In this document: positions 1 to 64,000 of the stretch, piece by piece
How the letters are laid out: the number at the start of each line of letters is the position of its first letter
How positions within the stretch are numbered: the first letter of the stretch is position 1
Source of the DNA: Planctomycetaceae bacterium UBA2671
GTDB lineage: Bacteria; Planctomycetota; Planctomycetia; Planctomycetales; Planctomycetaceae
Direction: 5' to 3'
Length of the DNA: 64,000 nt
Assembly: GCA_002359185.1 (NCBI GenBank)
Contig: DEML01000116.1
Coordinates: 20,362-84,361 of the forward strand
Notes under the pieces: model-generated
Seen by the model: only the letters and a program-made list of their open reading frames with translations
Told to the model about the DNA's origin: nothing
The model's database searches: none
Program-made: the position numbers and the translations under genes

Positions 1-836
1 GCAATGATATCTTCGGGTTTATTCGTCTGAATACCAGAAACTATCAGGACCACAAAGGCGCTCCAGGTCATGATGCCGCCGAACATTTCCAGGAAGGCAA
101 TTGTGGTGTGCCCCATCAGGAAATCTCCCCAGGAGGGAAAGATGAAGCTGCGCCAGGCTAATTCCGAAGGCTTCCAGTAAGTCGCTCCGCAATTGTCGCA
201 GTCGTGCTCGTTCTTAGGGACTTTGTCTTTGCAGTGCGTACACAAATTCTCCAGTGACTGTGACGATCCGGGATTGAAACCCGATTCTCGATATCGATCC
301 AGCGCCTCCTGAAAAATAACGGGCATCGTTTTCCGGTCAGCTTTGGGGAAGCCGGTGAAAGAGAGTTTCTTTCCGTCTTTGAGTTTCAGATTCAGCATTC
401 CATTCCAGGTCCCCTTAAATTTGTCGATCTGGCTGTAGTAAATCATCCAGAGCGTCTTTTTGGGTTTACCTTTCGAATTGGAATGAATCATCACCAGCCT
501 GAGGTTCGTCAGTACGAAGACGGTGTGATTAATCATCGCCGCCCACAACCCCATGAAGTAAAATTCGAGGAAGGAATAGCGGGTTCCTTTGGAAATGTAG
601 AGAACTTCTTCCCCTTCAAGCAGGGACTCCTGCAGGATTTCTTTGGTATTTTCAATGTATTTCAGTTTGGTTTTGAATGACTTCTTCCAACCCCAGCCTG
701 TCGTTTTGGGAAAGACCGACTCCAGATGAAAATTAACTCCTGCAGGCAAGCTTGCATTGAGTTCTTTCAGACGTGAGGGAACAGTTGGTTGAGTATCAAC
801 GGGAGAGAAAACTTCGTCCTGTTCGAATTGAGTCAT
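1..836 (-). CDS. Partial CDS (C-terminus runs off the window): membrane protein with PH/GRAM-like N-terminal region, CxxC...CxxC zinc-ribbon and a C-terminal TM segment
   Basis: Absent from the ORF track because it is open at the window edge. My own translation of the minus strand from the ATG at 836..834 gives an uninterrupted frame to position 1: MTQFEQDEVFSPVD...CTHCKDKVPKNEHDCDNCGATYW...FLEMFGGIMTWSAFVVLIVSG. It is divergent from the histidine kinase gene. Confidence 0.5.
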   Translation of the reverse strand, partial: MTQFEQDEVFSPVDTQPTVPSRLKELNASLPAGVNFHLESVFPKTTGWGWKKSFKTKLKYIENTKEILQESLLEGEEVLYISKGTRYSFLEFYFMGLWAAMINHTVFVLTNLRLVMIHSNSKGKPKKTLWMIYYSQIDKFKGTWNGMLNLKLKDGKKLSFTGFPKADRKTMPVIFQEALDRYRESGFNPGSSQSLENLCTHCKDKVPKNEHDCDNCGATYWKPSELAWRSFIFPSWGDFLMGHTTIAFLEMFGGIMTWSAFVVLIVSGIQTNKPEDII

Positions 837-1194
837 GGATAACCCTGGAATTCTATGGAAATGAATTAGTTATTGATCAGATGTCAACAAGTAGCAAGCG
901 GCCTGTTCAAGTTACTATGATGATGGCCGATTGTAAAATTTACAATCTCATCTTTTGCGGAGAATCTCCCGAATTACCTAGAGTCCGAAGTTGCCGTAAT
1001 CGGGATAGCAGACACGTTTTCGATGGGAGTCCGTAATGGCGAGATCTGCTGGAAAAGATATTGCATTGGCTTGTCGATGTTGTTGATACGTGTGAAAGGA
1101 TTCGCACCCGCCTGCAAGTGTGCCTGTTTTTATAAGGTACAAAATCAGTGAGCCGCCCGATCCTGCGGCGACCAGAAAGGACTCTGTTTCTTCA

Positions 1195-2028
1195 ATGTCA
1201 CAATCTTCCGAACACAACTCCGCATCGCAATCTTCTCTCGAAGCCTCGAAAATTTCACAACTCGAAGTTCGGCTCGCGGAAATGCAGAAGCAGTTGCTGC
1301 ATCTCGAGAAGATGAGCACCGTGGGCGTGCTGGCCTCATCGATCACTCACGAATTCAACAACATTCTCACGACAGTCATCAACTACGCGAAAATGGGACT
1401 GCGTCATCAGGATGCCGCCACGCGCGATAAAGCCTTCGATAAAATTCTGGCTGCTGGTCAACGAGCCGCGAAAATTACGACCGGAATGCTGGCCTACGCC
1501 AAGGATCGCGGCAGTCAAACCGATGTGCACAGCCTTGTCCAACTTGCAGATGATGTGCTCGTACTGGTCGAAAAAGACTTGCAGAAACATCGCATCAGCC
1601 TGGTGAAGAACATCACAGCTAACGCACATGCGAATGTGAATCCGAGTCAGATTCAACAGATTCTTTTGAATCTGATCATCAATGCCCGGCAGGCGATGGA
1701 GCCGGGCGGCACGATGACGATCACAATCGGCACGGATCCTTCCGGCCCGTGGTCAATTCTTTCCGTCAAAGATACCGGCAGCGGCATTCCCGCAGAGAAA
1801 CTGCCTCACATTTTTGAAACGTTTTACACTACAAAAACAGCCGATGAATCGGGGCAGGGGGGGAGTGGTCTCGGACTGTCCTTATGCAAAGACATCATGG
1901 AAGCCCACCACGGCCGCATCCGCGTCGACAGCAAAGTTGGAGAAGGAACCTGCTTCACTTTGAAACTGCCGCAGGCTCAAGCGACTGGGTTTGTGAAAAC
2001 CGATGGGATTACGAATAAAGCCGGGTAA
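1195..2028 (+). CDS. Cytoplasmic histidine kinase (HisKA + HATPase_c) with no TM segment or recognisable sensor domain
   Basis: ORF 1120..2028 starts at GTG; the first ATG is at 1195 (MSQSSEHNS). A coiled-coil precedes H-box STVGVLASSITHEFNNILT, N-box LLNLIINARQAM, G1 VKDTGSGIP and G2 GGSGLGLSLC. Confidence 0.85.
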   Translation: MSQSSEHNSASQSSLEASKISQLEVRLAEMQKQLLHLEKMSTVGVLASSITHEFNNILTTVINYAKMGLRHQDAATRDKAFDKILAAGQRAAKITTGMLAYAKDRGSQTDVHSLVQLADDVLVLVEKDLQKHRISLVKNITANAHANVNPSQIQQILLNLIINARQAMEPGGTMTITIGTDPSGPWSILSVKDTGSGIPAEKLPHIFETFYTTKTADESGQGGSGLGLSLCKDIMEAHHGRIRVDSKVGEGTCFTLKLPQAQATGFVKTDGITNKAG

Positions 2029-2246
2029 TTGATTTTGGATAGCTCCTTGTTAGCCGCGAAAGATACTCTCGGGGCCGCGAGACCCTGCAACGGCAGTGGT
2101 TTTCACGCTTTGAGAATCGATGATTCCGACGTTCGGCTTAGGAGTTCGCCCCGCTTTTCGGCGAACAAGCTGGACGAATTCGTCATGAAGAATTCGTGGA
2201 CAATCCTTGATTAATCAAACAGCTTCTAATAACAATTATGTGATTT

Positions 2247-3086
2247 TCAACAAGGTTGTTCCTGAAGATTGGGACGATAGTAAACCGAACGACAATGTCG
2301 CTGAGGAGCCCACCTTGGACCGTAGCCCAGTAAATTTTCTGACGTTCCGACCATCAAAACACCATGGGTTTCCATCACATTTGCCAGCCGCTCAAAGAGA
2401 TCTCTTTTAATCGGTAGATCAAAATAGATGGCGACGTTGCGGCAGAAGATGATGTCGTAGTGTCCGAGGCCGGTGAAGGGTTCGAGGAGGTTTCTTTTTT
2501 CAAACGAAACGAGACTGCGAATCGGGTCGATGATTTGCCATTCCGAGCCGACGCGGGTGAAGTATCGGGATTTCATATCAGCGGGGACACCTCGGCTCAT
2601 TTCCAGATCGCTGTATCGTCCACGACTCGCGTGAGCAATTGCCGCTTCCGAGATATCGGTTGCATGAATCTGGATATCCCAGTTGTATATATCGGGAATC
2701 ATCCGGTGCAGTAACATGCCGATGCTGTAAGGTTCCTGGCCGCTGCTGCAGGCGGCTGACCAGATTCTCAGTTTTTTTGGAAAAATGGATTTGGCTCGAA
2801 TATCGATGATCTCGGGGAGTGCTTTATATTCCAGGGCCTGATATGCAGTATCGTCACGGAAAAACAGAGTTTCTCGCGTCGTGACAGCATCGATCAGAGC
2901 AATCCGAAGTTTGTGATTCAGTGGAAGTGCACGAATCAATGCTTCGTAGCTCGGCAAATTGAAACTACTCAGCAACGGTTTGAGTCGGGATTCGATCAGA
3001 TATGTTTTGCTGGCGTCCCATTGGATGCCGCAAAGTTCGTTGACCTTACGACAAACCATTTGTATTTCTGTTGGTGTGGGGGTCAT
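2247..3086 (-). CDS. cheR: Chemotaxis protein methyltransferase CheR
   Basis: ORF 2247..3095. The ATG at 3086 overlaps the cheB stop (ATGA at 3083..3086). CheR_N-like YLIESRLKPLL is followed by SAM-MTase motifs RIWSAACSSGQEPYSIGMLL and DIIFCRNVAIYF. Confidence 0.9.
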   Translation of the reverse strand: MTPTPTEIQMVCRKVNELCGIQWDASKTYLIESRLKPLLSSFNLPSYEALIRALPLNHKLRIALIDAVTTRETLFFRDDTAYQALEYKALPEIIDIRAKSIFPKKLRIWSAACSSGQEPYSIGMLLHRMIPDIYNWDIQIHATDISEAAIAHASRGRYSDLEMSRGVPADMKSRYFTRVGSEWQIIDPIRSLVSFEKRNLLEPFTGLGHYDIIFCRNVAIYFDLPIKRDLFERLANVMETHGVLMVGTSENLLGYGPRWAPQRHCRSVYYRPNLQEQPC

Positions 3087-4270
3087 ACGAAACACTCCTG
3101 AGTCGTGGCCCGCTGGACCGCTTGTGAAATTTGATGGAGCGGGAGAATGGCATCGACAATGCCGGCTTCCGTCGGAAATCGCGGCATGCCATAAACGACA
3201 CAGGTTTCCTGATCCTGAACGAACACTTTTCCATGGGCTTTCCTGATCGCCTGAGCCCCGAGAAATCCGTCGCTGCCCATACCGGTCATAATGACCCCGA
3301 GCGTTTTACTGCCGTATTCTTTGACTAACGATCGGAACAGATAATCGACCGCAGGTCGGCAACTGTTTTCTGGAGGATCTTCGGTGAGTTCAATCACCTT
3401 GTGTACCCCGTCATTAGCGACGCGCATTTGCAGTCCACCGGGAGCGATGTAGACGACTCCTTTGCAAACCTTCTCGCCCTGCTCGGCTTCTTTCACTTCC
3501 AGGGGACTCTGCTGATTCAGATTTTGAGCCAGCGATTTCGTAAAGATTGGAGGCATGTGCTGCACGATCAGAATCGGCACCGGAAAGTCTCGCGGGAAGT
3601 GGGGGATGACTTGTTTGAGCGAAGCGGGTCCGCCTGTGGAGACGCCGATTCCGACCACCCCTTGATCCGAAAGCCAGCCGAGGTTTGAGGGGCAAACATT
3701 ATCAACGGGACTTGCCATCACGACTTTGGGGCTCGACGAAGGAACGACTGCAGCAGGTTTGCTCACGGGTTGTTTCGTCGGTTCCACATGGTGATGGACA
3801 TGATCCTGAATCAGTTTGACTCGGGCAGAAATCTCTTTGATGAGTTTCTGCATGTTCTCTTCTCGAGAGCTTCCCTGAGGCTTGAGGATGAAGTCCAACG
3901 CGCCTGCATTCAGACATTCAATCGTTTCTTTGGCTCCTGCCTGGGTGACAGAGCTGAGCATGATGAATTTGGAATGGCATTTGGTTTTATCAATCGCCTT
4001 GAGGACTTCGAGTCCGCTGAAGACTGGCATTTCCAGATCCAGCGTGACGAGGTCGGGCTGGAGTTCCTGAATCTTTTGAATGGCCTGACGACCATCTCCG
4101 GAACTCCCGACGATTTCTACATTAGGAATACAAACACACGCCTGGCGAACAATCTGACGGAAGATCAGAGAATCGTCGACGATAAATACTTTGAAGGGTT
4201 CAGCCACGGGATTATTTCTCCAGGGGAAAGATGTCTGAAATAATGACTTGAGAATCCAGACATCTGACAA
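3083..4270 (-). CDS. cheB: Protein-glutamate methylesterase CheB (receiver + methylesterase)
   Basis: 395-aa ORF. Receiver domain: FKVFIVDDS...LVTLDLEMP. Esterase catalytic-triad contexts: VVGIGVSTGGP (Ser), ILIVQHMPP (His), VIMTGMGSDG (Asp). An alternative GTG start at 4207 is possible. Confidence 0.9.
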   Translation of the reverse strand: MSDVWILKSLFQTSFPWRNNPVAEPFKVFIVDDSLIFRQIVRQACVCIPNVEIVGSSGDGRQAIQKIQELQPDLVTLDLEMPVFSGLEVLKAIDKTKCHSKFIMLSSVTQAGAKETIECLNAGALDFILKPQGSSREENMQKLIKEISARVKLIQDHVHHHVEPTKQPVSKPAAVVPSSSPKVVMASPVDNVCPSNLGWLSDQGVVGIGVSTGGPASLKQVIPHFPRDFPVPILIVQHMPPIFTKSLAQNLNQQSPLEVKEAEQGEKVCKGVVYIAPGGLQMRVANDGVHKVIELTEDPPENSCRPAVDYLFRSLVKEYGSKTLGVIMTGMGSDGFLGAQAIRKAHGKVFVQDQETCVVYGMPRFPTEAGIVDAILPLHQISQAVQRATTQECFV

Positions 4271-4425
4271 TTCTGCTTTCCATTGCAGAGAGAGGGTATT
4301 TTTATTTTTTCGTGTCTATCAAAACTCTCGACTGGGGCGCCTTTGTCTGAAACTGCTATCCGATCGCGAAAATGCTGGATAGCAAATTTTGGCTCCAATG
4401 CCTGCAGAGGGTGACTTCTGAAGAA

Positions 4426-4453
4426 GACCGCACTGCCGGAATACAGTGCGGTC
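4426..4453 (-). terminator. Hairpin between the MCP gene and cheB (possible attenuator or weak intrinsic terminator)
   Basis: Perfect 10-bp stem GACCGCACTG / CAGTGCGGTC with an 8-nt loop. On the minus-strand transcript it is followed by UUCUUCAG, which is only a partial U-tract. Confidence 0.3.
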
Positions 4454-4474
4454 CTTTCAGTTTCAGTAAATCTC

Positions 4475-6487
4475 TTAGTACTTGAAGTTCGACAACAGTT
4501 TTCGCAAAGACTCGGCCATGGCGGAGAGCTCATCGGCAGATTTCTGGGATTCTGCTGCTCCATTTGTGGTGGAGTTGGCCGCTTCGGCTACGCGGGAAAT
4601 GTTCCCGGTGATGCCGGTTGTGCCTGTGGCCGCTTCGGCTACTGAGCGACTGATCTCGCTGTTGGTGGCAGACTGTTCTTCAACCGCACTGGCGATCGTG
4701 TTGGAGATTTCGTTGATCTTGCTGATCACGCTGGTGATTTCCGCAATCGCGTCAACCGACTTGGTCGTATCCGACTGGATCGCTTCGATTTTCTGACTGA
4801 TATCTTCAGTGGCACGAGCGGTTTCCTTGGCCAGTTCTTTGACTTCGTTGGCGACAACGGCAAAACCTTTGCCGGCTTCGCCAGCTCGGGCGGCTTCGAT
4901 TGTCGCGTTCAAAGCGAGCAGATTGGTTTGCTCGGCAATCGAGTTAATCACTTTGACCACTTTTCCAATTTCAGCACTGCTGACACCCAGCTGAGAAACG
5001 GTTCGGTTTGTCGTTTCGGCAACTTTCACAGCCACAGTCGCGACATTGAACGCTTCATTGGCGTTGGTGGAAATTTCACGCGTTGAAGCGTTCATCTCTT
5101 CAATGGCTGAGGCAACGGTTTGAACATTCTCGTTGACCTGTTGAGCCGCGTTGGCAGCCAGATTGGCCTGACCGCAGGTTTCGCTGGCATTGTTGGTCAT
5201 CTCACTGCTCACTGATTTCAGTTGAGCAGATGCACTGGCCAGTTGCATGGCTGCATCGGCGACCAGAGAGAGAACTTTCTTCTGTTCAGAAACGTCGGTC
5301 GCGTATTTGACAACCTTATAGGGTTTGCCCTTTAGATCCATAATCGGATTGTAAGACGCCTGAATCCAGATGGTATTTCCTTGCTTAGTAATGCGTTTGT
5401 ATTCGCTAGCCTGGTATTCTCCCCGATTCAATTTATCCCAGAAGGACCGGTATTCCGAGCTTTCTGAGAAATCCTTTTCGCAGAAGATACGATGGTGTTT
5501 GCCCTTGATTTCTTCCAGGGTGTAACCGACCGCTGAGAGGAAGTTATCATTCGCGCTAATCACTGTTCCATCCATATTGAATTCAATGACAGCCTGGGAT
5601 TTGCTGATGGCTGAGATCTGACCAGAGTAATCCGCGTTTCGGACTTCCTGAGAACGTTTTTCGGTCACATCTTCCCACTCAAGTGTGTTTCCAACGTATT
5701 CCCCCTTGGAGTCATAAACTGCTGTCACGTTCAGCGAAATGGTCAGAGGTCCTAAAGGGATGTCTGTTTTATAAGGGAGATTTCTTGGATCCGAGAGCAT
5801 TTTTCTCTGATGGCTGGGATCTTTGTGAAATTTATCAATACAGGTTCCCAGAAGATTATTGGGATTAAACGAGGGAAAGACTTTACGCAGGACATCCTGA
5901 TATTTCGTGAGTAAATCCATCGTTGCTTTATTGTGATAAGTGACAATAAAATCGCGGTCGACCATCATGAAGGCCGCATCTGAGTTTTCGATAAGGTTTT
6001 GTAAACGAAACGCCTCTTCCTTGGATTTGATTTGGTTTGTGATGTCCGTCGCAAATTTGGTAACCTTCAGGCATCTTCCATTTTCATCAAGGATGGGGTT
6101 GTATGAAGCCTGAATCCAGACTTCCTTTCCACCCTTTCCAATTCGCTTGTACTCGGCAGAGTCATACTGTCCGCGATTCAATTTATCCCAGAAGGCACGA
6201 TATTCCTGGCTGTTCGCATATTCGGCTTCACAAAACATTCGGTGATGCTGTCCGACCACTTCGTTCAGGGAGTACCCGAGTGTTTTCAAAAAGTTCTCGT
6301 TAGCATCGAGAACGATTCCATCCATATTGAATTCAACCACAGCCATCGATTTGTTAATGGCTTCCAACTGACACTTCAGATCAATACTCTGTTTCTTAGT
6401 TTCAGGGGCCTGGGGATTGACTTCAGTGGCCTGATTGTTGACGATTTTTTTCAGGCGGTTTTTGCTACTGGAAAACGTAGAGATCAT
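4475..6487 (-). CDS. Soluble methyl-accepting chemotaxis protein with three PAS domains
   Basis: 670-aa ORF with no TM segment. PAS1 ([24 protein letters not shown]...[11 protein letters not shown]) and PAS3 ([24 protein letters not shown]...[11 protein letters not shown]) are obvious paralogous repeats flanking a third PAS. The C-terminal MCP signalling hairpin reads [37 protein letters not shown]. Confidence 0.9.
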
Positions 6488-6577
6488 TTCAAAAGCTTTC
6501 TTAGAGGGGGTAAGGAATTTTAGAGAGTTATTGGTTCACGAAACTAAACGAGTTGAATTTGACCTCTTTATTTGAAA

Positions 6578-7051
6578 TCAATGAGTCAACGAAACAGAGA
6601 GAACGTTTGCGATATTCAGTACCGAGATCACTTTATGATCGGTATTGATAATCGATTCAAAATAATCATAATTTGACTGGTGAAGATGTGAGGGATAGTC
6701 TTCAATTTGATCGCAGGAAAATGTGCAGACATCATCCACGTGATCGACCAGCATCCCGATTCGTTCATCCCCCAGGTCAACGACAATCGCTTTTTGCGAT
6801 TCTGTGGACTCGGCTTGTGGATACCCGAGCAGAATTCTCAGATCAATCAATGTGACGACCTCTCCTCGAAGATGAACAACTCCACTCACATAGGAATCGA
6901 CGGCCGGAACACGAGTTGGTTCGATGTGGCGATTCAATTCCTGAATGTGATCGATATTGATTCCCATCCAGGAATCTTCCACGCGGAAGGTCACCAGCTG
7001 GATAAAATCCGCTTTTTGCGGCGAAGCGATTGCTCTGTCGTTTTGCATCAA
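6578..7051 (-). CDS. cheW: Coupling protein CheW
   Basis: 157-aa ORF made of a single CheW-like domain (LVTFRVEDSWMGINIDHIQEL...VSGVVHLRGEVVTLIDLR), placed between cheA and the MCP gene. Confidence 0.9.
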   Translation of the reverse strand: MMQNDRAIASPQKADFIQLVTFRVEDSWMGINIDHIQELNRHIEPTRVPAVDSYVSGVVHLRGEVVTLIDLRILLGYPQAESTESQKAIVVDLGDERIGMLVDHVDDVCTFSCDQIEDYPSHLHQSNYDYFESIINTDHKVISVLNIANVLSVSLTH

Positions 7052-7081
7052 CGTTTCTCCTGTGAGAATTGATAAGATTGC

Positions 7082-10024
7082 TTAAGAATGACTGATATAG
7101 CGGGACAGAGTTTCAATCAGTTTGGCTCGATCCAATTTGATCATGTGTTCTGTAATACCGACCGCCTGACTCCGAGCATGACTTTCACTGTCGGCCAGAG
7201 AAGTCACTGCGATCACAGGGATGTGGTTCCAGTGATCACTGGCTCGTATCTTCTGGCAGAATTCAAATCCATCCATGACTGGCATCTCAATATCTGTGAT
7301 CACCAGATCAAATGATTCCTGAGTTGACTTGAGAAATTCCCAGGCTTCGGATCCATTCTCAAAGTCGTAGACTGTCCAGTTTTCTTCTTCCAGAAAAGAC
7401 TTCATCTTTGAGCGAAAGAAGTTGGAGTCTTCTGCGAGCACGAGTTTCCCACCACCAGTGTCATTGTGAGTGACTGACAATTTGTCAGGGATCATGTGGG
7501 GATATTCACTTTTGGCCATCTGGAAAATATCGAGAACCCGAGTTGTTTTCTGATTTACGATTGTGGAACCCAGTAAACCAGCCGCTTGAAGTGTTTGCGT
7601 ATCCAGTTCGGTTCCAATTCCATGAGTGTCGAGAACTTCGGGGGTGATCAGTCCGACTTCAGAATCAAAGATCTGGCAGACGACGATATAAATTTCGCTG
7701 CCGAATTCGATCGGTCGTGTATGGAAGTGTCTCTCCAGTGAGAGTAACGGTAAGCTGCTGCCGCGATACTTCATCACCAGTCGACCATCAATCGTCTCGA
7801 TTTCGGCAGGGGAAATCTTTTCAATGCGGGAGATTTGAGAGATGGGAATGGCGAATTGCTCATCGGGATGATTGGCGATCATCAGGGCTTCCAAAGTCTC
7901 CTGATCATCATGTTTCTCCAACAACTCCTGTCGCTCAACATCTGAGGTGTCGATTAAGCCAATTCGTTTCTGGTTGGCCAATCCCGCAACATCGATAATG
8001 AATGCGATTTGACCATCACCCAGAATTGTTGCACCCGCCAGCCAGCTGACATTCTTGATGTGACGCCCGAGTGGTTTGACCACGATCTCCTCGGTGTCAT
8101 GCAACGCATCGACAATCAGACCGAACTGAATTTCACCGTAATTTAAAACGACGATATTGATAGAATCGGCAAGTTCACCGTCGGCCTGCGGTTGGTTATT
8201 CGAATTCACATCCACCAGCGGTAGCAGGTTACCGCGAAGCCTCAGAAGTTTAGTTCCACGAATCTTTTCCATTCTGCTCGACCATTCACTTCTCTGGACG
8301 CGTACCAGTTCCGAAACAGACATTTGAGGAACGGCATACCGATTCCCTCGGGAACTGACGACCAGAGACGGAATAATGGCCAGAGTCAGCGGGAGTCGAA
8401 CGATAAATCTGGTCCCTTTTCCCACGTTCGTTTCCACATCCACGGTCCCGCCGAGCTGTTCGAAATTGGTGCGAACAACATCCATCCCGACACCGCGTCC
8501 ACTGACATCGCTGATCTGATCGGCTGTTGAAAATCCAGGATGAAAAATCAGCCGGACTGCTTCTTCCGTCGAAAGTTGCTCGGCTTCGGCACTGGTGAGA
8601 ATGGCTTTTTCGACCGCCTTTTTGCGAAGTCTTTCGGCATCGATCCCCGCTCCATCATCACTGATGATGATGTTCACTTTGCCTTCCTGATGAAACGCAT
8701 TGAGTTCAATTCGTCCGACCGCAGACTTCCCCGCTTTCTGACGGACTGCCGGAGTTTCCACGCCGTGATCCACCGCATTGCGGATCAGGTGGGTCAGGGG
8801 ATCACCGATGCCTTCAATGATTGTTTTGTCGAGTTCGACATCTTTTCCTTTGATCTCAAGTTCACACTGTTTATTCAGTTTCTGACTCAGGTCCCGCACA
8901 ATTCGCGTAAACTTGTTGAAGACATTCCCGATCGGCTGCAGGCGGGTTTTCATCACCGCTTCCTGCACTTCGCTTGTCACCTGATCAATTCGGGAGGCAA
9001 CAGAAAGCAGTACACGATCATTTTCAGAACCGATGGTCTGCAACAATTGATTCCGTCCGAGGACCAGTTCGCCGACCAGATTCATCAATCGATTCAGGAC
9101 GGTGACAGAAACGCGAATGCTACTTTCCGCAGCCGGAGGAACGGAGACGGGTTGAACTTTAGCTGGGGTTTTGTGAACAATTTCTGTGGGAGATGGCACA
9201 TCGATTTGATGGTCCTCTGGTGAATTTCCTGCTTCACTGACAGGGGTATTATCCTCAAGGGGAGATGGCTCAACTTGTAACTCAACACCCTGCTGGACAG
9301 ATTTGACCTTTTCAACGGGAAGCATGAAGAAACCGGCCAGAGATTCCCGATCCAGTTGTGTCGCCAGACTCACCGTCCACGGCAGCGGAAATTCGTTTTC
9401 ATGCGTATCCCAGTTCATCAGAGCTGCCGAGTCGAGATAGCCTCCCAGAACGGTTCCCAGATCTCCGAGACGTTCAATGAAATCCGTCAGATCAGAATTG
9501 GACTGGGTGTTTTCAAACAAATCAAAGGTGATTTCATAAATCTGTTGACCATTCTCGGTGGCTGTCTGAAATTCCTCGTGAGTACAGCAGGAGGTCTGTT
9601 CGACTTCGAGGGCTGGTTCAACTGGAGTTGATTCGGCTTCACCGCTGGTCAGCCGTTCGAGCTGGGCGATTTCGTGAGACACATCCTGCTCATTGGAGGT
9701 GTGCACATTTTCAATCAGAAAGCGTAACTTATCGATTGCGCTGAGCATCACACCGACTCGCTGCGCGTCGATTTTGAAGTGACCATTGCGAAGCAGATCG
9801 AGGATATTCTCCAGACTGTGTGCCAACCGCCCCACCGAATTCAGCCCCAGGAAGCCCGAAGCTCCTTTGATCGAATGGATCGCACGGAAGACTTCATTCA
9901 CGATGTCGGTATCAATATTTTCACCACTGGCTTCAATTTCCAGCAATTGATTATCGATCCCCTCCAACCCATCTCGGGATTCCACAACAAAGTCGTTAAT
10001 CAGGTCTACGCAGTCTTCGAACAT
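7082..10024 (-). CDS. cheA: Hybrid chemotaxis histidine kinase CheA (Hpt - dimerisation - HATPase - two CheW-like domains - C-terminal receiver)
   Basis: 980-aa ORF. Hpt domain: FRAIHSIKGASGFLGL. ATPase motifs: HLIRNAVDHGVE, IISDDGAGID, GRGVGMDVV. Two CheW-like segments: NRYAVPQMSVSELVRV... and EQFAIPISQISRIEKI.... C-terminal REC: KLVLAEDSNFF...LVITDIEMPVMDG. Confidence 0.95.
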   Translation of the reverse strand: MFEDCVDLINDFVVESRDGLEGIDNQLLEIEASGENIDTDIVNEVFRAIHSIKGASGFLGLNSVGRLAHSLENILDLLRNGHFKIDAQRVGVMLSAIDKLRFLIENVHTSNEQDVSHEIAQLERLTSGEAESTPVEPALEVEQTSCCTHEEFQTATENGQQIYEITFDLFENTQSNSDLTDFIERLGDLGTVLGGYLDSAALMNWDTHENEFPLPWTVSLATQLDRESLAGFFMLPVEKVKSVQQGVELQVEPSPLEDNTPVSEAGNSPEDHQIDVPSPTEIVHKTPAKVQPVSVPPAAESSIRVSVTVLNRLMNLVGELVLGRNQLLQTIGSENDRVLLSVASRIDQVTSEVQEAVMKTRLQPIGNVFNKFTRIVRDLSQKLNKQCELEIKGKDVELDKTIIEGIGDPLTHLIRNAVDHGVETPAVRQKAGKSAVGRIELNAFHQEGKVNIIISDDGAGIDAERLRKKAVEKAILTSAEAEQLSTEEAVRLIFHPGFSTADQISDVSGRGVGMDVVRTNFEQLGGTVDVETNVGKGTRFIVRLPLTLAIIPSLVVSSRGNRYAVPQMSVSELVRVQRSEWSSRMEKIRGTKLLRLRGNLLPLVDVNSNNQPQADGELADSINIVVLNYGEIQFGLIVDALHDTEEIVVKPLGRHIKNVSWLAGATILGDGQIAFIIDVAGLANQKRIGLIDTSDVERQELLEKHDDQETLEALMIANHPDEQFAIPISQISRIEKISPAEIETIDGRLVMKYRGSSLPLLSLERHFHTRPIEFGSEIYIVVCQIFDSEVGLITPEVLDTHGIGTELDTQTLQAAGLLGSTIVNQKTTRVLDIFQMAKSEYPHMIPDKLSVTHNDTGGGKLVLAEDSNFFRSKMKSFLEEENWTVYDFENGSEAWEFLKSTQESFDLVITDIEMPVMDGFEFCQKIRASDHWNHIPVIAVTSLADSESHARSQAVGITEHMIKLDRAKLIETLSRYISHS

Positions 10025-10085
10025 ATCTATTTCCCAATGCTACTTCGTTGAATGAACATTTATTTGATGAAACGCGGACTCAGTT

Positions 10086-10364
10086 TTATAGAATGAATTC
10101 AGAGAGGCCGCAGGCTGTTAAGGTGCGTTGCACTTGGTCGGTCGTCGAAACAAATTGCAGTTCGGGACTGTTCGATGATCGCTCGAGAAGACTTTTGGCA
10201 AGTGTTGCGATAAACCACGAGGTGACAGATTCCACATGATGAAAATCGAGAACCTCAACATTCTCCATTTGCCGGAATTGAGAACCGATCTCTTCACGGG
10301 GCAACTCCAGGAGCTGTTTGACCGCAACCGTCGTTTGGAATTCTGTACAGGAAATTGTTGACAT
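10086..10364 (-). CDS. STAS-domain protein (anti-sigma-factor-antagonist-like) embedded in the che operon
   Basis: 92-aa ORF with a STAS-like pattern (VEVLDFHHVESVTSWFIATL...QFVSTTDQVQRTLTACGL). It sits between cheY and cheA with short gaps. Confidence 0.65.
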   Translation of the reverse strand: MSTISCTEFQTTVAVKQLLELPREEIGSQFRQMENVEVLDFHHVESVTSWFIATLAKSLLERSSNSPELQFVSTTDQVQRTLTACGLSEFIL

Positions 10365-10413
10365 GGATTGGCTCGATAATTTGAAAGAAAGAGATTTGGA
10401 AAGACGCTTCGAC

Positions 10414-10782
10414 TTACACCAGGGAAGTAATTCTCTGCTCGAGTTTTTTCCTCAAGGCATCCTGAGTAAACGGCTTAACCACATAATCCGTCACCCCCGC
10501 CTGAATCGCCGCAACAACACTCCCCCGTTCGGCTTCTGTCGTAATCATGATAAAGGGGATCGTTTTATTGATTTGACGGACTTCCTTGAGGAATTCCAGG
10601 CCGTTCATATTCGGCATGTTCCAGTCACTTAAGACGGCATCAAAGCTATTGGAATTGAATAACTCTAATGCCTCCCGTCCATCAGCTGCTTCAGTCACAT
10701 CGCCAAATCCCAATTGGGCTAACGCTTTTGTGATAATGACTCTCATCGTGCGGGAATCGTCAACAACTAGAACTTTCATCAA
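10414..10782 (-). CDS. cheY: Single-domain response regulator CheY
   Basis: 122-aa ORF with KVLVVDDSRTMR, phospho-acceptor context LSDWNMPNMNG and conserved Lys context DYVVKPF. Confidence 0.9.
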   Translation of the reverse strand: MMKVLVVDDSRTMRVIITKALAQLGFGDVTEAADGREALELFNSNSFDAVLSDWNMPNMNGLEFLKEVRQINKTIPFIMITTEAERGSVVAAIQAGVTDYVVKPFTQDALRKKLEQRITSLV

Positions 10783-10827
10783 ACTACCTTTCCAAGAAAT
10801 TTATGAATGTTTGGTAAAACTTCGGGA

Positions 10828-11319
10828 TTACTCTTTGGATGCAAAACCTGCTTCAATACAGAAGCTACCCATATCAGATTCAAATGACAGGCAGATCGGT
10901 GTGACGCCGGTTGGATAGTGAACTTCGTGTCCTTTCCCCGAGATCAGGTTGGGGATACTGATACTCAGTGAATATGATTCCAGTTTTGCTTTAGCCGCTC
11001 CTGCGATCATGTTGGTGATTTCTCCAATGGCATCCATCACTTCTCGATCAATTTCCACCGCTTTTGTTCCGAGCATGGATTCATAAATATTCAGTGCTGT
11101 CTGTTTCTTCACACTTAAAACAATCGTGCCACTGGCATTCCCCGTGATCCCGATCACGGCACTCAATTCATTCTCCGGGCTATTCTTAGTCTTTAATGAC
11201 AATCCACTTCGAACCGGAGTGCAGTCGAGCATCATTTCAAAGACATCTCTGGTCGATGAGAGAAGTGGATTGATAATTTTGGCGGTGAGTTCAGATGTAT
11301 GTTTGGTGGCAGTGCTCAT
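10828..11319 (-). CDS. cheX: CheX-type CheY-P phosphatase (CheC/CheX/FliY family)
   Basis: ORF 10828..11373; the likely start is the ATG at 11319 (MSTATKHTSEL). It has a single D-x3-E-x2-N phosphatase motif (MDAIGEITNMIAG) and is the first gene of the minus-strand che operon. Confidence 0.8.
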   Translation of the reverse strand: MSTATKHTSELTAKIINPLLSSTRDVFEMMLDCTPVRSGLSLKTKNSPENELSAVIGITGNASGTIVLSVKKQTALNIYESMLGTKAVEIDREVMDAIGEITNMIAGAAKAKLESYSLSISIPNLISGKGHEVHYPTGVTPICLSFESDMGSFCIEAGFASKE

Positions 11320-11505
11320 GTCGATTTCCCAAATGACCAGTCGAATAATTGAAATGTTGATTTTCGGCAACATCTCAAAATTAGTTCACAAAATGCATCA
11401 ATTTGAAAATTAAGGGAAATACCTTACGTGTTGTTACAAATGCTGGAACAATGGGACGTTTGTAGCAATTATGCTTTTCATTCCGGTTGCGAATTGAATC
11501 CAATG
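11100..11505. repeat. Inverted-repeat copy A: cheX 5' coding blocks (11100-11195 and 11300-11319) plus about 185 bp of upstream/promoter region (11320-11505)
   Basis: The reverse complement aligns by eye at roughly 85% identity with 13889..14180. Shared strings include gtaaggtatttcccttaatt, gttgccgaaaatcaacatttcaattattcgactg and catttgggaaatcgacatgagc. Confidence 0.75.
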
Positions 11506-12249
11506 ATCGAATATAGAGCTGGCGAGAGGTATTTCATGAAATCGCTTCACAGGCTCAGTGAGAATCAGGCCTGTCGCAATATTTCACTTTATCTATGGAC
11601 TCTGAATGTCGTGACAGACCGGGCGGGTGAGCTGGATTTGTGGCGGGAGAGTTACCGGTCGAGCAAGGCTCAAATGAGAAGACCGCAATGCTGAAGTTGA
11701 TTGAACTGCTGGATCTGTCGGGAGCCGTTGTAACCGTCGACGCGGCTCATATAAATAAGTCGATCGCCAGATGGCTCCGAGGGAAAGGGGCCGATGATGC
11801 GATGACCGTCCGGTTTTCTTTGCGAACTTGAGGTACGACAAGGCCAGCCGAAGCTGTAAGAGATCATCAATCAGAAATTCGATGAGCTTTCAGAGAACCA
11901 CTTACAGCATCACAAAGTTAGACGTCATACGACACGTGAATTAAACGGAGGGCGGGGGGAATACCGACGCTATACCGTCTTTCCTGCTCCGACCGAAGTG
12001 AAGCAACTCGGATCCGTAAGGGCGAATGCAGCAATCTTCCGTAGATTAGACCATTTTCAAATGGATACTGCAGTCGCCTGGACGCGAAATGTCCTAAAAC
12101 GCTGTGTTTGCTCCTGCCGAAGGCTGCAGGTAATTTTTGAATATGCTCTAGCGCCGACAATCCTGAAACATTACACAGACGAAAAGCTCAGCATGCGAGC
12201 CATGCGACTGACCGCAAGTTGGAATTCGAAGAACTTTTGCGATATTTAA
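11506..12249 (+). pseudogene. Decayed, 5'-truncated and frameshifted ISAs1-family (H-repeat-like) transposase
   Basis: Fragments in different frames match the conserved ISAs1 core. VEQGSNEKTAMLKLIELLDLSGAVVTVDAAHINKSIARWLRGKGADD corresponds to D-E-K-S-N-E-I-T-A...T-I-D-A-M-G-C-Q. HFQMDTAVAWTRNV corresponds to HW-IEN-LHW-LDV, and the tail is MRAMRLTASWNSKNFCDI. Stops and frameshifts lie between the pieces, and the N-terminal third is missing. Confidence 0.7.
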
Positions 12250-12579
12250 CAGGAGATCAGGCATAATCTCATGCAATTGACCTGGATGCGGGCTGAAGTG
12301 CGTTACTGAAGAGTTGCCGGCTATGAAGACAGGTTATAATTCATGCTTGGCAATGCGCTCGTCCTGTTGAGCAATTCAAGCAGGCTGTTCAGCAAGAGTT
12401 CGATCTTACTTCTCAATATAAACCAATAGCAAACAGATGCCGCCTGATTGTCCTCAGACTATCGGGACGACCAACTTTGAAGAGTTATAATCAGTTTCTT
12501 TACCATACAGGTCAGATGCTTTAATCGTTTCCGCCTGCAGGTTAAACCTCCGTCAGAGGGATAATCGGTGGCAGTCAAA

Positions 12580-13620
12580 TCACTCAGGAATTAATTGCAA
12601 ATTTGAGATCTGATTATTTTCGGATATTATCTTAGACACTTTAAGATCTGTATCCGCAAGATTAAGGGGGTTGGCCTGGGAATCAATTCTGACGATTGGA
12701 CTAGAGACATCACAACTGGCTTGAACTGATTCTGCAATTCTCCCATCAGTTAAGACAACTTGAACCCCTTTCGGATACAGCCCTACGACATTTAGCAGGG
12801 CATTGACAGATCGCATTTCGACTTTTTGTTCTTTTGCCATTTTAAGTAAATAGACAATAGCAACATGACGATTCACAGATTTTCTATAAGGTCTCTCGGA
12901 TATTAGTGACGTATAAATATCAGCAACTTTAATCACTCGTGCAATGGGATTAATATTCTTTTCAACAAGTCTTCTTGGATAACCTGAGCCATCTGATAGT
13001 TCATAAATCTGTTGAGATAACCCCGGAATTTTAGGGTTCAATCCCATGAGAGAATTTAATAGTTCTGACAGATGAAGTGGCATTCGTAAAAGTGATACTT
13101 TTTCAAGCATATTTAATAAACGAGGTTGATTAATCAATTCCTGATCCAGTAATACTATACCCAATTTTGAGAAGAGACCAACAATTCCAGTTATCTTGAT
13201 ATCCTCTTTACTGAAACCAAGGATTTTCGCAATCGATATCGCCATGATGCTGTTTTGAACAGCTTCGTTTGTCAATTGCTTGTCTTTTGCGTATTCGTTT
13301 AAAGTACGAATTGCTTGAGATCCTTCGACGTTAAGAATCTCAAAGTATTTTACTAGAAGCCTGATGATTGAAACGCTGTTTAGTTTCCCCGATTCTACGT
13401 AGTCAATCATTTTACGGGAAATATTCAGACTGAAATCTCCCAGGCTGGCTGCATATTGATGACGATATTCGGGGTCAAGCATTTTCCGCCCAAGCCTAAG
13501 CATCAAATCCTTCAGCTTGGTCAAATCACTTTCCAGCAATCCTTCACTGAGTATTGATTTTAACGAGTCAAAAGAAGAATCTGATATTCCGTAAGAGTTC
13601 ATACAGGACTTCTCAATCAA
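12580..13620 (-). CDS. HD-GYP-family protein with degenerate metal-binding motifs (GYP kept; HD and HHE lost)
   Basis: 346-aa ORF. It keeps YELSDGSGYPRRL...ARVIKVADIYTSLISERPYRKS. The position of LHDIGK reads LFSKLG, and HHE before DGSGYP reads IYE. The gene is markedly AT-rich: 27-33% G+C in the 60-nt lines I counted. Confidence 0.75.
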   Translation of the reverse strand: MIEKSCMNSYGISDSSFDSLKSILSEGLLESDLTKLKDLMLRLGRKMLDPEYRHQYAASLGDFSLNISRKMIDYVESGKLNSVSIIRLLVKYFEILNVEGSQAIRTLNEYAKDKQLTNEAVQNSIMAISIAKILGFSKEDIKITGIVGLFSKLGIVLLDQELINQPRLLNMLEKVSLLRMPLHLSELLNSLMGLNPKIPGLSQQIYELSDGSGYPRRLVEKNINPIARVIKVADIYTSLISERPYRKSVNRHVAIVYLLKMAKEQKVEMRSVNALLNVVGLYPKGVQVVLTDGRIAESVQASCDVSSPIVRIDSQANPLNLADTDLKVSKIISENNQISNLQLIPE

Positions 13621-13888
13621 TGTACCTATGAGGTTTATATTTATTCTATCACTATGTTGTTTTTATAGTTGCTTACAAAATAAACAGAAGCCTCGTCATT
13701 ATGAGGTATTTACCTTAATGCCCTTTACTTGACGTCTGAAATCAGAGTAGTTGTTAAAACTGATACGATCGGAAGATGTACAAGGTTCGTTGAATATTTA
13801 AACCGTCCCGAAAGAAACACCAGCAAAAATTTACGTACGAAATATTCATGCCAATAATCCGTGCACTTCAAAGCTCAATACACCTTCG

Positions 13889-14180
13889 CCTCAATTCGTA
13901 ACCGGAATTGAAAGCATAATTGCTACAAAGCGTCCCGTTATGCCGGCATTTGTACCAATGCGTAAGGTATTTCCCTTAATTCACCAAATGATGCAGAATA
14001 TGAACTAATTTTGCGATGTTGCCGAAAATCAACATTTCAATTATTCGACTGACCATTTGGGAAATCGACATGAGCCCTGCCTCCGTAAATAGCCCGGATA
14101 AAGAGTTCAGTGCTGTGATCGGGATCACGGGGAATGCCAGCGGCACGATTGTTTTAATAGCCCGTTGAAGAAATAACCAG
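13889..14180. repeat. Inverted-repeat copy B of the cheX upstream region and 5' end
   Basis: See copy A. This copy is oriented toward the + strand, upstream of the GGDEF-EAL/HDOD genes. Confidence 0.75.
14070..14168 (+). pseudogene. Truncated cheX paralogue fragment (32 codons) inside repeat copy B
   Basis: My translation is MSPASVNSPDKEFSAVIGITGNASGTIVLIAR*. Full cheX reads MSTATKH...(about 42 codons absent)...NSPENELSAVIGITGNASGTIVLSVKK. The fragment therefore has an in-frame internal deletion followed by a stop. Confidence 0.6.
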
Positions 14181-14469
14181 GGCTTCGGCATTCTGAATTT
14201 CTGTTGGCTGAAGCCGATAGGTTCAGTCCGTAGCCGATATACTCTGGTGAAATTATCCAAAAGGGAAGAACCTAAAGGTTTCGCCTGTAGGCGAGTGTTT
14301 TTGACCCATCGTTTGGAAAATAAAGCACGAAAAAGAAGTGCGTTACAGCTATTCGAAGCTCAGTTCCAAGCCCTGAAAAGGTACTGGTCGGTTGACAAAT
14401 ACGTGTCCGGATTTGGGTTGTTCGATTATTAAATCAAAATAGACAAACATATGGAAAAGTTAGACCATC

Positions 14470-16962
14470 ATGGAGTCAAATAATAACATTGACATCACGC
14501 CGACGTCTCACAGGATAGCGGCGTTGTTGAGGCAAAATCAATTTGTAAATAACTTTGCAGTCGACCGGTTATTTGTAGGTCTGATGGTGGTGCAGTGGGT
14601 GACAGCAATAGCGGCAGCCATATTCATATCGCCCAAGACATGGATCGGTACAACATCCGCAACATACCTGCATGTCTGGACTGTTATGCTCCTGGGGGGA
14701 GCGATCAGCAGTCTCCCTGTTTTCCTGAGGCTAAAATACCCCGGTCAGACGTTTACACGGTACGTTATCGCTGTGGCTCAAGTGCTGTGGTCTTTGCTGT
14801 TGATTTATCTCACCGGTGGACGCATCGAGACATATTTCCACATTTTCGTGTCGTTGGCGTTTTTATCATTCTATCGGGAATGGCGGCTCCTGGTCTTCTC
14901 GGCCATTCTCTTGACTGTCAATCAGCTGATACTCGGTGTTTTGTGGCCGCATTCCGTATATGGCGTCTTTATTGAAAGTCCGCTCCGCTGGTTTGAACAC
15001 ACAATCTGGGTCATATTTGAAGTTATGATTCTGGGGATCTGCTGTCGCCGCAGTCAGGCTGAAATGCGAATCAACGCTGAGTACCAGGAACATCTTGCAA
15101 GAACGAACCGTCACATTGAGCAGCAGGTTCAGGAACGCACGCGTGAACTGAACTTAAATCAGCAGAAGCTCAGCACTACCCAGGCTCGTTTACAGGCAAT
15201 GCTTGATTCGACACTAGATCCGATGATCACCATCAACTGCCGGGGTATCGTCCAAACTGCCAGCAATTCGGTTGAAACGGTTTTTGGCTGGAAACCAGAC
15301 GAACTGATCGGACAGAATATCAAAGTCTTAATGCCCGAGCCGTACCGTTCCAATCACGATGGATACCTTGCCCGCTACCAACAAACCGGCAAGTCCGAAC
15401 TCCTGGGACAACCACGAGAATTGCATGCCATGCATCGTGACGGAACAGTATTCCACTGTCTGTTGTCGCTTTGGAAGGTCGACATTCCGGATCAGTCCGA
15501 ACCGCTTTTTATGGGAATTCTTCGTAATATTACTGAAGAGAAGCGTTTGATGACTCAACTGCATGAGAATGCGTATCACGATGTGTTGACTGGACTGCCC
15601 AACCGATTATCTATTCTAGACTCCATCCAGGGCGCGATTGATCGAAACAATGGAGATCACTTTGCTCTACTGTTTTTGGATTTTGACGGATTTAAGCTAA
15701 TCAACGACAGTCTTGGACATGAGGTCGGAGATGAATTGCTGAAAGCGATCGCAACCCGATTGAGATGCGATTTGCGAAAAACAGACAAAGTTCAAGCAGC
15801 CCGACTGGGTGGGGATGAATTCGTTGTTCTACTCACGGGGCTGTTCTCCCCAAGTGATGCAATCATCGTGACAGAGCGGCTTCTAAAAGTTCTATCCGAA
15901 AGCTATAAACTGGGAACTCATACAATCTATTCATCGGCCAGCATTGGTATTGCCAGTGGCGAGGATCGATTTGAAAAGGCTTCTGACATGCTCCGCGCCG
16001 CCGATATGGCGATGTATGAGGCCAAGGCAGCGGGAAAGGCATGTTATGTGGTCTTCGATCACACCCTGCGTAGCAAAGCCAATTCTCGGCTTCAAATCGA
16101 AAATGGATTACGCCAGGCAATAGAAATGGACGAACTTGTTCTCGCCTATCAACCAATCATCTCACTTGAAACCGGCCGTCTGTCTGGGGTGGAGGCACTC
16201 TTGCGATGGGTGCACCCTGAACTTGGCAATGTCTACTCGGATAAATTCATCTCCATCGCCGAAGAGACAGGGATGATCGTTCCCATTGGCCGTTGGGTCA
16301 TCGATGAAGCATGCCGACAGTTCGCAGACTGGCAACATTCCCAGTCAGTCGCAACCCGGCCATTGTGTGTTCACGTGAATGTGTCACGTAAGCAACTGTT
16401 ATCTTCAGATTTCGTTCGGACAGTTGAACAATCACTCGCCAGACATGCCATTCCATCGGGATGCCTTCATCTGGAGGTGACCGAGAGTGTGATTATGGAG
16501 GATCCAGCAGCCACGATTGCAGTCCTGAATCAACTTAAACAACTGGGAGTGAAGATCGACATCGACGATTTTGGTACCGGATACTCGTCATTGTCATGTC
16601 TTCAGGATTTCCCGATTGATGTTTTAAAAATTGATCGGACGTTTGTCGCGAATATCGGAAGAGTCAACAACTTTGCAGCGTTGTTGCAAGCAATTCTGGT
16701 ATTGGCAGACAACCTTAATTTGCAAGTAGTGGCTGAAGGGATCGAAGACGCCGATCAACTCGCCTTGCTTCAGGCATTAGGTTGCGAATACGGACAAGGC
16801 TACTTCTTTGCCAAGCCGATGCCTCCCAATGAAATCCCGGTCTTCGCATCCTCGCGACTTAAGAAAACTATTCGCAAATTCGAAGCGTTGCCAAGAAGCT
16901 TATCTATGACGATCCCCGCTAAAAATGTCAACCAGCCCCACAAGTGCGAGGTGGAAGTATGA
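14470..16962 (+). CDS. Membrane-anchored PAS-GGDEF-EAL protein (c-di-GMP synthase/phosphodiesterase)
   Basis: 830-aa ORF. About six N-terminal TM helices are followed by a coiled-coil and a PAS domain (DPMITINCRGIVQTASNS). GGDEF is intact (RLGGDEFVVLL). EAL is intact (GVEALLRW, DDFGTGYSSL, EGIED, QGYFFAKP). Confidence 0.9.
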   Translation: MESNNNIDITPTSHRIAALLRQNQFVNNFAVDRLFVGLMVVQWVTAIAAAIFISPKTWIGTTSATYLHVWTVMLLGGAISSLPVFLRLKYPGQTFTRYVIAVAQVLWSLLLIYLTGGRIETYFHIFVSLAFLSFYREWRLLVFSAILLTVNQLILGVLWPHSVYGVFIESPLRWFEHTIWVIFEVMILGICCRRSQAEMRINAEYQEHLARTNRHIEQQVQERTRELNLNQQKLSTTQARLQAMLDSTLDPMITINCRGIVQTASNSVETVFGWKPDELIGQNIKVLMPEPYRSNHDGYLARYQQTGKSELLGQPRELHAMHRDGTVFHCLLSLWKVDIPDQSEPLFMGILRNITEEKRLMTQLHENAYHDVLTGLPNRLSILDSIQGAIDRNNGDHFALLFLDFDGFKLINDSLGHEVGDELLKAIATRLRCDLRKTDKVQAARLGGDEFVVLLTGLFSPSDAIIVTERLLKVLSESYKLGTHTIYSSASIGIASGEDRFEKASDMLRAADMAMYEAKAAGKACYVVFDHTLRSKANSRLQIENGLRQAIEMDELVLAYQPIISLETGRLSGVEALLRWVHPELGNVYSDKFISIAEETGMIVPIGRWVIDEACRQFADWQHSQSVATRPLCVHVNVSRKQLLSSDFVRTVEQSLARHAIPSGCLHLEVTESVIMEDPAATIAVLNQLKQLGVKIDIDDFGTGYSSLSCLQDFPIDVLKIDRTFVANIGRVNNFAALLQAILVLADNLNLQVVAEGIEDADQLALLQALGCEYGQGYFFAKPMPPNEIPVFASSRLKKTIRKFEALPRSLSMTIPAKNVNQPHKCEVEV

Positions 16963-17852
16963 CTCAATCCGAACTCCCGGACGTTGTTGAATGGAGTGTG
17001 CCGCCAATCGTTGTGACTAGCCTCGATAAAATCCGGCACATCGCGACTCTACCTGCTGTGGCACAGAAGATTATGTCACTAGCCAACGACGTTAACGCCA
17101 CAGCACAGGATATCAATAAGATCATGACAGCTGATCCCGCATTGTGCGCACGGATCCTGAAGGTTGTTAATTCCACATTCTATGGTTTACCACAGCAGAT
17201 CTCATCAATCGATCGCGCCGTCCTGTTGCTTGGATTCAATGCTGTCAAGAACATCGCAATCGCTGCAAGTCTCGACAAGCTGTTTCGAACATCGAAAATT
17301 GGTCCTCATTTCGACGCTCGCGACCTTTGGTTGCATTCCATCGCGGTCGCGACATGCGCACGCGCTCTTGCGAAAGAGACGCGACTTGCCTTGATCGATG
17401 AGGCATTCCTGGCGGGATTGATTCACGACATCGGAATCATGATCGAGATGCAAGCATGTCATGATAAATTCGTTGAAATGACTGAGGTACTCGCCAGTGA
17501 ACCAAGCCTGACATTTCGTCAAGCTGAAAAACGTGTTCTGGAAGAGACACATGAATCGTTCGGTGCAGCACTCTGCAGAAATTGGCAATTTCCTCTGAAG
17601 CTCGAGAACGTTGTCAGATTTCATCACCAACCGATGTTGCTTTCGGAAGCGGATCGCGTACTGCCGGCAATCATTCATGTTGCGGATATTCTGGCCGCTC
17701 GCACAGGAATCGGATATACACGCACCGTAGAAACCGACCAGGTTGACCCGCAGATACTCAACGCACTCGGTCTGTGCGAAGAGGACATCGAAGCTGTTGC
17801 AGATTCCCTCCCTGACGAAATCCTGGAAACGAAACAACTCTTCAATATGTAG
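16959..17852 (+). CDS. HDOD-domain signalling protein
   Basis: The ATG at 16959 overlaps the upstream stop (ATGA). HDOD-like pattern: LPAVAQKIMSLANDVNATAQDINKIMTADPALCARILKVVNSTFYG...GLIHDIGIMIE. Confidence 0.85.
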   Translation: MTQSELPDVVEWSVPPIVVTSLDKIRHIATLPAVAQKIMSLANDVNATAQDINKIMTADPALCARILKVVNSTFYGLPQQISSIDRAVLLLGFNAVKNIAIAASLDKLFRTSKIGPHFDARDLWLHSIAVATCARALAKETRLALIDEAFLAGLIHDIGIMIEMQACHDKFVEMTEVLASEPSLTFRQAEKRVLEETHESFGAALCRNWQFPLKLENVVRFHHQPMLLSEADRVLPAIIHVADILAARTGIGYTRTVETDQVDPQILNALGLCEEDIEAVADSLPDEILETKQLFNM

Positions 17853-18040
17853 AACCAGCCGCAAGGAACAAGACGTGTACGGGACATGTCGGCATGTGTG
17901 AACAGTTACACGCCGAATTGAAATGAAGTTGGGCCAAATGATTAGTTGTTGAAGTTGAAAGCGACCGATAAAACACGGAAAGAGCAGAGGCGTCTGCTTA
18001 CTTTGATAATTCGTGACGCATTTACGAGACTGCCGATGGG

Positions 18041-18634
18041 ATGGAATCAATGAAAATCACAGCAACTTATCATGCGAGAGATTCGCAGCTAATACGCGCT
18101 ACTGCCCGGAAATATCAATCAGTGCACCCACCTTGTGGAGAATTGACTGAATTAAACTCTAATTCAAGCCCACCAAAACAAAACGGTGACTTGCTCGCAT
18201 TTCAGTCACCGCAGAGAACCGTTGCAGATGATAAGTTTGAAGTATTGATTTCCGAGACAGTTTCAGTCTGGAGACGGGTTCTGTATCTGTTTTTGGCTGC
18301 GTTTTTTTTTGCCTTGGCAACTGCAGGTGTGATCCTTCCAGTGCTACCAACGACGCCATTTCTACTGCTAACAAGTTACTTTCTGGTTCGTTCTTATCCC
18401 AGACTTAATGAGAAGTTGCTGAAGTTAACTCTGTTTGGCTCGATTCTTGTCGACTGGCAGGTCAATGGAGGCGTTCGACGTGATGTGAAAACCAAGGCTG
18501 TATCAATCGTGATAATCGCCATTGGCTTTTCGATCTACATCACTGCCTTCTCACGCAGACTATCGCTGATCATTGCAGCGGTCGCATCTCTTGGCATCGT
18601 TGTGATTGTCAATTTGCCGGAGCCCCGTGATTGA
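18041..18634 (+). CDS. YbaN/DUF454-family inner-membrane protein with an N-terminal extension
   Basis: 197-aa ORF containing LPVLPTTPFLLLTSYFLVRSYPRLNEKLL plus two further TM helices. The start codon is uncertain. Confidence 0.65.
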   Translation: MESMKITATYHARDSQLIRATARKYQSVHPPCGELTELNSNSSPPKQNGDLLAFQSPQRTVADDKFEVLISETVSVWRRVLYLFLAAFFFALATAGVILPVLPTTPFLLLTSYFLVRSYPRLNEKLLKLTLFGSILVDWQVNGGVRRDVKTKAVSIVIIAIGFSIYITAFSRRLSLIIAAVASLGIVVIVNLPEPRD

Positions 18635-18866
18635 TCAGTGCACTACATGCGGTGATTATGTCACGCTGAAATGCACTTTGCCTGTGCGAACAGACTACTA
18701 ATCGCTGATTGGGGTCTCTATTACCGCGTCTCCGAGACATACGTTCGTCAGTCAATGTGATCATGGATCGATCAAAGTCTATGTCTGACCAACGCAGGTT
18801 TGCCAGTTCACGATAGCCGTTTCGGTGAATGTGTCGCGGGTGATTGAATGGAAATACAGGGCTCAA
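18609..18866 (-). pseudogene. Internal fragment of a tyrosine recombinase/phage integrase
   Basis: 85-codon ORF with a TTG start, containing YRELANLRWSDIDFDRSMITLTDE (compare the integrase consensus G-x-R-x-s-E-l-x-x-L-r-W-s-D-i-D). There is no N-terminal SAM-like domain and no catalytic C-terminal domain. It overlaps the end of the YbaN-like gene. Confidence 0.55.
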
Positions 18867-18921
18867 ACCATCAAAAAGCCGCTACGGCAATCTGCAAACT
18901 GCAGTAAATAAGAGTGAAGCC
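18813..18921. repeat. Direct-repeat copy 1 (~100 bp), overlapping the 5' part of the integrase fragment
   Basis: Aligns with 61350..61455 in the same orientation. The core is a perfect 23-mer tcaaaccatcaaaaagccgctac (18863..18885 versus 61400..61422). Flanking similarity includes gaatgtgt[c/a]gcgggtgattga. Confidence 0.7.
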
Positions 18922-19000
18922 CGGCTTACTAAGTTCGCTGTTGGGAATTCTGTCGTCGTATTATACCGACTTGTTGGTACGAGACGCTGATACCTGGCAC

Positions 19001-22000
19001 TTAATTCACGCTTACACGTTTTGCTTCTTTGACATCTTCGATTGATTTGAGGATGTTTTCTCTCCATGTCCCCTGGAGTTTGTCGAGATTAGCTCGGTTT
19101 AGTGTTGTTAGTGCTTCATCATATTCACCACGCCGAGTCTGGACTCGAGCGATCCCCTGCAACGCAGCGTATTCATCTGCGCTACCGATCTGTTCTCTGC
19201 CGGCGACGATGGCATTAAATGCTTCCAGTGCTCCGTCTTCGTCACTGAGGTTATACTGCCGATTCAAGGCGAGCGTCAGTAAAATTGAATCACGTCTGCG
19301 AGGTTCGCTGATCCAAGCCAGCGCTTTGCTGAGATCCGCTTCGGCTTTGGCTCCTTCTTTGGTGATATTGTAGGCTCGCCCGCGTAAGTGGTAACCGTCG
19401 CCACGTTTCCAGAAGGGCCATTGAGTCAATTCTTCATTGGCGAACTGCGAGATCACTTCCGGTGCTTTGCCATGTGCAAGGAGGCTCTGCATCTGTGCGG
19501 TCTTTTTTACGGACTCGACGGGGATGCGCTGAATAATGGCATCGGCACTGGCTTTGTCTAGCATCGCGGCTTGTTCCAATGCTGCGGATTTCTGCAGATC
19601 AGTGATCTTCTCCCTCTCGGCGAGGGCGAGAAAAACATCGGCTTTGCGTTGCTTTGCAGCGTTAGAAAAGCCAATAGCGAAGTCGGTGACCTCGGAATCA
19701 AAGTCGAACTGATGCGACCGGCCGTCATAAAAGTGCGCGAACTTCATCGGTTCGTGGAATCCTGTTGTGCCCGTCGGAGAGAGCGCGCTGAGTTCCTGAC
19801 CGTTCTCACGAATGCGCTGACGGCAGAGGTTGATATGCCACGGAAGGCTTTGCGTGGGATGACGTCCGATGATCTGGTTCAGTGGATCGTTTTCGTCAGC
19901 GGTGACAGGGAAGCGAATCTCGACAGTCCAATGATCATCAGCGATGTGTGTTGCAACTTCGGCTTTCGAGTCCCAACCGAACCATTGCCCTTTGGCCGTC
20001 CCACGATCCAGGTCAACGATGTGACCGGCAGGACTGATGGCGATTTGATAATAGGAATGCGTTTCGGTAGCGAGTTCAATCTCGATCAGATCGCCATGCC
20101 AGATGGCCTGATCATCGTCACGTGTTGACGCGGAGACAGGTTTCTCATTGGGAAGTTCGTCGCAACGAAATGCGAAGTAGAGATTCCCACCCTGCCAGCC
20201 GGATTTGAATGATGTGCCAAATGTGGGGGTGCGACCGGTTTGTAACTCACGGAATTTGCCCGTGGCCGCGACAGGACATGTCTGCCAGTATTCTTCGTCA
20301 AGTTTGCCGTCGATGACGATGTCGTAAGCATCACCCACGAGTCGTACCCTGGGCACGGGACCACGCTTCTGGCCGAGTTGTTCAGACTTCATGCGCAAGC
20401 CGTTGAGGTAATCGTCGATGAGATCGATCCGTTTGCCATACACGCTCGCCGCGTCAGTTTTCGACTTCGCTTTCTCGAACAACGCGAGTGCTTCATCGGC
20501 CTTTGCCTTGTCCTCTTCCATCGCATTCCAATTTGCTTCGCAGTAGGTGAAGAAGGCTAACATCTCCTGTTCGGCAGGACCATAAAACAAGTGGCAATAT
20601 TCCCGCAGCATCGTGTCCACATCAGTGTCCTTGCCACCCCAGTACATACGGGCAGTGAAATAAACCATGAAATGATTGAATCCGATATTTCTCGTGGCAA
20701 AATTCTGAGCCGCACTGAGCCAGATATCTTCGCCAGCCGAGCTACCCTTGGTCGCATTGACGCTCTCGCCAATCGCGTGCGCGCTGTAGCTGGGTAGATA
20801 CCAGCCACGATCAGTGAAGGGATAGTTTTCAAAGTTCAGTAGTTGATTGTCAGTCTTCTTCTGCCATGCGGCTCGCAACACATCCGGTGAAGATTCTCCT
20901 TCGCCTTTCACACCCGATTTATTGACCGGACGCCGACCACCGACGATACATACCTGGACGTTGGGTTCGAGCTTCTCGATTTTCAGCGGTGGTAGAGTGT
21001 AGACGCCATACGCACAGTTCAGCACCTTTGCACGCGGATGTGTCTTCGCAATTTCCTTCGCTACGCGATTGACGAAATCCCACACGTGGTCGCTTAATAG
21101 ACCACGCTCATTTCGTTCGGGAGAGTCCTTGCCTTTGCACTTCTCGCACTGGCAGATCGAAGTGTAGCCGTCTGGAGGCATGATGGAGACGGTTTCAAAC
21201 TGATAGGTGTCAAGCAGCATTCGCGCCCAGCGCACGGTCTCGTGAAAAAGCTCGTCATTCGAGTAACAGACCTGGCACTTTGAGTTGCCGGGCTCATAGT
21301 CTGTCTTGCCGCCATAGATCGCGAACCAGTCAGGATGTGTGTCAAAAACTCCCTGATGGTTAGTCATTGTTGAGATGCCATGAGCAATCTGCAGACGCTC
21401 GTCATTGCGCAGACCAAGTCGCATGACCCACATGGAAGTTTCGGGGCCTGCAGTACTGAAGCGGAAGTTGAACTGCCGCAAAGAAAAATCGGGAAATACA
21501 GTTTCGTCGATCTGCGTAAGAGGAATTGTTTTCATTGAAGGAAGTACTTCGCCAAGTTCACCCGGCATGTACCATCTCGCACCAAGTTTCCTCAAGTAGC
21601 CGCAAACTGCGTTGAAACTCCCTCGTTCATCGAGCCCCCAGACTTCGAGCGTTTCCTTCGGCTCTGTGGGCATGCCATCGGGTTTACCGATGTTGCCAGG
21701 AAGCCGGAGGCGGTTTTTGTAGAGTCCGCGAGCAGGCATACCGTAGGGAGCGCCGATAATTTTCTCCCATTCGGCTTGAGCCCGAGGGATGTCGCCGTTG
21801 TTCTTCGCGAACGGTTCCCTGGGAGTGAAATCACTGTCATCACCCATAAGGGCCATCCAGTCCACTCCCGTTGAGATATGATAGGCACCGTACTTCAGGA
21901 CATCCGCCTTTACTGGATTGTTCGGACTCGTGCCGATGAATATCTTCACCATCTTTCCACTAGGCTCGGTGACAATGGGCAGTCGCGCACCGCTGATCTT

Positions 22001-22174
22001 TTCGATGTTTGTCTGAAACTCATGTGCAGCGACACGCTGCATGCGTGTGGGAGTCGCGGTAATGACGATTTCGGCTCGGGGCTGCCCATTTTCGACAATG
22101 TAGATGTCATCGGCATGGAGCAAGGCCAATGGCGTAAACAGCAGTAGGGCGAGGAAGGCGAGTATCGGTTTCAT
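19001..22174 (-). CDS. Secreted DUF4838-like protein with a CBM9/DOMON-like module and C-terminal TPR-like repeats
   Basis: 1057-aa ORF with signal peptide MKPILAFLALLLFTPLALLHA. The DUF4838-style opening is IVENGQPRAEIVI...AAHEFQTNIEKISGARLPIV, with HPDWFAIYGGK...CQVCYSN further in. The CBM9-like segment is IVIDGKLDEEYWQ...NLYFAFRCDE. The C-terminus is helical-repeat. Confidence 0.65.
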   Translation of the reverse strand: MKPILAFLALLLFTPLALLHADDIYIVENGQPRAEIVITATPTRMQRVAAHEFQTNIEKISGARLPIVTEPSGKMVKIFIGTSPNNPVKADVLKYGAYHISTGVDWMALMGDDSDFTPREPFAKNNGDIPRAQAEWEKIIGAPYGMPARGLYKNRLRLPGNIGKPDGMPTEPKETLEVWGLDERGSFNAVCGYLRKLGARWYMPGELGEVLPSMKTIPLTQIDETVFPDFSLRQFNFRFSTAGPETSMWVMRLGLRNDERLQIAHGISTMTNHQGVFDTHPDWFAIYGGKTDYEPGNSKCQVCYSNDELFHETVRWARMLLDTYQFETVSIMPPDGYTSICQCEKCKGKDSPERNERGLLSDHVWDFVNRVAKEIAKTHPRAKVLNCAYGVYTLPPLKIEKLEPNVQVCIVGGRRPVNKSGVKGEGESSPDVLRAAWQKKTDNQLLNFENYPFTDRGWYLPSYSAHAIGESVNATKGSSAGEDIWLSAAQNFATRNIGFNHFMVYFTARMYWGGKDTDVDTMLREYCHLFYGPAEQEMLAFFTYCEANWNAMEEDKAKADEALALFEKAKSKTDAASVYGKRIDLIDDYLNGLRMKSEQLGQKRGPVPRVRLVGDAYDIVIDGKLDEEYWQTCPVAATGKFRELQTGRTPTFGTSFKSGWQGGNLYFAFRCDELPNEKPVSASTRDDDQAIWHGDLIEIELATETHSYYQIAISPAGHIVDLDRGTAKGQWFGWDSKAEVATHIADDHWTVEIRFPVTADENDPLNQIIGRHPTQSLPWHINLCRQRIRENGQELSALSPTGTTGFHEPMKFAHFYDGRSHQFDFDSEVTDFAIGFSNAAKQRKADVFLALAEREKITDLQKSAALEQAAMLDKASADAIIQRIPVESVKKTAQMQSLLAHGKAPEVISQFANEELTQWPFWKRGDGYHLRGRAYNITKEGAKAEADLSKALAWISEPRRRDSILLTLALNRQYNLSDEDGALEAFNAIVAGREQIGSADEYAALQGIARVQTRRGEYDEALTTLNRANLDKLQGTWRENILKSIEDVKEAKRVSVN

Positions 22175-22907
22175 TGATGAGTCCTGTTCAGCGGTTACTT
22201 GTTCATCTTCATCGACTTATTTTGAATCGGACTCTCTTCGAGAGTTATTCGCTGTGGTTCTGAGAGATTGGTGAACTCAGGGCTATCGTATGTTCACATG
22301 GCTTGAAATCCTAGTGAAACGCCATTGAGGTTATTCAAATTCCATCCGGAGAGCAGGCTTTGGAATATTGAGTGAACCGGGAAAGTTGGTCGTTTTGAAA
22401 TCGTTGTTTTGAAAATTTCAGGGGAGGCAGAGTATTAATCAGTAAAAATTCCTCGTTGTTATCTAGCCGCTTTTGCAGTTCGCCCTTGCTGAGTGCTTTC
22501 GTTAGAATTCTTCTGCTCTTGAAATCTAATGCACCTTGGAGGGGGAAGCTAACAATTCAATTTGTCGTAATCGCTCCTCTGGAATATCTGCTCTGCCTCA
22601 CGTTATTGGGAGCTGAATCATTTGTTATCGAAATGTATGCGAGGTTACAGAACCTTGCACCTCATGTGACGTAAATTCAATTGATAATCGCTATGCTGTG
22701 GCAGTTCAGGCACGTGAAGAATTTTTTGCTGGGCATCTCTGCTTCATAGCATTTCAATGTACGACGCATGGAACAGCAGTTTTCCTTGTCTCAGGAAAAT
22801 GATCAGTTGTGTGAAACTACTGAACAGAAAAATCATGACTGGCCGACACTGTTTCGGATGCACGGCCGGGTGTGGTTCCAGCTGTCAGGGAAGTCTTGCG
22901 CACTCAG

Positions 22908-23753
22908 ATGAAAGTTCGAAATAACATGGATGAAAAGAATCGGTCTTCTGAGAGTCTGTGGAAGAAGCTGGGGCTGATAACAGTGATCGTTATTGCCGCT
23001 GCTGTCGGCTATTCCCAGTTTGGTGAAGCTCTCACGCTGGAAAATCTGGCGGCTCAAGAAGCTGAGTTGAAGGACTTTCAACAAAAGCATCCTCTCATGG
23101 TTTATGGTGTCGCCTTCGCGATTTACGTCGCGGTAACCGGATTGTCGCTTCCGGGTGCAGCTGTATTGACGTTGACTTGCGGTTGGTTCTTCGGACTTCC
23201 ACGCGGTTTTGTGTTGGTCAGCTTTGCCTCGACAACCGGGGCGACGGTCGCCTTTCTGGTGAGCCGATATCTTCTTCGGGAGCCAATCCAGAATCGATTT
23301 GGCGAGAGGTTAAAAACCTTCAATCAATCCCTGGAACGCGAAGGAGCCTTTTATCTGTTTATGCTCCGACTGATTCCTGCAGTCCCGTTTTTTGTCATCA
23401 ATGTCGTGATGGGCCTGACTCCAATACGAGCCAGGACCTTCTGGTGGGTGAGTCAACTGGGGATGCTCCCAGGGACGGCTGTGTATGTTTATGTAGGAGC
23501 CAGTGTCCCGGAACTGGCAACACTGGCTGAGCAAGGTGTGAGTGGAATTCTGTCTCCACAGTTAATGGTGGCGTTTGTGTTGCTAGGGGTGATGCCCCTG
23601 TTGTTGCGTAAACTCGTCAGATGGATTCGTCCCAACTCGACTCTCAAAATTGTTCAGGATGACAAAGATTCCATCGAGATTGATCGCGATACGAAATGCG
23701 CTGCGTCTGAAGTCGAGAATACGGATTCCCATCAGATACAAGGAACGTCATGA
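22908..23753 (+). CDS. TVP38/TMEM64 (DedA-related) family membrane protein
   Basis: ORF 22872..23753 starts at GTG; ATG candidates lie at 22908 and 22926. Family pattern: FGLPRGFVLVSFASTTGATVAFLVSRYL...FMLRLIPAVPFFVINVVMGLT. Confidence 0.8.
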   Translation: MKVRNNMDEKNRSSESLWKKLGLITVIVIAAAVGYSQFGEALTLENLAAQEAELKDFQQKHPLMVYGVAFAIYVAVTGLSLPGAAVLTLTCGWFFGLPRGFVLVSFASTTGATVAFLVSRYLLREPIQNRFGERLKTFNQSLEREGAFYLFMLRLIPAVPFFVINVVMGLTPIRARTFWWVSQLGMLPGTAVYVYVGASVPELATLAEQGVSGILSPQLMVAFVLLGVMPLLLRKLVRWIRPNSTLKIVQDDKDSIEIDRDTKCAASEVENTDSHQIQGTS

Positions 23754-25333
23754 TCAATGATGCCAACACAGCGGATACAGATCGAAGTCCATTGGCAATT
23801 TCAGGAGGTGAGATGTCGAACCATTCACCGCTCACACCCTATGATGAATACAATCGTAAACTCGAGTCGGATGTTCATCCATCGGACTGGATCAATCCTC
23901 AGCCGAGTGGTCGATACAACCTCGTGGTGATTGGTGCTGGAACGGCTGGTCTGGTCACAGCGGCCGGAGCGGCTGGTTTAGGAGCGAAGGTTGCTTTGAT
24001 TGAGCGAAGCCTGATGGGAGGGGATTGCCTCAATGTCGGTTGTGTCCCTTCCAAGTCGCTTATCAGTGCTGCACGAATTGCTCGAACGGTTCGCAGTGCA
24101 TATGAATTTGGAATAAGTATTCCCGATGGGACGAAGGCTGATTTCGCACGAGTCATGGAGAGGATGCGACGCTTACGATCCCAGATCAGTCCTAATGATT
24201 CCGCAGCCAGGTTTCGAGATCTGGGAGTGGATGTTTTTCTTGGTGAGGCACGGTTCAAAGGTTCGAATACGATTGAGGTTGGTGAGCAGACGCTTTCATT
24301 TCGAAAGGCAGTCATTGCAACTGGAGCACGGGCATCGGCTCCTTCAATTCCCGGATTACAGGACGTTCCGTATCTGACAAATGAAACTCTGTTTTCCCTG
24401 ACCGAGCTTCCACGTCGTTTCGGGGTGATTGGTGCAGGGCCGATCGGTTGCGAAATGGCGCAGGCTTTCTCGAATCTCGGTTCTGAAGTTCTGCTCGTTG
24501 AGGCAGAACACGGTGTTTTACCCATCGAAGATCCCGATGCGTCCGCAATTGTCGGTCGTTCTTTGCAGAACGATGGAGTCCAACTCCTTTGCTGTGGCAA
24601 GGAACTCAAACTCCGCAAGGAATCCGGTCAAATCTGGATGTCTGTCGAATCCCATGGAACACAGTATGACGAACCGGTCGATCAATTACTGGTCTCGGTT
24701 GGACGTGCTCCCAATGTGAACGGGTTGGGCCTGGAAACTCTCGGTGTTGACTTTGATACGAGAACCGGTGTGAAAGTTGACGATCGGTTGCGGACGACCA
24801 ATCCCAATATTTTCGCAGCGGGCGATGTCTGTTCACGCTACAAATTCACACATGCGGCTGACTTTATGGCCCGTATTGTCATTCAAAATTCCCTGTTCAT
24901 GGGACGTTCGAAGGCGAGTGCACTGACCATTCCCTGGTGCACTTACACATCGCCGGAAATCGCTCATGTCGGCTTATCGGAACGGGAGGCAAGCAAACAG
25001 GGAATCGCCATCGATACTTATCTCCAGCATTTTGCCGATGTTGATCGAGCAATCCTTTCAGGAGATACCGAGGGTTTCGTCAAAGTTCATACCCATAAAG
25101 GAACCGATCGGATCGCCGGGGCCACGATTGTTTCGCCGCACGCTGGCGAAATGATTTCGGAAATCACGCTCGCCATGACTCACGGCCTGGGCCTGAAAAA
25201 GATCGGATCGACTATTCACCCCTATCCCACCCAGACCGAAGCCATCCGCAAACTGGGAGATCAATATAATCGAACCCGACTCACTCCGTTCGTTAAATCT
25301 CTATTTCAGAAGTGGCTCGCGTGGACCCGCTGA
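23750..25333 (+). CDS. FAD-dependent pyridine nucleotide-disulfide oxidoreductase (MerA/Lpd-like class I, no MerA C-terminal Cys pair)
   Basis: The ATG at 23750 overlaps the TVP38 stop (ATGA). FAD site: VIGAGTAGLVTA. Redox disulfide: GGDCLNVGCVPSK. NAD site: VIGAGPIGCEMA. Dimerisation-domain motif: HPYPTQTEAI. Confidence 0.9.
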   Translation: MINDANTADTDRSPLAISGGEMSNHSPLTPYDEYNRKLESDVHPSDWINPQPSGRYNLVVIGAGTAGLVTAAGAAGLGAKVALIERSLMGGDCLNVGCVPSKSLISAARIARTVRSAYEFGISIPDGTKADFARVMERMRRLRSQISPNDSAARFRDLGVDVFLGEARFKGSNTIEVGEQTLSFRKAVIATGARASAPSIPGLQDVPYLTNETLFSLTELPRRFGVIGAGPIGCEMAQAFSNLGSEVLLVEAEHGVLPIEDPDASAIVGRSLQNDGVQLLCCGKELKLRKESGQIWMSVESHGTQYDEPVDQLLVSVGRAPNVNGLGLETLGVDFDTRTGVKVDDRLRTTNPNIFAAGDVCSRYKFTHAADFMARIVIQNSLFMGRSKASALTIPWCTYTSPEIAHVGLSEREASKQGIAIDTYLQHFADVDRAILSGDTEGFVKVHTHKGTDRIAGATIVSPHAGEMISEITLAMTHGLGLKKIGSTIHPYPTQTEAIRKLGDQYNRTRLTPFVKSLFQKWLAWTR

Positions 25334-25418
25334 GGAATTTGCATGAGGCTGACGTATTCAGATTTATCAAAAATGTGCGAAAGTCGAACTCAGATTTGCA
25401 AATCTTTAGATTTAAGCA

Positions 25419-26837
25419 TTATCTTCCCAACAGGGATTTGATCGACCAGCTTCGTTTTGCGTCAGGATTTTTGTATTCGCCGTTTTCTGCGACGGCCTTC
25501 ACGGCTTGTGCCAGCTGTTCATGATTTCGTAATGGAGCCAGATCCTCAAGTAGTCTGGCAGCATTTTGGTAGCGGAGCATCGGATTGGGAGCCGTCATTT
25601 TTTTGAGGACTTGTCGGACCTTGGGATTATCTTTGTGGCGAAATTTTACTTCCGGTAATCCCTGTTCATGTAATTTCTGGACAGCAGTCAGGTCTCGCAT
25701 TCCTGCCCCCGAGGGATAACCCTGTGCGTAAAACGGAGGGGCGTTGCTGACGTCCAGCAACTCAAACATCGTGCAGCCCAAAGCATAGAGGTCGACTATA
25801 CGATCGACACCAACCGAATCAAAAAACTGTTCGGGCGGTGCATAGTCAGGAGTTCCTCGAAAACAGTTTTCCCGTTTTGCATTTTCGATGTCATTGATGT
25901 TAAACGATTCGCTGATATTGTGGAAAACGCTGCTGTCGGCTTCGACATATTTTGCAATTCCAAAATCGATCACCCGTGCAAAACGATGACCATCTCCACC
26001 TCGCAACACCACCATCAGATTCTGAGGTTTGATGTCCCGATGGATGATGAAATTATGGAATCGCTGCATCGCTTCGGCGACCTGAGCAATCAGTTCGCAA
26101 ATCGCTCCCACGCTTAAACTTGCTCCCGATTGTTCCTGTAATTTTTCATGGAATTGCTTGAAGTTCAATCCATCAATAAATTCCAGACACAGAAAGACTC
26201 CGTTACGTGCACGACCGGAAACCCATCCTGCTTCATAAGCCTGAACACCCCACGGCTGGCCAATTTTATTGGTGATATTCACTTCGCGAAAAAAACGATC
26301 GGAAAGATCTTTTTGAGCTTGTTCAAAATCGAGGGAATGCCCATGTGTTGTAAATTGCTGATGCTGATAATTTTCAATATCGTGATGTCGGGCAATCTTG
26401 ATGATACAGGGATTCCAGACTCTCGAACCTTCATACAGGTAATATTTCCCTTTGTAAATATCACCCATGCCTCCGCTGGTCAGAAACTCTTCCACTTCTG
26501 TTTTGGGACTGATCTTTATCTGCGAGCTAAAGCATTTTTTAATGACATCGCGAAAGTTGGGATACTTGCTCGTATATTCCTGTTCGTCCTTCAGCTTGCC
26601 TTGATCCAGGTACTTCCTCACAACGCAGGACATCAACTGATAAAACACTTTTTCACGGTTGGTTTCATCAACAGGATCGTATTCCAGATAGACGATCAGA
26701 TCGTTTGCGCAATCGTTCTCGAGATCTCGAAAGAATCTCTGAAAACAGAGTGGGTACTGTTTCAAGTAGATCGACGAGACTCCCTGAGAAGATTTTGGGC
26801 TTCGATCATTTGATGCTTTATTAAATTCCATAGTCAT
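25419..26837 (-). CDS. Hanks-type Ser/Thr protein kinase
   Basis: 472-aa ORF with catalytic loop HRDIKPQNLMV, DFGIAKY and GTPDYAPPEQ. The roughly 120-aa N-terminal region is of unknown function. Confidence 0.85.
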   Translation of the reverse strand: MTMEFNKASNDRSPKSSQGVSSIYLKQYPLCFQRFFRDLENDCANDLIVYLEYDPVDETNREKVFYQLMSCVVRKYLDQGKLKDEQEYTSKYPNFRDVIKKCFSSQIKISPKTEVEEFLTSGGMGDIYKGKYYLYEGSRVWNPCIIKIARHHDIENYQHQQFTTHGHSLDFEQAQKDLSDRFFREVNITNKIGQPWGVQAYEAGWVSGRARNGVFLCLEFIDGLNFKQFHEKLQEQSGASLSVGAICELIAQVAEAMQRFHNFIIHRDIKPQNLMVVLRGGDGHRFARVIDFGIAKYVEADSSVFHNISESFNINDIENAKRENCFRGTPDYAPPEQFFDSVGVDRIVDLYALGCTMFELLDVSNAPPFYAQGYPSGAGMRDLTAVQKLHEQGLPEVKFRHKDNPKVRQVLKKMTAPNPMLRYQNAARLLEDLAPLRNHEQLAQAVKAVAENGEYKNPDAKRSWSIKSLLGR

Positions 26838-27227
26838 TTTCGATAGACAACTTTCAACAGTCTGTGTTGCTGCTTAGTATGGCTGGTTGTCGTCGGAACT
26901 CCAAAAAGTAGAGATGTTACGTCTGATCAATGCTGACTGATGGGACGTTAGATTTCTGATTTGTCGCAGATTTATTGAGCATCAAACAATTATAATTAAT
27001 TAGAAAATTTTCACCACATGCATTCATGCAATTCCAGTTGGATTGATGTCATGGGAAGGAGACCGAGGGCAAAGTTCAGATGTACGCAATTGCACTTCGG
27101 TGTTTGAGGCAAATCAGCTGGACAGTCAGAACGTCCAATGCAATTCGAGAAAGGGTAGGAGACCTGATAAAATTATACCCCTGCTCGCCTGCTGATTTTA
27201 CCGAGAGGATCATAGTGGTGAATGATT

Positions 27228-28781
27228 TTAGCGAAGAGACTTCAATTCATGCCGGATAATTAACAATGGGTGAGGACTGTCCCATTGCGGGCTGTTGATC
27301 AGATGAGTTTGCTGATTTTCAGGATGATCCAACTGTAGGGTAGGAAATGCCAGATTTGCGCGAATCGTCTGCAAAGCCATGAGCGATTGACTGTGTTGTT
27401 GAGAGTCAAAAGATTCTGTTTGCAGTTGTGAAAGTGCCAGAAAGTATTGTGTGGCCACATCCCAGCTTTGAATGGACTGCAGATGCTCCTGTTTCAGCAG
27501 ATCTGAGAGTACGTTTTTGCGAAGCTCAACAAGATTCTTCGGCTCTGAAAGATACTGTTGAATTCTCAGATCGAGTTGATCGGAAACCGAAGCAGAAAGT
27601 TCCAGCATCTGGTCTCGATGCTGCGGTTTCATCTGATCGACTTGCGTATTCAGCAATTCCAGTTTGCTCAGGGAATCGATGTCCGTATCCAGTCCAGTGG
27701 ACTCCAGGATGACGCGATCAAACAGTGAGTAAAATTCCGCGCGGGCAATGGAACCTTTTTTGGGGTCAGAAGCTGCTTGTCGCCAATTCGGGGCTGGTGA
27801 CTCTGAACGAGATAAATCATGATGGCATGAGTAACAGGAATACTCTGCAAGCTCGGGCCAAACGGCTTTCGAGTTTTCCAATCGCTGATGCAGAAGCTTC
27901 TGAACATGACTGGAACAAACCAATTGGCCAATCGCCCAGGAATTTAAGGCGTGATCAGCTGCTTGATTGGAGTTGATTCCATCGGATCTCTTTTTATCTC
28001 TCGCGATGTCCCAATGAGCAGCCTGCTGAGCATACAGATCCATATAAGATGTATACTCGAATAACAGCCTGGGGTGTCCGGCTGCAATCAAGTCATGGTT
28101 GACATCCCGACCTGCACTTCCAATATGACAACTCGCACACGTTTCTGCCCGAATGACTGTCGATTTGAGTTGTTTGAACCCCGTCTCATTCTTGCGGGAT
28201 ACATTCCAGAGTGAGGAATTCCAGGCATAGCTGCGGTGTGGTTCCAGCCATTTTACAGCTTGTCCATGACAGGCTTCGCAACTCACACCGTTGGAAACAA
28301 ATTCCAGATTCGTCTCGTTGGATATAGATTCAGAAATTTCATAACCACTCTGAGGAGCAGCGTGGCAATTGAGACAGACGGCTGATTTTTCCGCTGGCGA
28401 CTCCAGCTTTAGCTTTTCGGCGATTCTCTGGGAACGCTCGCTCGTTAATGTGCGGTAGGCTTGTGCGTGGGGATCATGTCGTTGCCAGATGGTATAAGAA
28501 AGCGAAGAAAGTGGAGCAGTTGATTTGAAACTGCCATGGCAATTTGAGGAAGAACAGGAGACAGCCCCTAAAAAGAGCAGGGGACCTTTGCTGAGATTTT
28601 CAGAAACGGATTGTTCGTCTGTTTCACTATTCATACCAGGCAGAGGATGAAAACTTGGTCCAGCGAAATCCTCAGCGATCAAAGTCTGACAAGCGGCGAA
28701 AATACAGGTGTTTAATACAATAAAAAAGAGTTGGTAATAAATCATCCCGACTTCAAGCCTCGGTTGTTGACCCGACTTCAT
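27228..28781 (-). CDS. Pentaheme c-type cytochrome, paralogue 3 (cytochrome c554-like family) with a non-heme helical C-terminal half
   Basis: ORF 27228..28886; the likely start is the ATG at 28781 (MKSGQQPRLEVGMIYYQLFFIVLNTCIFAA, a signal peptide) or at 28745. Heme motifs: CSSSNCH (CX4CH), CLNCH, CEACH, CASCH, CYSCH. The shared HDLIAAGHPRL box is present. Confidence 0.8.
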   Translation of the reverse strand: MKSGQQPRLEVGMIYYQLFFIVLNTCIFAACQTLIAEDFAGPSFHPLPGMNSETDEQSVSENLSKGPLLFLGAVSCSSSNCHGSFKSTAPLSSLSYTIWQRHDPHAQAYRTLTSERSQRIAEKLKLESPAEKSAVCLNCHAAPQSGYEISESISNETNLEFVSNGVSCEACHGQAVKWLEPHRSYAWNSSLWNVSRKNETGFKQLKSTVIRAETCASCHIGSAGRDVNHDLIAAGHPRLLFEYTSYMDLYAQQAAHWDIARDKKRSDGINSNQAADHALNSWAIGQLVCSSHVQKLLHQRLENSKAVWPELAEYSCYSCHHDLSRSESPAPNWRQAASDPKKGSIARAEFYSLFDRVILESTGLDTDIDSLSKLELLNTQVDQMKPQHRDQMLELSASVSDQLDLRIQQYLSEPKNLVELRKNVLSDLLKQEHLQSIQSWDVATQYFLALSQLQTESFDSQQHSQSLMALQTIRANLAFPTLQLDHPENQQTHLINSPQWDSPHPLLIIRHELKSLR

Positions 28782-28997
28782 TCTGAAGGTCTCTGCGCAG
28801 ATCTCTATCACATTCATCGAATTTTGAGTCATGAGCAGTATAGACAATACGGTAACTTGAACAGGTTTGCATGCATACGATTTCAATGACTGTCACAAGT
28901 CATAAGTTGCATGAATCTTCGTCCGTTTAACCAGTTTGCCTGATCGTCATGATTGTTAAATACCTGACTAAATTGCACTCGAACTCAGTTCAGTTGC

Positions 28998-30989
28998 TTA
29001 TTTCTCCTCTGATAATTTTTCACTCAGTGTTTTCAGTTCCTGAAAATTCTCTTTCAGTTCGATCGCTTCATAAGCTGAAATCATTGGAAAGACAGCCGAG
29101 AGATCAAGTTCATAGATTCCGAAATTAACGGAACTGTTATTTCGCGAATTCACGCCTTCAATAGTCAATACTTTTCGCTCGCGGGAACGATTTAAATCCA
29201 ACATGACATGCTCCTGAAAGTTACGAAGACAATTCGAAATTTCACTGGATTGATTGTCGTACCAGCCTCCAAACATGGGGGATTCTTTGACATCGCGGTG
29301 AATAATGCGAGCTGTCATGTCTGAATTCAGGAACATAAACTCGTCATAAGCGACCACATAAGACCAGATTAACTGGCGAACGGAATCGTAATCTCGTTCT
29401 TCTTCAGCCAGTCCGCAAATTGCTGTCATCAATTCCGGTAATTTCTCAACAGAGACCGGATCTCGGGACAATTCCCAGGCTTTATCTTCCAACCATTTTG
29501 CGATGATCCTGGAAGTTGTCATCAATGTCTCGGGATTCCCAAATGGAGCATTATTAAGTGACTCAATTAAAGGTTTAAGCTGGTCATCAAAGTCTGAAGT
29601 CTTGTTTAAGTGCATGCTTGCCAGCCTGGCAGAGGCGAGCGGCCATTCATGAATATTTGGCCGGCCTGGTTTCAGCATTAACTTGCGGGATTGTCTCCAG
29701 GTCCCAGTACGAAGATCGTGATGGCAATTGAAGCAGGCATAATTGGAAAATTCAGGCCAGCTATGAAGCTCAATCGAGGAATCTTCAGCCGTGATCTGAT
29801 GCAGGGGACTGTGAACAGCGGGATCGATGAGATCGGCTGATAATCGCAATTGCTCAGCCATATTCATTAGGCCGCTGACCAACATGATTGTTGTTTGCTC
29901 GGCGACTCTGGATTTGTCGGTGAAGACATTCTCCGTATTGGCTTCGGGAATCACTTTGCTGGCGTAATCAGCTTTCAGTTCTGGAGATTTATCGAAAAAT
30001 CCGTTCCAGTGGGCTGGCTCCTGATTGGAGTAAGTTGCCACTTCCAGATTTGGCAATGGCGGATGCCCGGCTGCATACATCTCGTGAGTAATAATTTTTC
30101 CCTGCCTGACATTTCCAATATGACAGGAAGCACAAATCCGGGCACGGTTCACATAACTGCGAACATCCCATTGCCCCGATTCATATCGTTTTGCAGAATC
30201 GTAATGACGCCAGTTTTCCTCCATCCAGTGCAAATTTCCCCAACCGCGAATGCCATCATTCGCACCTGTTTTTTTATCACCAGCCGGGCCATGGCAACCT
30301 TCGCAACTCACTCCAGCCAGAAGGTTCACACCAAAAGCCTGTTTGAGCGAAGGGGTGTTCTCTGCGGAATTTCCAAGTCCGGCACAAACTGTCACATAAG
30401 TCTGACCAGTCACTTTGCAGTCGTCAGGAAATTCTTTGAGGTAATTTTCAACCGGGATCGAGGAATGGCAAGCCAGGCATCGCAAGTCGTGATGAATTAA
30501 AGATTCACCTTTTTCATCGACGACTCCCAGTAGCCTGGCCATCGACTGGGCCAACCCGCTTTCCAGAGCCACATAAGCCTGGGCATGTTTGTCGAAGGTT
30601 TCCCAGGTGGTCATTTCATTGCCAAGAAACCACCCGTCTGTCGAGGCACGGATGAGATCCTGTCCGATGATCGGATTCTGAGCCGTCGAAGAATCTTCCT
30701 CAATGGACTTCGTGGAAGAGAGTGGTCCACCATGGCATCGTTTGCAGGCTTGCAGTTGTGTCAGCTCATGCCCATTGTAATTGAGAAATTCTCCCTGCTG
30801 ATTTCTCTGTTCGCAAAGTTGATTTACAACAGGATTGATCTCTCCCTGTGCCTCAACCTCGCTGTTGTGAGAGAAAAGAATCATCATCGCAAGCAGGCCT
30901 CCCGATATCAGAATGGAGTATGGCCCGGGAGTCCGCGAATCCAAATTCAATGGTGAATATGACGTATTTGTCATGCTTATCTCTCGCAA
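28998..30989 (-). CDS. Pentaheme c-type cytochrome, paralogue 2
   Basis: 663-aa ORF with an N-terminal signal anchor (YSILISGGLLAMMILF). Heme motifs: CKRCH, CLACH, CEGCH, CASCH, CFNCH. The shared box reads HEMYAAGHPPL. The start is 8 nt downstream of the paralogue 1 stop. Confidence 0.8.
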   Translation of the reverse strand: MREISMTNTSYSPLNLDSRTPGPYSILISGGLLAMMILFSHNSEVEAQGEINPVVNQLCEQRNQQGEFLNYNGHELTQLQACKRCHGGPLSSTKSIEEDSSTAQNPIIGQDLIRASTDGWFLGNEMTTWETFDKHAQAYVALESGLAQSMARLLGVVDEKGESLIHHDLRCLACHSSIPVENYLKEFPDDCKVTGQTYVTVCAGLGNSAENTPSLKQAFGVNLLAGVSCEGCHGPAGDKKTGANDGIRGWGNLHWMEENWRHYDSAKRYESGQWDVRSYVNRARICASCHIGNVRQGKIITHEMYAAGHPPLPNLEVATYSNQEPAHWNGFFDKSPELKADYASKVIPEANTENVFTDKSRVAEQTTIMLVSGLMNMAEQLRLSADLIDPAVHSPLHQITAEDSSIELHSWPEFSNYACFNCHHDLRTGTWRQSRKLMLKPGRPNIHEWPLASARLASMHLNKTSDFDDQLKPLIESLNNAPFGNPETLMTTSRIIAKWLEDKAWELSRDPVSVEKLPELMTAICGLAEEERDYDSVRQLIWSYVVAYDEFMFLNSDMTARIIHRDVKESPMFGGWYDNQSSEISNCLRNFQEHVMLDLNRSRERKVLTIEGVNSRNNSSVNFGIYELDLSAVFPMISAYEAIELKENFQELKTLSEKLSEEK

Positions 30990-30997
30990 TTGGGAAG

Positions 30998-32608
30998 TCA
31001 GTTCAAGGATGGTTGAGTTTCAAGTTTCGAGTCTGGAGTCACATCAGGCGCTTCGGTAGAGAATAGGGCATCCAGTTTTGACAGGATCGATTCCATCAGA
31101 ATCCCGGTTTCTTCATTGGTAAAGTAGCCAGCCGGGCTATGGAATAAATACCTTCGTTCTGCACCAGACGCATCTGGTAGGGCTTCAAAATCCAGTACGT
31201 GTCGAAGCTCATCCAATTCGGTTTCAATTTCTATTTTAAGAGCCGATTGCAATTCCACCTCTGCCAGTAAGTGAGGAATCAAAAGCGTGAATGAAACTGC
31301 TTTTCTCCAACTCAGACGATTCTGTCTCAAATCCTCCCGGATCGTTATCTGAACCGCATCCAGAAATGTTTTGACCTGAGATATTTCAATCTCGTTGCCG
31401 AATGGCGAAGTCAGATTGTCGCTCTGCTGAATTAACTGCATGGCATTCAGGCAGTTTTTGCACGCCTCCATCTTATCGCCCAGATGGCTCCAGTTATGAA
31501 TTTCAAATCCATTTTCAATGGAGGCCAGATTGTTTTTGAGTTGATTAATCTCGCCTGAAATTTCTTGATTGCCGTTCTGAACGATAAAGAAGCTATCCAA
31601 CATGGCAGGGAAAAAATCCTGATAAGGATTTCCCCATTTGGAGCCTTCATGCTGATTGACTTTACTGCGTAAGTCGCGAGAATCCAGTTCGCGATGACAC
31701 GCAAAGCAACTCATCTCTGAAAATTCCATCTGCACGTATCCAGCCGAGTCTGGCTGGAGCCGATATTCGAGCAATTCAAGACTGGCCTGCATGCCATACC
31801 ATTGGCCAATAATCCAATTGGACAGACTCGGGTGATCCTCTTCGTGCTCGTGATTCCAGTGCGGTGAAATGGCATTGGAAAACGCCGAGAAATCAAAATC
31901 GAGTCGAGGATGTCCCGCTCCAATCAAATCGTGATCCACCTCCCGAGAAACAATTCCCAGATCTTCATCACCGGAAGATCCAATATGACAGCTGACACAC
32001 AACTGAACTCTCTGGTCAGGATGCGCAAGCGGAGTCATCCCCGCGCCGCGCATCCTCTTTTCAGCTTTCTCTTCCTGACTGACCGCCCATGTCGGATGAG
32101 CTTGAATCCATTCCCCTTCGACTCCATGACACATCATACATTCCGTATTCTGCGGAATAACTGACAATTCGATTTGCGTCTCAGTCTGTCCAGCAGGAAT
32201 GAGCTGAGGGGCATGACAACTTAAACAGCTCGTCTCGCGAATCGCCTGACGATCATTCTCGTCATAGAGCTTGCTCATAATCTGTTTTGCTAAAGGAGAT
32301 TCCAGGCTGACTAATGCTTCCGTATGAGGATCGACCGCATGCCAGATCACCGCTTCGTTTCGGCTACAACCGACGACCTGGGAATCCGTATTTCGTGGCA
32401 ATTCCTGCCCATGACAACCCGTCGACGAGCACGAACTCATGGCTGAGAAGCGGTAAAAATCTGAAAGCTCCTCACTCTGTGGAATCGCTTCTGCTTTTGA
32501 CACAACCGAGGCGTGAACCTGCTGGGTTTGCTGAGGATCTGCAGTTTTAATGCGATCACATCCCGAGAACGCAAGCAGCAGCGCAAGCTGAAAACAACGA
32601 GTCACCAT
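30998..32608 (-). CDS. Pentaheme c-type cytochrome, paralogue 1 (probable lipoprotein)
   Basis: ORF 30998..32683; the ATG at 32608 gives MVTRCFQLALLLAFSGC, a lipobox-like signal. Heme motifs: CSSTGCH (CX4CH), CLSCH, CMMCH, CVSCH, CFACH. The shared box reads HDLIGAGHPRL. Confidence 0.8.
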   Translation of the reverse strand: MVTRCFQLALLLAFSGCDRIKTADPQQTQQVHASVVSKAEAIPQSEELSDFYRFSAMSSCSSTGCHGQELPRNTDSQVVGCSRNEAVIWHAVDPHTEALVSLESPLAKQIMSKLYDENDRQAIRETSCLSCHAPQLIPAGQTETQIELSVIPQNTECMMCHGVEGEWIQAHPTWAVSQEEKAEKRMRGAGMTPLAHPDQRVQLCVSCHIGSSGDEDLGIVSREVDHDLIGAGHPRLDFDFSAFSNAISPHWNHEHEEDHPSLSNWIIGQWYGMQASLELLEYRLQPDSAGYVQMEFSEMSCFACHRELDSRDLRSKVNQHEGSKWGNPYQDFFPAMLDSFFIVQNGNQEISGEINQLKNNLASIENGFEIHNWSHLGDKMEACKNCLNAMQLIQQSDNLTSPFGNEIEISQVKTFLDAVQITIREDLRQNRLSWRKAVSFTLLIPHLLAEVELQSALKIEIETELDELRHVLDFEALPDASGAERRYLFHSPAGYFTNEETGILMESILSKLDALFSTEAPDVTPDSKLETQPSLN

Positions 32609-32863
32609 CCAGGGCAACAGTATTCGATTCTGGTAGTGAGAATTCACGTCATTCATAACCAGTTCGATGTCTTTACAATACAAAGCAGGGCATGGTTGTA
32701 GAAAAAGTAACTTTGTGAGAAGGAGAACTTGCTGTCACGTTGTCATGTGTTCAGAAAGTAGATCAAAGCATAAATGAGCCGACCTGAGAATGCCAATTAA
32801 AAGCCTGGTAATTCTCTACGATTCAGACGGAATTCGTATTAGTGAGAATACCGGATTTGGAAA

Positions 32864-34783
32864 TCAGTCGGTCAGGAATTCTGGAATCAGTCCCAGAGAC
32901 TCCAATTGTTGCTGCAGCTTCTTCGAGTGCTGAAACATTTGCATTCGGGATTGCCGATGCTCCCGTTCGAGTATATGTTGAGCCGATCGAAACCAGTGGA
33001 TAGCTCGTGATGGAACTTCAGAGCCTTTGAGCGATTGAGAATAATTCTGAGCGTTCTTTTGAAATTCGTTCGGCAACTGTTCGAAGAGTTCATCTTCAAA
33101 CGAGAGGAGGAATTGATAGGAACCAGGTTCTCCCTGACGAGCTGTTCGTCCAATCAACTGCCGGTCAATTCGATTGGAAAAATGCATTTCGCTCAGAATC
33201 ACATGCAATCCCCCTCTGCTCAATACTTCATAATCAACTCGAATATCAGTCCCTCGACCAGCCATGTTGGTGGCAATTGTGACCTGTCCGGGTTGCCCCG
33301 CTTGGGAAATAATTTCTGCTTCCAGTTCATGATTAGCGGCATTGAGCAATTCAAATTCAATACCGGCAGCCTCAAGAACTGCCGCCAGTTCTAACGAACT
33401 TTGTACCGTGGGAGATCCAATCAGGACTGCCCGTTTTTGCTCGACTAACTCCTGAACCACTTTTTGAATCTCGTTGTACTTTTCCGCTCGGGTTTTGAAG
33501 AGCTTCGTTTTAACTTCTTTTCGCTTCGAGGAAAGCCGAGTCGCAATTTGTACGGTTTCCAGTTTGTAATACTGTTCAAATTCTTTTGCGATGGAAGTCG
33601 CAGTTCCTGTCATTCCGCACAGGAATCGATATTTTTGGGCAAGCAGCTGAACGGTCGTTTGAGCCGTGGTGCAGGTTTGTTCGATTTCAGTAAATTCTTC
33701 TTTCATTTCAATGGCCAGTTGCAAACCGCGCTGCCACTTTCGTCCAGGCATCACACGTCCGGTGTTTTGATCAATAATTTCTATCTGATCATTCACAATC
33801 AGATAGTCACGGTCTTTTCGAAAAAAGTGAGATGTCGTCAGGCTGTTTTCCATCGCCACCTGCAGGTCATGCCAGCGATATCCTCCCATCTCTTCAGATT
33901 TCTGCTCTAAGACAAGTTTACTTCGACCCTCCGGCTTGAGTTGGACACGTCTCGACTGAGGATCCAGCGTGTAATCTTTCTCAGGCTCAAATGCAGGCAG
34001 CGTTTCCCGGCACCAGCGATATCTCTCCACTTCTCCTGCATCTGCGGGAATTGCTTCAGCAATGATCAATGGCATGCGGGCCTGATCAATCAAAACACTG
34101 TCCGCCTCATCAATGATCGCAGCGTTCATTTCCGCACGATGCACAGGTCGATCGACAGCTTCCAAATAAATTTCGTCTGATGAGGTTCGGTCAGGCTCTG
34201 ATTCAATTAAGAGGCGATCTTTCAAGTAATCGAAGCCGATCTCCTTTTCTGTGGCGTAGGTCACGTCTCGTGAATAGGCAACTCGACGTGCATCTCGATT
34301 GTCTTGATTTCTGATCACACCGACAGAAATTCCAAGGAGATTAAATATCGGCATAGAAAACTGCTGGTCGCGGACCGCCAGATATTCATTGGCTGTGATC
34401 ACATGACAGCCCCGACCTGAAAGAGCATGCACGTAGGCGGGTAATAAAGCCGTCAGAGTCTTACCTTCTCCCGTCTGCATTTCTATGATGTAACCATCCA
34501 GAAGCGCACGACCAGCCAGCAGTTGATTGAAATAATGTTCCTGCTGATGAACACGTCGGGCGGCTTCGCGCATGATCGCGAATGCCTGCACAACCTCTCT
34601 CGAACCCGCACGCTGTTCAGCAAAAATTTGCTTCAGTTTCAGAGATTCCGATTTCAATTCGGAATCGCTTAGCCCACGCAGTTTTTGAGCAGATCTCAAG
34701 ATCTCGTTGCATTCTTTAAGCCATGTCAACTGCCGTGGAATTCTATGCGGAGAATTATTCAGAATATTCCGGACAATAAACAT
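32864..34783 (-). CDS. Truncated SecA paralogue (NBD1-PPXD-NBD2 motor only, 639 aa)
   Basis: Walker A: MQTGEGKTLTALLPAYVHAL. SecA strings: VITANEYLAVRD, DVTYATEKEIGFDYLKDRL, IIDEADSVLIDQARMPLII, CGMTGTATS, TNMAGRGTDI, IGRTARQGEPGSYQFLLSFEDELF. The protein ends about 70 aa after NBD2, with no long helical scaffold, wing or C-terminal tail. It starts 19 nt after the upstream stop. Confidence 0.85.
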   Translation of the reverse strand: MFIVRNILNNSPHRIPRQLTWLKECNEILRSAQKLRGLSDSELKSESLKLKQIFAEQRAGSREVVQAFAIMREAARRVHQQEHYFNQLLAGRALLDGYIIEMQTGEGKTLTALLPAYVHALSGRGCHVITANEYLAVRDQQFSMPIFNLLGISVGVIRNQDNRDARRVAYSRDVTYATEKEIGFDYLKDRLLIESEPDRTSSDEIYLEAVDRPVHRAEMNAAIIDEADSVLIDQARMPLIIAEAIPADAGEVERYRWCRETLPAFEPEKDYTLDPQSRRVQLKPEGRSKLVLEQKSEEMGGYRWHDLQVAMENSLTTSHFFRKDRDYLIVNDQIEIIDQNTGRVMPGRKWQRGLQLAIEMKEEFTEIEQTCTTAQTTVQLLAQKYRFLCGMTGTATSIAKEFEQYYKLETVQIATRLSSKRKEVKTKLFKTRAEKYNEIQKVVQELVEQKRAVLIGSPTVQSSLELAAVLEAAGIEFELLNAANHELEAEIISQAGQPGQVTIATNMAGRGTDIRVDYEVLSRGGLHVILSEMHFSNRIDRQLIGRTARQGEPGSYQFLLSFEDELFEQLPNEFQKNAQNYSQSLKGSEVPSRAIHWFRSAQHILEREHRQSRMQMFQHSKKLQQQLESLGLIPEFLTD

Positions 34784-34802
34784 GCAGTCTTCTCGAATAA
34801 TT

Positions 34803-37025
34803 TCAGGATCGACGGAGGTAGTTTTTCCAGAGATAGTTGCCGATACGCTCGGCGATTGTGCGTGAAGGATGCTCGATCAGAGCCTGTCCCTGCATTCCAG
34901 CGATCAACGGAAGTTGCTGACGGCTCCAGGAGACTCGAATAACGTATCGTGACAGTTCTGTGTCTGAAGCCGCATTGAATTGCGTTTCTCTGCTCAGCAG
35001 ATTTCTCAGTTCCCAATCCTCACTGGGTTCGTTTTTGAAGGCATGATCAGAAAGAAAACGAACCGTTCCTGAAATGGGAACATCGGGAAATCCCTGCAAC
35101 CGCAGGCTAATTAGCTGCCCGACTCTCAAGGCTTTCTTCTCCTCTTCAGTGACCAGAATAGTAGCGGTGAATTCAGAATCGTCATAGATATTGAGCAGCG
35201 GAGTTTGACGCGCGATATAGGGATGAGATTCTGCTGTGTTGTCAATGTCTCCATCCCAGGATTTGCTTTCGATCCTTTCCTCAAGCGTTTCCGCAATCGG
35301 AATTTCAACGGCGGGGATGACGATCCCGGAGATCGGAGCCAGAACCGTCAGCTTTTCAGCCTCTGCCTCCAGGAGTTTCATTCGTTTACGATGATAATTT
35401 TCCAGTTCACGCGATTGAGCCACTGACTGAGGTTTGGAGAGATGCTCATTGAGAGCTGTGATGACTTTCTGTTTTTCAAGATCTGCTCGCAGGCGAATGC
35501 TTTTTCGCTCATACTGAGAATCCTGTAGCGTTAGAACTTTCTGACCGGCTATGACCGAATGATCTCCATTGCGATCTTCCACTTCAGACAGTACTCCCCC
35601 GGCATCGGCTATCAGAGAGCTTGAAAGTTTGGGAGAGGCGACCAGAGGAGCAGTTGTTCGGTTGGAGAACGGGACCGCGAAAATGAAATAGCCTGACGCT
35701 CCGACGAGCAGGAGCGGAAAAATGAGCCGGGCAGGTCGCATGGAAACATCCTTGTGTTCTTTCATCAGTTGATAAAACGATGTCAGTCCCTGAATAAGCA
35801 TCGTCATCAATCCCTGAACTAATACCACTCGAGAGATCCATCCCAGTTGATACGGTTTTAAGAGATGATACAAAAACTCTGAAATCACAATCAGAATCAG
35901 CATTGTGTAAACAATCGAACAAACGTGGTAGAGCAGATACCAGATCTGTTTCCGTTGCGGTAATTGCGTGTTTCTTCTGAGTGATTTACCAGAAACGATT
36001 TCTGCTATCTGATAGTGAAATAGCTTCTTCGATTTTTCCCGGAGATTGGTCACTCCCAGAAGGTCGGAAAAGACGTAATAGCCATCAAATTTCAGTAATG
36101 GATTCAAATTCACAAGCACAGTACTGCACAATGTCACTCCGATCACATGCGCCATAAAGTCATGGGTAAACCCTGGACCTGTCAGCAACCAGAGCCCAAC
36201 GGCTAAACTTCCCAGAGCGATTTCCGCGTAAATGCCTGCAAGTGAAACTTGAATTCTCGACCAGCGACTCGGCATGCACCACGCATCGGAGACATTACAG
36301 TACAGGCAGGGACTGAAGACAATCATCGCCACGCCAATTTCATGGACTTCGCCACCCAGTAACCGACATCGCAATCCGTGCGACAATTCATGAATTGCTT
36401 TCGTCAACGCCAGCGCCAGCCAGAAACAATAAATCCCCTGACCAGTCGGATGAAAAGCGGTGAATGAAAATTCTGCCCAGAAACGATCCCATTCCCCGAC
36501 TAATGCACCGCACGCAATCAACGCACAACAGGAAAAAAACAGGACCGAGGCTCGTGAGTAGAACCATGCGAAGAAGGGCATCAGCCAATTCAGGAGTGCC
36601 GTGGGATCCCATCCCGGAAGTCGAAAATAGAGGGGATTGATCCCGCTTCTTTTTTTTGCATGGTTTTCTGTATTAAGAGGACTGAGTTCAGGGTCAACCA
36701 CAAGTGCACGGGCCAGTTGTTTCTCGATCAATTCTTTGATCAGTCCCAGCACGTCATGGGTTGTCCAGTGCCGCTCCAGAAAATTCTCGTTCATTTTTTG
36801 AACAAGTCCTGCTAACGGAATTTCCCCGTCCAGTTTCTGCAGCAAAAAATAGAGTTCGGGACGCAACTGATAATACGCCCGGCTCACTGGATCTTTGACA
36901 ATCCAAGTGATGATGTATCCCTCGGATCGTTCAGTGAATTGAAGATCCTTGCGGGCAATTACACGCAAGGCTTTTCCCCGCTTGGCAGTATCTTGAAGCA
37001 TTTTAGGAGGATTATCACGATCCAT
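34803..37025 (-). CDS. Three-part fusion: PqqD/RRE-like N-terminal domain - site-2-protease (M50) membrane domain - HlyD-type periplasmic adaptor
   Basis: 740-aa ORF. M50 motifs: HELSHGLRCRLLGGEVHE and NLNPLLKFDGYY within multiple TM helices. The C-terminal coiled-coil plus barrel-sandwich (KLTVLAPISGIVIPA...) is typical of HlyD adaptors. The N-terminal YYQLRPELYFLLQKLDGEIPLAGLVQKM...VLGLIKELIEKQL resembles PqqD-like peptide-binding domains, but that match is a weak pattern only. Confidence 0.75.
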   Translation of the reverse strand: MDRDNPPKMLQDTAKRGKALRVIARKDLQFTERSEGYIITWIVKDPVSRAYYQLRPELYFLLQKLDGEIPLAGLVQKMNENFLERHWTTHDVLGLIKELIEKQLARALVVDPELSPLNTENHAKKRSGINPLYFRLPGWDPTALLNWLMPFFAWFYSRASVLFFSCCALIACGALVGEWDRFWAEFSFTAFHPTGQGIYCFWLALALTKAIHELSHGLRCRLLGGEVHEIGVAMIVFSPCLYCNVSDAWCMPSRWSRIQVSLAGIYAEIALGSLAVGLWLLTGPGFTHDFMAHVIGVTLCSTVLVNLNPLLKFDGYYVFSDLLGVTNLREKSKKLFHYQIAEIVSGKSLRRNTQLPQRKQIWYLLYHVCSIVYTMLILIVISEFLYHLLKPYQLGWISRVVLVQGLMTMLIQGLTSFYQLMKEHKDVSMRPARLIFPLLLVGASGYFIFAVPFSNRTTAPLVASPKLSSSLIADAGGVLSEVEDRNGDHSVIAGQKVLTLQDSQYERKSIRLRADLEKQKVITALNEHLSKPQSVAQSRELENYHRKRMKLLEAEAEKLTVLAPISGIVIPAVEIPIAETLEERIESKSWDGDIDNTAESHPYIARQTPLLNIYDDSEFTATILVTEEEKKALRVGQLISLRLQGFPDVPISGTVRFLSDHAFKNEPSEDWELRNLLSRETQFNAASDTELSRYVIRVSWSRQQLPLIAGMQGQALIEHPSRTIAERIGNYLWKNYLRRS

Positions 37026-37152
37026 CTACAGTCCGGCTGTCCAGGGATTTCTAAACATGTAAGGAGTGGGAATCCATCAAACAGAGGCATTCCCGGACGG
37101 GATTGTAGTGCGATTCCGCGAACCATCGCTATAGCATTATAAACATCGAATC

Positions 37153-37177
37153 GCCTGATTTTCAGGAGCAATCAGGC
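37153..37177 (-). terminator. Hairpin downstream of the small secreted-protein gene
   Basis: Perfect 8-bp stem GCCTGATT / AATCAGGC with a 9-nt loop. It is followed on the minus-strand transcript by GAUUCGAUGUUUAUAAUG, which is moderately U-rich. It separates 37267..37689 from the M50-HlyD operon. Confidence 0.3.
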
Positions 37178-37266
37178 TTCGAGAGTGACCAGTCCTTCCG
37201 TGGAAGCGGTACTCAAAAACTTGCACGAGAAGTTACAACTGGGATTGTTAGCAAGAAATGGACTTC

Positions 37267-37689
37267 TTAATGCCCTTGCCCGAAATGCAGGTTTTCGCCC
37301 CGCATGTGCGAATTTTTGAAGGGGTGATTCTTATGATCCGGCTCATATAACCCGCGACCATCCTGATATCTGTAGCCATGCGACCAGTTTAGTACGACTC
37401 GGGAATACCAGGGCACATAGTCGACCCCAAAGGTCCCTTCATGTTCATATCGCGGTTGACCATGCTTGGATGGGGTCCCCCCCCCAACATAGTAGCAGCC
37501 GTAAGAGTCGTCATATCCACATGTTGCGCGACCACGCACATAATTGGCATTTCCTGCTTCCCGCATCGCAACGGGATCTTTGGCTGGATATTTCATCCAC
37601 CAGTCTTTAGCCGTCGCAGGTTCTGAGGCGAACAAAACAGGCATCAGGCATGCGAATGCAAAAATGTGTAATCTCTTCTGAGAACGCAT
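37267..37689 (-). CDS. Small secreted protein (140 aa, rich in Gly/Tyr/His/Trp) of unknown function
   Basis: Signal peptide MRSQKRLHIFAFACLMPVLFASEPATA. No recognisable domain. Contains the G9 tract listed separately. Confidence 0.6.
   Translation of the reverse strand: MRSQKRLHIFAFACLMPVLFASEPATAKDWWMKYPAKDPVAMREAGNANYVRGRATCGYDDSYGCYYVGGGTPSKHGQPRYEHEGTFGVDYVPWYSRVVLNWSHGYRYQDGRGLYEPDHKNHPFKNSHMRGENLHFGQGH
37477..37485 (-). repeat. Homopolymeric G9 tract (C9 on the + strand) inside the small secreted-protein CDS
   Basis: Counted directly in ...tggggt ccccccccc aacat.... On the coding strand this reads GTT GGG GGG GGG ACC, encoding V-G-G-G-T. Confidence 0.9.
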
Positions 37690-38022
37690 GCGGACGGCTT
37701 CATTTGTAGAAAAGAACGATGCAGAAATCAGGAATTCCTCATCACTGACGAATTCTCACCTATAAATGCATCGGATCGACATTCCCTCCACAATGAACAG
37801 GATTCCCGACGAACGTCCTTTTCTCAACGATGCGGCTCCTGTATCTTCCGTGAACACCCCAATTTGCCAATAATTCAAGCATTTGCACAATATCATAACC
37901 CGAAGCGTCAGCGATGGGCCGGCGTTCGATCACCAATTGGTTAAGCTTATATTCACAAAGAGAAACGTCGCTCCATGCACCATCCAGAGGACCTGGGTCA
38001 TGAGAATAACGTTGAATTTATA

Positions 38023-41000
38023 TCAACCAAAAGGATTTCGCAGGAATTTTTGATAAGGAAGTCGCACGCCATCGACAAAAACCTGATCAGCTCTTGGGAT
38101 GTTCACACCATCTGGTAAAAACTCGGTCGCTCCCAGATAGGTCACTACATCATCCTGATCGACCCCGTCTCCACTGACCCCAAATCCTCCGACAATTTGG
38201 TTATTTATATAGAGAGGCGTGCTTCCCGGAAAGAAAACGACTCCATTCTGATTAGCCCTCGTGCTGGCACCGACAGCGGGCATCACACCTGCGTCTCCGG
38301 GATCCCGGAAATTGGTCTGAGGATTGAAGGCATCGTAACCCAACACACTGGTAAATGTAGAAGCCGCCGCAGGGGCTCCAATATTCTCGCCCGTTGTAGG
38401 ATCAATCGAGGGATTATTCAATATCGAGAAGGGCGCAGCTGGTGTCCCATCGACTCCATCGGGAAAGCGGGGTTCAGAAAGATATCGGAATGTACGATTT
38501 GTAAATGCGGTCGCCGGATCGATGGGCTCGGGACTTGTATTGTTCGGATCGAATGGTGTGTCTTTATCGATAGGCAGGACATCGTTAGGATCTGAATAGT
38601 AGGCCACATTTCGAGCCTTCGCGACTGCGACATCGATCGAAAACGTGGTCGCATCCTGCATGCGGTACAGTCCCAGAACTTCACCGTTTGTATCAGTCAC
38701 TGCAAAAACCATTCGCGTTCTGGCTCCGGGAGATTGATCCGGAGCTTCGAGCCGAACAGCGGCTCGCGTCACCTCGGCTGCTTCAATTGCATCTTCGATA
38801 ATCTGCTGGACAACCGCAGCAGTCAAAGCGGGATCAGTCGCAGAGGCATGGGGAGTGACCAGATAGCCTTCCGGGACATTCAATCCATTGCGATACAATT
38901 GCGGATCAGCCGTAAAGTTTCCTAAATTCATCGGGTCTTCGATATCAATCCCGGTATCAAAGACGCCATTGTTATTCAAATCACCTGTATCTGAAACAAT
39001 CTGATCGGCTCCGCTTGAAACTCCCGGAGGCGTATTCAATGCCAGTTCAACTGTTTCCATAATTCCAACACAGCCTGCTGTTGGTCCCAGAGCAGCAAGT
39101 TGAATACCTACCAGATCCAGACGTCCAAATGGCAAATCGATATCGCTGACAGGATTACCGGCAAATGCTGTTTTTGCCAGAGGTTCATGTGCAAACTCAG
39201 CTGCCTGAGTGCTTCCCCCAGCGACTGCCAGAGCAATCAACTCAGCCTCGAGAACTTTCGGGGCATTGGTTCGCTCTTCAGTGGTTTGTCCTACTCCAGG
39301 AACAAAACCCTGTTCAAAACTGGCATAACCATCCGGTCCAGGGAAGAACACGCCGACACCACCAATTAACGTATCGCCAATTCCATCCAGATCAGTATCT
39401 CGAAACAGGGGAATTCCCCCAGGCAAAGTGGCGATCCCACGAGACTGAGCCCCCGGATTGATTCCGGAGACAAATCCATACGCCTCTGGAGCAGCCAGTT
39501 CCTGACCAGCAGGGACAAATGCGGGATCGATATTAAACCGACCACGTAATGTCACATCGTCTGCAGTTCCTTTAATGCCGTCATCGCCGGGATGAATGAT
39601 GCTATCACGGTTAGTATGTTCGATTGCAAACAGATCGACCTGCGGAGTGTTCGGAATATCTGGTGGGAAATGTCCTCCCAAACCGATCGGAGCAATAAAA
39701 CCTGGACCACGGACGGTCGAATTGGGATCAATATCGTTGGGGTTGGAGTTGACTTCACGTTCCGTCACAGTCGACTGACTGATGAATCGAACAAGACGCG
39801 AAGTTAAGGGAGCGAATGTTCCTCCGTCGCCATTGTTGGGATCACCATTGGAAAACAGAGCCGCGGTTCGGGCTTTGGCCACCGCCCCATCAATCGCAAA
39901 TGCCAACCCCTGAGGATCACCCGCAAAATTGTCCAGGACTTCCTGTTCTGCTCGAACCCCTAGGATATTTCCATTGCGATCCACAATGGCGATAATCGCA
40001 TCATTACTCGCGGTCACCTCAGAACCATAATTCAGCAGACTTGCGACTTCAGCAGGAGTTAATTGCTCTGGCGTTGCAACCATCGCATGCAGGACAAACG
40101 CATTGGCACCATTGCCGTTTTGCGAGTCCATGGGCATGAAGATCGCGTTGTTGAGTGATTGTGAAATTGATTCGAGATTATGCTCATTTTCATAACTTCG
40201 ACTCATCAACTGGGCTGGATCACTTTGAAAGATATCTTCCAGACCTGACACATGCCCGGCTTCATGGGCGATGACCGTGAAAAAGTCGTAGCTGTTATTG
40301 ACATTGCCGTTGTTGTAATTATTTTCCCAGTTCTCAGCTTGATCCAGCCAGATCATCCCGACAACTTTGGGATGCTCATTTTGCTCGGAGGTTTGAACCT
40401 GACTCAACCCGAGTGTGCCGTCGCGCTGGCTGGTATGACCGAAAGCTGCCAGATCTCCAACACCAATGTTTACGATCTCACTCAAATCCGCCTCAGTGTC
40501 CTGAATGAATTCGATTTTCCCGCCACTGGCTTCGCTCCATCCCTGTAACGCTTGGACAGCTAAAGCCTGCTGTTCTACGGAAATCGTATTCGAATACCCT
40601 TCGGCATCCCGGAAATCATATTTAATGGTGACCGTTTCATATTGATCAATAAACCAGTCTGCAGACTCCGAACCGGGGCTGTTTTCCTGAGAGATCACTG
40701 GCAATGAAGCAGGATCAGTTGGTCTGGTCAACGAATCCAGATCGATGTCCGCAGAATTCGGAATCAATTGGGGATCTGTTTCGAAAGTCAAATCCGTACC
40801 GGTATCGAATGTGATCGAGTTTGCTGCAGCATTTCCAGAGGATTTAATCCGTGGTGTATTGAATGGAGTTGATTCGGCTGGATCTCCGGGATCCTCAGTC
40901 TCCCAGGCAGTCGGCAGAATTGAACCTGATTCAGAGGAATCTGCACCAGATCGTAAAGGTGTCTGATTCGTTGCCTCAACGGTTTCTTCAGAAGAATTTC

Positions 41001-41259
41001 GATCCTGCCTTGGCTGGCTCTCATTGTTTGATAATGGAGACAATTCATTGGTGAGATGAGGTGCACTGGCGATGTGAGGAGTAGCCGGGTTTGTATCAGA
41101 AGCGCTTGGCTGGTTCGCGACTGCTCCTGCCAGGGAACTCAATACGAGCCGTTCTTCCAGCATTTCGACCTGAATCTGATCATAAAGTCTCTCCGTTTCC
41201 ACGGGAGTCTTTGCCGCTTGGAAGATCTCGAATAGTCGTTGACCAAACATAACATGCAC
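38023..41259 (-). CDS. Large secreted protein: metzincin-like zinc protease domain followed by two GlcG/HbpS-like (heme-binding/'haem-degrading' fold) modules
   Basis: 1078-aa ORF. N-terminal QVEMLEERLVLSSLAG motif. Zinc site VIAHEAGHVSGLEDIF (HExxHxxGxxD). GlcG-like strings appear twice: AIIAIVDRNGNILGVRAEQ...GAVAKARTAALFS, and MVFAVTDTNGEVLGLYRMQD...VAVAKARNVAYYS...GGFGVSGDGVDQDD. Confidence 0.65.
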   Translation of the reverse strand: MHVMFGQRLFEIFQAAKTPVETERLYDQIQVEMLEERLVLSSLAGAVANQPSASDTNPATPHIASAPHLTNELSPLSNNESQPRQDRNSSEETVEATNQTPLRSGADSSESGSILPTAWETEDPGDPAESTPFNTPRIKSSGNAAANSITFDTGTDLTFETDPQLIPNSADIDLDSLTRPTDPASLPVISQENSPGSESADWFIDQYETVTIKYDFRDAEGYSNTISVEQQALAVQALQGWSEASGGKIEFIQDTEADLSEIVNIGVGDLAAFGHTSQRDGTLGLSQVQTSEQNEHPKVVGMIWLDQAENWENNYNNGNVNNSYDFFTVIAHEAGHVSGLEDIFQSDPAQLMSRSYENEHNLESISQSLNNAIFMPMDSQNGNGANAFVLHAMVATPEQLTPAEVASLLNYGSEVTASNDAIIAIVDRNGNILGVRAEQEVLDNFAGDPQGLAFAIDGAVAKARTAALFSNGDPNNGDGGTFAPLTSRLVRFISQSTVTEREVNSNPNDIDPNSTVRGPGFIAPIGLGGHFPPDIPNTPQVDLFAIEHTNRDSIIHPGDDGIKGTADDVTLRGRFNIDPAFVPAGQELAAPEAYGFVSGINPGAQSRGIATLPGGIPLFRDTDLDGIGDTLIGGVGVFFPGPDGYASFEQGFVPGVGQTTEERTNAPKVLEAELIALAVAGGSTQAAEFAHEPLAKTAFAGNPVSDIDLPFGRLDLVGIQLAALGPTAGCVGIMETVELALNTPPGVSSGADQIVSDTGDLNNNGVFDTGIDIEDPMNLGNFTADPQLYRNGLNVPEGYLVTPHASATDPALTAAVVQQIIEDAIEAAEVTRAAVRLEAPDQSPGARTRMVFAVTDTNGEVLGLYRMQDATTFSIDVAVAKARNVAYYSDPNDVLPIDKDTPFDPNNTSPEPIDPATAFTNRTFRYLSEPRFPDGVDGTPAAPFSILNNPSIDPTTGENIGAPAAASTFTSVLGYDAFNPQTNFRDPGDAGVMPAVGASTRANQNGVVFFPGSTPLYINNQIVGGFGVSGDGVDQDDVVTYLGATEFLPDGVNIPRADQVFVDGVRLPYQKFLRNPFG

Positions 41260-41903
41260 CAGTGCTCTGTGAGAAGTTCTGAACTCCAGGTTGGAGAGTT
41301 TTTGTGAGCGTATAAAGAATCAGTCAGGACGACAGGAATATCAGCTGGTTTTGATGACGAGCGATTCTCAGCTCACTGAATTGTGAAGCTCAAGAATTAA
41401 AAGTGGTTTTTTGAGGTGGGGCATCGGTAATTGAGTTAAAGTATTGATCCGTACAACCCTCATTATCGGCAAACTCACCCAGATGTGATCAGGTTGAATC
41501 TTAAAAAGCTGAGAACAGTTCCATGAAAATCGAAAATCTTGAGCTCAGAATTGTAATTATGGGATCAAATCTATCAAAAAATTGTTCAGTATGAATTCCC
41601 CTTGTGAGACTTGTGATATCCTGAATACTATCTGTTATGAACAGTTCCCACCTCATTTGCTGTTCATGGTTGATTTGAGTTTTCACCTTCCCCAATTCCT
41701 TCCTATCAACATCTGCTTTTTCGTGAAGTAGATAATGATCTGTAAGTACACTGTATCTCCTTTGATTGCAGTTCCTGTAATTCCTCCCACCATTAAGTTG
41801 TCCCGTTAACGATTTCAAATTCCCTCTGAAATTCGATTGCGGATTAACGATCAATTGCCTCTCAATCAATCCCGTTTTTCCACGTTAGCCGTTTAGGGCT
41901 GCG

Positions 41904-44222
41904 ATGATTTACTACAAAAGTCTCATATACCGATTTCACGATCGATTCTTCACTGATGAGTTTCGGCTCACAGGATGGGACTTGAGTTCTGCATATTTTC
42001 AGGCGAAATATTCCTTACTGATAAAAGGGCTCTCGTCGCTTCTGTTTGTCATAGCAGCGAGCTTGATGGCCTCAACCGCTTGCGGGCAGGCTCTTCAGCG
42101 ATTTGAAGCTTCCGGGCAGTATGAACGTGATGAAAAGCATTCAGGCTCGACATTGAAGGTTGAGACAGAGAATCGTTTTCGGCTCACGCCACTGAATCAG
42201 ATTGCTGTTCAAGAATTCGATAAAACTGCAAAATCGCCAGCCATGCCCAGGTTAGAAGTCCCTCCGTTATCAAAGAGCGATGACGATTTAAAGCTGGATG
42301 TCCTACAGCCTGGGACCAGGATGTTTGTCGATTCCCCTTCCCCGGTAAAAACAGCTCGATTGTTCTCTGAAGACTCCCCCTTAATTCTGCCTGAGCCCGT
42401 CGTTGAAACTGCTCCCACCCTCAATCCCCCGATCTTAAGACGTCCTCTCGCAGAATTTGGGCCTCCACAAATTGAGTTGGAGGAGGAAGAGGTCAATCTG
42501 TTTGAGGACTCTCTTCTGACATATCCTCACGAAGCTCCACTCGGGTACACCGGGCCTTCTGGAATTCTGCCCAAGGATGCCCAAACAACGAGTCACTTTG
42601 TCCCGGTGGAAGATCGCTGGCGTTCCGGATTTCCGGACTGGGATCGATACGACCAGGGGCAGCCGTCGGGAGTTGATTATCCTTATGAGCATGGACGCTG
42701 GTATGACCCGTACAATCAAAATTATCTCAAAGGTGATTTTCCGATCATCGGTCAGCATCTCTTCATGAATATTACAGCAGAGTATGAAACCCTCCAGGAA
42801 TTTCGTCAGTTACCTGTCGCGACTTCTCCTTTTGAAAGTACGATCGATCCATTTTCGGAGCCATTCTTTGGGGATCCCAATCAGTACTTCTCGTCCAATT
42901 TATTCCTGATGTCCTTTGAATTGTTTCACGGCAATGCGGCTTTCAAGCCGATTGACTGGCAATTCAAAATGACTACTGCATTCAATATCAATTACCTCGA
43001 TACGAATGAACTCGCGGTCGTGAATCCTGATATTCGAGAGGGAACAACCAGGCTTGATGATTATTTTGCACTTCAGGAATATTTCTTTGAGTGGAAGATG
43101 GCGGACTTGAGTCCGCATTACGATTTCGTCTCCGCACGAGTTGGATCGCAGGAATTCGTCAGCGATTTTAAGGGATTTATCTTCGATGATGTCAATCGTG
43201 GTGCCCGGGTTTTTGGAACACGGCTGGCTAACCGCGATCAGTTTAACATCGTTTTGTTCGATCAGGTTGAAAAAGACACCAATAGCCTGTTGAATACTTT
43301 CAATGATCGAAAACAAAACACTCTCATCATGAATTACTACCGGCAGGATTTCATTTCCCCCGGTTACACGGCTCAAGCCAGTTTTCATTACAATATTGAC
43401 CGACCGGACTTTCTGTTCGATAACAACAATTTTCTGGCCCGCCCCGATCCTGTCGGTATTTTTGAGCCGCATCAGGTGGAAGCCTACTATTTGGGCTTAT
43501 CTGGCCAGGGGCATATCGAAAAGCTGAACATCTCGAATGCGTTTTACTATGTGTTCGGACATGACAGTATGAATCCGATTGCGGGAAAAGCTCAGGATAT
43601 CAGCGCCTGCATGGCTGCTCTCGAACTCTCCTACGACCGCGACTGGGCTCGATTCCGCACATCCTTCTTTTATGCTTCGGGAGACAGCAATCCCAACGAT
43701 ACAACCGCAACAGGCTTCGATACGATTCTCGATGCCCCCAACTTTGCCGGAGGAGAATTCAGCTATTGGCAACGCCAGCAGCTGCAACTATTCGGCGTGA
43801 GTCTCGTGCAGCGGGAAAGCCTTGTTCCCGACTTGAGAACCAGCAAATTTCAGGGACAATCGAACTTCGTTAATCCTGGGTTATTGCTGTTTAATGTCGG
43901 TATGGATTTTGATATCACGCCGAAGTTGAAGATGATCACCAACGCGAACTATATCATGTTCGACGATACCGAAGTTCTCGAAACCTACACCTTTCAGGAT
44001 GATATCGCCACCGCAATTGGGACCGACCTGAGCATTGGTTTTGAATACCGCCCTTTACTGAGCGATAACATCGTGTTCGAAGCAGGGATTGCAACCCTGA
44101 TACCCGATGAAGGGCTCAAAGATCTGTACGGCAAGTACGATCCGTTCACGATTGCCCAGGTCAATAATCCAGAACTCGATCCCCTGTTCTCCATATTTGT
44201 GCAGGGTGCGTTCATCTATTAA
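41904..44222 (+). CDS. Putative large outer-membrane beta-barrel protein (772 aa)
   Basis: Signal-like LLIKGLSSLLFVIAASLMASTACGQA. The C-terminal two thirds show amphipathic beta-strand dyads (FRTSFFYASGD, ITNANYIMFDD, LSIGFEYRPLL, IVFEAGIATLIP). The terminus is aromatic (...FVQGAFIY). I could not recognise a named family. Confidence 0.55.
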   Translation: MIYYKSLIYRFHDRFFTDEFRLTGWDLSSAYFQAKYSLLIKGLSSLLFVIAASLMASTACGQALQRFEASGQYERDEKHSGSTLKVETENRFRLTPLNQIAVQEFDKTAKSPAMPRLEVPPLSKSDDDLKLDVLQPGTRMFVDSPSPVKTARLFSEDSPLILPEPVVETAPTLNPPILRRPLAEFGPPQIELEEEEVNLFEDSLLTYPHEAPLGYTGPSGILPKDAQTTSHFVPVEDRWRSGFPDWDRYDQGQPSGVDYPYEHGRWYDPYNQNYLKGDFPIIGQHLFMNITAEYETLQEFRQLPVATSPFESTIDPFSEPFFGDPNQYFSSNLFLMSFELFHGNAAFKPIDWQFKMTTAFNINYLDTNELAVVNPDIREGTTRLDDYFALQEYFFEWKMADLSPHYDFVSARVGSQEFVSDFKGFIFDDVNRGARVFGTRLANRDQFNIVLFDQVEKDTNSLLNTFNDRKQNTLIMNYYRQDFISPGYTAQASFHYNIDRPDFLFDNNNFLARPDPVGIFEPHQVEAYYLGLSGQGHIEKLNISNAFYYVFGHDSMNPIAGKAQDISACMAALELSYDRDWARFRTSFFYASGDSNPNDTTATGFDTILDAPNFAGGEFSYWQRQQLQLFGVSLVQRESLVPDLRTSKFQGQSNFVNPGLLLFNVGMDFDITPKLKMITNANYIMFDDTEVLETYTFQDDIATAIGTDLSIGFEYRPLLSDNIVFEAGIATLIPDEGLKDLYGKYDPFTIAQVNNPELDPLFSIFVQGAFIY

Positions 44223-44302
44223 TTTCCAGGAAATGTATTCGTATGAATGGATTTGCTTCTCTCATTAACTCCGCTGAATTTCTCAAGCTGTCATTATGAT
44301 CC

Positions 44303-46072
44303 ATGACGATCAGTAATCCCTTTCATCACATCGAATTCAAAGACCGGAATGACTTCGAGTTCTCCAGGATCGTCTGGTGCTGCGCGTGTTGTGTGATTCT
44401 TTGCTGCGGAATCGGCTGTGCCAGATTGCCCAAAACGTCAACCACATCTATAGCCTTGGCTAACCCAGATTCAACCGCAGTGGAAGAGTATCCGGCCCTG
44501 ATCGTAAGTGCCGAGATGGATGGCGAAAAACATCGCGAGGCGAATCTGACTCAGCTCAACGTTAGCGAATCGCAACTTCTTGAGGAAAGCACTAACGAAG
44601 AAGTCATCGAATTTGCTGCTTATTCGACCAATTCCGATTTACAAACTTCGGAAGCCTTAACGATTTCCATGGCAATGCAGGTGATGCTTGAGAATAATCC
44701 ACTGGTCAGGCAGGCACAACTTTCTCAGGAAATGCAGCAGACGCTCATCGATCAATCTCTGGCTGAGTTCGATACTACGCTTTCCTCGAACCTCGATATG
44801 AGACAGGTCAACCAACAGGCCAGTTCCGCAATCGATGCTCTGGGGACGGGACAAAATACAATTTCGACGACCAGCCTGGGAACTTCGAATGGACCTGATC
44901 TACTGGCTTTTGGGAAAAAATGGGAAACCGGAACACAAACCCGACTGGCGTATGGCAGCAATTATAATAACAACAATCCTTCCGGGTCCTTTCTTCTGGT
45001 GAACCCGGCTTACTCCTCAAATTTATCTCTGAGTGTCAGCCAACCGCTCTGGCAGGGAAGAAATCAAAATGTCAATGAGGCTCCTATTGCGATCGCCAAA
45101 TTAAATCAGGCGCGGTCAAAGTATGAAACTCGGGAAACGGTCACCGATCTGATTGTCGAACTTCATGCAGCCTACTGGTCGGTCTATCAACTCCAGCAGG
45201 AAGTCACACTCATTGAACAGGAATTATCGGATGCCGAACATTTGCATCACGAAGAAGAAGTACGTCTCAAACTCGGTGAAGGGAGTATGGTGCGTCTGAC
45301 ACGCTCGCTCGATTATGTTCAACAACTAAAAATCGAACTGGCCCAAGTTGAGCAACGAGCGTTCGAGGCTGAACAGAGACTCTTCCTGACCATGGGGATT
45401 GATCAGTCACTGTCTACTATACCTCGTCATCTGATCGCCGAGCCCGTATCCAATCTTATCGCAATAGACGCGGTCAGCAGTCGCGAGCAGGCACTTCAGA
45501 ATCGAAATGAACTCAAAATTGCCCGCCAAAAACTCAAGACCGCGGAACTCCAGAGACTGCAGGCTGAAGACCTGACAAAACCATCAATCAACGTTGTGGG
45601 TCGCGTTGGAGTTTCCGGACTCGATTCGAATGCCTTCGGAGCGATCCAGAATGCCAGTTCCGGAAACTATCACAACTGGATGATGGGCCTGAACTATGAA
45701 CGTAAACTTGGCAAACGAGGCGAACAGGCCCTGCTGAAACGAGCGGAGTTGCAGTTTCAGTCTGCGATGATTGAACTGCGAAAAGCTGAGAACATTATCA
45801 ACTACGATGTCGACCAGAGCCTGGAACAGGTGCGGAAAAGCTATGACATCTATCAGGCCCAACTGACTCGCTCTAACCTCCTCATAGAGCAACTCGATAT
45901 CTACAACAAGCTGTACCACAAAGGGCAAATCACCATTGAACAACTGGTGGAATCGCGTGGTAATCTCCTCTCCGTTCAACGCGACGAATTGCTGGCGCTG
46001 GTCAATTACAATCTATCGATTGTTGTCTATCACCGCAGCCTCGGAAATTTAACGCATCGTTATTCCCTTTGA
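44303..46072 (+). CDS. TolC-family outer-membrane efflux protein
   Basis: 589-aa ORF with a Cys-rich lipoprotein-like signal (VILCCGIGC). It has two OEP-type helical repeats (e.g. LSLSVSQPLWQGRN, the coiled-coil LIEQELSDAEHLHHEEEVRLKLGEGS, and a second repeat NVVGRVGVSG...). Confidence 0.8.
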   Translation: MTISNPFHHIEFKDRNDFEFSRIVWCCACCVILCCGIGCARLPKTSTTSIALANPDSTAVEEYPALIVSAEMDGEKHREANLTQLNVSESQLLEESTNEEVIEFAAYSTNSDLQTSEALTISMAMQVMLENNPLVRQAQLSQEMQQTLIDQSLAEFDTTLSSNLDMRQVNQQASSAIDALGTGQNTISTTSLGTSNGPDLLAFGKKWETGTQTRLAYGSNYNNNNPSGSFLLVNPAYSSNLSLSVSQPLWQGRNQNVNEAPIAIAKLNQARSKYETRETVTDLIVELHAAYWSVYQLQQEVTLIEQELSDAEHLHHEEEVRLKLGEGSMVRLTRSLDYVQQLKIELAQVEQRAFEAEQRLFLTMGIDQSLSTIPRHLIAEPVSNLIAIDAVSSREQALQNRNELKIARQKLKTAELQRLQAEDLTKPSINVVGRVGVSGLDSNAFGAIQNASSGNYHNWMMGLNYERKLGKRGEQALLKRAELQFQSAMIELRKAENIINYDVDQSLEQVRKSYDIYQAQLTRSNLLIEQLDIYNKLYHKGQITIEQLVESRGNLLSVQRDELLALVNYNLSIVVYHRSLGNLTHRYSL

Positions 46073-46392
46073 TTTGAATTTCTACTGCTATCTGTCCTCA
46101 GGCTGCTTCTGCGAAATGGAGTGCTAAATGTCAATTCAAACCGGTCACGTGCATCTGGGTAAATATTAGTACAATTTGATCATCACAATTTCTAAAGAAA
46201 TTGAAGACAGATCACGTCGGATACTGTACACTTCCAGTCATACTCGCCACTATTTCATAAATGCTCCATTCGCTGAGCAGTCACAGGGATAGGAGCTGAG
46301 ACGCAACAATCGTGATCGATGAGTGACTTCCAATGTCGCTCTAATATTTCTCAACAATTTTATTTGCACAATCATAATATTAAGGTGTCGAA

Positions 46393-47388
46393 TTGCTTAT
46401 TACGCGATCACATTGGATTGGCCATCGAGTGTGGGCGCTGGTGACTTTGCTGGTCGGCATCATCAGCATTGTGATCTTTGCGTTTCGAGTCGCAAATTCT
46501 GAAAGCTGGCCTACGGGGAGCGATCCCTACTGCTTCCTGCTGGGAGTTGGAGCGTTCCTGATTATCGTCTTCGAAAGTCTGCTCTGGCTTCGCAAGAAAT
46601 TACGGCTCGTCCGGATTCTTGGGAAGCCGAAGACCTGGATGAAAGCTCATATCTGGCTCGGATTATTGTGTGTTCCCTTCGCGGTTATGCACAGTGGCCT
46701 AAGGTTTGGAGGACCACTAACGACTGCTCTGATGGTCATTTTTGGCCTGGTCATTCTCAGTGGAGTGAGTGGATTAATTCTCCAGCAGTTCATTCCCAAA
46801 ATGATGTTTCAGATGATTCCTCACGAAACAATTCATTCACAAATCCCCCGCGTTGTCTGTCATTTACGGAATGATGCCGAAGGCTTGATTCGACAGTTGA
46901 ATCGTGATTTTGCCTTTGAGAAAATGCAGGGTGATCTGCTCCATCTGGAACGGGTTGAACACGAAGCCCTTCGAAGTCAGTTTCTGATAGAAGGAGACGA
47001 CAAGCGAAATCGGGGAGGCGCGAGCAATATCAAGTCGATTTCTGCTCCTACGATTTTTCGCCAAAACATTCCGAAAGATCATCCTCTTGTCAAATTTGCG
47101 AAAGAGTATCTCGATGACTTTATGAGCCTGAAAAAGTATGGCTCTTCGCCATTGCGGGATTCTGTTCGCATGCAGCGAGAGTTTCGAAAAGTACGCACCG
47201 AGTTGGAAGAATCGCAGGTGGCAACACTGGATCAACTGGAAAAAATTTGCAGCGAACGAAACGAACTGCATCAGCAATACCGTCTGCATCTCCTGCTCCA
47301 TTTCTGGTTGTATGTGCATTACCCGTTGACGATTCTCCTGTTGGGATTGTTGGGAGTGCATATCTATTTTGGATTGTATTATTGGTAG
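46393..47388 (+). CDS. Integral membrane protein with two intramembrane His pairs (candidate di-heme b-type electron carrier)
   Basis: 331-aa ORF with a TTG start. It has about 5 TM helices and a roughly 160-aa soluble coiled-coil insert between TM4 and TM5. By my residue count, His86/His100 lie in TM3 (KAHIWLGLLCVPFAVMHSG) and His309/His323 in the last helix (VHYPLTILLLGLLGVHIY). Confidence 0.6.
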   Translation: MLITRSHWIGHRVWALVTLLVGIISIVIFAFRVANSESWPTGSDPYCFLLGVGAFLIIVFESLLWLRKKLRLVRILGKPKTWMKAHIWLGLLCVPFAVMHSGLRFGGPLTTALMVIFGLVILSGVSGLILQQFIPKMMFQMIPHETIHSQIPRVVCHLRNDAEGLIRQLNRDFAFEKMQGDLLHLERVEHEALRSQFLIEGDDKRNRGGASNIKSISAPTIFRQNIPKDHPLVKFAKEYLDDFMSLKKYGSSPLRDSVRMQREFRKVRTELEESQVATLDQLEKICSERNELHQQYRLHLLLHFWLYVHYPLTILLLGLLGVHIYFGLYYW

Positions 47389-47468
47389 GATATACAAATC
47401 TGTTACGGTGAAAGTGTCTCACACTTGATCTCGAACTGTTCACTACCCTTGCGTGAAACGACTGATTG

Positions 47469-49280
47469 ATGGCCTTAAATAAGAATCTAATGACGGACCA
47501 ATCTGGAAAGACGGCTGGCGCACGCGTCAATCGAATTCCTCCGGATTACTATCGTCGGTCCGATTCGATTCGAAAATGGCGTCATTTTCTGCTGGCGATT
47601 TCCGTCTTGCTTGTAGGAGCCATCATTCTATTTTCAGTCGACTGGAATGGAGTCCGGTCAAACGGGCTCCAGGGGTCAACTCTTGTCAAATGGGCGACCA
47701 ATCATGGAGAGATTAGTCAGGCTCATGCGGCTTGGGAACATCAGTGCGAAGTCTGCCATGAACCCTTCAATCCAATTCGAGATCAACATGTCGGCAGTTT
47801 CTTCAATTCCATTGCCGGAACCCAGTTCAAAACCGAAGCACGTTGCACGTCCTGCCATCAGGAATCGCTCGGGCATGTCTGTCAACATTCGATAATCGAT
47901 CAACAGGGCTGTGCGAGTTGTCATCACGAACATCGAGGACGCAATCACAATATTACTGAAGTCCGAAATATAAGCTGCACGAAGTGTCACAAGGATCTTG
48001 AGAAAGCGATGGCAGGAGTTGAGCCGAAGACGGCCTGCAAAAAAACGTCTCATGCGAATGGCTGGCAATCGATTGAACATTTCTCGACGCAGTCTCATCC
48101 CCAATTTGTATCATTGGAAAATGGTGATCCCGGAAATATCAAATTCAACCATCAATTACACCTTGCTTATGGACAAGGCCTGGGAGAAAAGGGGGGAGAA
48201 ATCCTCGCTGAAATTGAGCCGGACTTCTCTGAAGAGCGGCTTAAACAACTTGCAGACAGCAAGCAGCTCAAATGCAGTGACTGTCATGAACGGGCAGGAC
48301 TGGACTCCGCAGGAGATGCGGTGACACAACGAATGGATTTCCGTCCTATTGACTATGAACGTCATTGTCGATCTTGTCACCCGATGCGTTCTGCTGTCAC
48401 ACTCGTCGAACAAAGCTACGAAATTTCCAACGCGGCTCACGATCTTTACAAAAACGATCGCGACCAGTTGATTCAGGAGAGAATTCCTCACGGATTAACA
48501 CTCGACCAGTTGGAATTTCAAATACGACAACGACTGGCCGGCGTGGCTGTCTACGAACAAGTCAAGTTATCACAGCGAGCAGATCATTCCCCTGTCATAA
48601 TGCCGGGGCAAAGTGAAACCCAGCCACTACCAAATGGACTTCTGCCGAATACAGTTCGAGACGCAGATCAAACAGGGTCTCAAACAAAGAAAAATGATTC
48701 CCTGGAAAGCCTGCGATACTTGAGTCAAAAAGCAGTCGAGCAATTGACGGGATTAGGCGCGAATTGCACGAAGTGTCACTATTACACGGCGACTCTCGAA
48801 GATGGTCAGAAAAAGCAGGTCTTCTCATTCGAGGAAGCGAGGAATCTAAGCAAACTCGATTCTCAACCCGTGAATGGACAAATCGAAATCAGTCCTGCGA
48901 ACATTCCTCAACTCTGGCTCAATAAATCAAAGTTTCATCACCATGCTCACCGCATGGTTTCCTGTGAGAGCTGCCATCCAAAAGCCGAGTTGAAAAAAAA
49001 CCAGGCGACTTATGCGGAACTTGTCGACACACCTGCGACATTCGACAATCTCGAAGTCATGATTCCAGGCATGGAGGTGTGTATAAAATGTCATTCAAAC
49101 TCACCAGAACAGCAAAAGGAATCAGGGAATCATGCCATAGCCGGAGCCAGCGATGCGTGTGTCCTTTGCCATTCGTTTCACCAGGCAGATCAATACAATC
49201 AAGATGATAAATCGGAGTTTTCCAGTCATTTCCGAACGATCGAAGAATTCTTGAACTATCAAGGACCTTCCGAGGAATGA
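47469..49280 (+). CDS. Membrane-anchored decaheme c-type cytochrome
   Basis: ORF 47466..49280 starts at TTG; the ATG is at 47469. A single N-terminal TM helix (WRHFLLAISVLLVGAIILFSV) is followed by 10 CxxCH motifs: CEVCH, CTSCH, CASCH, CTKCH, CSDCH, CRSCH, CTKCH, CESCH, CIKCH, CVLCH. Confidence 0.85.
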   Translation: MALNKNLMTDQSGKTAGARVNRIPPDYYRRSDSIRKWRHFLLAISVLLVGAIILFSVDWNGVRSNGLQGSTLVKWATNHGEISQAHAAWEHQCEVCHEPFNPIRDQHVGSFFNSIAGTQFKTEARCTSCHQESLGHVCQHSIIDQQGCASCHHEHRGRNHNITEVRNISCTKCHKDLEKAMAGVEPKTACKKTSHANGWQSIEHFSTQSHPQFVSLENGDPGNIKFNHQLHLAYGQGLGEKGGEILAEIEPDFSEERLKQLADSKQLKCSDCHERAGLDSAGDAVTQRMDFRPIDYERHCRSCHPMRSAVTLVEQSYEISNAAHDLYKNDRDQLIQERIPHGLTLDQLEFQIRQRLAGVAVYEQVKLSQRADHSPVIMPGQSETQPLPNGLLPNTVRDADQTGSQTKKNDSLESLRYLSQKAVEQLTGLGANCTKCHYYTATLEDGQKKQVFSFEEARNLSKLDSQPVNGQIEISPANIPQLWLNKSKFHHHAHRMVSCESCHPKAELKKNQATYAELVDTPATFDNLEVMIPGMEVCIKCHSNSPEQQKESGNHAIAGASDACVLCHSFHQADQYNQDDKSEFSSHFRTIEEFLNYQGPSEE

Positions 49281-49348
49281 TGTTTAAACTGTCACTTTAA
49301 GTAAGTCCCGATTCAATTTCCGAACCAGCCGCGACAGGCAGTGTATTT

Positions 49349-51085
49349 ATGAGTCTTGTGCAGATATTAATCAAACGACAAAAAGAAAACGGCGGTTTTC
49401 TTTCTGCAGAAGTTCTTCAGGAAATCTCCGATCGAACATCAACTCCGTTATATCGTCTTCAGGAGTTGGTTAGTTTCTACAACAGTTTTCGCCTCGCTCC
49501 TCCGCCGAAGGTTGAAGTGCAGGTTTGTCGTGATTTTTCCTGTCACATGCATCAAAGTCAGGAGTTGATTCAAGATCTCAAGAACGAATTTGCAACAGAA
49601 ATTGAACAGGGGCAGGTTTCCATTTCTGGAAAATCCTGCATGGGCTATTGCGATGGCCCTGTTGCAGTCAGCCTCAATCATCATATTGTCCCCGACAGCA
49701 ATTTGAGACAGTGCGTGACCTCCATTCGCTCAATCCTGAAATCGGGAATCACACATGGTAAGTCTGTTGATCATGAAATACCTGATGAGTGGGAAATCGA
49801 CTGTTATCAGAAGCAGACGAAATATGAGTTACTCAACAATTTTTTGCAGGCTGCCGATCGGAATGCTTTCGGGGAATCGGTATTGAAGGCACTCGAAGAT
49901 TCCAGCCTGGTTGGAAAGGGAGGTCCCGGAGCCAGGACAGCCAAGAAATGGCGGACCGTTAAGAAGTATGCAGAGCAGGAAAATCGAGCGGTCCGATATG
50001 TCGTTTGCAATGCCGATGAAAGTGAGCCGGGAACGTTTAAGGATCGGGAACTTCTGCTCAGAACTCCCCATCTGGTTCTCGAAGGCATCATCACTGCGGC
50101 TCTCATCATTGGTGCAGAGCGTGCTTACATTTACATCAGACATGAATATGAATCACAAATCGAGGCTTTTCAGAGGTGCATTGATGATGCAAAGGCTAGA
50201 GGCTTGTGCGGTCGAAATCTCCTAAAGACCGGATTGAATTGTGAAGTGGAAGTCTTTGTCAGTCCTGGCAATTACATTTGCGGCGAACAGACGGCAATGA
50301 TTGAGGCGATGGAAGATAAACGGGCTCAGCCCCGCCAGCGACCGCCCGATTTGGAAATTCAGGGTTACAGAAATTTTCCGACGCTCGTCAACAACGTCGA
50401 AACCTTTGCCTGGGTCCCTGCTATTTTCAATAATGGTCCAGATTGGTATCGAAAACTAGGCGTGAACGACTGCGAAGGAAAGCGATTTGTTTCCCTCAGT
50501 GGAGATATCAATCGCCCTGGCGTGTATGAGGTTCCCTTAGGTTCGACTGTAGGAGATTTGCTCGAACTGGTGGGTGGCATGCGAGACGGACAGGAATTAC
50601 AGGCCTTTGGAGTCTCCGGCCCATCCGGAGGTTTCTTACCAAGAAAGTTTTCACGTGATCAGCTTCCTGACGATTTTGTCAAAAAAATGATCCCAGAGGG
50701 AGAGCATGAATTCGATCTATTGAATCTACCACTGGATAATAACTTCTTTCGATTTCAGTTGCGTGGACGTTTCAACCTGGGAGCCGCCCATCTGTTTATT
50801 GGAGAGCAGACCGATCTGGTCAGTCTGGTTAAATCCTGCACGGAATTTTATCGCAATGAATCGTGTGGCAAGTGTGTTCCTTGTCGGCTGGGCTCTGAGA
50901 AACTCGTCCAGATTGCATCCAGACCATTGAATGAAGGGAAACTGCAGATCCCGGATTACTTCCCGGATTTAATCGAATTAATGCAGGAATCGTCCATCTG
51001 TGGATTAGGTCAAGTCGCTTTCAATCCCCTGTTGTCGTTGAAAGAATTTTTCCCGGAAACTTGGGAAGTCGCCAAAAGTCGGTAG
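49349..51085 (+). CDS. NuoE-NuoF fusion (NADH dehydrogenase flavoprotein module: 2Fe-2S + FMN + NADH + 4Fe-4S)
   Basis: 578-aa ORF. NuoE-like cysteines: CRDFSCHMH...GKSCMGYCDGP. NuoF FMN site: GKGGPGARTAKKW. NADH site: VVCNADESEPGTFKDRELL. N3 cluster: ESCGKCVPCRLGSEK...SSICGLGQ. Confidence 0.9.
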   Translation: MSLVQILIKRQKENGGFLSAEVLQEISDRTSTPLYRLQELVSFYNSFRLAPPPKVEVQVCRDFSCHMHQSQELIQDLKNEFATEIEQGQVSISGKSCMGYCDGPVAVSLNHHIVPDSNLRQCVTSIRSILKSGITHGKSVDHEIPDEWEIDCYQKQTKYELLNNFLQAADRNAFGESVLKALEDSSLVGKGGPGARTAKKWRTVKKYAEQENRAVRYVVCNADESEPGTFKDRELLLRTPHLVLEGIITAALIIGAERAYIYIRHEYESQIEAFQRCIDDAKARGLCGRNLLKTGLNCEVEVFVSPGNYICGEQTAMIEAMEDKRAQPRQRPPDLEIQGYRNFPTLVNNVETFAWVPAIFNNGPDWYRKLGVNDCEGKRFVSLSGDINRPGVYEVPLGSTVGDLLELVGGMRDGQELQAFGVSGPSGGFLPRKFSRDQLPDDFVKKMIPEGEHEFDLLNLPLDNNFFRFQLRGRFNLGAAHLFIGEQTDLVSLVKSCTEFYRNESCGKCVPCRLGSEKLVQIASRPLNEGKLQIPDYFPDLIELMQESSICGLGQVAFNPLLSLKEFFPETWEVAKSR

Positions 51086-51129
51086 TACAATTTGTACATA
51101 AAACACATCAATAATAAAGCAGACTATTC

Positions 51130-53730
51130 ATGGCTGATCTCTCGGAAAAGCAGATCTCTTCATTCGCCAGACGCGAAAATGAGCTTCAGGAATATACGGT
51201 TGAAGGGCAAATTGTCACTCTCTCGCCAGCCGATGCCGAGAAGCAGAACGATCTGCTCAATTTAATCATTGATGGGAATCCCTTTCAATTTCCACGAACA
51301 GTAATGGCTCTCGATGCTTACGGAAGCCCCGTTTACGACAAAAATGGGGACGTGACTTATCGTTATTCCACTATTTATGATGCCGTCGATAAGTATTACC
51401 GAACCCAGCCCGGCGATGAAAATCCGATCCCGATTCTATGCCATCAGCAACATCTTAAACCAGTGGCGATGTGCCGCGTTTGTATGGTGGCTGTGCAGGG
51501 GCCGGAGATGGAACGATCAGGAGAGCCCAGGCGGGATGAAACTGGCAGTGTGATCTATAGTTCCCGTTCGACCCTTGTCCCCTCCTGCCATCGAGCACTC
51601 GACGACTACCTTAATATTCATACGCCCAGAACTCCGCATGATAAATTCCGGAGTCAAATTCGCCGTTTGGGAGGGCTGGCAGTCGAATTATTAATGTCCG
51701 ATCAAGCCAATCCGCAACGCCATCTCCAGGTTGAAGATAAGCAGTTGCCGGAGCTCTATAAACTGGCCAGGCAAGTGGATGTCCCTGCCACGCCCAGGTT
51801 TCCAAGAAGCAGTTCCCATGCAACTAGAACGGTGGATACCTCCAGTTCGATGATCAAAGTCGATCATGGAGCCTGCATCATGTGTGATCGCTGCATCCGG
51901 GGTTGCACCGACGTCAAACATAACAATGTCATTGGTCGAACCGGCTCGGGATATCAAACGCGGATCAGCTTTGACCTCGACCAGCCGATGGGAGATTCCT
52001 CCTGTGTCGAATGTGGGGAATGTGCAATTTCATGCCCGACCGATGCATTAACCATCGACGAGCAGAACATTCCCAATATCGAAATAGGTGCGAATTCCAA
52101 CGAGTTAACCATCGAGGAAATCCAAGCTCATCCCTTACTCAAAACCGTCCCTCCCAAATATCTTTCGTTTATCAAGAATTCATTTTCCCGGAAAACTTAT
52201 CGACGAGGAGACGTTATTTTTCGAGAAGGTGAAATCGGACAAACGGCATTTTTAATGGAAAGTGGTCGATTCCAGATCACCGCACTGTCCCGTCAGAAAA
52301 CATTGAAAAAACACGAAGGCTCAGTCTTCAGTCTGATGACCCGCTTCCGCTTTGATATGGAAGAGGGTGATTCTACGCAGAGTCATTCTCAAAAAACTTA
52401 TAACACCTTCACTTACGGAGGAACTTTCAGTGCGCCGCCGAAAGATGTCCTGAAAGTTTTACCGGATCATGCGTTTGTCAGTGTTGTGACAAAAGACGAT
52501 CATCTCTTTGGCGAGGCCAGTTGTCTCAATAATTATCCAAGAGCCTTCACGGTCGAAGCGATGGATGATGAATGTTCGGTGATTGAAATTCGTCGTAACA
52601 TCGTACTCATGCTGATGCGAGATCGTTCCTCCCGTGAGTTGCTGGAAAAGCTGTATCGGGAACGAGCTCTGGGTGTCGATCTGAAGAAGATCGAATACTT
52701 CTCATCACTCGATGAAGCGGGTCAGGAAATGCGTCGCATCGAGCGACTGCTTAAGGATAAAGTCGAATTGACGAAGGTCCGTCCCGGTCAAACAATTACT
52801 CGCCAGGGTATCGAATCGAATTATCTGAATCTGGTGCGAATTGGATTCGTACGAATCGAGAAGAAAACTGCCAGCGGGGAAACTTATGTCGAAAGTTATC
52901 TCGGACCGGGAAATCACTTTGGCGATCTCGAAATGCTGGTCGATATCGATTCCTGTTACGACACCTTAAACGACATGCAGCGCAGCACAGTCGATCAATA
53001 TGGTCGGGGTTTGAATCAGGCTTCCTATGTCGCAATGGATAACGTTGAGCTGTTGAGAATCCCTAAAGAGGTCTTTAAGGAAATCTATGCTCAATACCCT
53101 ACGATTGCTCAAGCAATGCGGAAGCTTGCAAAGGAAAACCTCGATAAAATTCGTGTGATGCAGCCGACGGATAGTGGCGCGATGAAGAATTTTCTGGATC
53201 AGGGACTCGCCAATGCCCAGAACCTGCTCGTAATCGATCTACTCAAATGCACCCGTTGCGATGAGTGCACCAAGGCTTGTTCTGATGCTCACCTGGGAAC
53301 GACCCGCTTAATCCGCGAAGGGCTTCGATTCGACAAATATCTCGTTACCAGTTCCTGTCGATCCTGCCGCGATCCTTACTGCATGCTCGGATGTCCGGTC
53401 GATGCGATTCATCGCGGCCCCGATTTCAACATGAAAATTGAATCGTGGTGCATTGGCTGCGGCTTGTGTGAAGAGCATTGCCCCTACGGAAACATCAATA
53501 TGCAGCCTTTGCCAGAGAAGAAAACCTGGTGGGGAGGACAGTCGAAAGGACCGATCGAAGCCGGTGCCGATGGACGGGCCGTCATTAAAGTGCAAGCCAC
53601 TATCTGTGACTTATGCACGGAAACATCCAGTAAACAACCTAGCTGCGTTTACGCCTGCCCACACGACGCGGCTCACCGTATGTCAGGCGAAAAACTGCTC
53701 AACCTGGTCGACCTGGAAAGCCGAAACTGA
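51130..53730 (+). CDS. Fusion protein: NuoG-N-terminal-like Fe-S domains + two cyclic-nucleotide-binding domains + DmsB/HybA-like 4x[4Fe-4S] ferredoxin domain
   Basis: 866-aa ORF with no signal peptide. 2Fe-2S: LCH...CRVCMV...SCH. Next clusters: HGACIMCDRCIRGC and CVECGECAISCP. cNMP domains: FREGEIGQTAFLMESGRFQI and GPGNHFGDLEML. C-terminal clusters: CTRCDECTKACS, CRSCRDPYCMLGCP, CIGCGLCEEHCP and CDLC...CVYACP. Confidence 0.85.
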   Translation: MADLSEKQISSFARRENELQEYTVEGQIVTLSPADAEKQNDLLNLIIDGNPFQFPRTVMALDAYGSPVYDKNGDVTYRYSTIYDAVDKYYRTQPGDENPIPILCHQQHLKPVAMCRVCMVAVQGPEMERSGEPRRDETGSVIYSSRSTLVPSCHRALDDYLNIHTPRTPHDKFRSQIRRLGGLAVELLMSDQANPQRHLQVEDKQLPELYKLARQVDVPATPRFPRSSSHATRTVDTSSSMIKVDHGACIMCDRCIRGCTDVKHNNVIGRTGSGYQTRISFDLDQPMGDSSCVECGECAISCPTDALTIDEQNIPNIEIGANSNELTIEEIQAHPLLKTVPPKYLSFIKNSFSRKTYRRGDVIFREGEIGQTAFLMESGRFQITALSRQKTLKKHEGSVFSLMTRFRFDMEEGDSTQSHSQKTYNTFTYGGTFSAPPKDVLKVLPDHAFVSVVTKDDHLFGEASCLNNYPRAFTVEAMDDECSVIEIRRNIVLMLMRDRSSRELLEKLYRERALGVDLKKIEYFSSLDEAGQEMRRIERLLKDKVELTKVRPGQTITRQGIESNYLNLVRIGFVRIEKKTASGETYVESYLGPGNHFGDLEMLVDIDSCYDTLNDMQRSTVDQYGRGLNQASYVAMDNVELLRIPKEVFKEIYAQYPTIAQAMRKLAKENLDKIRVMQPTDSGAMKNFLDQGLANAQNLLVIDLLKCTRCDECTKACSDAHLGTTRLIREGLRFDKYLVTSSCRSCRDPYCMLGCPVDAIHRGPDFNMKIESWCIGCGLCEEHCPYGNINMQPLPEKKTWWGGQSKGPIEAGADGRAVIKVQATICDLCTETSSKQPSCVYACPHDAAHRMSGEKLLNLVDLESRN

Positions 53731-53792
53731 GTCATCTCAGGTGGATAAATCTTTAGAAGTGAAGCATCGCTCTCAGCCGAACACCTTTAAGA

Positions 53793-56700
53793 TTATTCCC
53801 TGAATTGTCGAGCCGATCCGTAATAGGATTCAATCTGTTGATGCAGTAGATCTTCTCGCAGATTAGGGAACTCGATTCGATAATCCGGCGAGAACGTTTC
53901 GACCCGGAATGGCTCCTGGGAAACTGGATTGATATACAACTTCCTTTGTTGCTGATAATTAAACGGCCGGGCACCAACTCGCCCGAAGACGGCAATTTGA
54001 TTCCCCGATTCATCGACCGCTCGATCCCGGTCAATTCCTTCGGCGATGCACAGAGCCTCGCCTTCATGAAGATGATACGTTGCAATCAATTTCGGTTCTG
54101 GCCGCACACTGAATCCATCATTCCCCTCAACGTGTGGGGATGTCAGTTGCAGCACATGCATTCCATTTTTGCCATCGGCTAGATAAGCAAACTCACTGTT
54201 GTAGGTGATTCCCAGTTTCACATCGTGCAAATCGCAAATTTCACCTTCCGCATTGAAGATTTGATCAACAAGAGGTTTTTCCGGATTCGTCACATCGACA
54301 ATAATCAGTCCCTGTTTACCTGCAGCCAGATAAGCATAGTTTCTGGCGACATACACATTATGTAAGTCTTCAAATTCGAGTGCGGTTACGGGAATCGGGC
54401 AGGAGGGATCGGTAATATCAATGACCTTCAACCCCTCTTCATCGCAGACAAAACCGTAACGGAATTCCACTTCCATCTGATGAGGATGATTCAGAAATTC
54501 CTTGCCGAGGACGTTCACGATACACGGTTTCTTAGGATCGGTGACATCTACAACCACGAGCCCCTTCTCACAGCAGACATAGGCATAATTACCGACAATC
54601 TTGACGGACTGGGCACCATCAAGTGCTCCACCCGGGTTGAAGGCAAGTTCCTTTTCCAGGAAGTTATTGAGAGGATCGCCATCTAGTAATGTTCCTGCTC
54701 CGATGAAGACGAGCCCCTCGTAAAGATCCGTCGCGAACAGATATCCGTAGTGAGCAGGAACTTTCTGCTCATCGTTTTCGGGATAATGTTTGCGTGTCGG
54801 ATCGGGAGCAATTGTAGCCGGGGCATAGACGGACGTTGCATATTTTGTACGGACGAAAAACTTCTGACCAATCGGTGAAACGGGAGCAGTCGTCACACGT
54901 TCCGAAAATCCTTTATGGTCAATAAAGGCAATATCGAACACTCGCACACCCGCTTTTCCGCAGGCGGCATAGAGATATTCCCCACGTTTCTGCAATGTCA
55001 AAACGGTTGGCTGTTTGAACGGGCGAAAGACCTCACTGATATCCCGTCCCGGATGTTCGTGAGCATGTTCAAGAATATGATCGTTCTCTTCATGCTCTTC
55101 ATAATGCTCACGGAATGCCAGTTCATGCAGATGGCTGCCAATGACCGCTTGAGGAGCATCTCGTTCGGTCACTGGAACGGCATAAAATCCATGATCTCCA
55201 CAACCAACCCAGCAGAAACGTCCGATGAAGTTCAGGTAGTTGGTTCCCTGCATGAGCAGTTGGGACATGATGGCGTTGTTATCGTTTGCCTGAGAAAGAT
55301 GGCAATCGGTGCACATCTTCGTTTCCCCCCGACCACGCACCGTATGAGGAACATTGGTGCTGAAAGCAATCCCGCTGAGACCTTCCGCGGAAATTGTCTG
55401 CTGCTGTGTATAAATCGATTCGCGATTGTTGTTATAAGAGGTGACATGAATCGCACAGGAGGAGCGGGAAGGGTTGATCTTATTCCCAGTCACATTTCCA
55501 TCGTGTGCCAGCATAAAGACATCATCACGCAACGTCTGGAAGTCATACGATACGTAATTTTTAGTGACATCTCCTTCATTATGGAGATCCGGCATTTTTC
55601 GGTTGGCCTCTTGAGGGAGATGGCAACCATAGCAACTCGGATTCCAGCTGCTGTGGCACGAACTGCAACTCATTGTTTGATTGCAGTGTGCCAGTTTCAG
55701 AGGATCCTGCGGCAAGTCACCCCATTCAAATTTCCCCAGCTCATCGAAGCGAATCGTTTTCGCCAGAGCCGCATTAGCATTGTATTTAGGATGTTTGGGA
55801 TCAATCGTGTCCGAAACCTGGGTCACTTCCCAGCTGAGTCCCTTTTCGACCATCGAGTTCTGGTACAGTTTGTCGCCTCGAAGTTCGAAACGCTGTTTTC
55901 CGAATGGTGTGGTCATCGCCGAGAGTTCCCGACCGTTAGGCTGCGGAGCTTCTCTTTCCTTGGCGGCTGGCCCGGAAGTTCGCATTTGCCAGCGATTATT
56001 AATCAACTTGAAGGCTTTATCGTTAACCGTGCCATGGCAATCGATACATTGAATTTCAATTGCTGCTCGAACCTCACCGTACAATTTGGTATCGCCATGA
56101 ACGTCCTGCACAAAATGGCAATCCACACAATGCATCCCCTTTTCCAGATGCACATCGAGCATATGAACGGGAACTCCTTTTTGCAGATCCAATAACTGCT
56201 GCTCCGCTTTCTCAACTTCAGCCAACGAGAGTGTCGGCTTCTTGCGTTCAAGTTCCTTCACATACAGCGGAATAGCCATCGCCTGTTGAAGCTTTTCATT
56301 TTCGACATGTTCGAGCCGATTGCCGAATTTATCGAGCAGATTTCCCTGACGATCCTTTTTATAGACGGCACGAAATACCCAGCCGTGGCCGTGGAAGTCG
56401 GCAAATTGTGTTTTTTCCAGATGTTTATTCAACGAGGTCAACTCGGTCAGGAATTCCGGATTTGACCAAAGCCCTTTCACACTGGCAGAATTCGGATCGG
56501 CCATTTCCGCCTGAACAATCTGCTCCGCGGTCGGATCGTGCTGTTCCCGCGGATACATATTCTCGCCATCGGTTTCCATGTCCCACCACATGTATCCCAG
56601 ATAGCTGTTCATCACAGTAGTTCCCGGGTGAATATGACAGACTATGCACTGGCTCGTAGGAATTGAACGTGTGAAGTTGTGACTGACCGGATGACCGGAT

Positions 56701-57938
56701 TGAAACTTGGGAATCATGGGATCAACTGACTCAATCAAATCATCAGGTTTTTCAGCTGCATAACCTCGATTGCCATACTTCGCATAAGGCCCCGAATGAA
56801 TTGGTGAACGATCGTTGGCGTAAATCATATGACAAGATGTGCAACCGCTCGAACGGTAATCGCCGGGATGATCGTTGGTCCCCAAAAAATTCAGTGTCGG
56901 ATCGAACAGGCGTGTTTTCTGCAATCCGATGAAGACAGGATCAGTTCGATTCAGCGTCCCCAGCCCTCGATTACTGATTCGTTCCCGCGGTCGTCCAGGT
57001 TCTTCGAGAACTTCGGGAATGCCCGGCTCTGTACGGAAACGTCCCCCCCGTTCAAAAATTCTCAGAATATTCCCAGGTTGCGAAGCTTGATATCGCGGCA
57101 AAGGATCCAAGTAAGGCAGTACACCTTTTCTGGCCGTCTCTTCTGCAGTTGGTGGTGGAACCGTTTGCAGACGCTGAGGCGCCCCATGCATCGAATAGCT
57201 CTCGCCATACATCGGCCATTTCTTCGGAACGGAACCATTATTATACAGCGCTGCTCCCCACAGCATGCAGCCATGCGTCATCATCCCTTTTTTCACCTGA
57301 AGGGTTTCGTTGGGATGACAACCAACAGTTCCGCAACTCAAATGAGCAACTCGCAAATCTCCTGGATTCACAAACTGGATAAACTCAGGAGATTCGTGAT
57401 TCAACAACGTATAACTGCGAACCGGATTTGCAGAGGAATTCCAGATGGTCGGATAACGGGAAGGGACATGGGCCTGCTCGATCGTCGTTGCACAGGGGTC
57501 ACCACCATGGCAATCCGTGCATCCAAGTTGAATCGCCAAAGGCTTCCCCGGTTGCTTGTGGGGATCGTGAGCATTTTTATGACAAACAACACACCCATGG
57601 CTCTTCGCGTCGGCTTCCTCACGAGATTGCCGCATTAACTGGGCATTCGCAATGGCTGGTGGAGTAGGGTAGGGATGCTGTGGATCACCAGGATGAGTTG
57701 GGCCAGGGTGAGAATTATCCAGATCGCCTAAGCGTATTTTGGCAGGAGGGACATCATTCGAGCCCTCGATCAAGTAGCTCCCGGCAGGAATTTTTTCATC
57801 GGCATACAAATGATCTTCACCGGCGGAAAACTCGAACTGAGAAAAATTATAGACGAGATTTCCCAACACCCAGAGTGTCAGTAATGAAACCCCGAATAAC
57901 TTTGGTTTGAAGTGAGAAGGTGTGGGCTTCCTCATCAT
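53793..57938 (-). CDS. Secreted decaheme c-type cytochrome fused to a C-terminal LVIVD-repeat beta-propeller
   Basis: 1381-aa ORF with a signal anchor (LFGVSLLTLWVLGNLV). Heme motifs: CVVCH, CTDCH, CGTVGCH (CX4CH), CTSCH, CIVCH, CVDCH, CIDCH, CSSCH, CYGCH, CTDCH. LVIVD repeats: GVRVFDIAF, GLVVVDVTDPKKP, GLKVIDITDPSCP, GLIIVDVTNPEKP, GMHVLQLTSP. Confidence 0.85.
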   Translation of the reverse strand: MMRKPTPSHFKPKLFGVSLLTLWVLGNLVYNFSQFEFSAGEDHLYADEKIPAGSYLIEGSNDVPPAKIRLGDLDNSHPGPTHPGDPQHPYPTPPAIANAQLMRQSREEADAKSHGCVVCHKNAHDPHKQPGKPLAIQLGCTDCHGGDPCATTIEQAHVPSRYPTIWNSSANPVRSYTLLNHESPEFIQFVNPGDLRVAHLSCGTVGCHPNETLQVKKGMMTHGCMLWGAALYNNGSVPKKWPMYGESYSMHGAPQRLQTVPPPTAEETARKGVLPYLDPLPRYQASQPGNILRIFERGGRFRTEPGIPEVLEEPGRPRERISNRGLGTLNRTDPVFIGLQKTRLFDPTLNFLGTNDHPGDYRSSGCTSCHMIYANDRSPIHSGPYAKYGNRGYAAEKPDDLIESVDPMIPKFQSGHPVSHNFTRSIPTSQCIVCHIHPGTTVMNSYLGYMWWDMETDGENMYPREQHDPTAEQIVQAEMADPNSASVKGLWSNPEFLTELTSLNKHLEKTQFADFHGHGWVFRAVYKKDRQGNLLDKFGNRLEHVENEKLQQAMAIPLYVKELERKKPTLSLAEVEKAEQQLLDLQKGVPVHMLDVHLEKGMHCVDCHFVQDVHGDTKLYGEVRAAIEIQCIDCHGTVNDKAFKLINNRWQMRTSGPAAKEREAPQPNGRELSAMTTPFGKQRFELRGDKLYQNSMVEKGLSWEVTQVSDTIDPKHPKYNANAALAKTIRFDELGKFEWGDLPQDPLKLAHCNQTMSCSSCHSSWNPSCYGCHLPQEANRKMPDLHNEGDVTKNYVSYDFQTLRDDVFMLAHDGNVTGNKINPSRSSCAIHVTSYNNNRESIYTQQQTISAEGLSGIAFSTNVPHTVRGRGETKMCTDCHLSQANDNNAIMSQLLMQGTNYLNFIGRFCWVGCGDHGFYAVPVTERDAPQAVIGSHLHELAFREHYEEHEENDHILEHAHEHPGRDISEVFRPFKQPTVLTLQKRGEYLYAACGKAGVRVFDIAFIDHKGFSERVTTAPVSPIGQKFFVRTKYATSVYAPATIAPDPTRKHYPENDEQKVPAHYGYLFATDLYEGLVFIGAGTLLDGDPLNNFLEKELAFNPGGALDGAQSVKIVGNYAYVCCEKGLVVVDVTDPKKPCIVNVLGKEFLNHPHQMEVEFRYGFVCDEEGLKVIDITDPSCPIPVTALEFEDLHNVYVARNYAYLAAGKQGLIIVDVTNPEKPLVDQIFNAEGEICDLHDVKLGITYNSEFAYLADGKNGMHVLQLTSPHVEGNDGFSVRPEPKLIATYHLHEGEALCIAEGIDRDRAVDESGNQIAVFGRVGARPFNYQQQRKLYINPVSQEPFRVETFSPDYRIEFPNLREDLLHQQIESYYGSARQFRE

Positions 57939-58200
57939 TGAATGTCCAGGTCTTCTTCCTTGAAGTCACTGCGAATGGTGTGCAATGAGGCATGATACGA
58001 ACTGATTTTCAATTTATAACCGGTGGAGAGCAGAATCAGTGATTATGCAAACAGCTATAGCAGATGTTCGAAGTTTCAGGCAATACGAATCTCTGAAATC
58101 ACTTCTTCCATAATCAGCGATTGATTGATAAATTCCGGCAGTATCCCTATCTGTGAATTGTTCTATGCTTATCCTGTCGCTGGAAAATCATCAGGATGGA

Positions 58201-60210
58201 CTAAAATGTTTCCCACCAGAAATGAGCTTGAAGTGCCCGGAAAAAGTCGCCAAAAAGTAGACTACCAAGCGGAGCAGGAGAGCACTTGACCTGAGCGTTG
58301 ACCGAGGCTCCCAGGTTAGTATTGATGGATTGATCATCAAGTGAGACGATACATTTCAGGTAAGGCTGCTGATTTCTGTAGACAATCCGCTCAACTTCGG
58401 GGCGAAGTAAATTCCCGGTGTATGTTATATCCGGTTCAGCTAAAAATCGGATTTCTGCAGAAAGAGTCTGGTCAGCGGATTTCCCTTCGATCTCTTCGTA
58501 GAGGTAGCCAAGTTGAGATTCCGGAATCAGCACTTCAATTGTCTTTCTTCCTTGATCATCGAGGATTTCCAGCAGCTTTTCTCCAATTTGTACGGGCTTG
58601 AGTTCCAGCTTACTCTGCAATTCAAAATCGGCAACAACCCCATCAATCGGGGCTATAACCAATAAATTGTTTTGCTCATGCTCCAGAACATCCAATTCCT
58701 GTTGATAAGCGACCAGTTGCAATTTCGCTTTAGCGATTTCTCCCTGGAGCTGGATTCTTTCGATTCGATTGCCTGTTCCGGATTGGAGCAGTTCATTCTC
58801 AAAGGATTGTGTTTCTGTTTTCTGTTGAGCAATCAAGTCCTCAAGCTGACTGATTTCTGCCCGGAGCAGGGTATCTTCCAGTTCGAGCAATACCTGCCCG
58901 GCTTGAACATGCTGTCCGCTGGAAACATGAACTTTCCGTATCACTGAAGACCGGGGAGCATATACCTGCGCCGTCTTCTCTGGCACTACCGTTCCGGACA
59001 TCATGACTTTTCGGGGTAACGAAAAACAGGTCATTAACCATGCAGTCATTCCCAGCAAAATTGCAGCAATGCAATATCGAATGAATCGAGAATATCGCAC
59101 CGCCTGTGAAGCCTGCCCGAGCGGTCTTCGCAAACTCTTGAGGAAAATTCCATCCAGATCCTGTAGTTGAGCCAGTGCGAGTTCCGATTGCCTGACCAGA
59201 TCCGTCTGAAATTCCGTCAAGCGTGCCGGGGCGGACTGATTTTGAAAGCGTTCCAGAACCAGTAGGCCAATCGGATGGCTTTTCCGTGAACGTCGCCTAT
59301 TCGAACGATCAGCCTCCGCTCTATTCGAAGAATAGAGCGGTATGATTTTAAGGAATGTCGATCGCGACCCTTCAATGTATTTGACTAGCTGATCTCTTAA
59401 TGGCAGAGGGTATTCACGACTCTCTCGATCGTAAATCACTTCCTGTCCGGAACGCTGAGTATACCGACCAATCAATGCGAGTTGTCGCATCTGTTGACTT
59501 CGACGATCCACCCGGGCTACTCCGCTGATAGCAATTGGCTCCAGATGGCTAAATCTTGGGCAGAGCAAGCTGACTCGATCAACCTGAGTGAATTGCTGCC
59601 ACTGATTGACAAGCTTACGTGTCCCGCTCTTCAATTTCGTTTCGCAATGAATTGCCTGGGTAAACAGCGAGAATTGCCGGAATGCCTGTCGATAATCGAT
59701 AGCATAATGTCGTTGTTCCATGCTCTGCAGAGTATTGGAAAAAAGCAGAGTCAGGCGAGCCAATGGCTTTTCCCAGTCGGAGACCTCGTCCTCATCTCCG
59801 TTAGAATCCAGCAAAATCCCCAACACTCCGATCGACCGTGTTGAACTCGTCAGAGGAATCAGTACAAAAGTGCGTTCTGGCATCCCGAGAGTGCTGCAGT
59901 TCTGAATAATCACTTGAGATTCGGAAAATGATCGCTGAAGCCAGCCGGGAATGAGTTCGGAAATTCTCGCGGCATCAAATTCCAATTCTGAATTGAAACC
60001 AATATCGGAAAACAGCTTCACCTGCTGAGAACGTTCAGCCAGCCAGATGCAAGCTGGTGCCTGTGAAATTCCATGAACCGCTTCCAGCCATTGCTGACAA
60101 AGTTCATCAATCTGACCTGTGCGATCGCCAATTTCATTCACGCAATCCCAAAGCCGATCCAGTTGACCAGCAAAGGGAAGTGTTTCGGATGTCGCACTTC
60201 CTGTTGGCAT
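58201..60210 (-). CDS. GAF-like (x2) - TM - HlyD-family periplasmic adaptor protein
   Basis: 669-aa ORF. It has two cytoplasmic GAF-like segments (...TFVLIPLTSSTRSIGVLGILL; ...HPIGLLVLERF) and one TM helix (IAAILLGMTAWLMTCF). The adaptor part reads GQHVQAGQVLLELED, then a coiled-coil, then LLVIAPIDGVVADF. Confidence 0.7.
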   Translation of the reverse strand: MPTGSATSETLPFAGQLDRLWDCVNEIGDRTGQIDELCQQWLEAVHGISQAPACIWLAERSQQVKLFSDIGFNSELEFDAARISELIPGWLQRSFSESQVIIQNCSTLGMPERTFVLIPLTSSTRSIGVLGILLDSNGDEDEVSDWEKPLARLTLLFSNTLQSMEQRHYAIDYRQAFRQFSLFTQAIHCETKLKSGTRKLVNQWQQFTQVDRVSLLCPRFSHLEPIAISGVARVDRRSQQMRQLALIGRYTQRSGQEVIYDRESREYPLPLRDQLVKYIEGSRSTFLKIIPLYSSNRAEADRSNRRRSRKSHPIGLLVLERFQNQSAPARLTEFQTDLVRQSELALAQLQDLDGIFLKSLRRPLGQASQAVRYSRFIRYCIAAILLGMTAWLMTCFSLPRKVMMSGTVVPEKTAQVYAPRSSVIRKVHVSSGQHVQAGQVLLELEDTLLRAEISQLEDLIAQQKTETQSFENELLQSGTGNRIERIQLQGEIAKAKLQLVAYQQELDVLEHEQNNLLVIAPIDGVVADFELQSKLELKPVQIGEKLLEILDDQGRKTIEVLIPESQLGYLYEEIEGKSADQTLSAEIRFLAEPDITYTGNLLRPEVERIVYRNQQPYLKCIVSLDDQSINTNLGASVNAQVKCSPAPLGSLLFGDFFRALQAHFWWETF

Positions 60211-60428
60211 AGATCTTCCCTGATCTCTTATGACTGTTTTTAAACTCCATCAATTGATGCTGGATTCTATGGAATCAAAGCGTATCACACAAGATTTGTT
60301 CAGGAGTGTCGGATTCAGGTTCCATATTGACCTGTTTTCAGGATAGCCCTTAGGATGTTCACGATTGTCATGGAGGTTCTGATCCAAACGATTTCGCCAA
60401 TACTGTATTATCTGGAAGTGTGTATCGC

Positions 60429-61328
60429 ATGATCAATGCGCTCAAACAGATTCAAGGCTCTATTATCACTTCTCGAATCCTGATTGCCATATTCGGGATT
60501 GTTATCTTCGCTCAATCCGGAACTGCTCAGGATCGTGAACCGATTGTGATTGATCGATGTGTGCTGAAAATTCGAGATCATATTGAGGTTTCCAGCACAC
60601 GAGCCGCTCGTATTGTTGAGATGAAAATACGACTTGGGAATCTGGTTCAGAAGGATGAACTAATCATTCAATTGGATGGGGAAATTGCTCAGGCAAATTA
60701 CTACGTGGCTCAGCAGCATGCGACCAATAATGTTGAATCTCGATATGCTGTCAAAGCCAATGAACTTTCCCAGAAAGAATATCAACGAGCAATTCAACTC
60801 AACGAAGAAATCCCCGGAGCTCGCTCCCAGGCAGAAATCGAGCAACTCCGTCTGAAAGCCGAACGCTCCGAACTGCAGGTCGAGCAGGCTCAGCAGCATC
60901 ATCAAATTGCTCAAATGAACCGGGAACTGGCATTGCTGGAAGTGAAGCCTTATCGCATTAGTGCACCAATTTCAGGTCAGATCGTCGAAATCCACAAGCG
61001 AGTCGGTGAGTACGTTCAACCCGGAGAAGTGATCGCAGAGATCGTCAGTTTGGAAGAGATGCTCGTCGAGGGATACATCCCCCTCAATAAAGCCTGGCAG
61101 GTCCGGCCTGGTACATCGATTTCCGGTAGTATTTCTTTACCAAAGCTGGCAGACAACATCGGACAGCATACGAACTACCAAGGGCAAATCCTGCTTGTCG
61201 ATTCCACCATCGATGACTTAAGCCAATCCGTCCGCTTTGTGGGTGTTCTCAAAAACGATACGGGACTATTGCGTGCAGGTATCCCGATGAAAATTGTGAT
61301 TGACCCTCAGCAATCAGCTCGTCCGTAA
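60429..61328 (+). CDS. HlyD/RND-adaptor-family membrane fusion protein
   Basis: ORF 60420..61328 starts at GTG; the ATG is at 60429. It has a signal anchor (ILIAIFGIVIFAQSGTA), a coiled-coil (QAEIEQLRLKAERSELQVEQAQQHH) and a lipoyl-like hairpin (RISAPISGQIVEIHKRVGEYVQPGEVIAEI). It is divergent from the GAF-HlyD gene. Confidence 0.7.
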   Translation: MINALKQIQGSIITSRILIAIFGIVIFAQSGTAQDREPIVIDRCVLKIRDHIEVSSTRAARIVEMKIRLGNLVQKDELIIQLDGEIAQANYYVAQQHATNNVESRYAVKANELSQKEYQRAIQLNEEIPGARSQAEIEQLRLKAERSELQVEQAQQHHQIAQMNRELALLEVKPYRISAPISGQIVEIHKRVGEYVQPGEVIAEIVSLEEMLVEGYIPLNKAWQVRPGTSISGSISLPKLADNIGQHTNYQGQILLVDSTIDDLSQSVRFVGVLKNDTGLLRAGIPMKIVIDPQQSARP

Positions 61329-61349
61329 TGATCTGACGAAATTCAAAAT

Positions 61350-61455
61350 TATAGCTGCTTTCATGAATGTGTAGCGGGTGATTGACAGGAAAAATAAAGT
61401 TCAAACCATCAAAAAGCCGCTACAGTAAGTTGCAAACAGTAGTAGGTATTAAAGC
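61350..61455. repeat. Direct-repeat copy 2 (solo remnant; no ORF continuation)
   Basis: See copy 1. On the minus strand it would read ...FPVNHPLHIH..., compared with ...FPFNHPRHIH... in copy 1. It lies between the convergent HlyD and P-type ATPase genes. Confidence 0.7.
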
Positions 61456-61489
61456 CAGCGATTTCATGGAGACATGGATTCAGGATCGA

Positions 61490-63379
61490 TTATTCCGAAG
61501 TCTCATAATCAATGATGGTTTTCGGAGGAATTGCTACGCGAAGGGCATTCAGCACAGCAACGACATCGATGATTTCCTGACAGATGGCTCCCGCAACCGG
61601 CGGCAGGTAGCCCGTAGACGCGAAAATCATGCCGACAAGACTGAGCGCCATTCCTCCGATGGCACTTTGAAGGGCAATCCGCCGCATTCGACGACTGATA
61701 TGCAGGAATTCATCGATCTTCCTCAACGAGCTATCCAAAACAACAACGTCTGCGGCTTCGGTGGTCACATCGCTATTCTGACCGAATGCAATTCCGACTG
61801 TTGCAGCCATCAAAGCCGGAGCATCGTTAATTCCATCACCGACAAACATTGTGTTGGCGTTTTGCATTTCTTCGTTGACAATCGCAAGTTTCTGTTCTGG
61901 TGTCTGGCTGCTGAAGACCGATGTAATGCCGACCCGTTCTGCCAGATAACTGACTTCCGATTCACGGTCACCCGAAACAAGCAGAGTTCGCGTGATGCGG
62001 TGACGTGGCCCGAGATGGCCAATAAAATTGGCTCCGTCAGGACGGGGAGTATCACGGAATCGATACGTGGCAGCATACCTGTCATCAATCAGAATGACAC
62101 ATTCCAGACCAGCCTGCTGCTCGGGTAATTCTGAAAGAAACTCGGGATGGAAACGACTCAGTTTACTTCGGCTGGTTACCTGAATGGTTCGACCATTAAC
62201 GATTCCCCATAAACCTTCACCGGGCTTCTCGCTCAACTCGGAAGCGTTTTTCAACAGGACTCCTGACTTCCTGGCTGCCTGAACGATCGCGTTGGAAAGA
62301 GGATGCTTGGAATAGACTTCCAGGCTGGCGACTAGAGAAAGAACATCTTCGGATTGAAAGTGTGAGGCGACAATCTGATCAGTCAAATTCGGTTGGCCAT
62401 AGGTGAGTGTTCCGGTCTTATCAAAAATCAGCGTGCGGCAGGTGTCGGCAGTTTCCAGAGATGAGGGATCTCGAATGATAATAGCACGCCGTGCGGCCAG
62501 TGAAATTGATCCGATAATTGCAACGGGAATTGCAATCAATAACGGACAGGGGGTGGCAATCACCATGACCGCGAGAAACCGCACGGGATCTCCAGAAGCA
62601 ATCCAGGCTGCAATTCCAATGGCAACCGCAAGGGGTGTGTACCAGGCTCCGAGTTGATCAGCCATTCGCCGCAGTTTTGGCTTTTGTTGTTCGGAAGCAG
62701 CCATGACTTCCATGATTTTTGCATAACGGGAATCGATCGCCAGCTTGTCCGCTTTGATGATGAGAGCCGATTCCCCGTTGATCGCTCCCGAGAGGACACT
62801 CGATCCCGGCGTCTTGGTCATCATGTATGGTTCGCCTGTCAGGTAAGATTCATCCATCACGCCGTGACCTTCAAGAACCGTTCCATCAATCGGGCAGGTT
62901 TCATGAGGAAAAACGGCCAGAGTATCTCCAATCGTGATCTCTTCCAGCGGAATGTCGACGACTTTGGTATCGACCTTTCGATGGGCATTGGCAGGCATTC
63001 TCTTACTGAGTGCTCGCAGAACTGAAGAAGCGCTCCGCACCGCGTAGGCTTCCAGAGCCTCGCCACCGGAAAGCATCAGGACGACCAGAGAACCCGCAAG
63101 ATATTCTCCGAGTATGGCGGAAACGACAATCGAAATTCCTGCTAAGAGATCAGATCCGAACTCGCGATCCAGCATTTTCAGAAAGAGATCCCAGACCAGC
63201 GGAATTCCACAGAAAAACAAAACCAGCCACAAAGGACCATTCGCAACGATTTCGCCAATTTCGAATCCAAAACGCAAAATCAAATGCAGGGCAATCATTG
63301 CGATAGAAAACAGGGCGATTAAAACACCACGCTGTTTCCACCAAAGAAGCTCTTTTGTTGGTTGGGTTGTTTTCGACAT
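61490..63379 (-). CDS. Heavy-metal P1B-type ATPase with a TPC(P) transmembrane motif and no N-terminal metal-binding domain
   Basis: 629-aa ORF. Phosphorylation site: FDKTGTLT. Hinge: [13 protein letters not shown] metal-site context: [13 protein letters not shown]. No HMA-type GMxCxxC motif is present. Confidence 0.9.
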
Positions 63380-63532
63380 GGATATGACACTAATTTAAAA
63401 TGACGACAAAACGAAAGGCTTCTTCACGTATCGTACTTCCATTGTCGAGAGTGAGTTTCCGAATGCAGTTTTCAACCATGATGACATTTATTATTTGAAA
63501 AGGCACTCTTCTCTTATTACTCAGCGAATCGA

Positions 63533-64000
63533 TTAACAGACACCATTCGTGAGAGAATCTCCCTGGCCACCTTTCAGAAACTCATTGATGTTTTGGAGAG
63601 TGGTTTCTGCAATGTTGTCCAGAGCTTCGTGGGTCAGAAACGCCTGGTGCGAGGTAATGACGACATTATTAAAGGTCATCAGTCTTGCCAGAACGTCATC
63701 GTTGAGAATCTGGTCGGAGATGTCATTGAAAAAGACTCCTGCTTCTTCTTCGTAGACATCCAATCCAGCTGACCCGATATGACCGGACTTCAACCCTTCC
63801 ACAAGGGCAACGGTTTCGATCAGCCCTCCCCGCGAAGTATTGATCAACATAACACCGCGCTTCATCTGGCTGATTGTCTTGCGATTGATCAGGTGGTGCG
63901 TTTCTTCAAATAAGGGGAGATGCAACGTGATGATATCCGACCTGGATAAAAGCTCGTCCTGGCTGACATATTCCGTATTGGATAACTTCTGTACTTCGGG
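63533..64000 (-). CDS. ldhA: D-lactate dehydrogenase / D-2-hydroxyacid dehydrogenase, C-terminal part (N-terminus beyond the window)
   Basis: The frame stays open to the window edge. HLPLFEETHHLINRKTISQMKRGVMLINTSRGGLI...GLDVYEEEAGVFFND...VVITSHQAFLTHEAL closely follows the LdhA pattern, including the catalytic His in SHQAF. Confidence 0.85.
   Translation of the reverse strand, partial: PEVQKLSNTEYVSQDELLSRSDIITLHLPLFEETHHLINRKTISQMKRGVMLINTSRGGLIETVALVEGLKSGHIGSAGLDVYEEEAGVFFNDISDQILNDDVLARLMTFNNVVITSHQAFLTHEALDNIAETTLQNINEFLKGGQGDSLTNGVC

Follow-up and report, generated by a model that had tools for sequence, protein, structure and literature searches.

A likely secondary SecA_DEAD module beside a multiheme-cytochrome cluster in planctomycetes

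Overview

The window, the whole 64,000-nucleotide stretch of planctomycete DNA that was analyzed, encodes an M50 protease/HlyD fusion protein and a short SecA. The two are very probably members of the known secondary SecA_DEAD, or type I secretion-like, module, because the published description (PMC4452313) agrees with them component by component. All four components (B, short SecA, A and c1) and a TolC are found within the window (Table 1). What looks to be new is a copy of the module inside a conserved multiheme-cytochrome cluster in several planctomycete lineages, and this copy offers a candidate cargo. The best overall explanation, to which we give slightly better than even weight, is that the known module sits in a redox cluster, works by a secretion mechanism and has an M10/HbpS-like protein as its cargo.

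Table 1. Module and redox-cluster genes in the window
Feature	Coordinates	Strand	Size and evidence
Pentaheme cytochrome 3	27228..28886	-	552 aa; five heme motifs; PF13435 43.8 bits
Pentaheme cytochrome 2	28998..30989	-	663 aa; five CxxCH motifs
Pentaheme c554-like cytochrome 1	30998..32683	-	561 aa; five heme motifs; PF13435 30 bits
Short SecA (secondary SecA_DEAD protein)	32864..34783	-	639 aa; Pfam
Component B: PqqD-like domain, M50 intramembrane metalloprotease, HlyD-type periplasmic adaptor	34803..37025	-	740 aa; Pfam, NCBIfam
Small Gly/Tyr/His-rich protein	37267..37689	-	140 aa; N-terminus reads as Sec-type signal; no significant Pfam family
M10/HbpS-like candidate cargo	38023..41259	-	1078 aa; Peptidase_M10 2.2e-9, HbpS-like 8.5e-14
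Conserved 772-aa protein	41904..44222	+	N-terminal hydrophobic segment; no Pfam match
TolC-family outer-membrane factor	44303..46072	+	589 aa; Pfam OEP 2.1e-28
331-aa multi-pass membrane protein	46393..47388	+	four hydrophobic segments; no Pfam match
Decaheme cytochrome	47466..49280	+	604 aa; ten CxxCH; Cytochrome_C7, Cytochrom_c3_2, MtrC/MtrF-domain
NuoE/NuoF-like flavoprotein	49349..51085	+	578 aa; Complex1_51K 1.9e-40, 2Fe-2S_thioredx, NADH_4Fe-4S
Cyclic-nucleotide-binding multi-4Fe-4S (cNMP/FeS) protein	51130..53730	+	866 aa; cNMP_binding 6.4e-25, several Fer4 families
LVIVD-repeat multiheme cytochrome	53793..57938	-	1381 aa; 10 heme motifs; LVIVD 8.6e-21
Component A: cytoplasmic N-terminal domain, one transmembrane helix, HlyD adaptor	58201..60210	-	669 aa; Pfam, phmmer
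Component c1: small HlyD/biotin-lipoyl adaptor	60420..61328	+	302 aa; HlyD_D23 and HlyD_3 at 7e-14

Gene organization

ORF calling placed five minus-strand genes in series, from 37025 down to 27228, and the coordinates, gaps and domains that the initial annotation had assigned to them were all confirmed. The fusion gene is separated from the short SecA by 19 nt, and cytochrome 1 from cytochrome 2 by 8 nt, given a TTG start. The stop of cytochrome 2 lies 216 nt from the ATG of cytochrome 3 at 28781, and 180-207 nt, according to which start codon is taken, separate the short SecA from cytochrome 1. Neither promoter-like nor terminator-like sites exceed the frequency found in shuffled sequence, and composition is uniform across the window. 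A scan of ORFs from 27 to 61 kb gave no match to ABC, RND or MFS families, as had been noted earlier, and located the TolC gene and the two further HlyD proteins (A and c1). The block had also been described as bracketed by repeats. A direct repeat does exist, but the bracket is weak: a single 95-nt repeat with 81% identity (18813-18906 and 61351-61444).

Components of the module

Both domains of the fusion protein, component B, were matched, and its motifs HELSH (HExxH) and NLNPLLKFDG (NxxPxxxxDG), read in the sequence, are intact. Pfam gave HlyD_3 at 1.3e-5 and Peptidase_M50 at 4.2e-5, the latter below the Pfam cutoff. The named families nearest to it are those of RiPP leader peptidases, the daptide M50 family (NCBIfam daptide_HExxH, 4.6e-49, below cutoff) and YydH/LiaK (3.9e-8). 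Of 20 B family members, 15 have an N-terminal match to PqqD, the best at 3.2e-5; by itself, the N-terminus of the window copy reached only E = 0.2. A profile of the B N-termini searched against the PDB matched PqqD 3g2b at 0.013 and, also weakly, TfuB1. The AlphaFold model (pLDDT 78.7) has three strands and three helices, followed by transmembrane helices and after these by a coiled-coil hairpin of the MFP type. Over its C-terminal ~295 residues the protein matches MexA, MacA and AcrA (E about 1e-11), and it has a true periplasmic-adaptor fold.

The short SecA matches SecA_DEAD (3.8e-86), SecA_PP_bind (3.1e-22) and P-loop_SecA (3.8e-45) in Pfam with no match to SecA_SW, which bears out the earlier reading of a truncated paralogue. 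The NCBIfam SecA and SecA2 models all fall below cutoff. The motifs GEGKT, DEAD, TNMAGRGTD and GRTARQG were read directly. The protein aligns to residues 24-612 of B. subtilis SecA and comprises NBD1, the preprotein cross-linking domain and NBD2, followed by the first part of the scaffold helix. Since the sequence ends in this helix, the wing domain and two-helix finger of B. subtilis SecA are missing, as is its C-terminal tail.

Component A matches HlyD_3, Biotin_lipoyl_2 and HlyD_D23 in Pfam, and the paralogue-A family over its full length (phmmer 6e-55). It has a single transmembrane segment (376-394) and no HExxH motif. A GAF domain is present in 17 of 23 A family members; the window copy has no GAF match. 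Component c1 matches over its full length a ~326-aa family (phmmer 2e-37) that is present at 48 loci. The module genes usually run in the order SecA, A, c1, B. Genes of the TolC family are found close by in the window and at loci L026, L049, L052, L056, L077, L080, L088 and L091; the relative in L091 adjoins the cluster (2e-62), and L088 has a TolC-like gene (7e-14).

Comparative genomics showed the fusion and the short SecA to be recurrent neighbors: of 80 planctomycete M50/HlyD loci, 17 have a short SecA no more than 10 kb away. This supports the view that the two form a conserved functional pair. The pentaheme family is absent from 80 other planctomycete M50/HlyD loci, where only one unrelated four-heme ORF was found (L045). 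The cytochromes are outside the general module and belong to a conserved redox cluster.

The redox cluster

The cluster consists of the three pentaheme cytochromes, a membrane protein, the decaheme cytochrome, the NuoEF-like flavoprotein, the cNMP/FeS protein and others, the remaining members being the LVIVD multiheme, 772-aa, M10/HbpS-like and small proteins. Five heme-binding motifs were counted in each of the three pentaheme paralogues, as had been claimed; the first is CX4CH in cytochromes 1 and 3. The pentaheme cytochromes have hydrophobic segments at their N-termini (21-39 in cytochrome 1) and two carry lipobox-like motifs, LAFSGC in cytochrome 1 (likely start 32656) and IFAAC in cytochrome 3 (likely start 28781 or later). 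The flavoprotein has no transmembrane segment and is predicted to be cytoplasmic.

Orthologues of cytochrome 2 are found in the redox clusters of L092, L093, L094, L095, L098 and L088, and those of the cNMP/FeS protein in L088, L092, L093, L094 and L098. The 331-aa membrane protein has a counterpart of equal size and position in L092, L093 and L098. The LVIVD cytochrome has orthologues (E = 0) in L005, L087, L088 and L091; by annotation only, L095 and L098 have an LVIVD protein comparable in size and position. Orthologues of the 772-aa protein (about 60% identity) adjoin the LVIVD cytochrome in L005, L087, L088, L091 and L098. The small protein, with orthologues in L001, L005, L087 and L088, always comes after the M10/HbpS gene.

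Linkage of the module to the redox cluster

In four lineages, and in four gene orders, the module lies beside redox cluster genes, so the adjacency with pentaheme cytochromes is not unique to the window genome. The cytochromes are directly downstream of the B-SecA pair in the window and in R. italica. On contig SRR23274238_5431, M10/HbpS, small protein, B and SecA follow in this order, and three cytochromes are found about 8 kb off. In L088, B and the beginning of a SecA share their direction with two cytochromes directly upstream, and TolC and c1 are alongside. In Stratiformator vulcanicus, A, c1, SecA and B are flanked by the cNMP/FeS gene on one side and by two divergently adjacent cytochromes on the other. 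Because the module is embedded in the cluster in four lineages and four gene orders, the link looks real, and a functional connection between module and cluster is probable.

Neighbor-joining trees without bootstrap, in which the redox-linked clade sits on long branches, place the SecA proteins of R. italica, L005 and the window together. In the B tree, these three and S. vulcanicus form a clade apart from about 75 general copies, and the B of L088 falls with the general copies. The window module is a divergent, long-branch version.

All four positive lineages are Planctomycetaceae-like, and part of the linkage may for this reason be inherited. That the closeness has no functional meaning at all, being inherited synteny or chance within one clade of related planctomycetes, is nevertheless very improbable. 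Such a reading would fit L087 and L095, two lineages with no module within 10 kb of the redox cluster or M10/HbpS core, and the many short SecA genes, the majority, that are placed away from the cluster (L002, L003, L004, L096). But through four gene orders the module is still a few kb from cluster genes, random placement no more than 10 kb away has, by a rough estimate, a probability of <1% in a genome of 5-9 Mb, and four of the linked B proteins make up a clade of their own.

Candidate cargo and proposed mechanism

The M10/HbpS-like protein (likely start ATG 41250) has a snapalysin/matrixin-like metalloprotease domain, with HEAGHVSGLED read in the sequence, and two HbpS-like domains. A conserved N-terminal leader, QVEMLEERLVLSSLAGA, is followed by a variable acidic, Ser/Thr-rich linker. 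The leader pattern (I/V)E-x-LE-x-R(L/F)-x-L-G/S-S is kept in all seven of seven orthologues. The N-terminus has no hydrophobic segment above threshold and no Sec-type signal. The motif is followed by a mildly hydrophobic stretch, LVLSSLAGAVA, which might serve as a weak Sec signal. By eye the leader resembles the LEDRRLL motif of Planc_extracel; a match to PF07595 did not register. The motif occurs in 10 of 984 ORFs near general cassettes, with no clear enrichment in a count made without a genomic background. The gene lies upstream of B and SecA, and L001 and L005 keep the order M10/HbpS, small protein, B, SecA. We infer, tentatively, that this protein is the best candidate cargo of the module.

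In the proposed mechanism the cytoplasmic short SecA would bind the unfolded, leader-bearing polypeptide and provide the energy of ATP. The PqqD-like domain of B would bind the N-terminal leader, the M50 domain would cut it, and the chain would exit via a conduit of three adaptor proteins and TolC. Among the components no membrane pore is evident except the M50 domain. The pentaheme cytochromes appear to be ordinary Sec or lipoprotein substrates with periplasmic maturation, not cargo but functional neighbors of the cargo.

The initial annotation had offered a dedicated export and maturation route for the cytochromes, with the short SecA as motor and the M50 domain as processing protease. The proximity of cytochromes to the pair in the window, R. 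italica, L088 and S. vulcanicus, and their presence in the same cluster on contig SRR23274238_5431, speak for such a route, as does the ability of S2P-family proteases such as RseP to degrade signal peptides. It is mechanistically unlikely, and we give it a low probability: the short SecA is without the wing domain and two-helix finger needed on SecYEG, and the cytochromes have N-terminal signals of their own. Heme is attached to c-type cytochromes in the periplasm and requires the maturation system there. Furthermore, the three cytochromes of L093 run co-directional with other redox genes with no module in view, the family is absent from the 80 other module loci, and the SecA-cytochrome 1 gap far exceeds that between B and SecA. 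An exporter with another cargo (the 772-aa or small protein, an unannotated small peptide, or a molecule other than a protein, for instance a redox shuttle) is also unlikely, if somewhat less so. Its location in the cluster would then reflect co-regulation. The RiPP leader peptidase relatives of B and its PqqD-like domain, typical of peptide recognition, fit this reading; HlyD/TolC systems export not only proteins but also small molecules, and no conserved large cargo gene was seen in the general cassettes. However, no RiPP precursor or modifying enzyme was found in the window, the preprotein cross-linking domain of SecA indicates polypeptide substrates, and the 772-aa and small proteins bear hydrophobic N-termini or Sec-type signals. 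Regulated intramembrane proteolysis is the best-known role of the M50 family, and the module might by analogy with site-2 proteases in signaling be a sensing device, in which GAF senses, the short SecA unfolds or extracts a membrane or cytoplasmic substrate and M50 cleaves it. The frequency of GAF domains among A proteins agrees with this, as does Methylobacterium extorquens, whose GAF gene is the only one expressed in exponential phase. Three separate periplasmic adaptors, one with an MFP-type hairpin, make little sense unless they form part of a trans-envelope conduit, and TolC-family genes recur near the module, which makes such a device quite improbable.

Relation to known systems

The secretion of a leader-bearing polypeptide, which we prefer, builds on a published scheme. 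The initial annotation had taken neither the cytochrome route nor a type I-like apparatus with a SecA-type motor as described; the latter is in fact the proposal of Kamneva, Poudel and Ward (PLoS One 2015, PMC4452313). Using comparative genomics, these authors defined "secondary SecA_DEAD" proteins, in which the wing/scaffold domain is missing and whose genes accompany those for a Peptidase_M50/HlyD protein, a GAF/HlyD protein, a small HlyD protein and, in some cases, TolC. The secretion role of the module, itself hypothetical, was put forward as a type I-like apparatus in which the SecA-type ATPase replaces the ABC component and the M50 domain is the membrane part.

A short SecA paired with an M50/HlyD fusion protein

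The gene pair encoding protein B, an M50 protease/HlyD fusion, and the short SecA, a secondary SecA_DEAD protein, is a further member of a known module that was defined by computation and is experimentally untouched. [quoted passage not shown] There is no ABC transporter in that module, and in the authors' proposal the SecA_DEAD protein acts as the ATPase while the M50 protein forms the membrane component. All Planctomycetes analysed there retain a canonical SecA, whose SW domain is rearranged, and the sole experimental data are a re-read Methylobacterium extorquens microarray (PMC4452313). No later functional study of the module was found in the literature. A type-I-like apparatus in which a SecA-type motor replaces the ABC component, which the initial annotation believed to be undescribed, had thus already been proposed.

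ORF calls place five serial minus-strand genes where the initial annotation had put them, and Pfam and NCBIfam matches agree with it on the domain content of B and the short SecA. As it had also stated, no ABC, RND or MFS transporter occurs among the ORFs scanned from 27 to 61 kb. The gap between cytochromes 1 and 2 is 8 nt, and that between cytochromes 2 and 3 is 216 nt if the latter starts at 28781. The short SecA stop codon is separated from cytochrome 1 by 180 nt with a TTG start or 207 nt with an ATG start, the latter matching the Rubinisphaera italica annotation. A promoter and terminator scan of 26.8-42 kb gave the same counts as shuffled sequence and hence no operon evidence; tRNA and Rfam scans gave no matches.

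Positions of the features discussed, in window coordinates
Feature	Position	Strand	Remarks
Chemotaxis-type cluster	2247-11373
Inverted repeat	11115-11497
HD-domain gene	12580-13620
Inverted repeat	13891-14157
Direct repeat	18813-18906		downstream of DUF454 gene
Ser/Thr protein kinase gene	25419-26837		follows cytochrome 3
Redox cluster	27228-57938
Cytochrome 3	28886-27228	-	pentaheme
Heme motif CSSSNCH, cytochrome 3	28556-28536
Cytochrome 2	30989-28998	-	pentaheme
Cytochrome 1	32683-30998	-	pentaheme
Heme motif CSSTGCH, cytochrome 1	32429-32409
Short SecA	34783-32864	-	639 aa; 19 nt downstream of B
M50/HlyD fusion (B)	37025-34803	-	740 aa
Small protein	37267-37689	-
M10/HbpS-like protein	38023-41259	-	1078 aa
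TolC-family OEP protein	44303-46072	+
Heme motif CGTVGCH, LVIVD protein	57335-57315
GAF-family/HlyD protein (A)	58201-60210	-
HlyD/biotin-lipoyl adaptor (c1)	60420-61328	+
Direct repeat	61351-61444		downstream of c1

The short SecA matches SecA_DEAD, SecA_PP_bind and P-loop_SecA; SecA_SW is absent by Pfam. It aligns to residues 24-612 of B. subtilis SecA and then ends, with a C-terminus of about 60 residues beyond NBD2. The wing domain and the helical scaffold with its two-helix finger for SecY engagement, which define canonical SecA and SecA2, are thus lost wholly or nearly so. Its best score against the NCBIfam SecA models is 536 bits, below the cutoff of 862, and against the SecA2 models it scores 378-494 bits, below cutoffs of 725-1100. 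With its Walker A (GEGKT), DEAD, TNMAGRGTD and GRTARQG motifs unbroken, the short SecA is expected to be an active ATPase. The source organism is a species of Rubinisphaera: the protein is 98% identical to one from an uncultured Rubinisphaera and 89% identical to one from R. italica, which has two short SecA copies, P0002 and P0065. The next-closest short SecA, P0004, is a solitary gene without a cluster.

Protein B contains a match to HlyD_3 and, below the respective cutoffs, matches to Peptidase_M50 and to the NCBIfam daptide intramembrane metalloprotease (4.6e-49). The M50 motifs are present as HELSH at residue 212 and NLNPLLKFDG at residue 306, and the corresponding HExxH and NxxPxxxxDG are retained in all 78 B proteins examined. 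The N-terminal 110 residues match PqqD in 15 of 20 B proteins (best 3.2e-5); the window N-terminus alone spans model positions 3-66 of 67 at E = 0.2. A profile of B N-termini searched against the PDB found PqqD at 0.013 and the lasso-peptide recognition protein TfuB1 at 0.18. In an AlphaFold model (pLDDT 78.7) residues 29-101 form three strands and three helices, residues 142-450 a helical membrane domain with a β-hairpin, and residues 503-557 a two-helix coiled-coil hairpin in the periplasmic part. The last ~295 residues match the adaptors MexA, MacA, AcrA and EmrA (E about 1e-11). From these matches and this layout, B reads as a single chain that joins a leader-binding element to an intramembrane metalloprotease and an adaptor for docking to TolC.

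The remaining module components are also in the window but lie further away. The c1 adaptor, located 23 kb from B rather than adjacent to it, matches HlyD_D23 and HlyD_3 at 7e-14 and the c1 family at 2e-37. Protein A matches its family full-length (6e-55); GAF is found in 17 of 23 family members, the window copy having no GAF match. The "repeat-bracketed block" of the initial annotation holds only in that a 95-nt direct repeat, 81% identical, lies at either end; a composition shift and a mobility gene are both absent.

Several other features of the window were noted. Three 302-aa ORFs (at 1120, 16944 and 60420), considered as a repeated gene, are unrelated and encode a histidine kinase, an HDOD protein and an HlyD protein. 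An HD-domain gene stands between inverted repeats of about 70 and 190 nt (88-91% identical), where the GC content is lower (0.40). A chemotaxis-type cluster encoding a CheA-like hybrid kinase, a CheW-like protein and a PAS-containing methyl-accepting protein looks unrelated to the secretion and cytochrome genes. The Ser/Thr protein kinase gene next to cytochrome 3 has the same position in R. italica. In three general cassettes (L009, L045 and L085), genes for ~540-aa kinases likewise come straight after B, on the other strand, and the likeness to the window kinase may consist of a generic kinase domain only.

Recurrence of the module

Thirty-seven relatives of B were aligned, and a scan of one genome per GTDB species produced 80 loci, all in Planctomycetota. 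Crude ORF calling and clustering, with many contigs short and many loci ending early, defined a recurring cassette that consists of the short SecA, A (~680 aa, no HExxH), c1 (~326 aa) and B (~745 aa, always with HExxH and NxxPxxxxDG). c1 is present in 48 of the 80. The neighbourhood of short SecA and M50/HlyD genes seen in the window does recur: the two lie less than 10 kb apart in 17 of the 80 loci, in a set with many short contigs, against a rough chance expectation below 1%. The conserved neighbours of the 80 loci include no protein with an ABC domain. R. italica has a second, dispersed set consisting of DUF3467, short SecA and c1.

A 110-140-aa DUF3467 (PF11950) protein is often encoded directly before short SecA genes that stand alone, or directly after B (L002:9375-9794, L004:9433-9768, L010:12492-12827, L038:12312-12647, L076:12421-12750 and others); in the recurring cassette, the form found after B has 112 aa. 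Its N-terminus is variable and its core, YANFCRV..PEEL..DFGLNP, is conserved. The module may have in it a fifth component, such as a chaperone; the window has no copy. Literature searches on DUF3467, on SecA-like proteins with HlyD and on LEDRRLL found nothing useful.

The module within a redox cluster

Cytochromes 1-3 have five heme-binding motifs each, the first being CX4CH in two of them. Four-residue spacers in place of CxxCH occur in cytochromes 1 and 3 and in the LVIVD-repeat protein (table). The PF13435 scores (30, 21.1 and 43.8 bits, cutoff 20.8) make all three c554-like, and the NCBIfam Cyt554 equivalog is not reached. A conserved planctomycete redox cluster was reconstructed by following homologues of cytochrome 2 and the M10/HbpS-like protein. 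It comprises two or three pentaheme cytochromes, a membrane protein of 331-371 aa, a multiheme or decaheme cytochrome, a NuoE/F-like flavoprotein, a cNMP-binding multi-4Fe-4S protein, an LVIVD-repeat protein (about 1400 aa, 9-10 heme motifs), a 650-975-aa protein lacking any known domain, the M10/HbpS-like protein (about 1100 aa) and a small protein with a Sec-type N-terminal signal. The searchable literature yielded no description of this cluster and no related work on LVIVD proteins with multiheme cytochromes. The NuoE/F-like and cNMP/4Fe-4S proteins are predicted to be cytoplasmic, so that the cluster links a cytoplasmic module resembling NADH dehydrogenase with cytochromes that together carry about 35 hemes. 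It could conduct electrons through the envelope, and could represent extracellular or periplasmic electron transfer, which is little studied in Planctomycetota.

The module recurs inside this cluster in several lineages. In the window and in R. italica the M10/HbpS-like protein, the small protein, B, the short SecA and three cytochromes follow one another in that order, with TolC, A and c1 nearby. On contig SRR23274238_5431 (locus L005), where B is 34% and SecA 45% identical to the window proteins, the first four have the same order and the three cytochromes lie ~8 kb upstream beside the LVIVD gene. Locus L088 has TolC and c1 on one strand, and two pentaheme cytochromes, B and the first 60 SecA codons on the other. 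In the complete genome of Stratiformator vulcanicus, A, c1, SecA and B lie between the cNMP/FeS gene and two pentaheme cytochromes. L087 and L095 have the redox cluster or its core with no module in view, and in L091, L093 and L098 the view of the cluster ends at the contig or locus end.

In neighbour-joining trees without bootstrap, the window SecA groups with those of R. italica and L005, and the B proteins of these three, together with that of S. vulcanicus, make up a long-branch clade separate from about 75 general copies; B of L088 falls outside it. With the recurrence inside the cluster, this grouping makes the evidence for a functional link between module and redox cluster good, though not conclusive. 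The first impression from L005 alone, that the cytochromes are irrelevant neighbours, was discarded when cytochromes were found elsewhere on that contig and in L088 and L094. The pentaheme cytochromes are nevertheless outside the module as such, because none of their family occurs in the 80 general cassettes; the sole exception of another kind is an unrelated four-heme ORF in L045.

Cargo and mechanism

The initial annotation coupled the fusion protein and the short SecA to the cytochromes, and offered as one explanation a dedicated route in which the SecA paralogue exports the pentaheme cytochromes and the M50 domain processes them. The coupling appears genuine as a gene neighbourhood, but a dedicated export and maturation route is unlikely. 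The cytochromes have N-terminal hydrophobic segments, two of them with lipobox-like motifs; heme is attached to c-type cytochromes in the periplasm, and to our knowledge folded cytochromes of ~60 kDa would not pass TolC. They are for these reasons poor cargo candidates, and the M10/HbpS-like protein is a better one. It has no N-terminal hydrophobic segment above threshold. All seven orthologues share an N-terminal layout: a basic stretch, the motif (I/V)E-x-LE-x-R(L/F)-x-L-G/S-S, then an acidic linker rich in Ser/Thr that varies between them. By eye this leader resembles the Planc_extracel motif LEDRRLL; PF07595 gives no match to it, and reaches only E about 0.04 on canonical LEDRRLL examples. 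The residues that follow the motif are mildly hydrophobic and may form a weak Sec signal.

Large proteins with an N-terminal basic stretch and a Planc_extracel-like LE(D/S/E)R-x-LL motif are encoded 2-4 genes from B in several general cassettes (L009:3204-5567, L052:46-4839, L057:13552-17562, L059:4488-10874, L075:16793-20995 and L076:13015-16488). A leader-like motif was found in 10 of 984 ORFs near general cassettes, a count with no genomic background for comparison. The position of the large proteins is at most a hint of a link to the module.

The module would export an unfolded polypeptide carrying an N-terminal leader. The most specific proposal, which we put forward as speculative and probably wrong in at least some part, is that it is a leader-dependent, SecA-powered trans-envelope exporter of the signal-less, heme-binding M10/HbpS-like protein, which would serve as the extracellular part of an electron-transfer apparatus with multiheme cytochromes. 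More generally, the planctomycete N-terminal LE-x-R-x-L-L (Planc_extracel) motif would be the secretion leader, bound by the PqqD-like domain and removed by the M50 domain of B.

If true, a bacterial protein exporter that runs on a SecA-type motor rather than an ABC transporter would constitute a class of its own, new to science. The proposal was published in 2015 (PMC4452313), and no cargo is known for it. The present locus adds a specialised copy of the module, tied to a defined gene cluster and present in the cultured strains R. italica and S. vulcanicus, and with it one specific protein as candidate cargo and a motif as candidate leader. Through the redox-cluster context and this cargo candidate, the 2015 hypothesis becomes open to testing in cultured strains.

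Comparison with known systems

The closest known system is the 2015 module, with the same four proteins (A being assigned by its family match), an OEP gene nearby and no ABC transporter, in the same phylum. The window components differ in being spread over 28 kb rather than forming one cassette, with the short SecA directly after B, and in being embedded in a multiheme-cytochrome cluster; the word cytochrome is absent from PMC4452313. Nor does that paper report the PqqD-like domain at the N-terminus of B or the DUF3467 neighbour (PMC4452313).

Classical type I systems (HlyB-HlyD-TolC, HasDEF and the serralysin exporters) likewise combine periplasmic adaptors with a TolC-family channel, and the window has three HlyD-domain proteins and one OEP protein. 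Their ATPase is an ABC transporter, whereas here it is SecA-type and soluble, and there are three adaptor paralogues instead of one. M10 metalloproteases (serralysins) and heme-binding proteins (the HasA hemophore) are classic type I cargo. The candidate cargo joins an M10 metalloprotease domain to a heme-binding-type domain, and by analogy of domain class may be type I-like. No RTX repeats were seen, and the candidate signal is N-terminal and probably cleaved, in contrast to the C-terminal, uncleaved signal of classical cargo.

Accessory SecA2 of Gram-positive bacteria and mycobacteria is also a second SecA-family ATPase for a restricted substrate set. The short SecA shares the motor and preprotein cross-linking domains with the C. 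difficile SecA2 structures (1e-102). However, SecA2 retains the scaffold and two-helix finger and acts via SecYEG or SecY2, while the short SecA ends ~60 residues into the scaffold helix; there are no SecY2 or Asp genes here, the partners being HlyD-type adaptors. Giant Omnitrophota proteins contain SecA_DEAD domains without wing or scaffold, with a proposed role outside the canonical Sec pathway (bioRxiv 10.1101/2023.11.21.568195). These domains share with the short SecA the motor and preprotein-binding domain, but belong to proteins that are tens of thousands of residues long and have transmembrane regions of their own, whereas the short SecA is free-standing.

Peptidase-containing ABC transporters for leader-bearing peptides and RiPP M50 peptidases, like B, couple leader recognition, cleavage and export in one membrane protein. 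B keeps the M50 catalytic motifs of the RiPP peptidases YydH/LiaK and daptide MpaP and contains a PqqD-like recognition element, and the daptide M50 protease is its best NCBIfam match, although its scores stay below the RiPP equivalog cutoffs, at 167.5 against 300 and 33.3 against 225. The window showed neither a RiPP precursor nor a radical-SAM or other RiPP enzyme. Unlike these peptidases, B carries a fused adaptor domain and has a SecA-type ATPase as its partner, and its likely substrate is a 1078-aa protein rather than a peptide.

Follow-up and report, generated by a model that had tools for sequence, protein, structure and literature searches.

The DNA analysed in the current study, a 64,000-nt window from a marine Rubinisphaera genome, carries a redox gene neighbourhood that is larger than the seven genes (g1 to g7) picked out in an earlier, sequence-only reading; it covers about 27.2–57.9 kb of the window and is conserved across planctomycetes. 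It consists of two conserved modules and one passenger, a TolC-family gene. No published description of this gene neighbourhood was found, and it appears to be new to the literature; its products appear to pass electrons from NADH through a two-haem membrane protein to ten-haem cytochromes near the outer membrane. With modest confidence, we favour a two-module system for the quinone-independent export of electrons from NADH to a multihaem system of the periplasm or outer envelope.

Gene content and organisation

All seven ORFs are present in the window at the coordinates and on the strands given below, and a check of the ORFs together with Pfam and NCBIfam searches found the earlier set of genes and domain calls to be essentially right. 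The features of the neighbourhood are:

27228–28886, minus strand: cytA, c554-like multihaem cytochrome (Pfam Cytochrome_C554, E 5e-11; 4 CxxCH and 1 variant motif)
28998–30989, minus strand: cytB, c554-like multihaem paralogue (5 CxxCH)
30998–32683, minus strand: cytC, c554-like multihaem paralogue (4 CxxCH and 1 variant motif)
32864–34783, minus strand: SecA2-like ATPase, truncated
34803–37025, minus strand: intramembrane metalloprotease-HlyD adaptor fusion
37267–37689, minus strand: small secreted protein of 140 aa with a signal peptide
38023–41259, minus strand: large M10 (snapalysin-like) and HbpS-like protein (Pfam Peptidase_M10 and HbpS-like; motif HEAGHVSGLED)
41904–44222, plus strand: g1, outer-membrane beta-barrel, AlgE-like, about 18 strands (AF2 strand pattern, Foldseek, homologues)
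44303–46072, plus strand: g2, TolC-family protein (Pfam OEP, E 2e-28)
46393–47388, plus strand: g3, five-TM membrane protein of a new family (homologue alignment, AF2, Pfam)
47466–49280, plus strand: g4, N-terminally anchored periplasmic decahaem cytochrome c (10 CxxCH; one TM segment, 37–63)
49349–51085, plus strand: g5, NuoE-NuoF fusion, NADH-oxidising flavoprotein (Pfam, PDB, motifs in 22 orthologues)
51130–53730, plus strand: g6, cytoplasmic Fe-S protein (HoxU/FdsA/NuoG-N-terminal-like region, cNMP-binding domains, C-terminal four-cluster ferredoxin)
53793–57938, minus strand: g7, secreted decahaem protein with a C-terminal LVIVD propeller (Pfam, motif count, orthologues)

The gaps between g1 and g6 are 80, 320, 77, 68 and 44 nt, which agrees with the earlier list except for the third, given there as 80 nt; g6 and g7 converge across 62 nt. 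Synteny was compared over about 160 related loci, and instead of one ancestral operon of six co-oriented genes it revealed two modules and an insertion. Module B comprises the four genes g3–g6 (nt 46393–53730), and module A the M10/HbpS-like protein, the AlgE-like barrel (g1) and the decahaem-LVIVD protein (g7). In the window, module B and the TolC gene sit between the barrel and decahaem-LVIVD genes. Because synteny is kept across the phylum, the proposed functional linkage of the genes is upheld.

Module B: a proposed route from NADH to a periplasmic decahaem cytochrome

The order g3-g4-g5-g6 recurs almost invariably, usually together with a c554-like cytochrome. Gene g4 lies immediately 3' of g3 in 44 of 46 loci, and a cytA homologue is found divergently upstream of g3 in 29 of the 46. 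Where the flanks of g3 extend for 6.5 kb or more (13 loci), g5 occurs in 12 and g6 in 11. When the ORFs of the g3 loci were clustered without preselection, no additional conserved partner and no quinone-site subunit emerged. Likewise, a Pfam scan of the larger ORFs of the window (those above 300 aa and all but a few of 150–300 aa) found no NuoH/L/M/N, NrfD or cytochrome b/bc1, as the sequence-only reading had stated.

The membrane protein g3 has a confident AF2 model (pLDDT 88) with five TM helices, and its family comprises 728 clusters (50% identity) at E ≤ 1e-30. TM3 and TM5 contain four histidines in two H-x13-H pairs (His86/His100 and His309/His323), and all four are invariant in an alignment of 28 homologues (30–46% identity). 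Three families of two-haem cytochrome b (DUF4405, Ni_hydr_CYTB and Ferric_reduct) are matched recurrently, always below the Pfam gathering thresholds; no significant fold match was found in the PDB (best E 0.2). The predicted cofactors of g3 are two bis-His b haems that span the cytoplasmic membrane, in line with the b-haem crossing suggested earlier; the protein could also contain a quinone site. There is a precedent: for MsrQ-like two-haem proteins that cluster with NuoF-like ones, the use of cytosolic NAD(P)H has been proposed (bioRxiv 10.1101/2021.01.07.425746).

The ten CxxCH motifs of g4 compare with a mean of 0.04 in shuffles of its own sequence, and ten are found in 38 of 39 orthologues. 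In g5, which carries a 2Fe-2S cluster, an FMN/NADH site and an N3-type 4Fe-4S cluster, the NuoE and NuoF domains all exceed Pfam thresholds, and the PDB relatives are NuoF, HydB and FdsB (E 4e-75). Its motifs, conserved among the 22 orthologues compared, had been described as intact; this is true of the NADH motif and the Fe-S cysteines but not of the FMN glycine loop, which in the window copy is an atypical GGPGART (GGAGFPT in most orthologues). The label NuoG-like for g6 applies only to residues ~100–312, which resemble NuoG, HoxU and FdsA; the protein also has three cNMP-binding stretches and the four-cluster ferredoxin region at the C-terminus. Across 27 orthologues, none of its 28 Fe-S cysteines varies and the cNMP phosphate-binding cassette FGE..PR[AS]ATV is conserved; up to seven Fe-S clusters are predicted. 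The recurrence of g5 and g6 in the g3 loci supports them as dedicated partners of g3 and g4 rather than of a hydrogenase or a formate dehydrogenase.

Module A: an AlgE-like barrel and a decahaem-LVIVD protein

The barrel candidate g1 (772 aa, C-terminus FVQGAFIY, a single hydrophobic segment at 36–64) matches neither a Pfam nor an NCBIfam entry at threshold, the Pfam family Alginate_exp giving E 0.028. A weak AF2 model (pLDDT 45) points to a beta-barrel with about 17 to 18 strands, of which ~17 were traced in residues 286–734. The barrel region corresponds to residues ~286–772, and is preceded by a highly conserved non-barrel segment (~205–285). In Foldseek the top 13 matches in the PDB are all AlgE (E 6e-7), and MtrB is absent among the best 50 of 670 fold matches, so the barrel is AlgE-like and not MtrB-like as had been supposed. 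At least 2797 homologues occur at ~60% identity, and the alignment has 190 invariant columns.

Module A is kept at ~60% identity in Planctomycetaceae, Pirellulaceae and Gemmataceae, where g7 lies directly 3' of the barrel in 47 of 66 loci; the suggested association of the barrel with a decahaem protein thus holds for most of the planctomycete genomes examined, the partner being the decahaem-LVIVD protein. The M10/HbpS-like gene, divergent from the barrel and upstream of it in 42 of 56 loci, is a core member of the module. Just 3' of it, unbiased ORF clustering detected the 140-aa secreted protein family in 17 barrel loci, without a match to known families. The SecA2-like and metalloprotease-HlyD genes adjoin the M10/HbpS-like gene also in L002, L008 and L012, and are occasional neighbours with possibly an export or maturation role. 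The family identity of TolC (g2) stands but its membership in the conserved set does not: apart from the window, only the R. italica locus L002 has it beside the barrel, and it is absent from all 24 other barrel loci that have 9 kb or more of flanking sequence. It is probably a Rubinisphaera-specific insertion outside the redox system, and more likely works with the three HlyD-type adaptors nearby.

The AlgE match also raises the possibility that g1 is a polymer or solute export porin of the AlgE/AlgK kind, with g7 and the M10/HbpS-like protein modifying or processing the cargo, the haems serving catalysis and not electron export over long distances, and N-terminal HEAT repeats mimicking the periplasmic solenoid of exopolysaccharide secretins. 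Such repeats precede the barrel in 5 of 14 aligned homologues, and an AlgX/GDSL gene occurs in one related locus (L084). However, unbiased clustering found no glycosyltransferase, synthase or other polysaccharide gene among the conserved neighbours, every conserved partner is a redox or haem protein, and this function is very doubtful.

The LVIVD repeats of g7 are accompanied by 9 CxxCH motifs and 1 CxxxxCH, and ten haem motifs and a signal peptide are found in 40 of 40 orthologues. Mean column identity is 61%, uniform over the full length, while surface cytochromes are usually far less conserved. At ~60% identity across 1300 residues, g7 resembles an enzyme more than an outlet for electrons at the surface; it is the core partner of the barrel and probably the terminal oxidoreductase. 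Nothing places it at the cell surface, where it had been put earlier: it has a Sec signal peptide without a lipobox.

These data bear on an MtrCAB-type conduit, in which a decahaem wire sheathed by the barrel hands electrons to a surface-exposed g7, for the reduction of electrodes or of insoluble Fe(III)/Mn(IV). The adjacency of barrel and g7 across the phylum, the strictly kept decahaem counts of g4 and g7, and a g4 match to Pfam MtrC/MtrF domain II/IV (37.4 bits, threshold 30) are all as such a conduit would have them. It is nevertheless improbable, as g4 reaches only 41 bits against the DmsE/MtrA cut-off of 192, Pfam found no MtrC domains in g7, which also lacks the lipobox and is conserved far beyond the usual surface cytochrome, and the fold matches of g1 are to AlgE. 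Because of this AlgE-like fold with ~18 strands, a sheath around a decahaem is unlikely; judging from the model, a cytochrome cannot pass through such a pore.

Linkage of the two modules

Modules A and B adjoin each other in unrelated arrangements (L006, L048, L050, L059, L074, L075, L095 and L124; further cases are L131, L143, L144, L149–151, L156 and L159), and in L124 a divergent intergenic region of 258 bp is common to both. By chance, a spacing of 10 kb or less would be expected at ~0.3% in a genome of ~7 Mb, and the modules are neighbours far above chance. The c554-like cytochromes provide a second connection: cytB homologues adjoin g7 or g3 in many loci, and cytA, with a hydrophobic segment at its N-terminus, is a candidate periplasmic link between the modules.

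In many genomes the modules are not adjacent. Each occurs alone in many loci (e.g. L001, L083), module A was seen at 4 of 13 long-flank g3 loci, and g3, g5 or g6 were found in only 2 of the 24 barrel loci flanked by 9 kb or more; the modules may therefore also work independently. They could even be two independent systems that cluster, module B being an NADH:cytochrome c oxidoreductase that feeds an ordinary periplasmic cytochrome pool, with overflow to terminal oxidases or reductases, and module A an envelope enzyme that is unrelated to it and has a pore of its own. This is rather unlikely, given that the adjacency recurs in differing gene orders and lineages, including the shared region of L124, that c554-like cytochromes go with both modules, and that HbpS-like proteins lie beside g3 variants too (L084, L139, L144, L158, L161).

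Proposed electron path and comparison with known systems

In the two-module system favoured here, module B would be a four-subunit complex that moves electrons over the cytoplasmic membrane without quinone. The FMN of g5 would oxidise NADH, and electrons would pass through as many as seven Fe-S clusters in g6, whose conserved cyclic-nucleotide-binding domains probably gate or regulate the flow. The membrane would be crossed via the two putative bis-His b haems of g3, with His86/His309 towards the cytoplasmic side and His100/His323 towards the periplasmic side, and the ten c haems of membrane-anchored g4 would receive the electrons. The c554-like tetra- and pentahaem cytochromes (27.2–32.7 kb) may then relay them to module A, where g7 would act as terminal oxidoreductase at or beneath the outer membrane, and the barrel would dock g7 and/or let a small external oxidant or a product through. 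The M10/HbpS-like and small secreted proteins would be accessory.

Flow is expected to be outward, since reduction of NAD+ by periplasmic c haems needs a donor far below -320 mV, and since the membrane potential aids outward and opposes inward transfer. The reverse, in which g7 oxidises a low-potential donor, external or periplasmic, and the c554-like cytochromes pass electrons via g4 and g3 to NAD+, likens the system to HAO-c554-cM552 of nitrifiers and Tmc/Hmc of sulfate reducers. An enzyme, a c554-like shuttle and an anchored multihaem protein are indeed laid out as in the nitrifier chain, and NuoEF and HoxFU modules, the relatives of g5, are reversible in principle. Inward flow is nonetheless highly improbable: to reach NAD+/NADH (-320 mV) against the membrane potential would demand a very low-potential donor, and the hosts are presumably for the most part aerobic heterotrophs.

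The earlier statement that no characterised system has this wiring is overstated, as two groups of known systems each cover half of the design. NOX, FRE and MsrQ-Fre share the route from NAD(P)H through a flavin and two b haems to the outside, while the Tmc and Hmc complexes share the combination of Fe-S clusters, b haem and multihaem cytochrome c.

Gene layout and division into two modules

All seven ORFs that a sequence-only reading had delimited in the window were recovered at exactly the same positions. Six are co-oriented and encode, in order, a barrel protein (g1), a TolC-family protein (g2), a five-TM membrane protein (g3), an anchored decahaem cytochrome (g4), a NuoE-NuoF fusion (g5) and an Fe-S protein with cNMP-binding domains (g6). 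The seventh, for a decahaem-LVIVD protein (g7), converges on g6, as had been described; the gap between them is 62 nt. The gaps of 80, 320, 68 and 44 nt between the co-oriented genes were also reproduced, only the third differing (77 nt here). The window belongs to a marine Rubinisphaera MAG, and gene order is identical in R. italica, with amino-acid identities of 81-95%.

The six co-oriented genes had been taken as a single row, a picture that did not survive comparison with other genomes, where they resolve into two modules and an insertion. Eighty loci with g1 homologues were fetched from one-genome-per-species contigs and 80 with g3 homologues from metagenomes, and all window proteins were mapped onto both sets. 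Window genes discussed below, apart from g1 to g7, include the following.

Accompanying genes (positions in the window)
27228-32683, minus strand: three tandem paralogues of a c554-like cytochrome (552, 663 and 561 aa; 4-5 CxxCH each)
34803-37025: HlyD-type adaptor
38023-41259: M10/HbpS-like gene
58201-60210: HlyD-type adaptor
60420-61328: HlyD-type adaptor

Module A consists of the M10/HbpS-like gene, g1 and g7. A g7 homologue lies directly downstream of the barrel gene, on the same strand, in 47 of the 66 loci with enough downstream sequence, and a large M10/HbpS-like protein is encoded divergently from the barrel in 42 of 56. The pair g1-g7 thus shows the adjacent, co-conserved barrel and cytochrome genes that are looked for in MtrCAB and porin-cytochrome systems. 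The layout is seen in Planctomycetaceae, Pirellulaceae and Gemmataceae, a clean example being Stratiformator (L001), and unbiased ORF clustering added to it a small secreted protein (window 37267-37689; 17 loci). The latter, encoded on the minus strand, has 140 aa, belongs to no known family, goes with the M10/HbpS-like gene in the 17 planctomycete loci and carries the conserved motif ...CYYVGGG...GTFGVDYVPWYSR....

Module B consists of g3-g4-g5-g6. Directly downstream of g3 is g4 in 44 of 46 loci; among the 13 with flanks of 6.5 kb or more, 12 have g5 and 11 have g6. In 29 of 46 loci the gene upstream of g3, in divergent orientation, encodes a c554-like cytochrome, and in the window two of the three paralogues of this cytochrome have an extra variant haem motif. 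Clustering of the ORFs of the g3 loci gave no further conserved partner and no quinone-site subunit. The absence of Nuo membrane subunits noted earlier holds both in the Pfam scans of the larger window ORFs and among the conserved neighbours.

In the window, g2 and module B stand between the barrel and an inverted g7. Promoter and terminator scans of the window gave fewer sites than shuffled sequence; a terminator-like and promoter-like pair in the 320 nt gap between g2 and g3 is no more than suggestive. No Rfam family or tRNA was found when the window was scanned for them.

TolC and other neighbours

The product of g2 is indeed of the TolC family (an OEP protein), but its assignment to the system was not borne out by synteny: a g2-like TolC accompanies the barrel only in R. 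italica (L002), and in none of the 24 other barrel loci with long flanks. On these grounds TolC was rejected as the way out through the outer membrane, and g2 more plausibly serves the three HlyD-type adaptors of the window. One of these adaptors is fused to a daptide-type intramembrane metalloprotease-like domain. This daptide-type/M50-like metalloprotease-HlyD fusion lies beside a truncated SecA2-like ATPase of 639 aa (window 32864-37025, minus strand), and the pair, which may serve specifically in export or maturation, adjoins the M10/HbpS-like gene in the distant loci L008 and L012 also. The other two, periplasmic adaptors of HlyD/RND type, are found with a P-type ATPase just past g7 (window 58201-63379) and are candidate partners of g2.

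Further from the cluster, window 1120-10024 holds an apparently unrelated chemotaxis cluster (histidine kinase, CheR, CheB, PAS-rich MCP and a CheA-CheW-receiver hybrid). Window 12580-25333 encodes an HD-domain protein, a PAS-GGDEF-EAL protein, a 1057-aa DUF4838 protein, a VTT/DedA-domain protein and then a pyridine-nucleotide-disulphide oxidoreductase.

Module B: a predicted path from NADH to ten haems

Domain scans gave no family match at threshold for g3. In an alignment of 28 homologues (30-46% identity) 17 residues are invariant in all, among them His86, His100, His309 and His323, which form two H-x13-H pairs. The AF2 model (pLDDT 88) has five TM helices and a helical cytoplasmic insert (142-300), the His pairs falling within predicted helices 79-100 and 273-330. 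By the positive-inside rule the N-terminus and the loop 67-85 are cytoplasmic, which would bring His86 and His309 close to the cytoplasmic face and the other two, His100 and His323, close to the periplasmic one. Two His pairs in two TM helices at a spacing of about 13 residues, which sets a haem near each membrane face, are the hallmark of the two-haem cytochrome b superfamily. The geometry of g3 is of this two-haem transmembrane type, TM3 and TM5 carrying the pairs just as they do in ferric-reductase domains. Pfam matches of the members are sub-threshold (DUF4405 in 21 of 28, best E 0.0012; Ni_hydr_CYTB in 8; Ferric_reduct in 5, best E 1.4e-4), and the UniRef label of the R. italica orthologue is 'Ferric reductase like transmembrane component'. 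Against PDB sequences the g3 profile found nothing significant, and a Foldseek search with the confident model gave no relative (best E 0.2, to sensor domains). The family is large, with 728 clusters at 50% identity for E<=1e-30 and 2444 for E<=1e-10; its long variants (550-864 aa) carry no informative fused domains. Within the two-haem cytochrome b superfamily g3 could be placed only remotely, if at all.

The anchored cytochrome g4 has one TM segment and 10 CxxCH motifs, as first read, and exactly 10 CxxCH are present in 38 of 39 orthologues. Shuffles of g4 and g7 contain a mean of 0.04 such motifs (maximum 2), so that ten are far above chance. On TIGR03508 (decahem_SO, the MtrA/DmsE family) g4 scores 41.1 bits against a cut-off of 192.2 and is not a member.

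That g5 is a NuoE-NuoF fusion was upheld by Pfam, with 2Fe-2S_thioredx, Complex1_51K, SLBB and NADH_4Fe-4S all over cut-off, and its closest PDB sequences are Aquifex NuoF, HydB and FdsB (E ~4e-75). Its FMN, NADH and Fe-S motifs had all been called intact; this is correct for the last two, the 2Fe-2S cysteines, the CNADESEPGTFKDR NADH motif and the N3 cysteines being kept in 22 orthologues, but the FMN loop of the window copy is atypical, reading GGPGART where most of the 22 have the canonical GGAGFPT. At residues 187-201 of g5 (window 49349-51085) the glycine loop is GKGGPGARTAKKW in the Rubinisphaera copy and one other sequence, and GMGGAGFPT in most orthologues. As g5 falls below the NCBIfam equivalogue cut-offs for NuoF (335.9 vs 558.65) and NuoE (58.9 vs 142.4), it is regarded as a paralogue and not as a complex I subunit.

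In g6 (window 51130-53730), a HoxU/NuoG-N-terminal-like region is followed by three cNMP-binding stretches and further 4Fe-4S motifs. The description 'NuoG-like' applies over residues ~100-312 only and fails for the whole protein (TIGR01973, 33.8 bits vs 470); the N-terminus is closest to the Fe-S N-termini of FdsA, HoxU and NuoG, with no catalytic domain after it. Its 28 cysteines fall into seven groups of four, and none of them varies among 27 orthologues. The first cNMP domain has a textbook phosphate-binding cassette, FGE..PR[AS]ATV (residues ~460-475), conserved in the same 27, and C465 inside it is invariant too. The cassette suggests that this electron-transfer subunit may be under cyclic-nucleotide control. 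Judged from the conserved motifs, an unbroken path through g3-g6, from NADH to FMN, the Fe-S chain, two b haems and ten c haems, is plausible.

Module A: the barrel and the decahaem-LVIVD protein

The barrel protein g1 likewise gave no family match at threshold in domain scans, and its profile found nothing significant among PDB sequences. Its homologues number at least 2797 and are typically ~60% identical across residues ~205-772; N-terminal HEAT repeats are present in many. The AF2 model, built from 14 sequences, is of low confidence (pLDDT 45) and shows ~17 strands over residues 286-734 (strand pLDDT 65-80); only this strand pattern and the consistent ranking of AlgE were used from it. In Foldseek the top 13 PDB matches were all AlgE, with E down to 6e-7 and a TM-score of ~0.3 for this low-confidence model, and MtrB was absent among the 50 matches listed of 670. 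Pfam Alginate_exp is sub-threshold (E 0.028; 13.7 bits vs a cut-off of 25.2), and the R. italica orthologue carries the UniRef label 'Alginate export domain'. The AlgE ranking and the weak Alginate_exp match point to a barrel of ~18 strands, presumably too small to sheathe a decahaem as MtrB does. The parallel with an MtrCAB-style barrel was accordingly given up, on evidence that is moderate given the pLDDT of 45; g1 could be counted among the AlgE porins only as a distant relative, if at all. It has no CxxCH or variant haem motif, and is therefore no fused porin-cytochrome of the Cyc2 type.

Among the most conserved parts of g1 (window 41904-44222) are two non-strand segments, residues 205-285 and 593-658, with many invariant residues (e.g. 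HFVPVEDRWR and GFDTILD..FAGGEFSYWQRQ), which AF2 was unable to model. They may be a plug, a constriction or a docking site for g7.

For g7, ten haem motifs with LVIVD repeats had been reported; the repeats are present, and the motifs are nine CxxCH and one CxxxxCH. All 40 orthologues have 10 haem motifs and a Sec-type signal peptide, with no lipobox. By these features g7 does not match a surface lipoprotein decahaem of the MtrC/OmcA kind: it has no MtrC-family Pfam match and no lipobox cysteine after the signal peptide. Mean column identity is 61%, even along the mature protein and including its large haem-free stretches, a pattern that suggests an enzyme or a hub with several partners and not a fast-evolving surface outlet. 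The g7 profile found no solved relative in the PDB, only a marginal NrfA haem-motif match (E 0.6). A relationship to hydrazine synthase or HAO was considered and found no support.

Linkage of the two modules

The modules adjoin in varied arrangements and lineages, both among barrel loci (L006, L048, L050, L059, L074, L075) and among g3 loci (L095, L124, L131, L143, L144, L149-151, L156, L159). In L124 an intergenic region of 258 bp is shared by the barrel-g7 pair and, in divergent orientation, g3-g4-cytochrome-g5-g6-cytochrome, with the genes tightly packed or overlapping. Such neighbourhood was observed at ~10-30%, against ~0.3% expected for random placement within 10 kb in a genome of ~7 Mb. 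HbpS-like proteins are also found beside variant g3 operons (L084, L139, L144, L158, L161), yet in many genomes (e.g. L001, L083) the modules are apart. The recurrent adjacency, the HbpS-like proteins and these separations together speak for a link that is real without being obligatory.

In a variant operon, g5-g6-g3 are followed in turn by genes for a different 10-haem protein and an HbpS-like protein (L084 10001-19324, L139, L144, L153, L156, L158, L161). In L144 and L156 a barrel gene is divergent from it, and L084, which adjoins T6SS genes, has an AlgX/GDSL gene too.

Proposed mechanism and significance

On the preferred reading, module B would export electrons from NADH outward, independently of quinone; the c554-like cytochromes would relay them to g7 at the outer envelope, where the barrel may serve as a docking site and/or solute channel. 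Outward flow is an inference, preferred because it is favoured by both the -320 mV couple and the membrane potential, whereas flow inward to NAD+ is opposed by both. A possible reading, to which we give rather less than an even chance, is that module B is an unrecognised class of input enzyme for respiration or extracellular electron transfer. It would be a quinone-independent, cyclic-nucleotide-gated NADH:multihaem-cytochrome-c oxidoreductase acting across the cytoplasmic membrane through a new two-haem family (at least 700 sequence clusters), the membrane potential aiding delivery of very low-potential electrons to a planctomycete-conserved decahaem-propeller enzyme at an AlgE-like outer-membrane pore.

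To our knowledge, Gram-negative routes that export respiratory electrons all begin at the quinone pool (CymA, ImcH, CbcL), and we know of no NAD(P)H-fed two-haem exporter (NOX, FRE, MsrQ) that delivers to multihaem wires, their acceptors being small. If the proposal is true, a complex-I-type flavoprotein, a two-haem membrane protein and a decahaem would form a new cytoplasmic-to-periplasmic/extracellular redox coupling, and having conserved cyclic-nucleotide-binding domains within an Fe-S wire would make for an unusual point of control. A universal extracytoplasmic reductive capability would be gained by the Planctomycetia, supposedly strict aerobes, e.g. metal/iron reduction or oxidant detoxification. 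Both modules occur widely in Planctomycetia and are strongly conserved there. The group is abundant on marine particles as well as in lakes and soils, and what the modules do is probably important to its ecology; this could be tested in genetically tractable planctomycetes. The cluster is of high but unproven interest.

Comparison with known systems

Full-text literature searches found no description of the cluster. Clusters of MsrQ-like and NuoF-like genes were noted bioinformatically by Meheust et al. (bioRxiv 10.1101/2021.01.07.425746), and a 2026 preprint on electron transfer in peat concerns Acidobacteriota and Verrucomicrobiota only. A paper on the origin of anammox proved unrelated. The system is not a member of MtrCAB or Cyc2, nor are its proteins genuine complex I subunits.

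As in MtrCAB and the Geobacter Pcc systems, an outer-membrane barrel gene lies beside a multihaem cytochrome gene and the periplasmic cytochromes are of decahaem scale. Unlike them, it has an AlgE-like barrel of ~18 strands (26 in MtrB), no protein that is a family member and no lipoprotein cytochrome, and its input is NADH, where theirs is quinol via CymA, ImcH or CbcL. AlgE itself is the best structural match for the g1 barrel, and the N-terminal HEAT repeats of many homologues are analogous to the AlgK-type solenoid partner. Unlike AlgE, g1 has a unique N-terminal segment rich in invariant residues and a conserved loop of 66 residues; the sequence match is sub-threshold (E 0.028), and unbiased ORF clustering found no polysaccharide synthesis genes conserved near the barrel.

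In the Nitrosomonas HAO-cytochrome c554-cM552 chain, a c554-type shuttle stands between a multihaem enzyme and a membrane-anchored multihaem cytochrome. Its layout is similar to that proposed here, and cytA, one of the c554-like paralogues (window 27228-28886, minus strand), matches Cytochrome_C554. Membership by sequence was not found, at 23 bits against a cut-off of 400. The proposed flow is opposite, the nitrifier chain ending in quinone.

The diaphorase modules FdsB and HoxF align with g5 across both its NuoE and NuoF parts (E ~1e-74 to 1e-67), and the g6 N-terminus aligns best with the N-terminal Fe-S region of FdsA of NAD-dependent formate dehydrogenase (E 4e-17). In contrast to Fds and to HoxFU of NAD-reducing hydrogenase, neither g6 nor the genes nearby have a catalytic molybdopterin or hydrogenase domain; what follows in g6 is cNMP-binding domains and a four-cluster ferredoxin, and the conserved partners are g3 and g4.

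With NOX/FRE/STEAP and MsrQ(-Fre) the system would share a route from cytoplasmic NAD(P)H through flavin and two bis-His b haems (His pairs of TM3/TM5) to an acceptor outside the cytoplasm, and g3 has their N-in topology of TM1-5 and their H-x13-H spacing. It differs from them in that g3 is without TM6, has a cytoplasmic helical insert of ~160 residues, is below every Pfam threshold and has no PDB fold match. Its donor is a complex-I-type NuoE/F flavoprotein with a seven-cluster Fe-S protein, in place of a fused FNR-like domain, and as acceptor a decahaem c would replace the flavinylated protein, MsrP, O2 or Fe(III) of those systems.

The Tmc, Hmc and Dsr complexes of sulfate reducers have a cytoplasmic Fe-S protein, a membrane cytochrome b and a periplasmic multihaem cytochrome c, and Geobacter CbcL joins a b-type domain to a multihaem c domain. 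This Fe-S, b haem and multihaem c design would be shared by module B. In these systems the cytoplasmic subunit is HdrD-like, flow is inward or quinol-linked, and the b subunits are of the NarI/HybB families; the cytoplasmic part found here is NuoEF/HoxU-like, not HdrD-like. The statement that no characterised system has this wiring goes too far, as NOX/FRE/MsrQ-Fre and Tmc/Hmc each share half of the design. By analogy, the design would join a NOX/FRE/MsrQ-Fre half to a Tmc/Hmc/CbcL half, both of them known.

Follow-up and report, generated by a model that had tools for sequence, protein, structure and literature searches.

A conserved planctomycete protein combining predicted iron-sulphur modules with tandem cyclic nucleotide-binding domains, a candidate regulated electron-transfer subunit

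A gene encoding an 866-aa protein with tandem cyclic nucleotide-binding (CNB) domains between two iron-sulphur modules was found in the 64,000-nucleotide stretch of Planctomycetaceae bacterium UBA2671 DNA analysed here (the window). We tentatively propose, with slightly less than even confidence, that its product serves as the Fe-S "wire" in an NADH dehydrogenase-like complex that is specific to planctomycetes, independent of quinone and under cyclic nucleotide control. The domain composition, invariant ligands, a canonical nucleotide-binding cassette, synteny and gene fusions were observed directly. The same domain order was found in 120 full-length homologues at approximately 40% identity. 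The protein has no apparent signal peptide or transmembrane segment. An HMM scan for domain boundaries, a check suggested in an earlier note on this DNA, yielded two cNMP_binding matches flanked by N-terminal Fe-S and C-terminal ferredoxin matches (Table 1).

Table 1. Features of the 866-aa protein and of the neighbouring genes (positions in the window)
Feature	Position	Strand	Characteristics
Whole gene, 866-aa Fe-S / tandem-CNB / four-cluster ferredoxin protein	51130..53730	+	866 codons, uninterrupted
[2Fe-2S] ferredoxin-fold domain, aa 40-165	51247..51624	+	C104, C115, C118, C153, equivalent to NuoG N1b
Helical linker, aa 166-240, Cys-less	51625..51849	+	Vestige of the NuoG/HydA His-ligated [4Fe-4S] (N5/FS4C) site
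2x[4Fe-4S] ferredoxin domain, aa 241-312	51850..52065	+	C249xxC252xxC255xxxC259, C292xxC295xxC298xxxC302P
CNB-1, aa 328-520	52111..52689	+	Pfam, PKA-R/PKG alignments, AF2 beta-barrel and B/C helices
CNB-1 phosphate-binding cassette, aa 460-477, FGEASCLNNYPRAFTVEA	52507..52560	+	Canonical Gly-Glu...Pro-Arg-Ala, family-conserved C465
CNB-2, aa 521-692	52690..53205	+	Pfam; Foldseek to PKG I-beta 4z07, PKA-R
CNB-2 cassette, aa 597-636	52918..53037	+	Degenerate: D599, N629, Q630, Y633, 9-aa helical insert
Four-cluster [4Fe-4S] ferredoxin domain, aa 699-866, HycB/HydN/DmsB-type	53224..53727	+	16 invariant Cys, four motifs
NuoE-NuoF fusion, 578 aa	49349..51085	+	N1a-type Cys C60/C65/C97/C101, FMN and NADH motifs, N3 motif ESCGKCVPC
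5-helix membrane protein, 319-331 aa, no Pfam family	46393..47388	+	Invariant H-x13-H on TM3 and on TM5
Membrane-anchored decahaem c-type cytochrome, 604 aa	47466..49280	+	10 CxxCH, one N-terminal TM helix

None of the 28 cluster cysteines varies among the 120 homologues. These residues predict seven Fe-S clusters: one [2Fe-2S] site, the pair in a 2x[4Fe-4S] ferredoxin domain, and four in a domain of HycB/HydN type. The [2Fe-2S] domain, modelled by AF2 with pLDDT 84-97, aligns with Nqo3 from residue 30 onward, and with its four invariant cysteines it bears out the NuoG-like 2Fe-2S site of the earlier note. The His/Cys 4Fe-4S site given there has to be reassigned: HGACIMCDRCIRGC is an all-cysteine CxxCxxCxxxC sequence, the first motif of the 2x[4Fe-4S] domain. 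The NuoG N5 motif HPLDCPTCDKGGAC of T. thermophilus Nqo3 is aligned opposite the Cys-less ELLMSDQANPQRHLQ of the 866-aa protein, and no cysteine occurs between positions 153 and 249 in any of the 120 homologues.

The best PDB sequence match of the 2x[4Fe-4S] domain is 7vw6_A (E=4e-17). Residues 100-312 match the profiles of HoxU, the [FeFe]-hydrogenase-A6 N-terminus and NuoG, all far under the family cut-offs. NuoG identity was rejected: there is no N5 site (HxxxCxxCxxxxxC), the TIGR01973 score is 33.8 bits versus a cut-off of 470, no molybdopterin-domain Pfam match was observed in the protein (this absence had been noted correctly), and the neighbours are not those of a nuoA-N operon, being a NuoE-NuoF (NuoEF) fusion, a multihaem cytochrome and a novel transmembrane protein. 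HoxU (NF005745) was rejected as well, with 77.5 bits versus 333 and no HoxFYH hydrogenase association; neither the window region nor the related loci contain hydrogenase genes.

Conservation within the protein is highest in the C-terminal four-cluster domain (0.87). Its sixteen cysteines, from C707 to C843, are invariant and have HycB/HydN/DmsB-type spacing, as the earlier claim of four Cys clusters had it. Residues 699-860 match profiles of HycB/HydN/DmsB/AegA-type four-cluster ferredoxins, and PDB matches cover the whole domain (7z0s_B, HycB; 7qv7_A, HycB3); the AF2 confidence here is low (pLDDT 45-70). Equivalog identity with DmsB (45.5 bits vs 214), HydN (41.5 vs 260) and AegA (43.8 vs 1003) was rejected, all scores being below the cut-offs.

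That the middle region consists of two cyclic nucleotide-binding domains was confirmed. PF00027 alone scores 49.6 bits in CNB-1 and 48.9 bits in CNB-2 against a gathering score of 27.5, and in Foldseek searches with the AF2 model (pTM 0.75) the region matches the tandem CNB-A/B of PKG and PKA-R with E of about 1e-13. CNB-1 contains a disordered variable insert (aa 396-446). No HTH_Crp_2 or other helix-turn-helix match was found in the protein, whose C-terminus is the four-cluster ferredoxin; in the absence of an HTH after the CNB domains, CRP/FNR membership was rejected.

The CNB-1 cassette FGEASCLNNYPRAFTVEA is residue-for-residue in register with FGELALLKNKPRAATIKA of cAMP-bound PfPKA-R (5kbf) at G461, E462, R471 and A472. 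G461 and E462 are conserved in 120/120 sequences, R471 and C465 in 119/120. In CNB-2 the family consensus is FGEIGLL...G(V/R)RTATCSAL, with E599 in 113 of 120 sequences (94%) and R629 in 107 (89%). About 90% of the family has a canonical CNB-2 cassette; the window protein and P0002, the relative closest to it, deviate, and P0002 has lost the cassette arginine in both CNB domains. Of the Arg/Glu pair proposed earlier as a check, then, the window protein has both residues in CNB-1 (E462, R471) and neither in CNB-2 (D599, N629). Judging from these residues, CNB-1 only looks binding-competent in the window protein, and both domains do in most relatives. Given the arginine loss in P0002 and the degenerate CNB-2, nucleotide control may be weakened or dispensable in this clade.

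The same observations bear on an unlikely alternative, in which the electron-transfer complex is as we propose and the CNB tandem is a structural spacer or a dimerisation scaffold, or binds a ligand other than a nucleotide, with no gating by cAMP or cGMP. CNB folds are often re-used for other ligands (haem in CooA, CprK, nucleosides in trypanosome PKA-R), and trypanosome PKA-R is among the Foldseek matches. The degenerate CNB-2 and the cassettes of P0002 point the same way, and the family-conserved cysteines inside the CNB domains, C364, C465 and C633, could mean redox or metal sensing. However, the cassette residues listed above are retained at an overall identity of only about 40%, and ligand-switched CNB homologues usually lose the Glu/Arg pair; as far as the alignments tell, this conservation is the pattern of retained ribose-phosphate binding. 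Cyclase genes adjacent in several loci also argue against the alternative. Of the 81 loci, 6 have a class III nucleotidyl cyclase gene immediately downstream and 13 have one somewhere in the flanks; these raw counts are at most suggestive of a cyclic nucleotide link.

The membrane partner is a 5-helix protein with two histidine pairs, H74-x13-H88 and H297-x13-H311, that do not vary among 102 sequences and fall within predicted helices 67-88 and 261-318. From this histidine pattern alone, it is proposed to be a dihaem b transmembrane carrier. Its AF2 model is confident (pLDDT 91.6), and Foldseek found no significant match in PDB (best E=0.78) and no NarI/FdnI/NOX-like fold. No similarity to NarI, FdnI or NrfD was observed in Pfam or NCBIfam, where only a faint DUF4405 match occurs (E=0.03). 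The gene is present in 53 of the 81 loci and is always immediately followed by the gene of the decahaem cytochrome, itself found in 56 of 81. Co-transcription of the operon genes is proposed from the gaps of 44-77 nt and the synteny; a promoter and terminator scan of 45900..54100 gave counts equal to chance and was uninformative on operon boundaries. This unannotated operon is common to most Planctomycetia, contains a membrane protein whose model is confident, whose fold is unmatched and whose histidine pattern resembles that of a dihaem protein, and could explain the abundance of multihaem cytochromes in the mostly aerobic heterotrophic planctomycetes.

The membrane protein could instead be a quinone reductase, making the complex a non-pumping NADH:quinone oxidoreductase, like NarI/FdnI in reverse, and the multihaem cytochromes a separate quinol-oxidising branch rather than direct acceptors. 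We regard this as improbable, although the histidine pattern fits, the NarH-NarI layout is that of a cytoplasmic four-cluster protein with a 5-TM dihaem b subunit, and gene pairs of cytochrome b and multihaem cytochrome c, such as those of the Geobacter Cbc complexes, encode quinol oxidases. It is opposed by the missing NarI/FdnI/NrfD similarity and fold match, by the invariable adjacency of the decahaem gene and by the failure to identify a quinone-site motif.

The stop codon of the NuoE-NuoF gene lies 44 nt upstream of the 866-aa gene. NuoEF is directly upstream in 76/81 loci; of the five others, four are on contigs cut short and the fifth is a second copy. The link is also seen in gene fusions. 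The 1483-aa relative P0252 has the order NuoE-NuoF-2Fe2S-2x4Fe4S-CNB-CNB-ferredoxin in one chain, and at another locus the protein is split as NuoE-NuoF-FeS plus CNB-CNB-ferredoxin. Elsewhere the CNB-CNB-ferredoxin unit follows a different N-terminal module (FHA-like or NUDIX) or none at all, which suggests a reusable "regulated ferredoxin" building block, and the 5-helix and decahaem genes adjoin such paralogues even when the NADH module is missing.

These paralogues raise a further, quite improbable reading, in which CNB-CNB-ferredoxin, the membrane protein and the multihaem cytochrome form a transmembrane redox sensor that reports the periplasmic redox state to cytoplasmic partners and is not a bulk conduit. 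Some paralogues swap the NADH module for FHA-like domains and long Pro/Ala-rich linkers, Ser/Thr kinase genes adjoin two related loci (L082 and L083), and there are weak matches to LdpA-type Fe-S domains. On the other hand, the main family is firmly tied to a complete NADH-oxidising flavoprotein, the nine predicted Fe-S clusters in all are typical of catalytic electron transfer, and the 866-aa protein has no output domain (HTH, kinase or GGDEF). A flavin-based electron-bifurcating enzyme of the Bfu/HydABC type is very improbable and was rejected: NuoF and the N-terminal region do match HydB and HydA of bifurcating hydrogenases, but Bfu HydB-type subunits carry an extra N-terminal [2Fe-2S] and C-terminal 2x[4Fe-4S] domains, whereas the NuoEF fusion is limited to the four standard domains (2Fe-2S_thioredx, Complex1_51K, SLBB, NADH_4Fe-4S) and no Bfu-specific (HydB/NfnB) additions, and a catalytic hydrogenase or FDH domain is absent.

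The fusion is real and retained across the family. The reading frame is spanned without differences by two independently assembled 46-kb metagenome contigs, and a variant from another study (about 98-99%) has substitutions only and zero indels. All runs found in a search of sequencing data were metagenome runs of DNA type. The family is encoded in at least 578 species-level genomes and forms 604 clusters at 50% identity. The equivalent protein at L082 is called as two overlapping genes, but an assembly error or frameshift joining separate genes, which the earlier note had allowed for, has a negligible chance and is refuted by the identical contigs and the variant, the more than 120 full-length homologues with one domain order and the number of genomes. 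Family members are planctomycete wherever classified and carry generic annotation only. Some records bear the names of other taxa, among them Ca. Angelobacter and Acidobacteriota, and some lake MAGs carry the label Ca. Kuenenia; the gene set at these loci is the same planctomycete one, and they were excluded as evidence for spread beyond Planctomycetia.

Under the preferred reading, that of a nucleotide-controlled Fe-S wire, we infer cofactor occupancy, haem b binding, direction of flow, nucleotide binding and gating as follows. NADH would be oxidised at the FMN of the NuoE-NuoF fusion encoded just upstream. Electrons would pass from the [4Fe-4S] cluster of NuoEF to the [2Fe-2S] and 2x[4Fe-4S] clusters in the N-terminal third of the 866-aa protein, and from there to the C-terminal four-cluster domain, which may dock on the cytoplasmic face of the 5-helix membrane protein. 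The four invariant histidines of the latter could hold two b haems stacked across the membrane, from which the membrane-anchored decahaem cytochrome c and a c554-like multihaem cytochrome would be reduced in the periplasm. The PKA-R-like CNB tandem, placed between the two Fe-S modules, would be the control point. Binding of cAMP or cGMP could re-orient the B/C helices, and this shift may alter how far apart the N- and C-terminal clusters lie or how they dock, or likewise the spacing or docking of the ferredoxin domain relative to its membrane partner, so that electron export would be switched on or off. Flow of electrons from NADH to the outside would be charge-dissipating, and therefore a tight second-messenger switch makes physiological sense.

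In its fullest form the scheme would be a respiratory or overflow complex of a new type in Planctomycetes, running from NuoEF through the seven-cluster subunit and a dihaem protein of new fold to multihaem cytochromes c and taking electrons from cytoplasmic NADH directly across the membrane, with its throughput switched by cAMP or cGMP bound to the CNB domains within the wire; we rate this as rather unlikely. Cyclic nucleotides control respiration via transcription (CRP) or phosphorylation; we know of no case of direct cyclic nucleotide binding to an electron-transfer subunit. If the scheme is true, it would be the first second-messenger allosteric gating of an electron-transfer chain. A full-text literature search, in which absence is not proof as most subscription journals are outside its coverage, gave no description of such an architecture, consistent with the earlier remark that gating is not a described property of NuoG-type proteins. 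With canonical cyclic nucleotide sensors lying between two Fe-S modules in a conserved family, the idea is directly testable in the cultured strains Roseiconus nitratireducens, Rhodopirellula sallentina, Tautonia sociabilis, Stratiformator vulcanicus and Rubripirellula lacrimiformis.

The closest solved relative is the tungsten formate dehydrogenase FDH1 of M. extorquens (Methylorubrum; Fdh1A alpha, Fdh1B beta; 7vw6, 7e5z, 8j83). FDH1 alpha is the best match to the N-terminal third, both in sequence (E=4e-17, aa 182-307) and in Foldseek (E=7e-14), and it likewise lacks the motif of the His-ligated cluster at the same place ('LLVADQPER'). FDH1 beta, likewise a NuoE-NuoF fusion, matches the neighbouring gene over both halves. 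However, FDH1 alpha runs into a W-bis-PGD catalytic domain, whereas the 866-aa protein has two CNB domains and the four-cluster ferredoxin there, and no catalytic site. The N-termini of NuoG/Nqo3, HoxU and HydA are similar in the N1b-type [2Fe-2S] cysteine spacing, the subsequent ferredoxin-like [4Fe-4S] domain and the NuoE/NuoF-type partner. The 866-aa protein lacks the N5/FS4C His-cluster, the molybdopterin-like C-terminal domain and the nuoA-N context; its ferredoxin domain retains both [4Fe-4S] sites, as do those of HoxU and HydA but not that of NuoG.

As in PKA-R and PKG, two consecutive CNB domains are joined via B/C helices, and the CNB-1 cassette is in the PfPKA-R register. Unlike in these proteins, the tandem lies between Fe-S domains and regulates no kinase, has extra conserved cysteines and large variable inserts (aa 396-446 and in the CNB-2 cassette), and its CNB-2 is degenerate in the window protein. 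The C-terminal domain shares with HycB/HydN, the AegA N-terminus and NarH the sixteen-cysteine pattern CX2CX2CX3C / CX2CX4CX3CP / CX2CX2CX3CP / CX2CXnCX3CP, and the transfer of electrons that we propose, to a membrane subunit with five TM helices and two haems, has a parallel in NarH-NarI. It differs from HycB/HydN/NarH in being part of a larger protein, not a separate subunit, and in scoring below all equivalog cut-offs; the 5-helix partner is unrelated to NarI, FdnI and NrfD in sequence and fold. Two further analogies are of function only. One is with NOX, where electrons go from cytoplasmic NAD(P)H via flavin and two stacked b haems on H-x13-H helices to an extracytoplasmic acceptor, and the other is with the Geobacter Cbc complexes, where cytochrome b is paired with multihaem cytochrome c. 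No sequence or fold relationship with either was detected, and unlike in both, a predicted nine-cluster Fe-S chain and cyclic nucleotide sensors are interposed here.

The gene encoding the 866-aa Fe-S protein with tandem cNMP-binding domains (hereafter, the target) is a single open frame without interruptions. Pfam profiles identify two cNMP-binding domains (isolated fragments score 49.6 and 48.9 bits, versus a gathering score of 27.5) and 4Fe-4S dicluster domains at residues 241-312 and 699-850. Among the NCBIfam profiles, residues 100-312 resemble the N-terminal part of HoxU, group-A6 [FeFe]-hydrogenase and NuoG, and residues 699-860 resemble four-cluster ferredoxins of the DmsB, HydN, AegA and HycB types, all with scores far under the family cut-offs. 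No molybdopterin domain was matched in the protein. These domain matches therefore bear out the three-part description in the earlier note, namely a NuoG-like N-terminus, two cNMP-binding domains and a four-cluster ferredoxin, with the molybdopterin-like domain missing after the first part.

The earlier note allowed for an assembly or frameshift artefact joining separate genes. This is ruled out by full-length homologues, by the number of encoding loci and by identical independent contigs. A search of 5.8 billion proteins yielded 463 relatives. All of the best 120, the set that was analysed, are full-length proteins of 762-908 aa with identities of about 40% and the same domain order. When one genome per species is scanned, at least 578 loci encode the family, and a HMMER search among 1.84 billion cluster representatives gives 604 clusters at E<=1e-30. 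The target ORF is covered without a single difference by two 46-kb contigs, assembled independently from marine metagenomes; a somewhat diverged variant from a separate study contains substitutions only, with no indels.

Target loci also occur in records labelled Ca. Angelobacter, Acidobacteriota (L080) or Ca. Kuenenia (L043, L044, L050, L052, L075). In L043, L050 and L080 the target is flanked by the gene set typical of planctomycetes, and L044, L052 and L075 are limited to the core operon or a fragment. The taxon names on these MAG records look doubtful, possibly because of mis-binning or mislabelling.

Features of the target and of its neighbourhood, with positions in the window
Feature	Position	Strand	Remarks
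Target gene	51130..53730	+	
[2Fe-2S] (predicted)			C104/115/118/153; invariant in 120 homologues
Part of [2Fe-2S] domain with long insert between Cys 3 and Cys 4	51439..51585		aa 104-152
2x[4Fe-4S] (predicted), first motif			C249xxC252xxC255xxxC259; invariant in 120 homologues
2x[4Fe-4S] (predicted), second motif			C292xxC295xxC298xxxC302P; invariant in 120 homologues
4x[4Fe-4S] (predicted)			four motifs, C707..C843; invariant in 120 homologues
Extra Cys C364, CNB domain	52219..52221		115/120; Phe in window protein
Extra Cys C465, inside CNB-1 cassette	52522..52524		119/120
Extra Cys C633, directly after CNB-2 Arg	53026..53028		114/120; Tyr in window protein
NuoE-NuoF fusion	49349..51085		immediately upstream; stop 44 nt before target
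Decahaem cytochrome c	47466..49280		membrane-anchored, 10 CxxCH; upstream of NuoE-NuoF
Membrane protein	46393..47388		319-331 aa; upstream of NuoE-NuoF
1381-aa protein	53793..57938	-	9 CxxCH, LVIVD repeats; weak ExtM/ExtN-like matches
772-aa protein	41904..44222	+	faint alginate-export match (outer-membrane barrel?)
1078-aa protein	38023..41259	-	M10-peptidase/HbpS-like
Two c554-like multihaem cytochromes, unassigned 663-aa protein	within 27228..37025	-	
Short SecA paralogue	within 27228..37025	-	639 aa; under all SecA/SecA2 cut-offs
M50-like 'daptide HExxH' intramembrane metalloprotease	within 27228..37025	-	fused to HlyD adaptor
OEP and two HlyD genes	44303..46072, 58201..61328		
Chemotaxis-type cluster	1120..10024, 14470..17852		histidine kinase, CheR, CheB, PAS-MCP, CheA-CheW-REC hybrid, then PAS-GGDEF-EAL and HDOD proteins

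All 28 cysteines expected to be cluster ligands are invariant across the 120 homologues, and the predicted total is one [2Fe-2S] and six [4Fe-4S] clusters. The segment HGACIMCDRCIRGC, taken earlier for a His/Cys 4Fe-4S site, was misread, as it holds the first all-Cys ferredoxin motif. The N5 site of Thermus thermophilus Nqo3, HPLDCPTCDKGGAC, aligns with the Cys-less ELLMSDQANPQRHLQ of the target, and no cysteine is conserved between residues 153 and 249 in the 120 homologues. The long insert in the [2Fe-2S] domain aligns with a similar insert in the same Nqo3.

In the AlphaFold2 model of the target (120-sequence alignment, mean pLDDT 78.9, pTM 0.75), residues 328-520 (CNB-1) and 521-692 (CNB-2) form two beta-barrels with B/C helices. 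Foldseek matches these to the CNB-A/B tandems of PKG I-beta and of many PKA regulatory subunits (E ~1e-13). Once a disordered insert is omitted, the phosphate-binding cassette of CNB-1, FGEASCLNNYPRAFTVEA, is in exact register with FGELALLKNKPRAATIKA of the cAMP-bound P. falciparum PKA-R. Across the 120 homologues, G461 and E462 never vary, 119 retain R471, and A473, T474 and V475 are conserved at 93-99% (112-119/120). In CNB-2, the family consensus reads FGEIGLL-(loop)-G(V/R)RTATCSAL; E599 occurs in 113/120 homologues and R629 in 107/120. The target carries D599, N629, Q630 and Y633 at this site, together with a 9-residue insert. Thus the cassette Glu/Arg pair, which the earlier note proposed to check, is present in CNB-1 and absent from CNB-2 of the target, whereas about 90% of the family have it in both. 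In P0002, the closest relative (55-56% identity), the Arg is missing from both domains. By majority fraction, the CNB cores (0.59-0.66) are about level with the [2Fe-2S] domain (0.55), whereas conservation is higher in the ferredoxin domains (0.74 and 0.87). The interpretation in the earlier note is borne out in part: at least CNB-1 of the target, and both domains of most relatives, look competent as sensors, and CNB-1 is likely to bind a cNMP. The extra near-invariant cysteines could reflect redox or metal sensing by these domains.

The NuoE-NuoF fusion (NuoEF) contains N1a-type cysteines C60, C65, C97 and C101, FMN and NADH motifs, and the N3 motif ESCGKCVPC. Both its halves match the beta subunit of the Methylorubrum extorquens tungsten formate dehydrogenase MeFDH1 and HoxF. 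It is found in 76 of the 81 related loci, immediately upstream in nearly all and displaced in L020 and L073; of the five remaining loci, four lie on contigs that are truncated at the target, and the fifth is a second copy. One 1483-aa relative is a single chain in which NuoE-NuoF is joined to the entire target, and at another locus the chain is split between the 2x[4Fe-4S] domain and CNB-1. The target is very likely an Fe-S electron-transfer partner of NuoEF.

Other recurrent neighbours are the decahaem cytochrome c (56 of the 81 loci), the membrane protein (53) and a c554-like multihaem cytochrome (52). Paralogues reduced to CNB-CNB-ferredoxin were also found, some alone, others preceded by FHA-like domains or by long Pro/Ala-rich linkers. 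Next after one of them come a membrane-protein homologue (31% identity) and a multihaem cytochrome, and NuoEF is missing from the vicinity. Since this paralogue keeps its neighbours, the invariant association is that of CNB-CNB-ferredoxin, membrane protein and multihaem cytochrome, and the electron-input module is the variable part. In five relatives (P0253, P0316, P0320, P0322, P0332), the same unit is combined with a NUDIX domain at the C-terminus, with FHA-like domains at the N-terminus or with very long linkers rich in Pro, Ala and Lys. At loci L082 and L083, genes for Ser/Thr kinases are adjacent.

No Pfam or NCBIfam family was found for the membrane protein. Four histidines, in the pairs H74-x13-H88 and H297-x13-H311 (numbered as in the 319-aa form), are invariant in an alignment of 102 sequences. 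A confident AlphaFold2 model (pLDDT 91.6) places these pairs on helices 67-88 and 261-318 and has a cytoplasmic helical domain separating TM4 from TM5; Foldseek produced no fold match in PDB (best E=0.78). Two H-x13-H pairs on two transmembrane helices are a classical sign of two stacked b haems, and from this histidine pattern we infer that the protein may bind them.

In the proposed mechanism, NADH would be oxidised at the FMN of NuoEF, and electrons would pass via N3 to the [2Fe-2S] and 2x[4Fe-4S] clusters of the target, then to its four-cluster domain. From there they would traverse the membrane by way of the putative dihaem protein and arrive at the decahaem and c554-like cytochromes. Within the target, the CNB tandem is situated exactly where the two Fe-S modules join. 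Nucleotide binding re-orients the B/C helices in tandems of the PKA-R type. Here it could widen or close the gap between the cluster sets or, alternatively, change docking onto the membrane partner. A second-messenger switch would be physiologically reasonable, because outward electron flow from NADH would dissipate the membrane potential. Gating of electron flow by cNMP is a plausible hypothesis, and so is the dihaem conduit. The complete scheme, with the target, NuoEF, the membrane protein and the cytochromes under cNMP control, is tentative and falls a little short of probable.

At six of the 81 loci (L006, L008, L053, L056, L060 and L068, one of them from the cultured Roseiconus nitratireducens), the gene directly downstream encodes a class III nucleotidyl cyclase, and such a gene lies within the flanks at 13 (raw counts). 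This adjacency is suggestive. No cyclase gene was found within the 64-kb window.

The genes of the 1381-aa, 772-aa and 1078-aa proteins occur near the target in 10-11 of the 81 loci with 41-63% identity, and are conserved as well as, or better than, the target. Their products may form an outer-envelope extension of its electron pathway. The SecA-like and M50-HlyD genes adjoin the target in L002 and L070 too, where a c554-like cytochrome recurs, and L002 also shares the OEP and HlyD genes. The chemotaxis-type cluster looks ordinary and unrelated to the target.

Database records offer no more than the names 'cyclic nucleotide-binding domain-containing protein', '4Fe-4S dicluster domain-containing protein' or 'HndC', the last of which is wrong. 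The target scores under every equivalog cut-off tested, and no description of it was found in a full-text literature search. An electron-bifurcating enzyme is unlikely, as the NuoEF flavoprotein has none of the Bfu-specific extra domains. The target differs from NuoG in three tested features, namely N5, the Mo-like domain and operon context. It is not a CRP/FNR regulator, since it has no HTH. The family is a new, widespread and uncharacterised variant assembled from known parts, and the surrounding planctomycete operon is undescribed. The best solved relative is the MeFDH1 alpha subunit (sequence E=4e-17, Foldseek E=7e-14), which also has a Cys-less stretch at the N5 position. The target works like the N-module Fe-S subunit of the NuoG, HoxU, HydA and Fdh1A enzymes, extended by a HycB/NarH-like ferredoxin and a CNB tandem resembling that of PKA-R and PKG.
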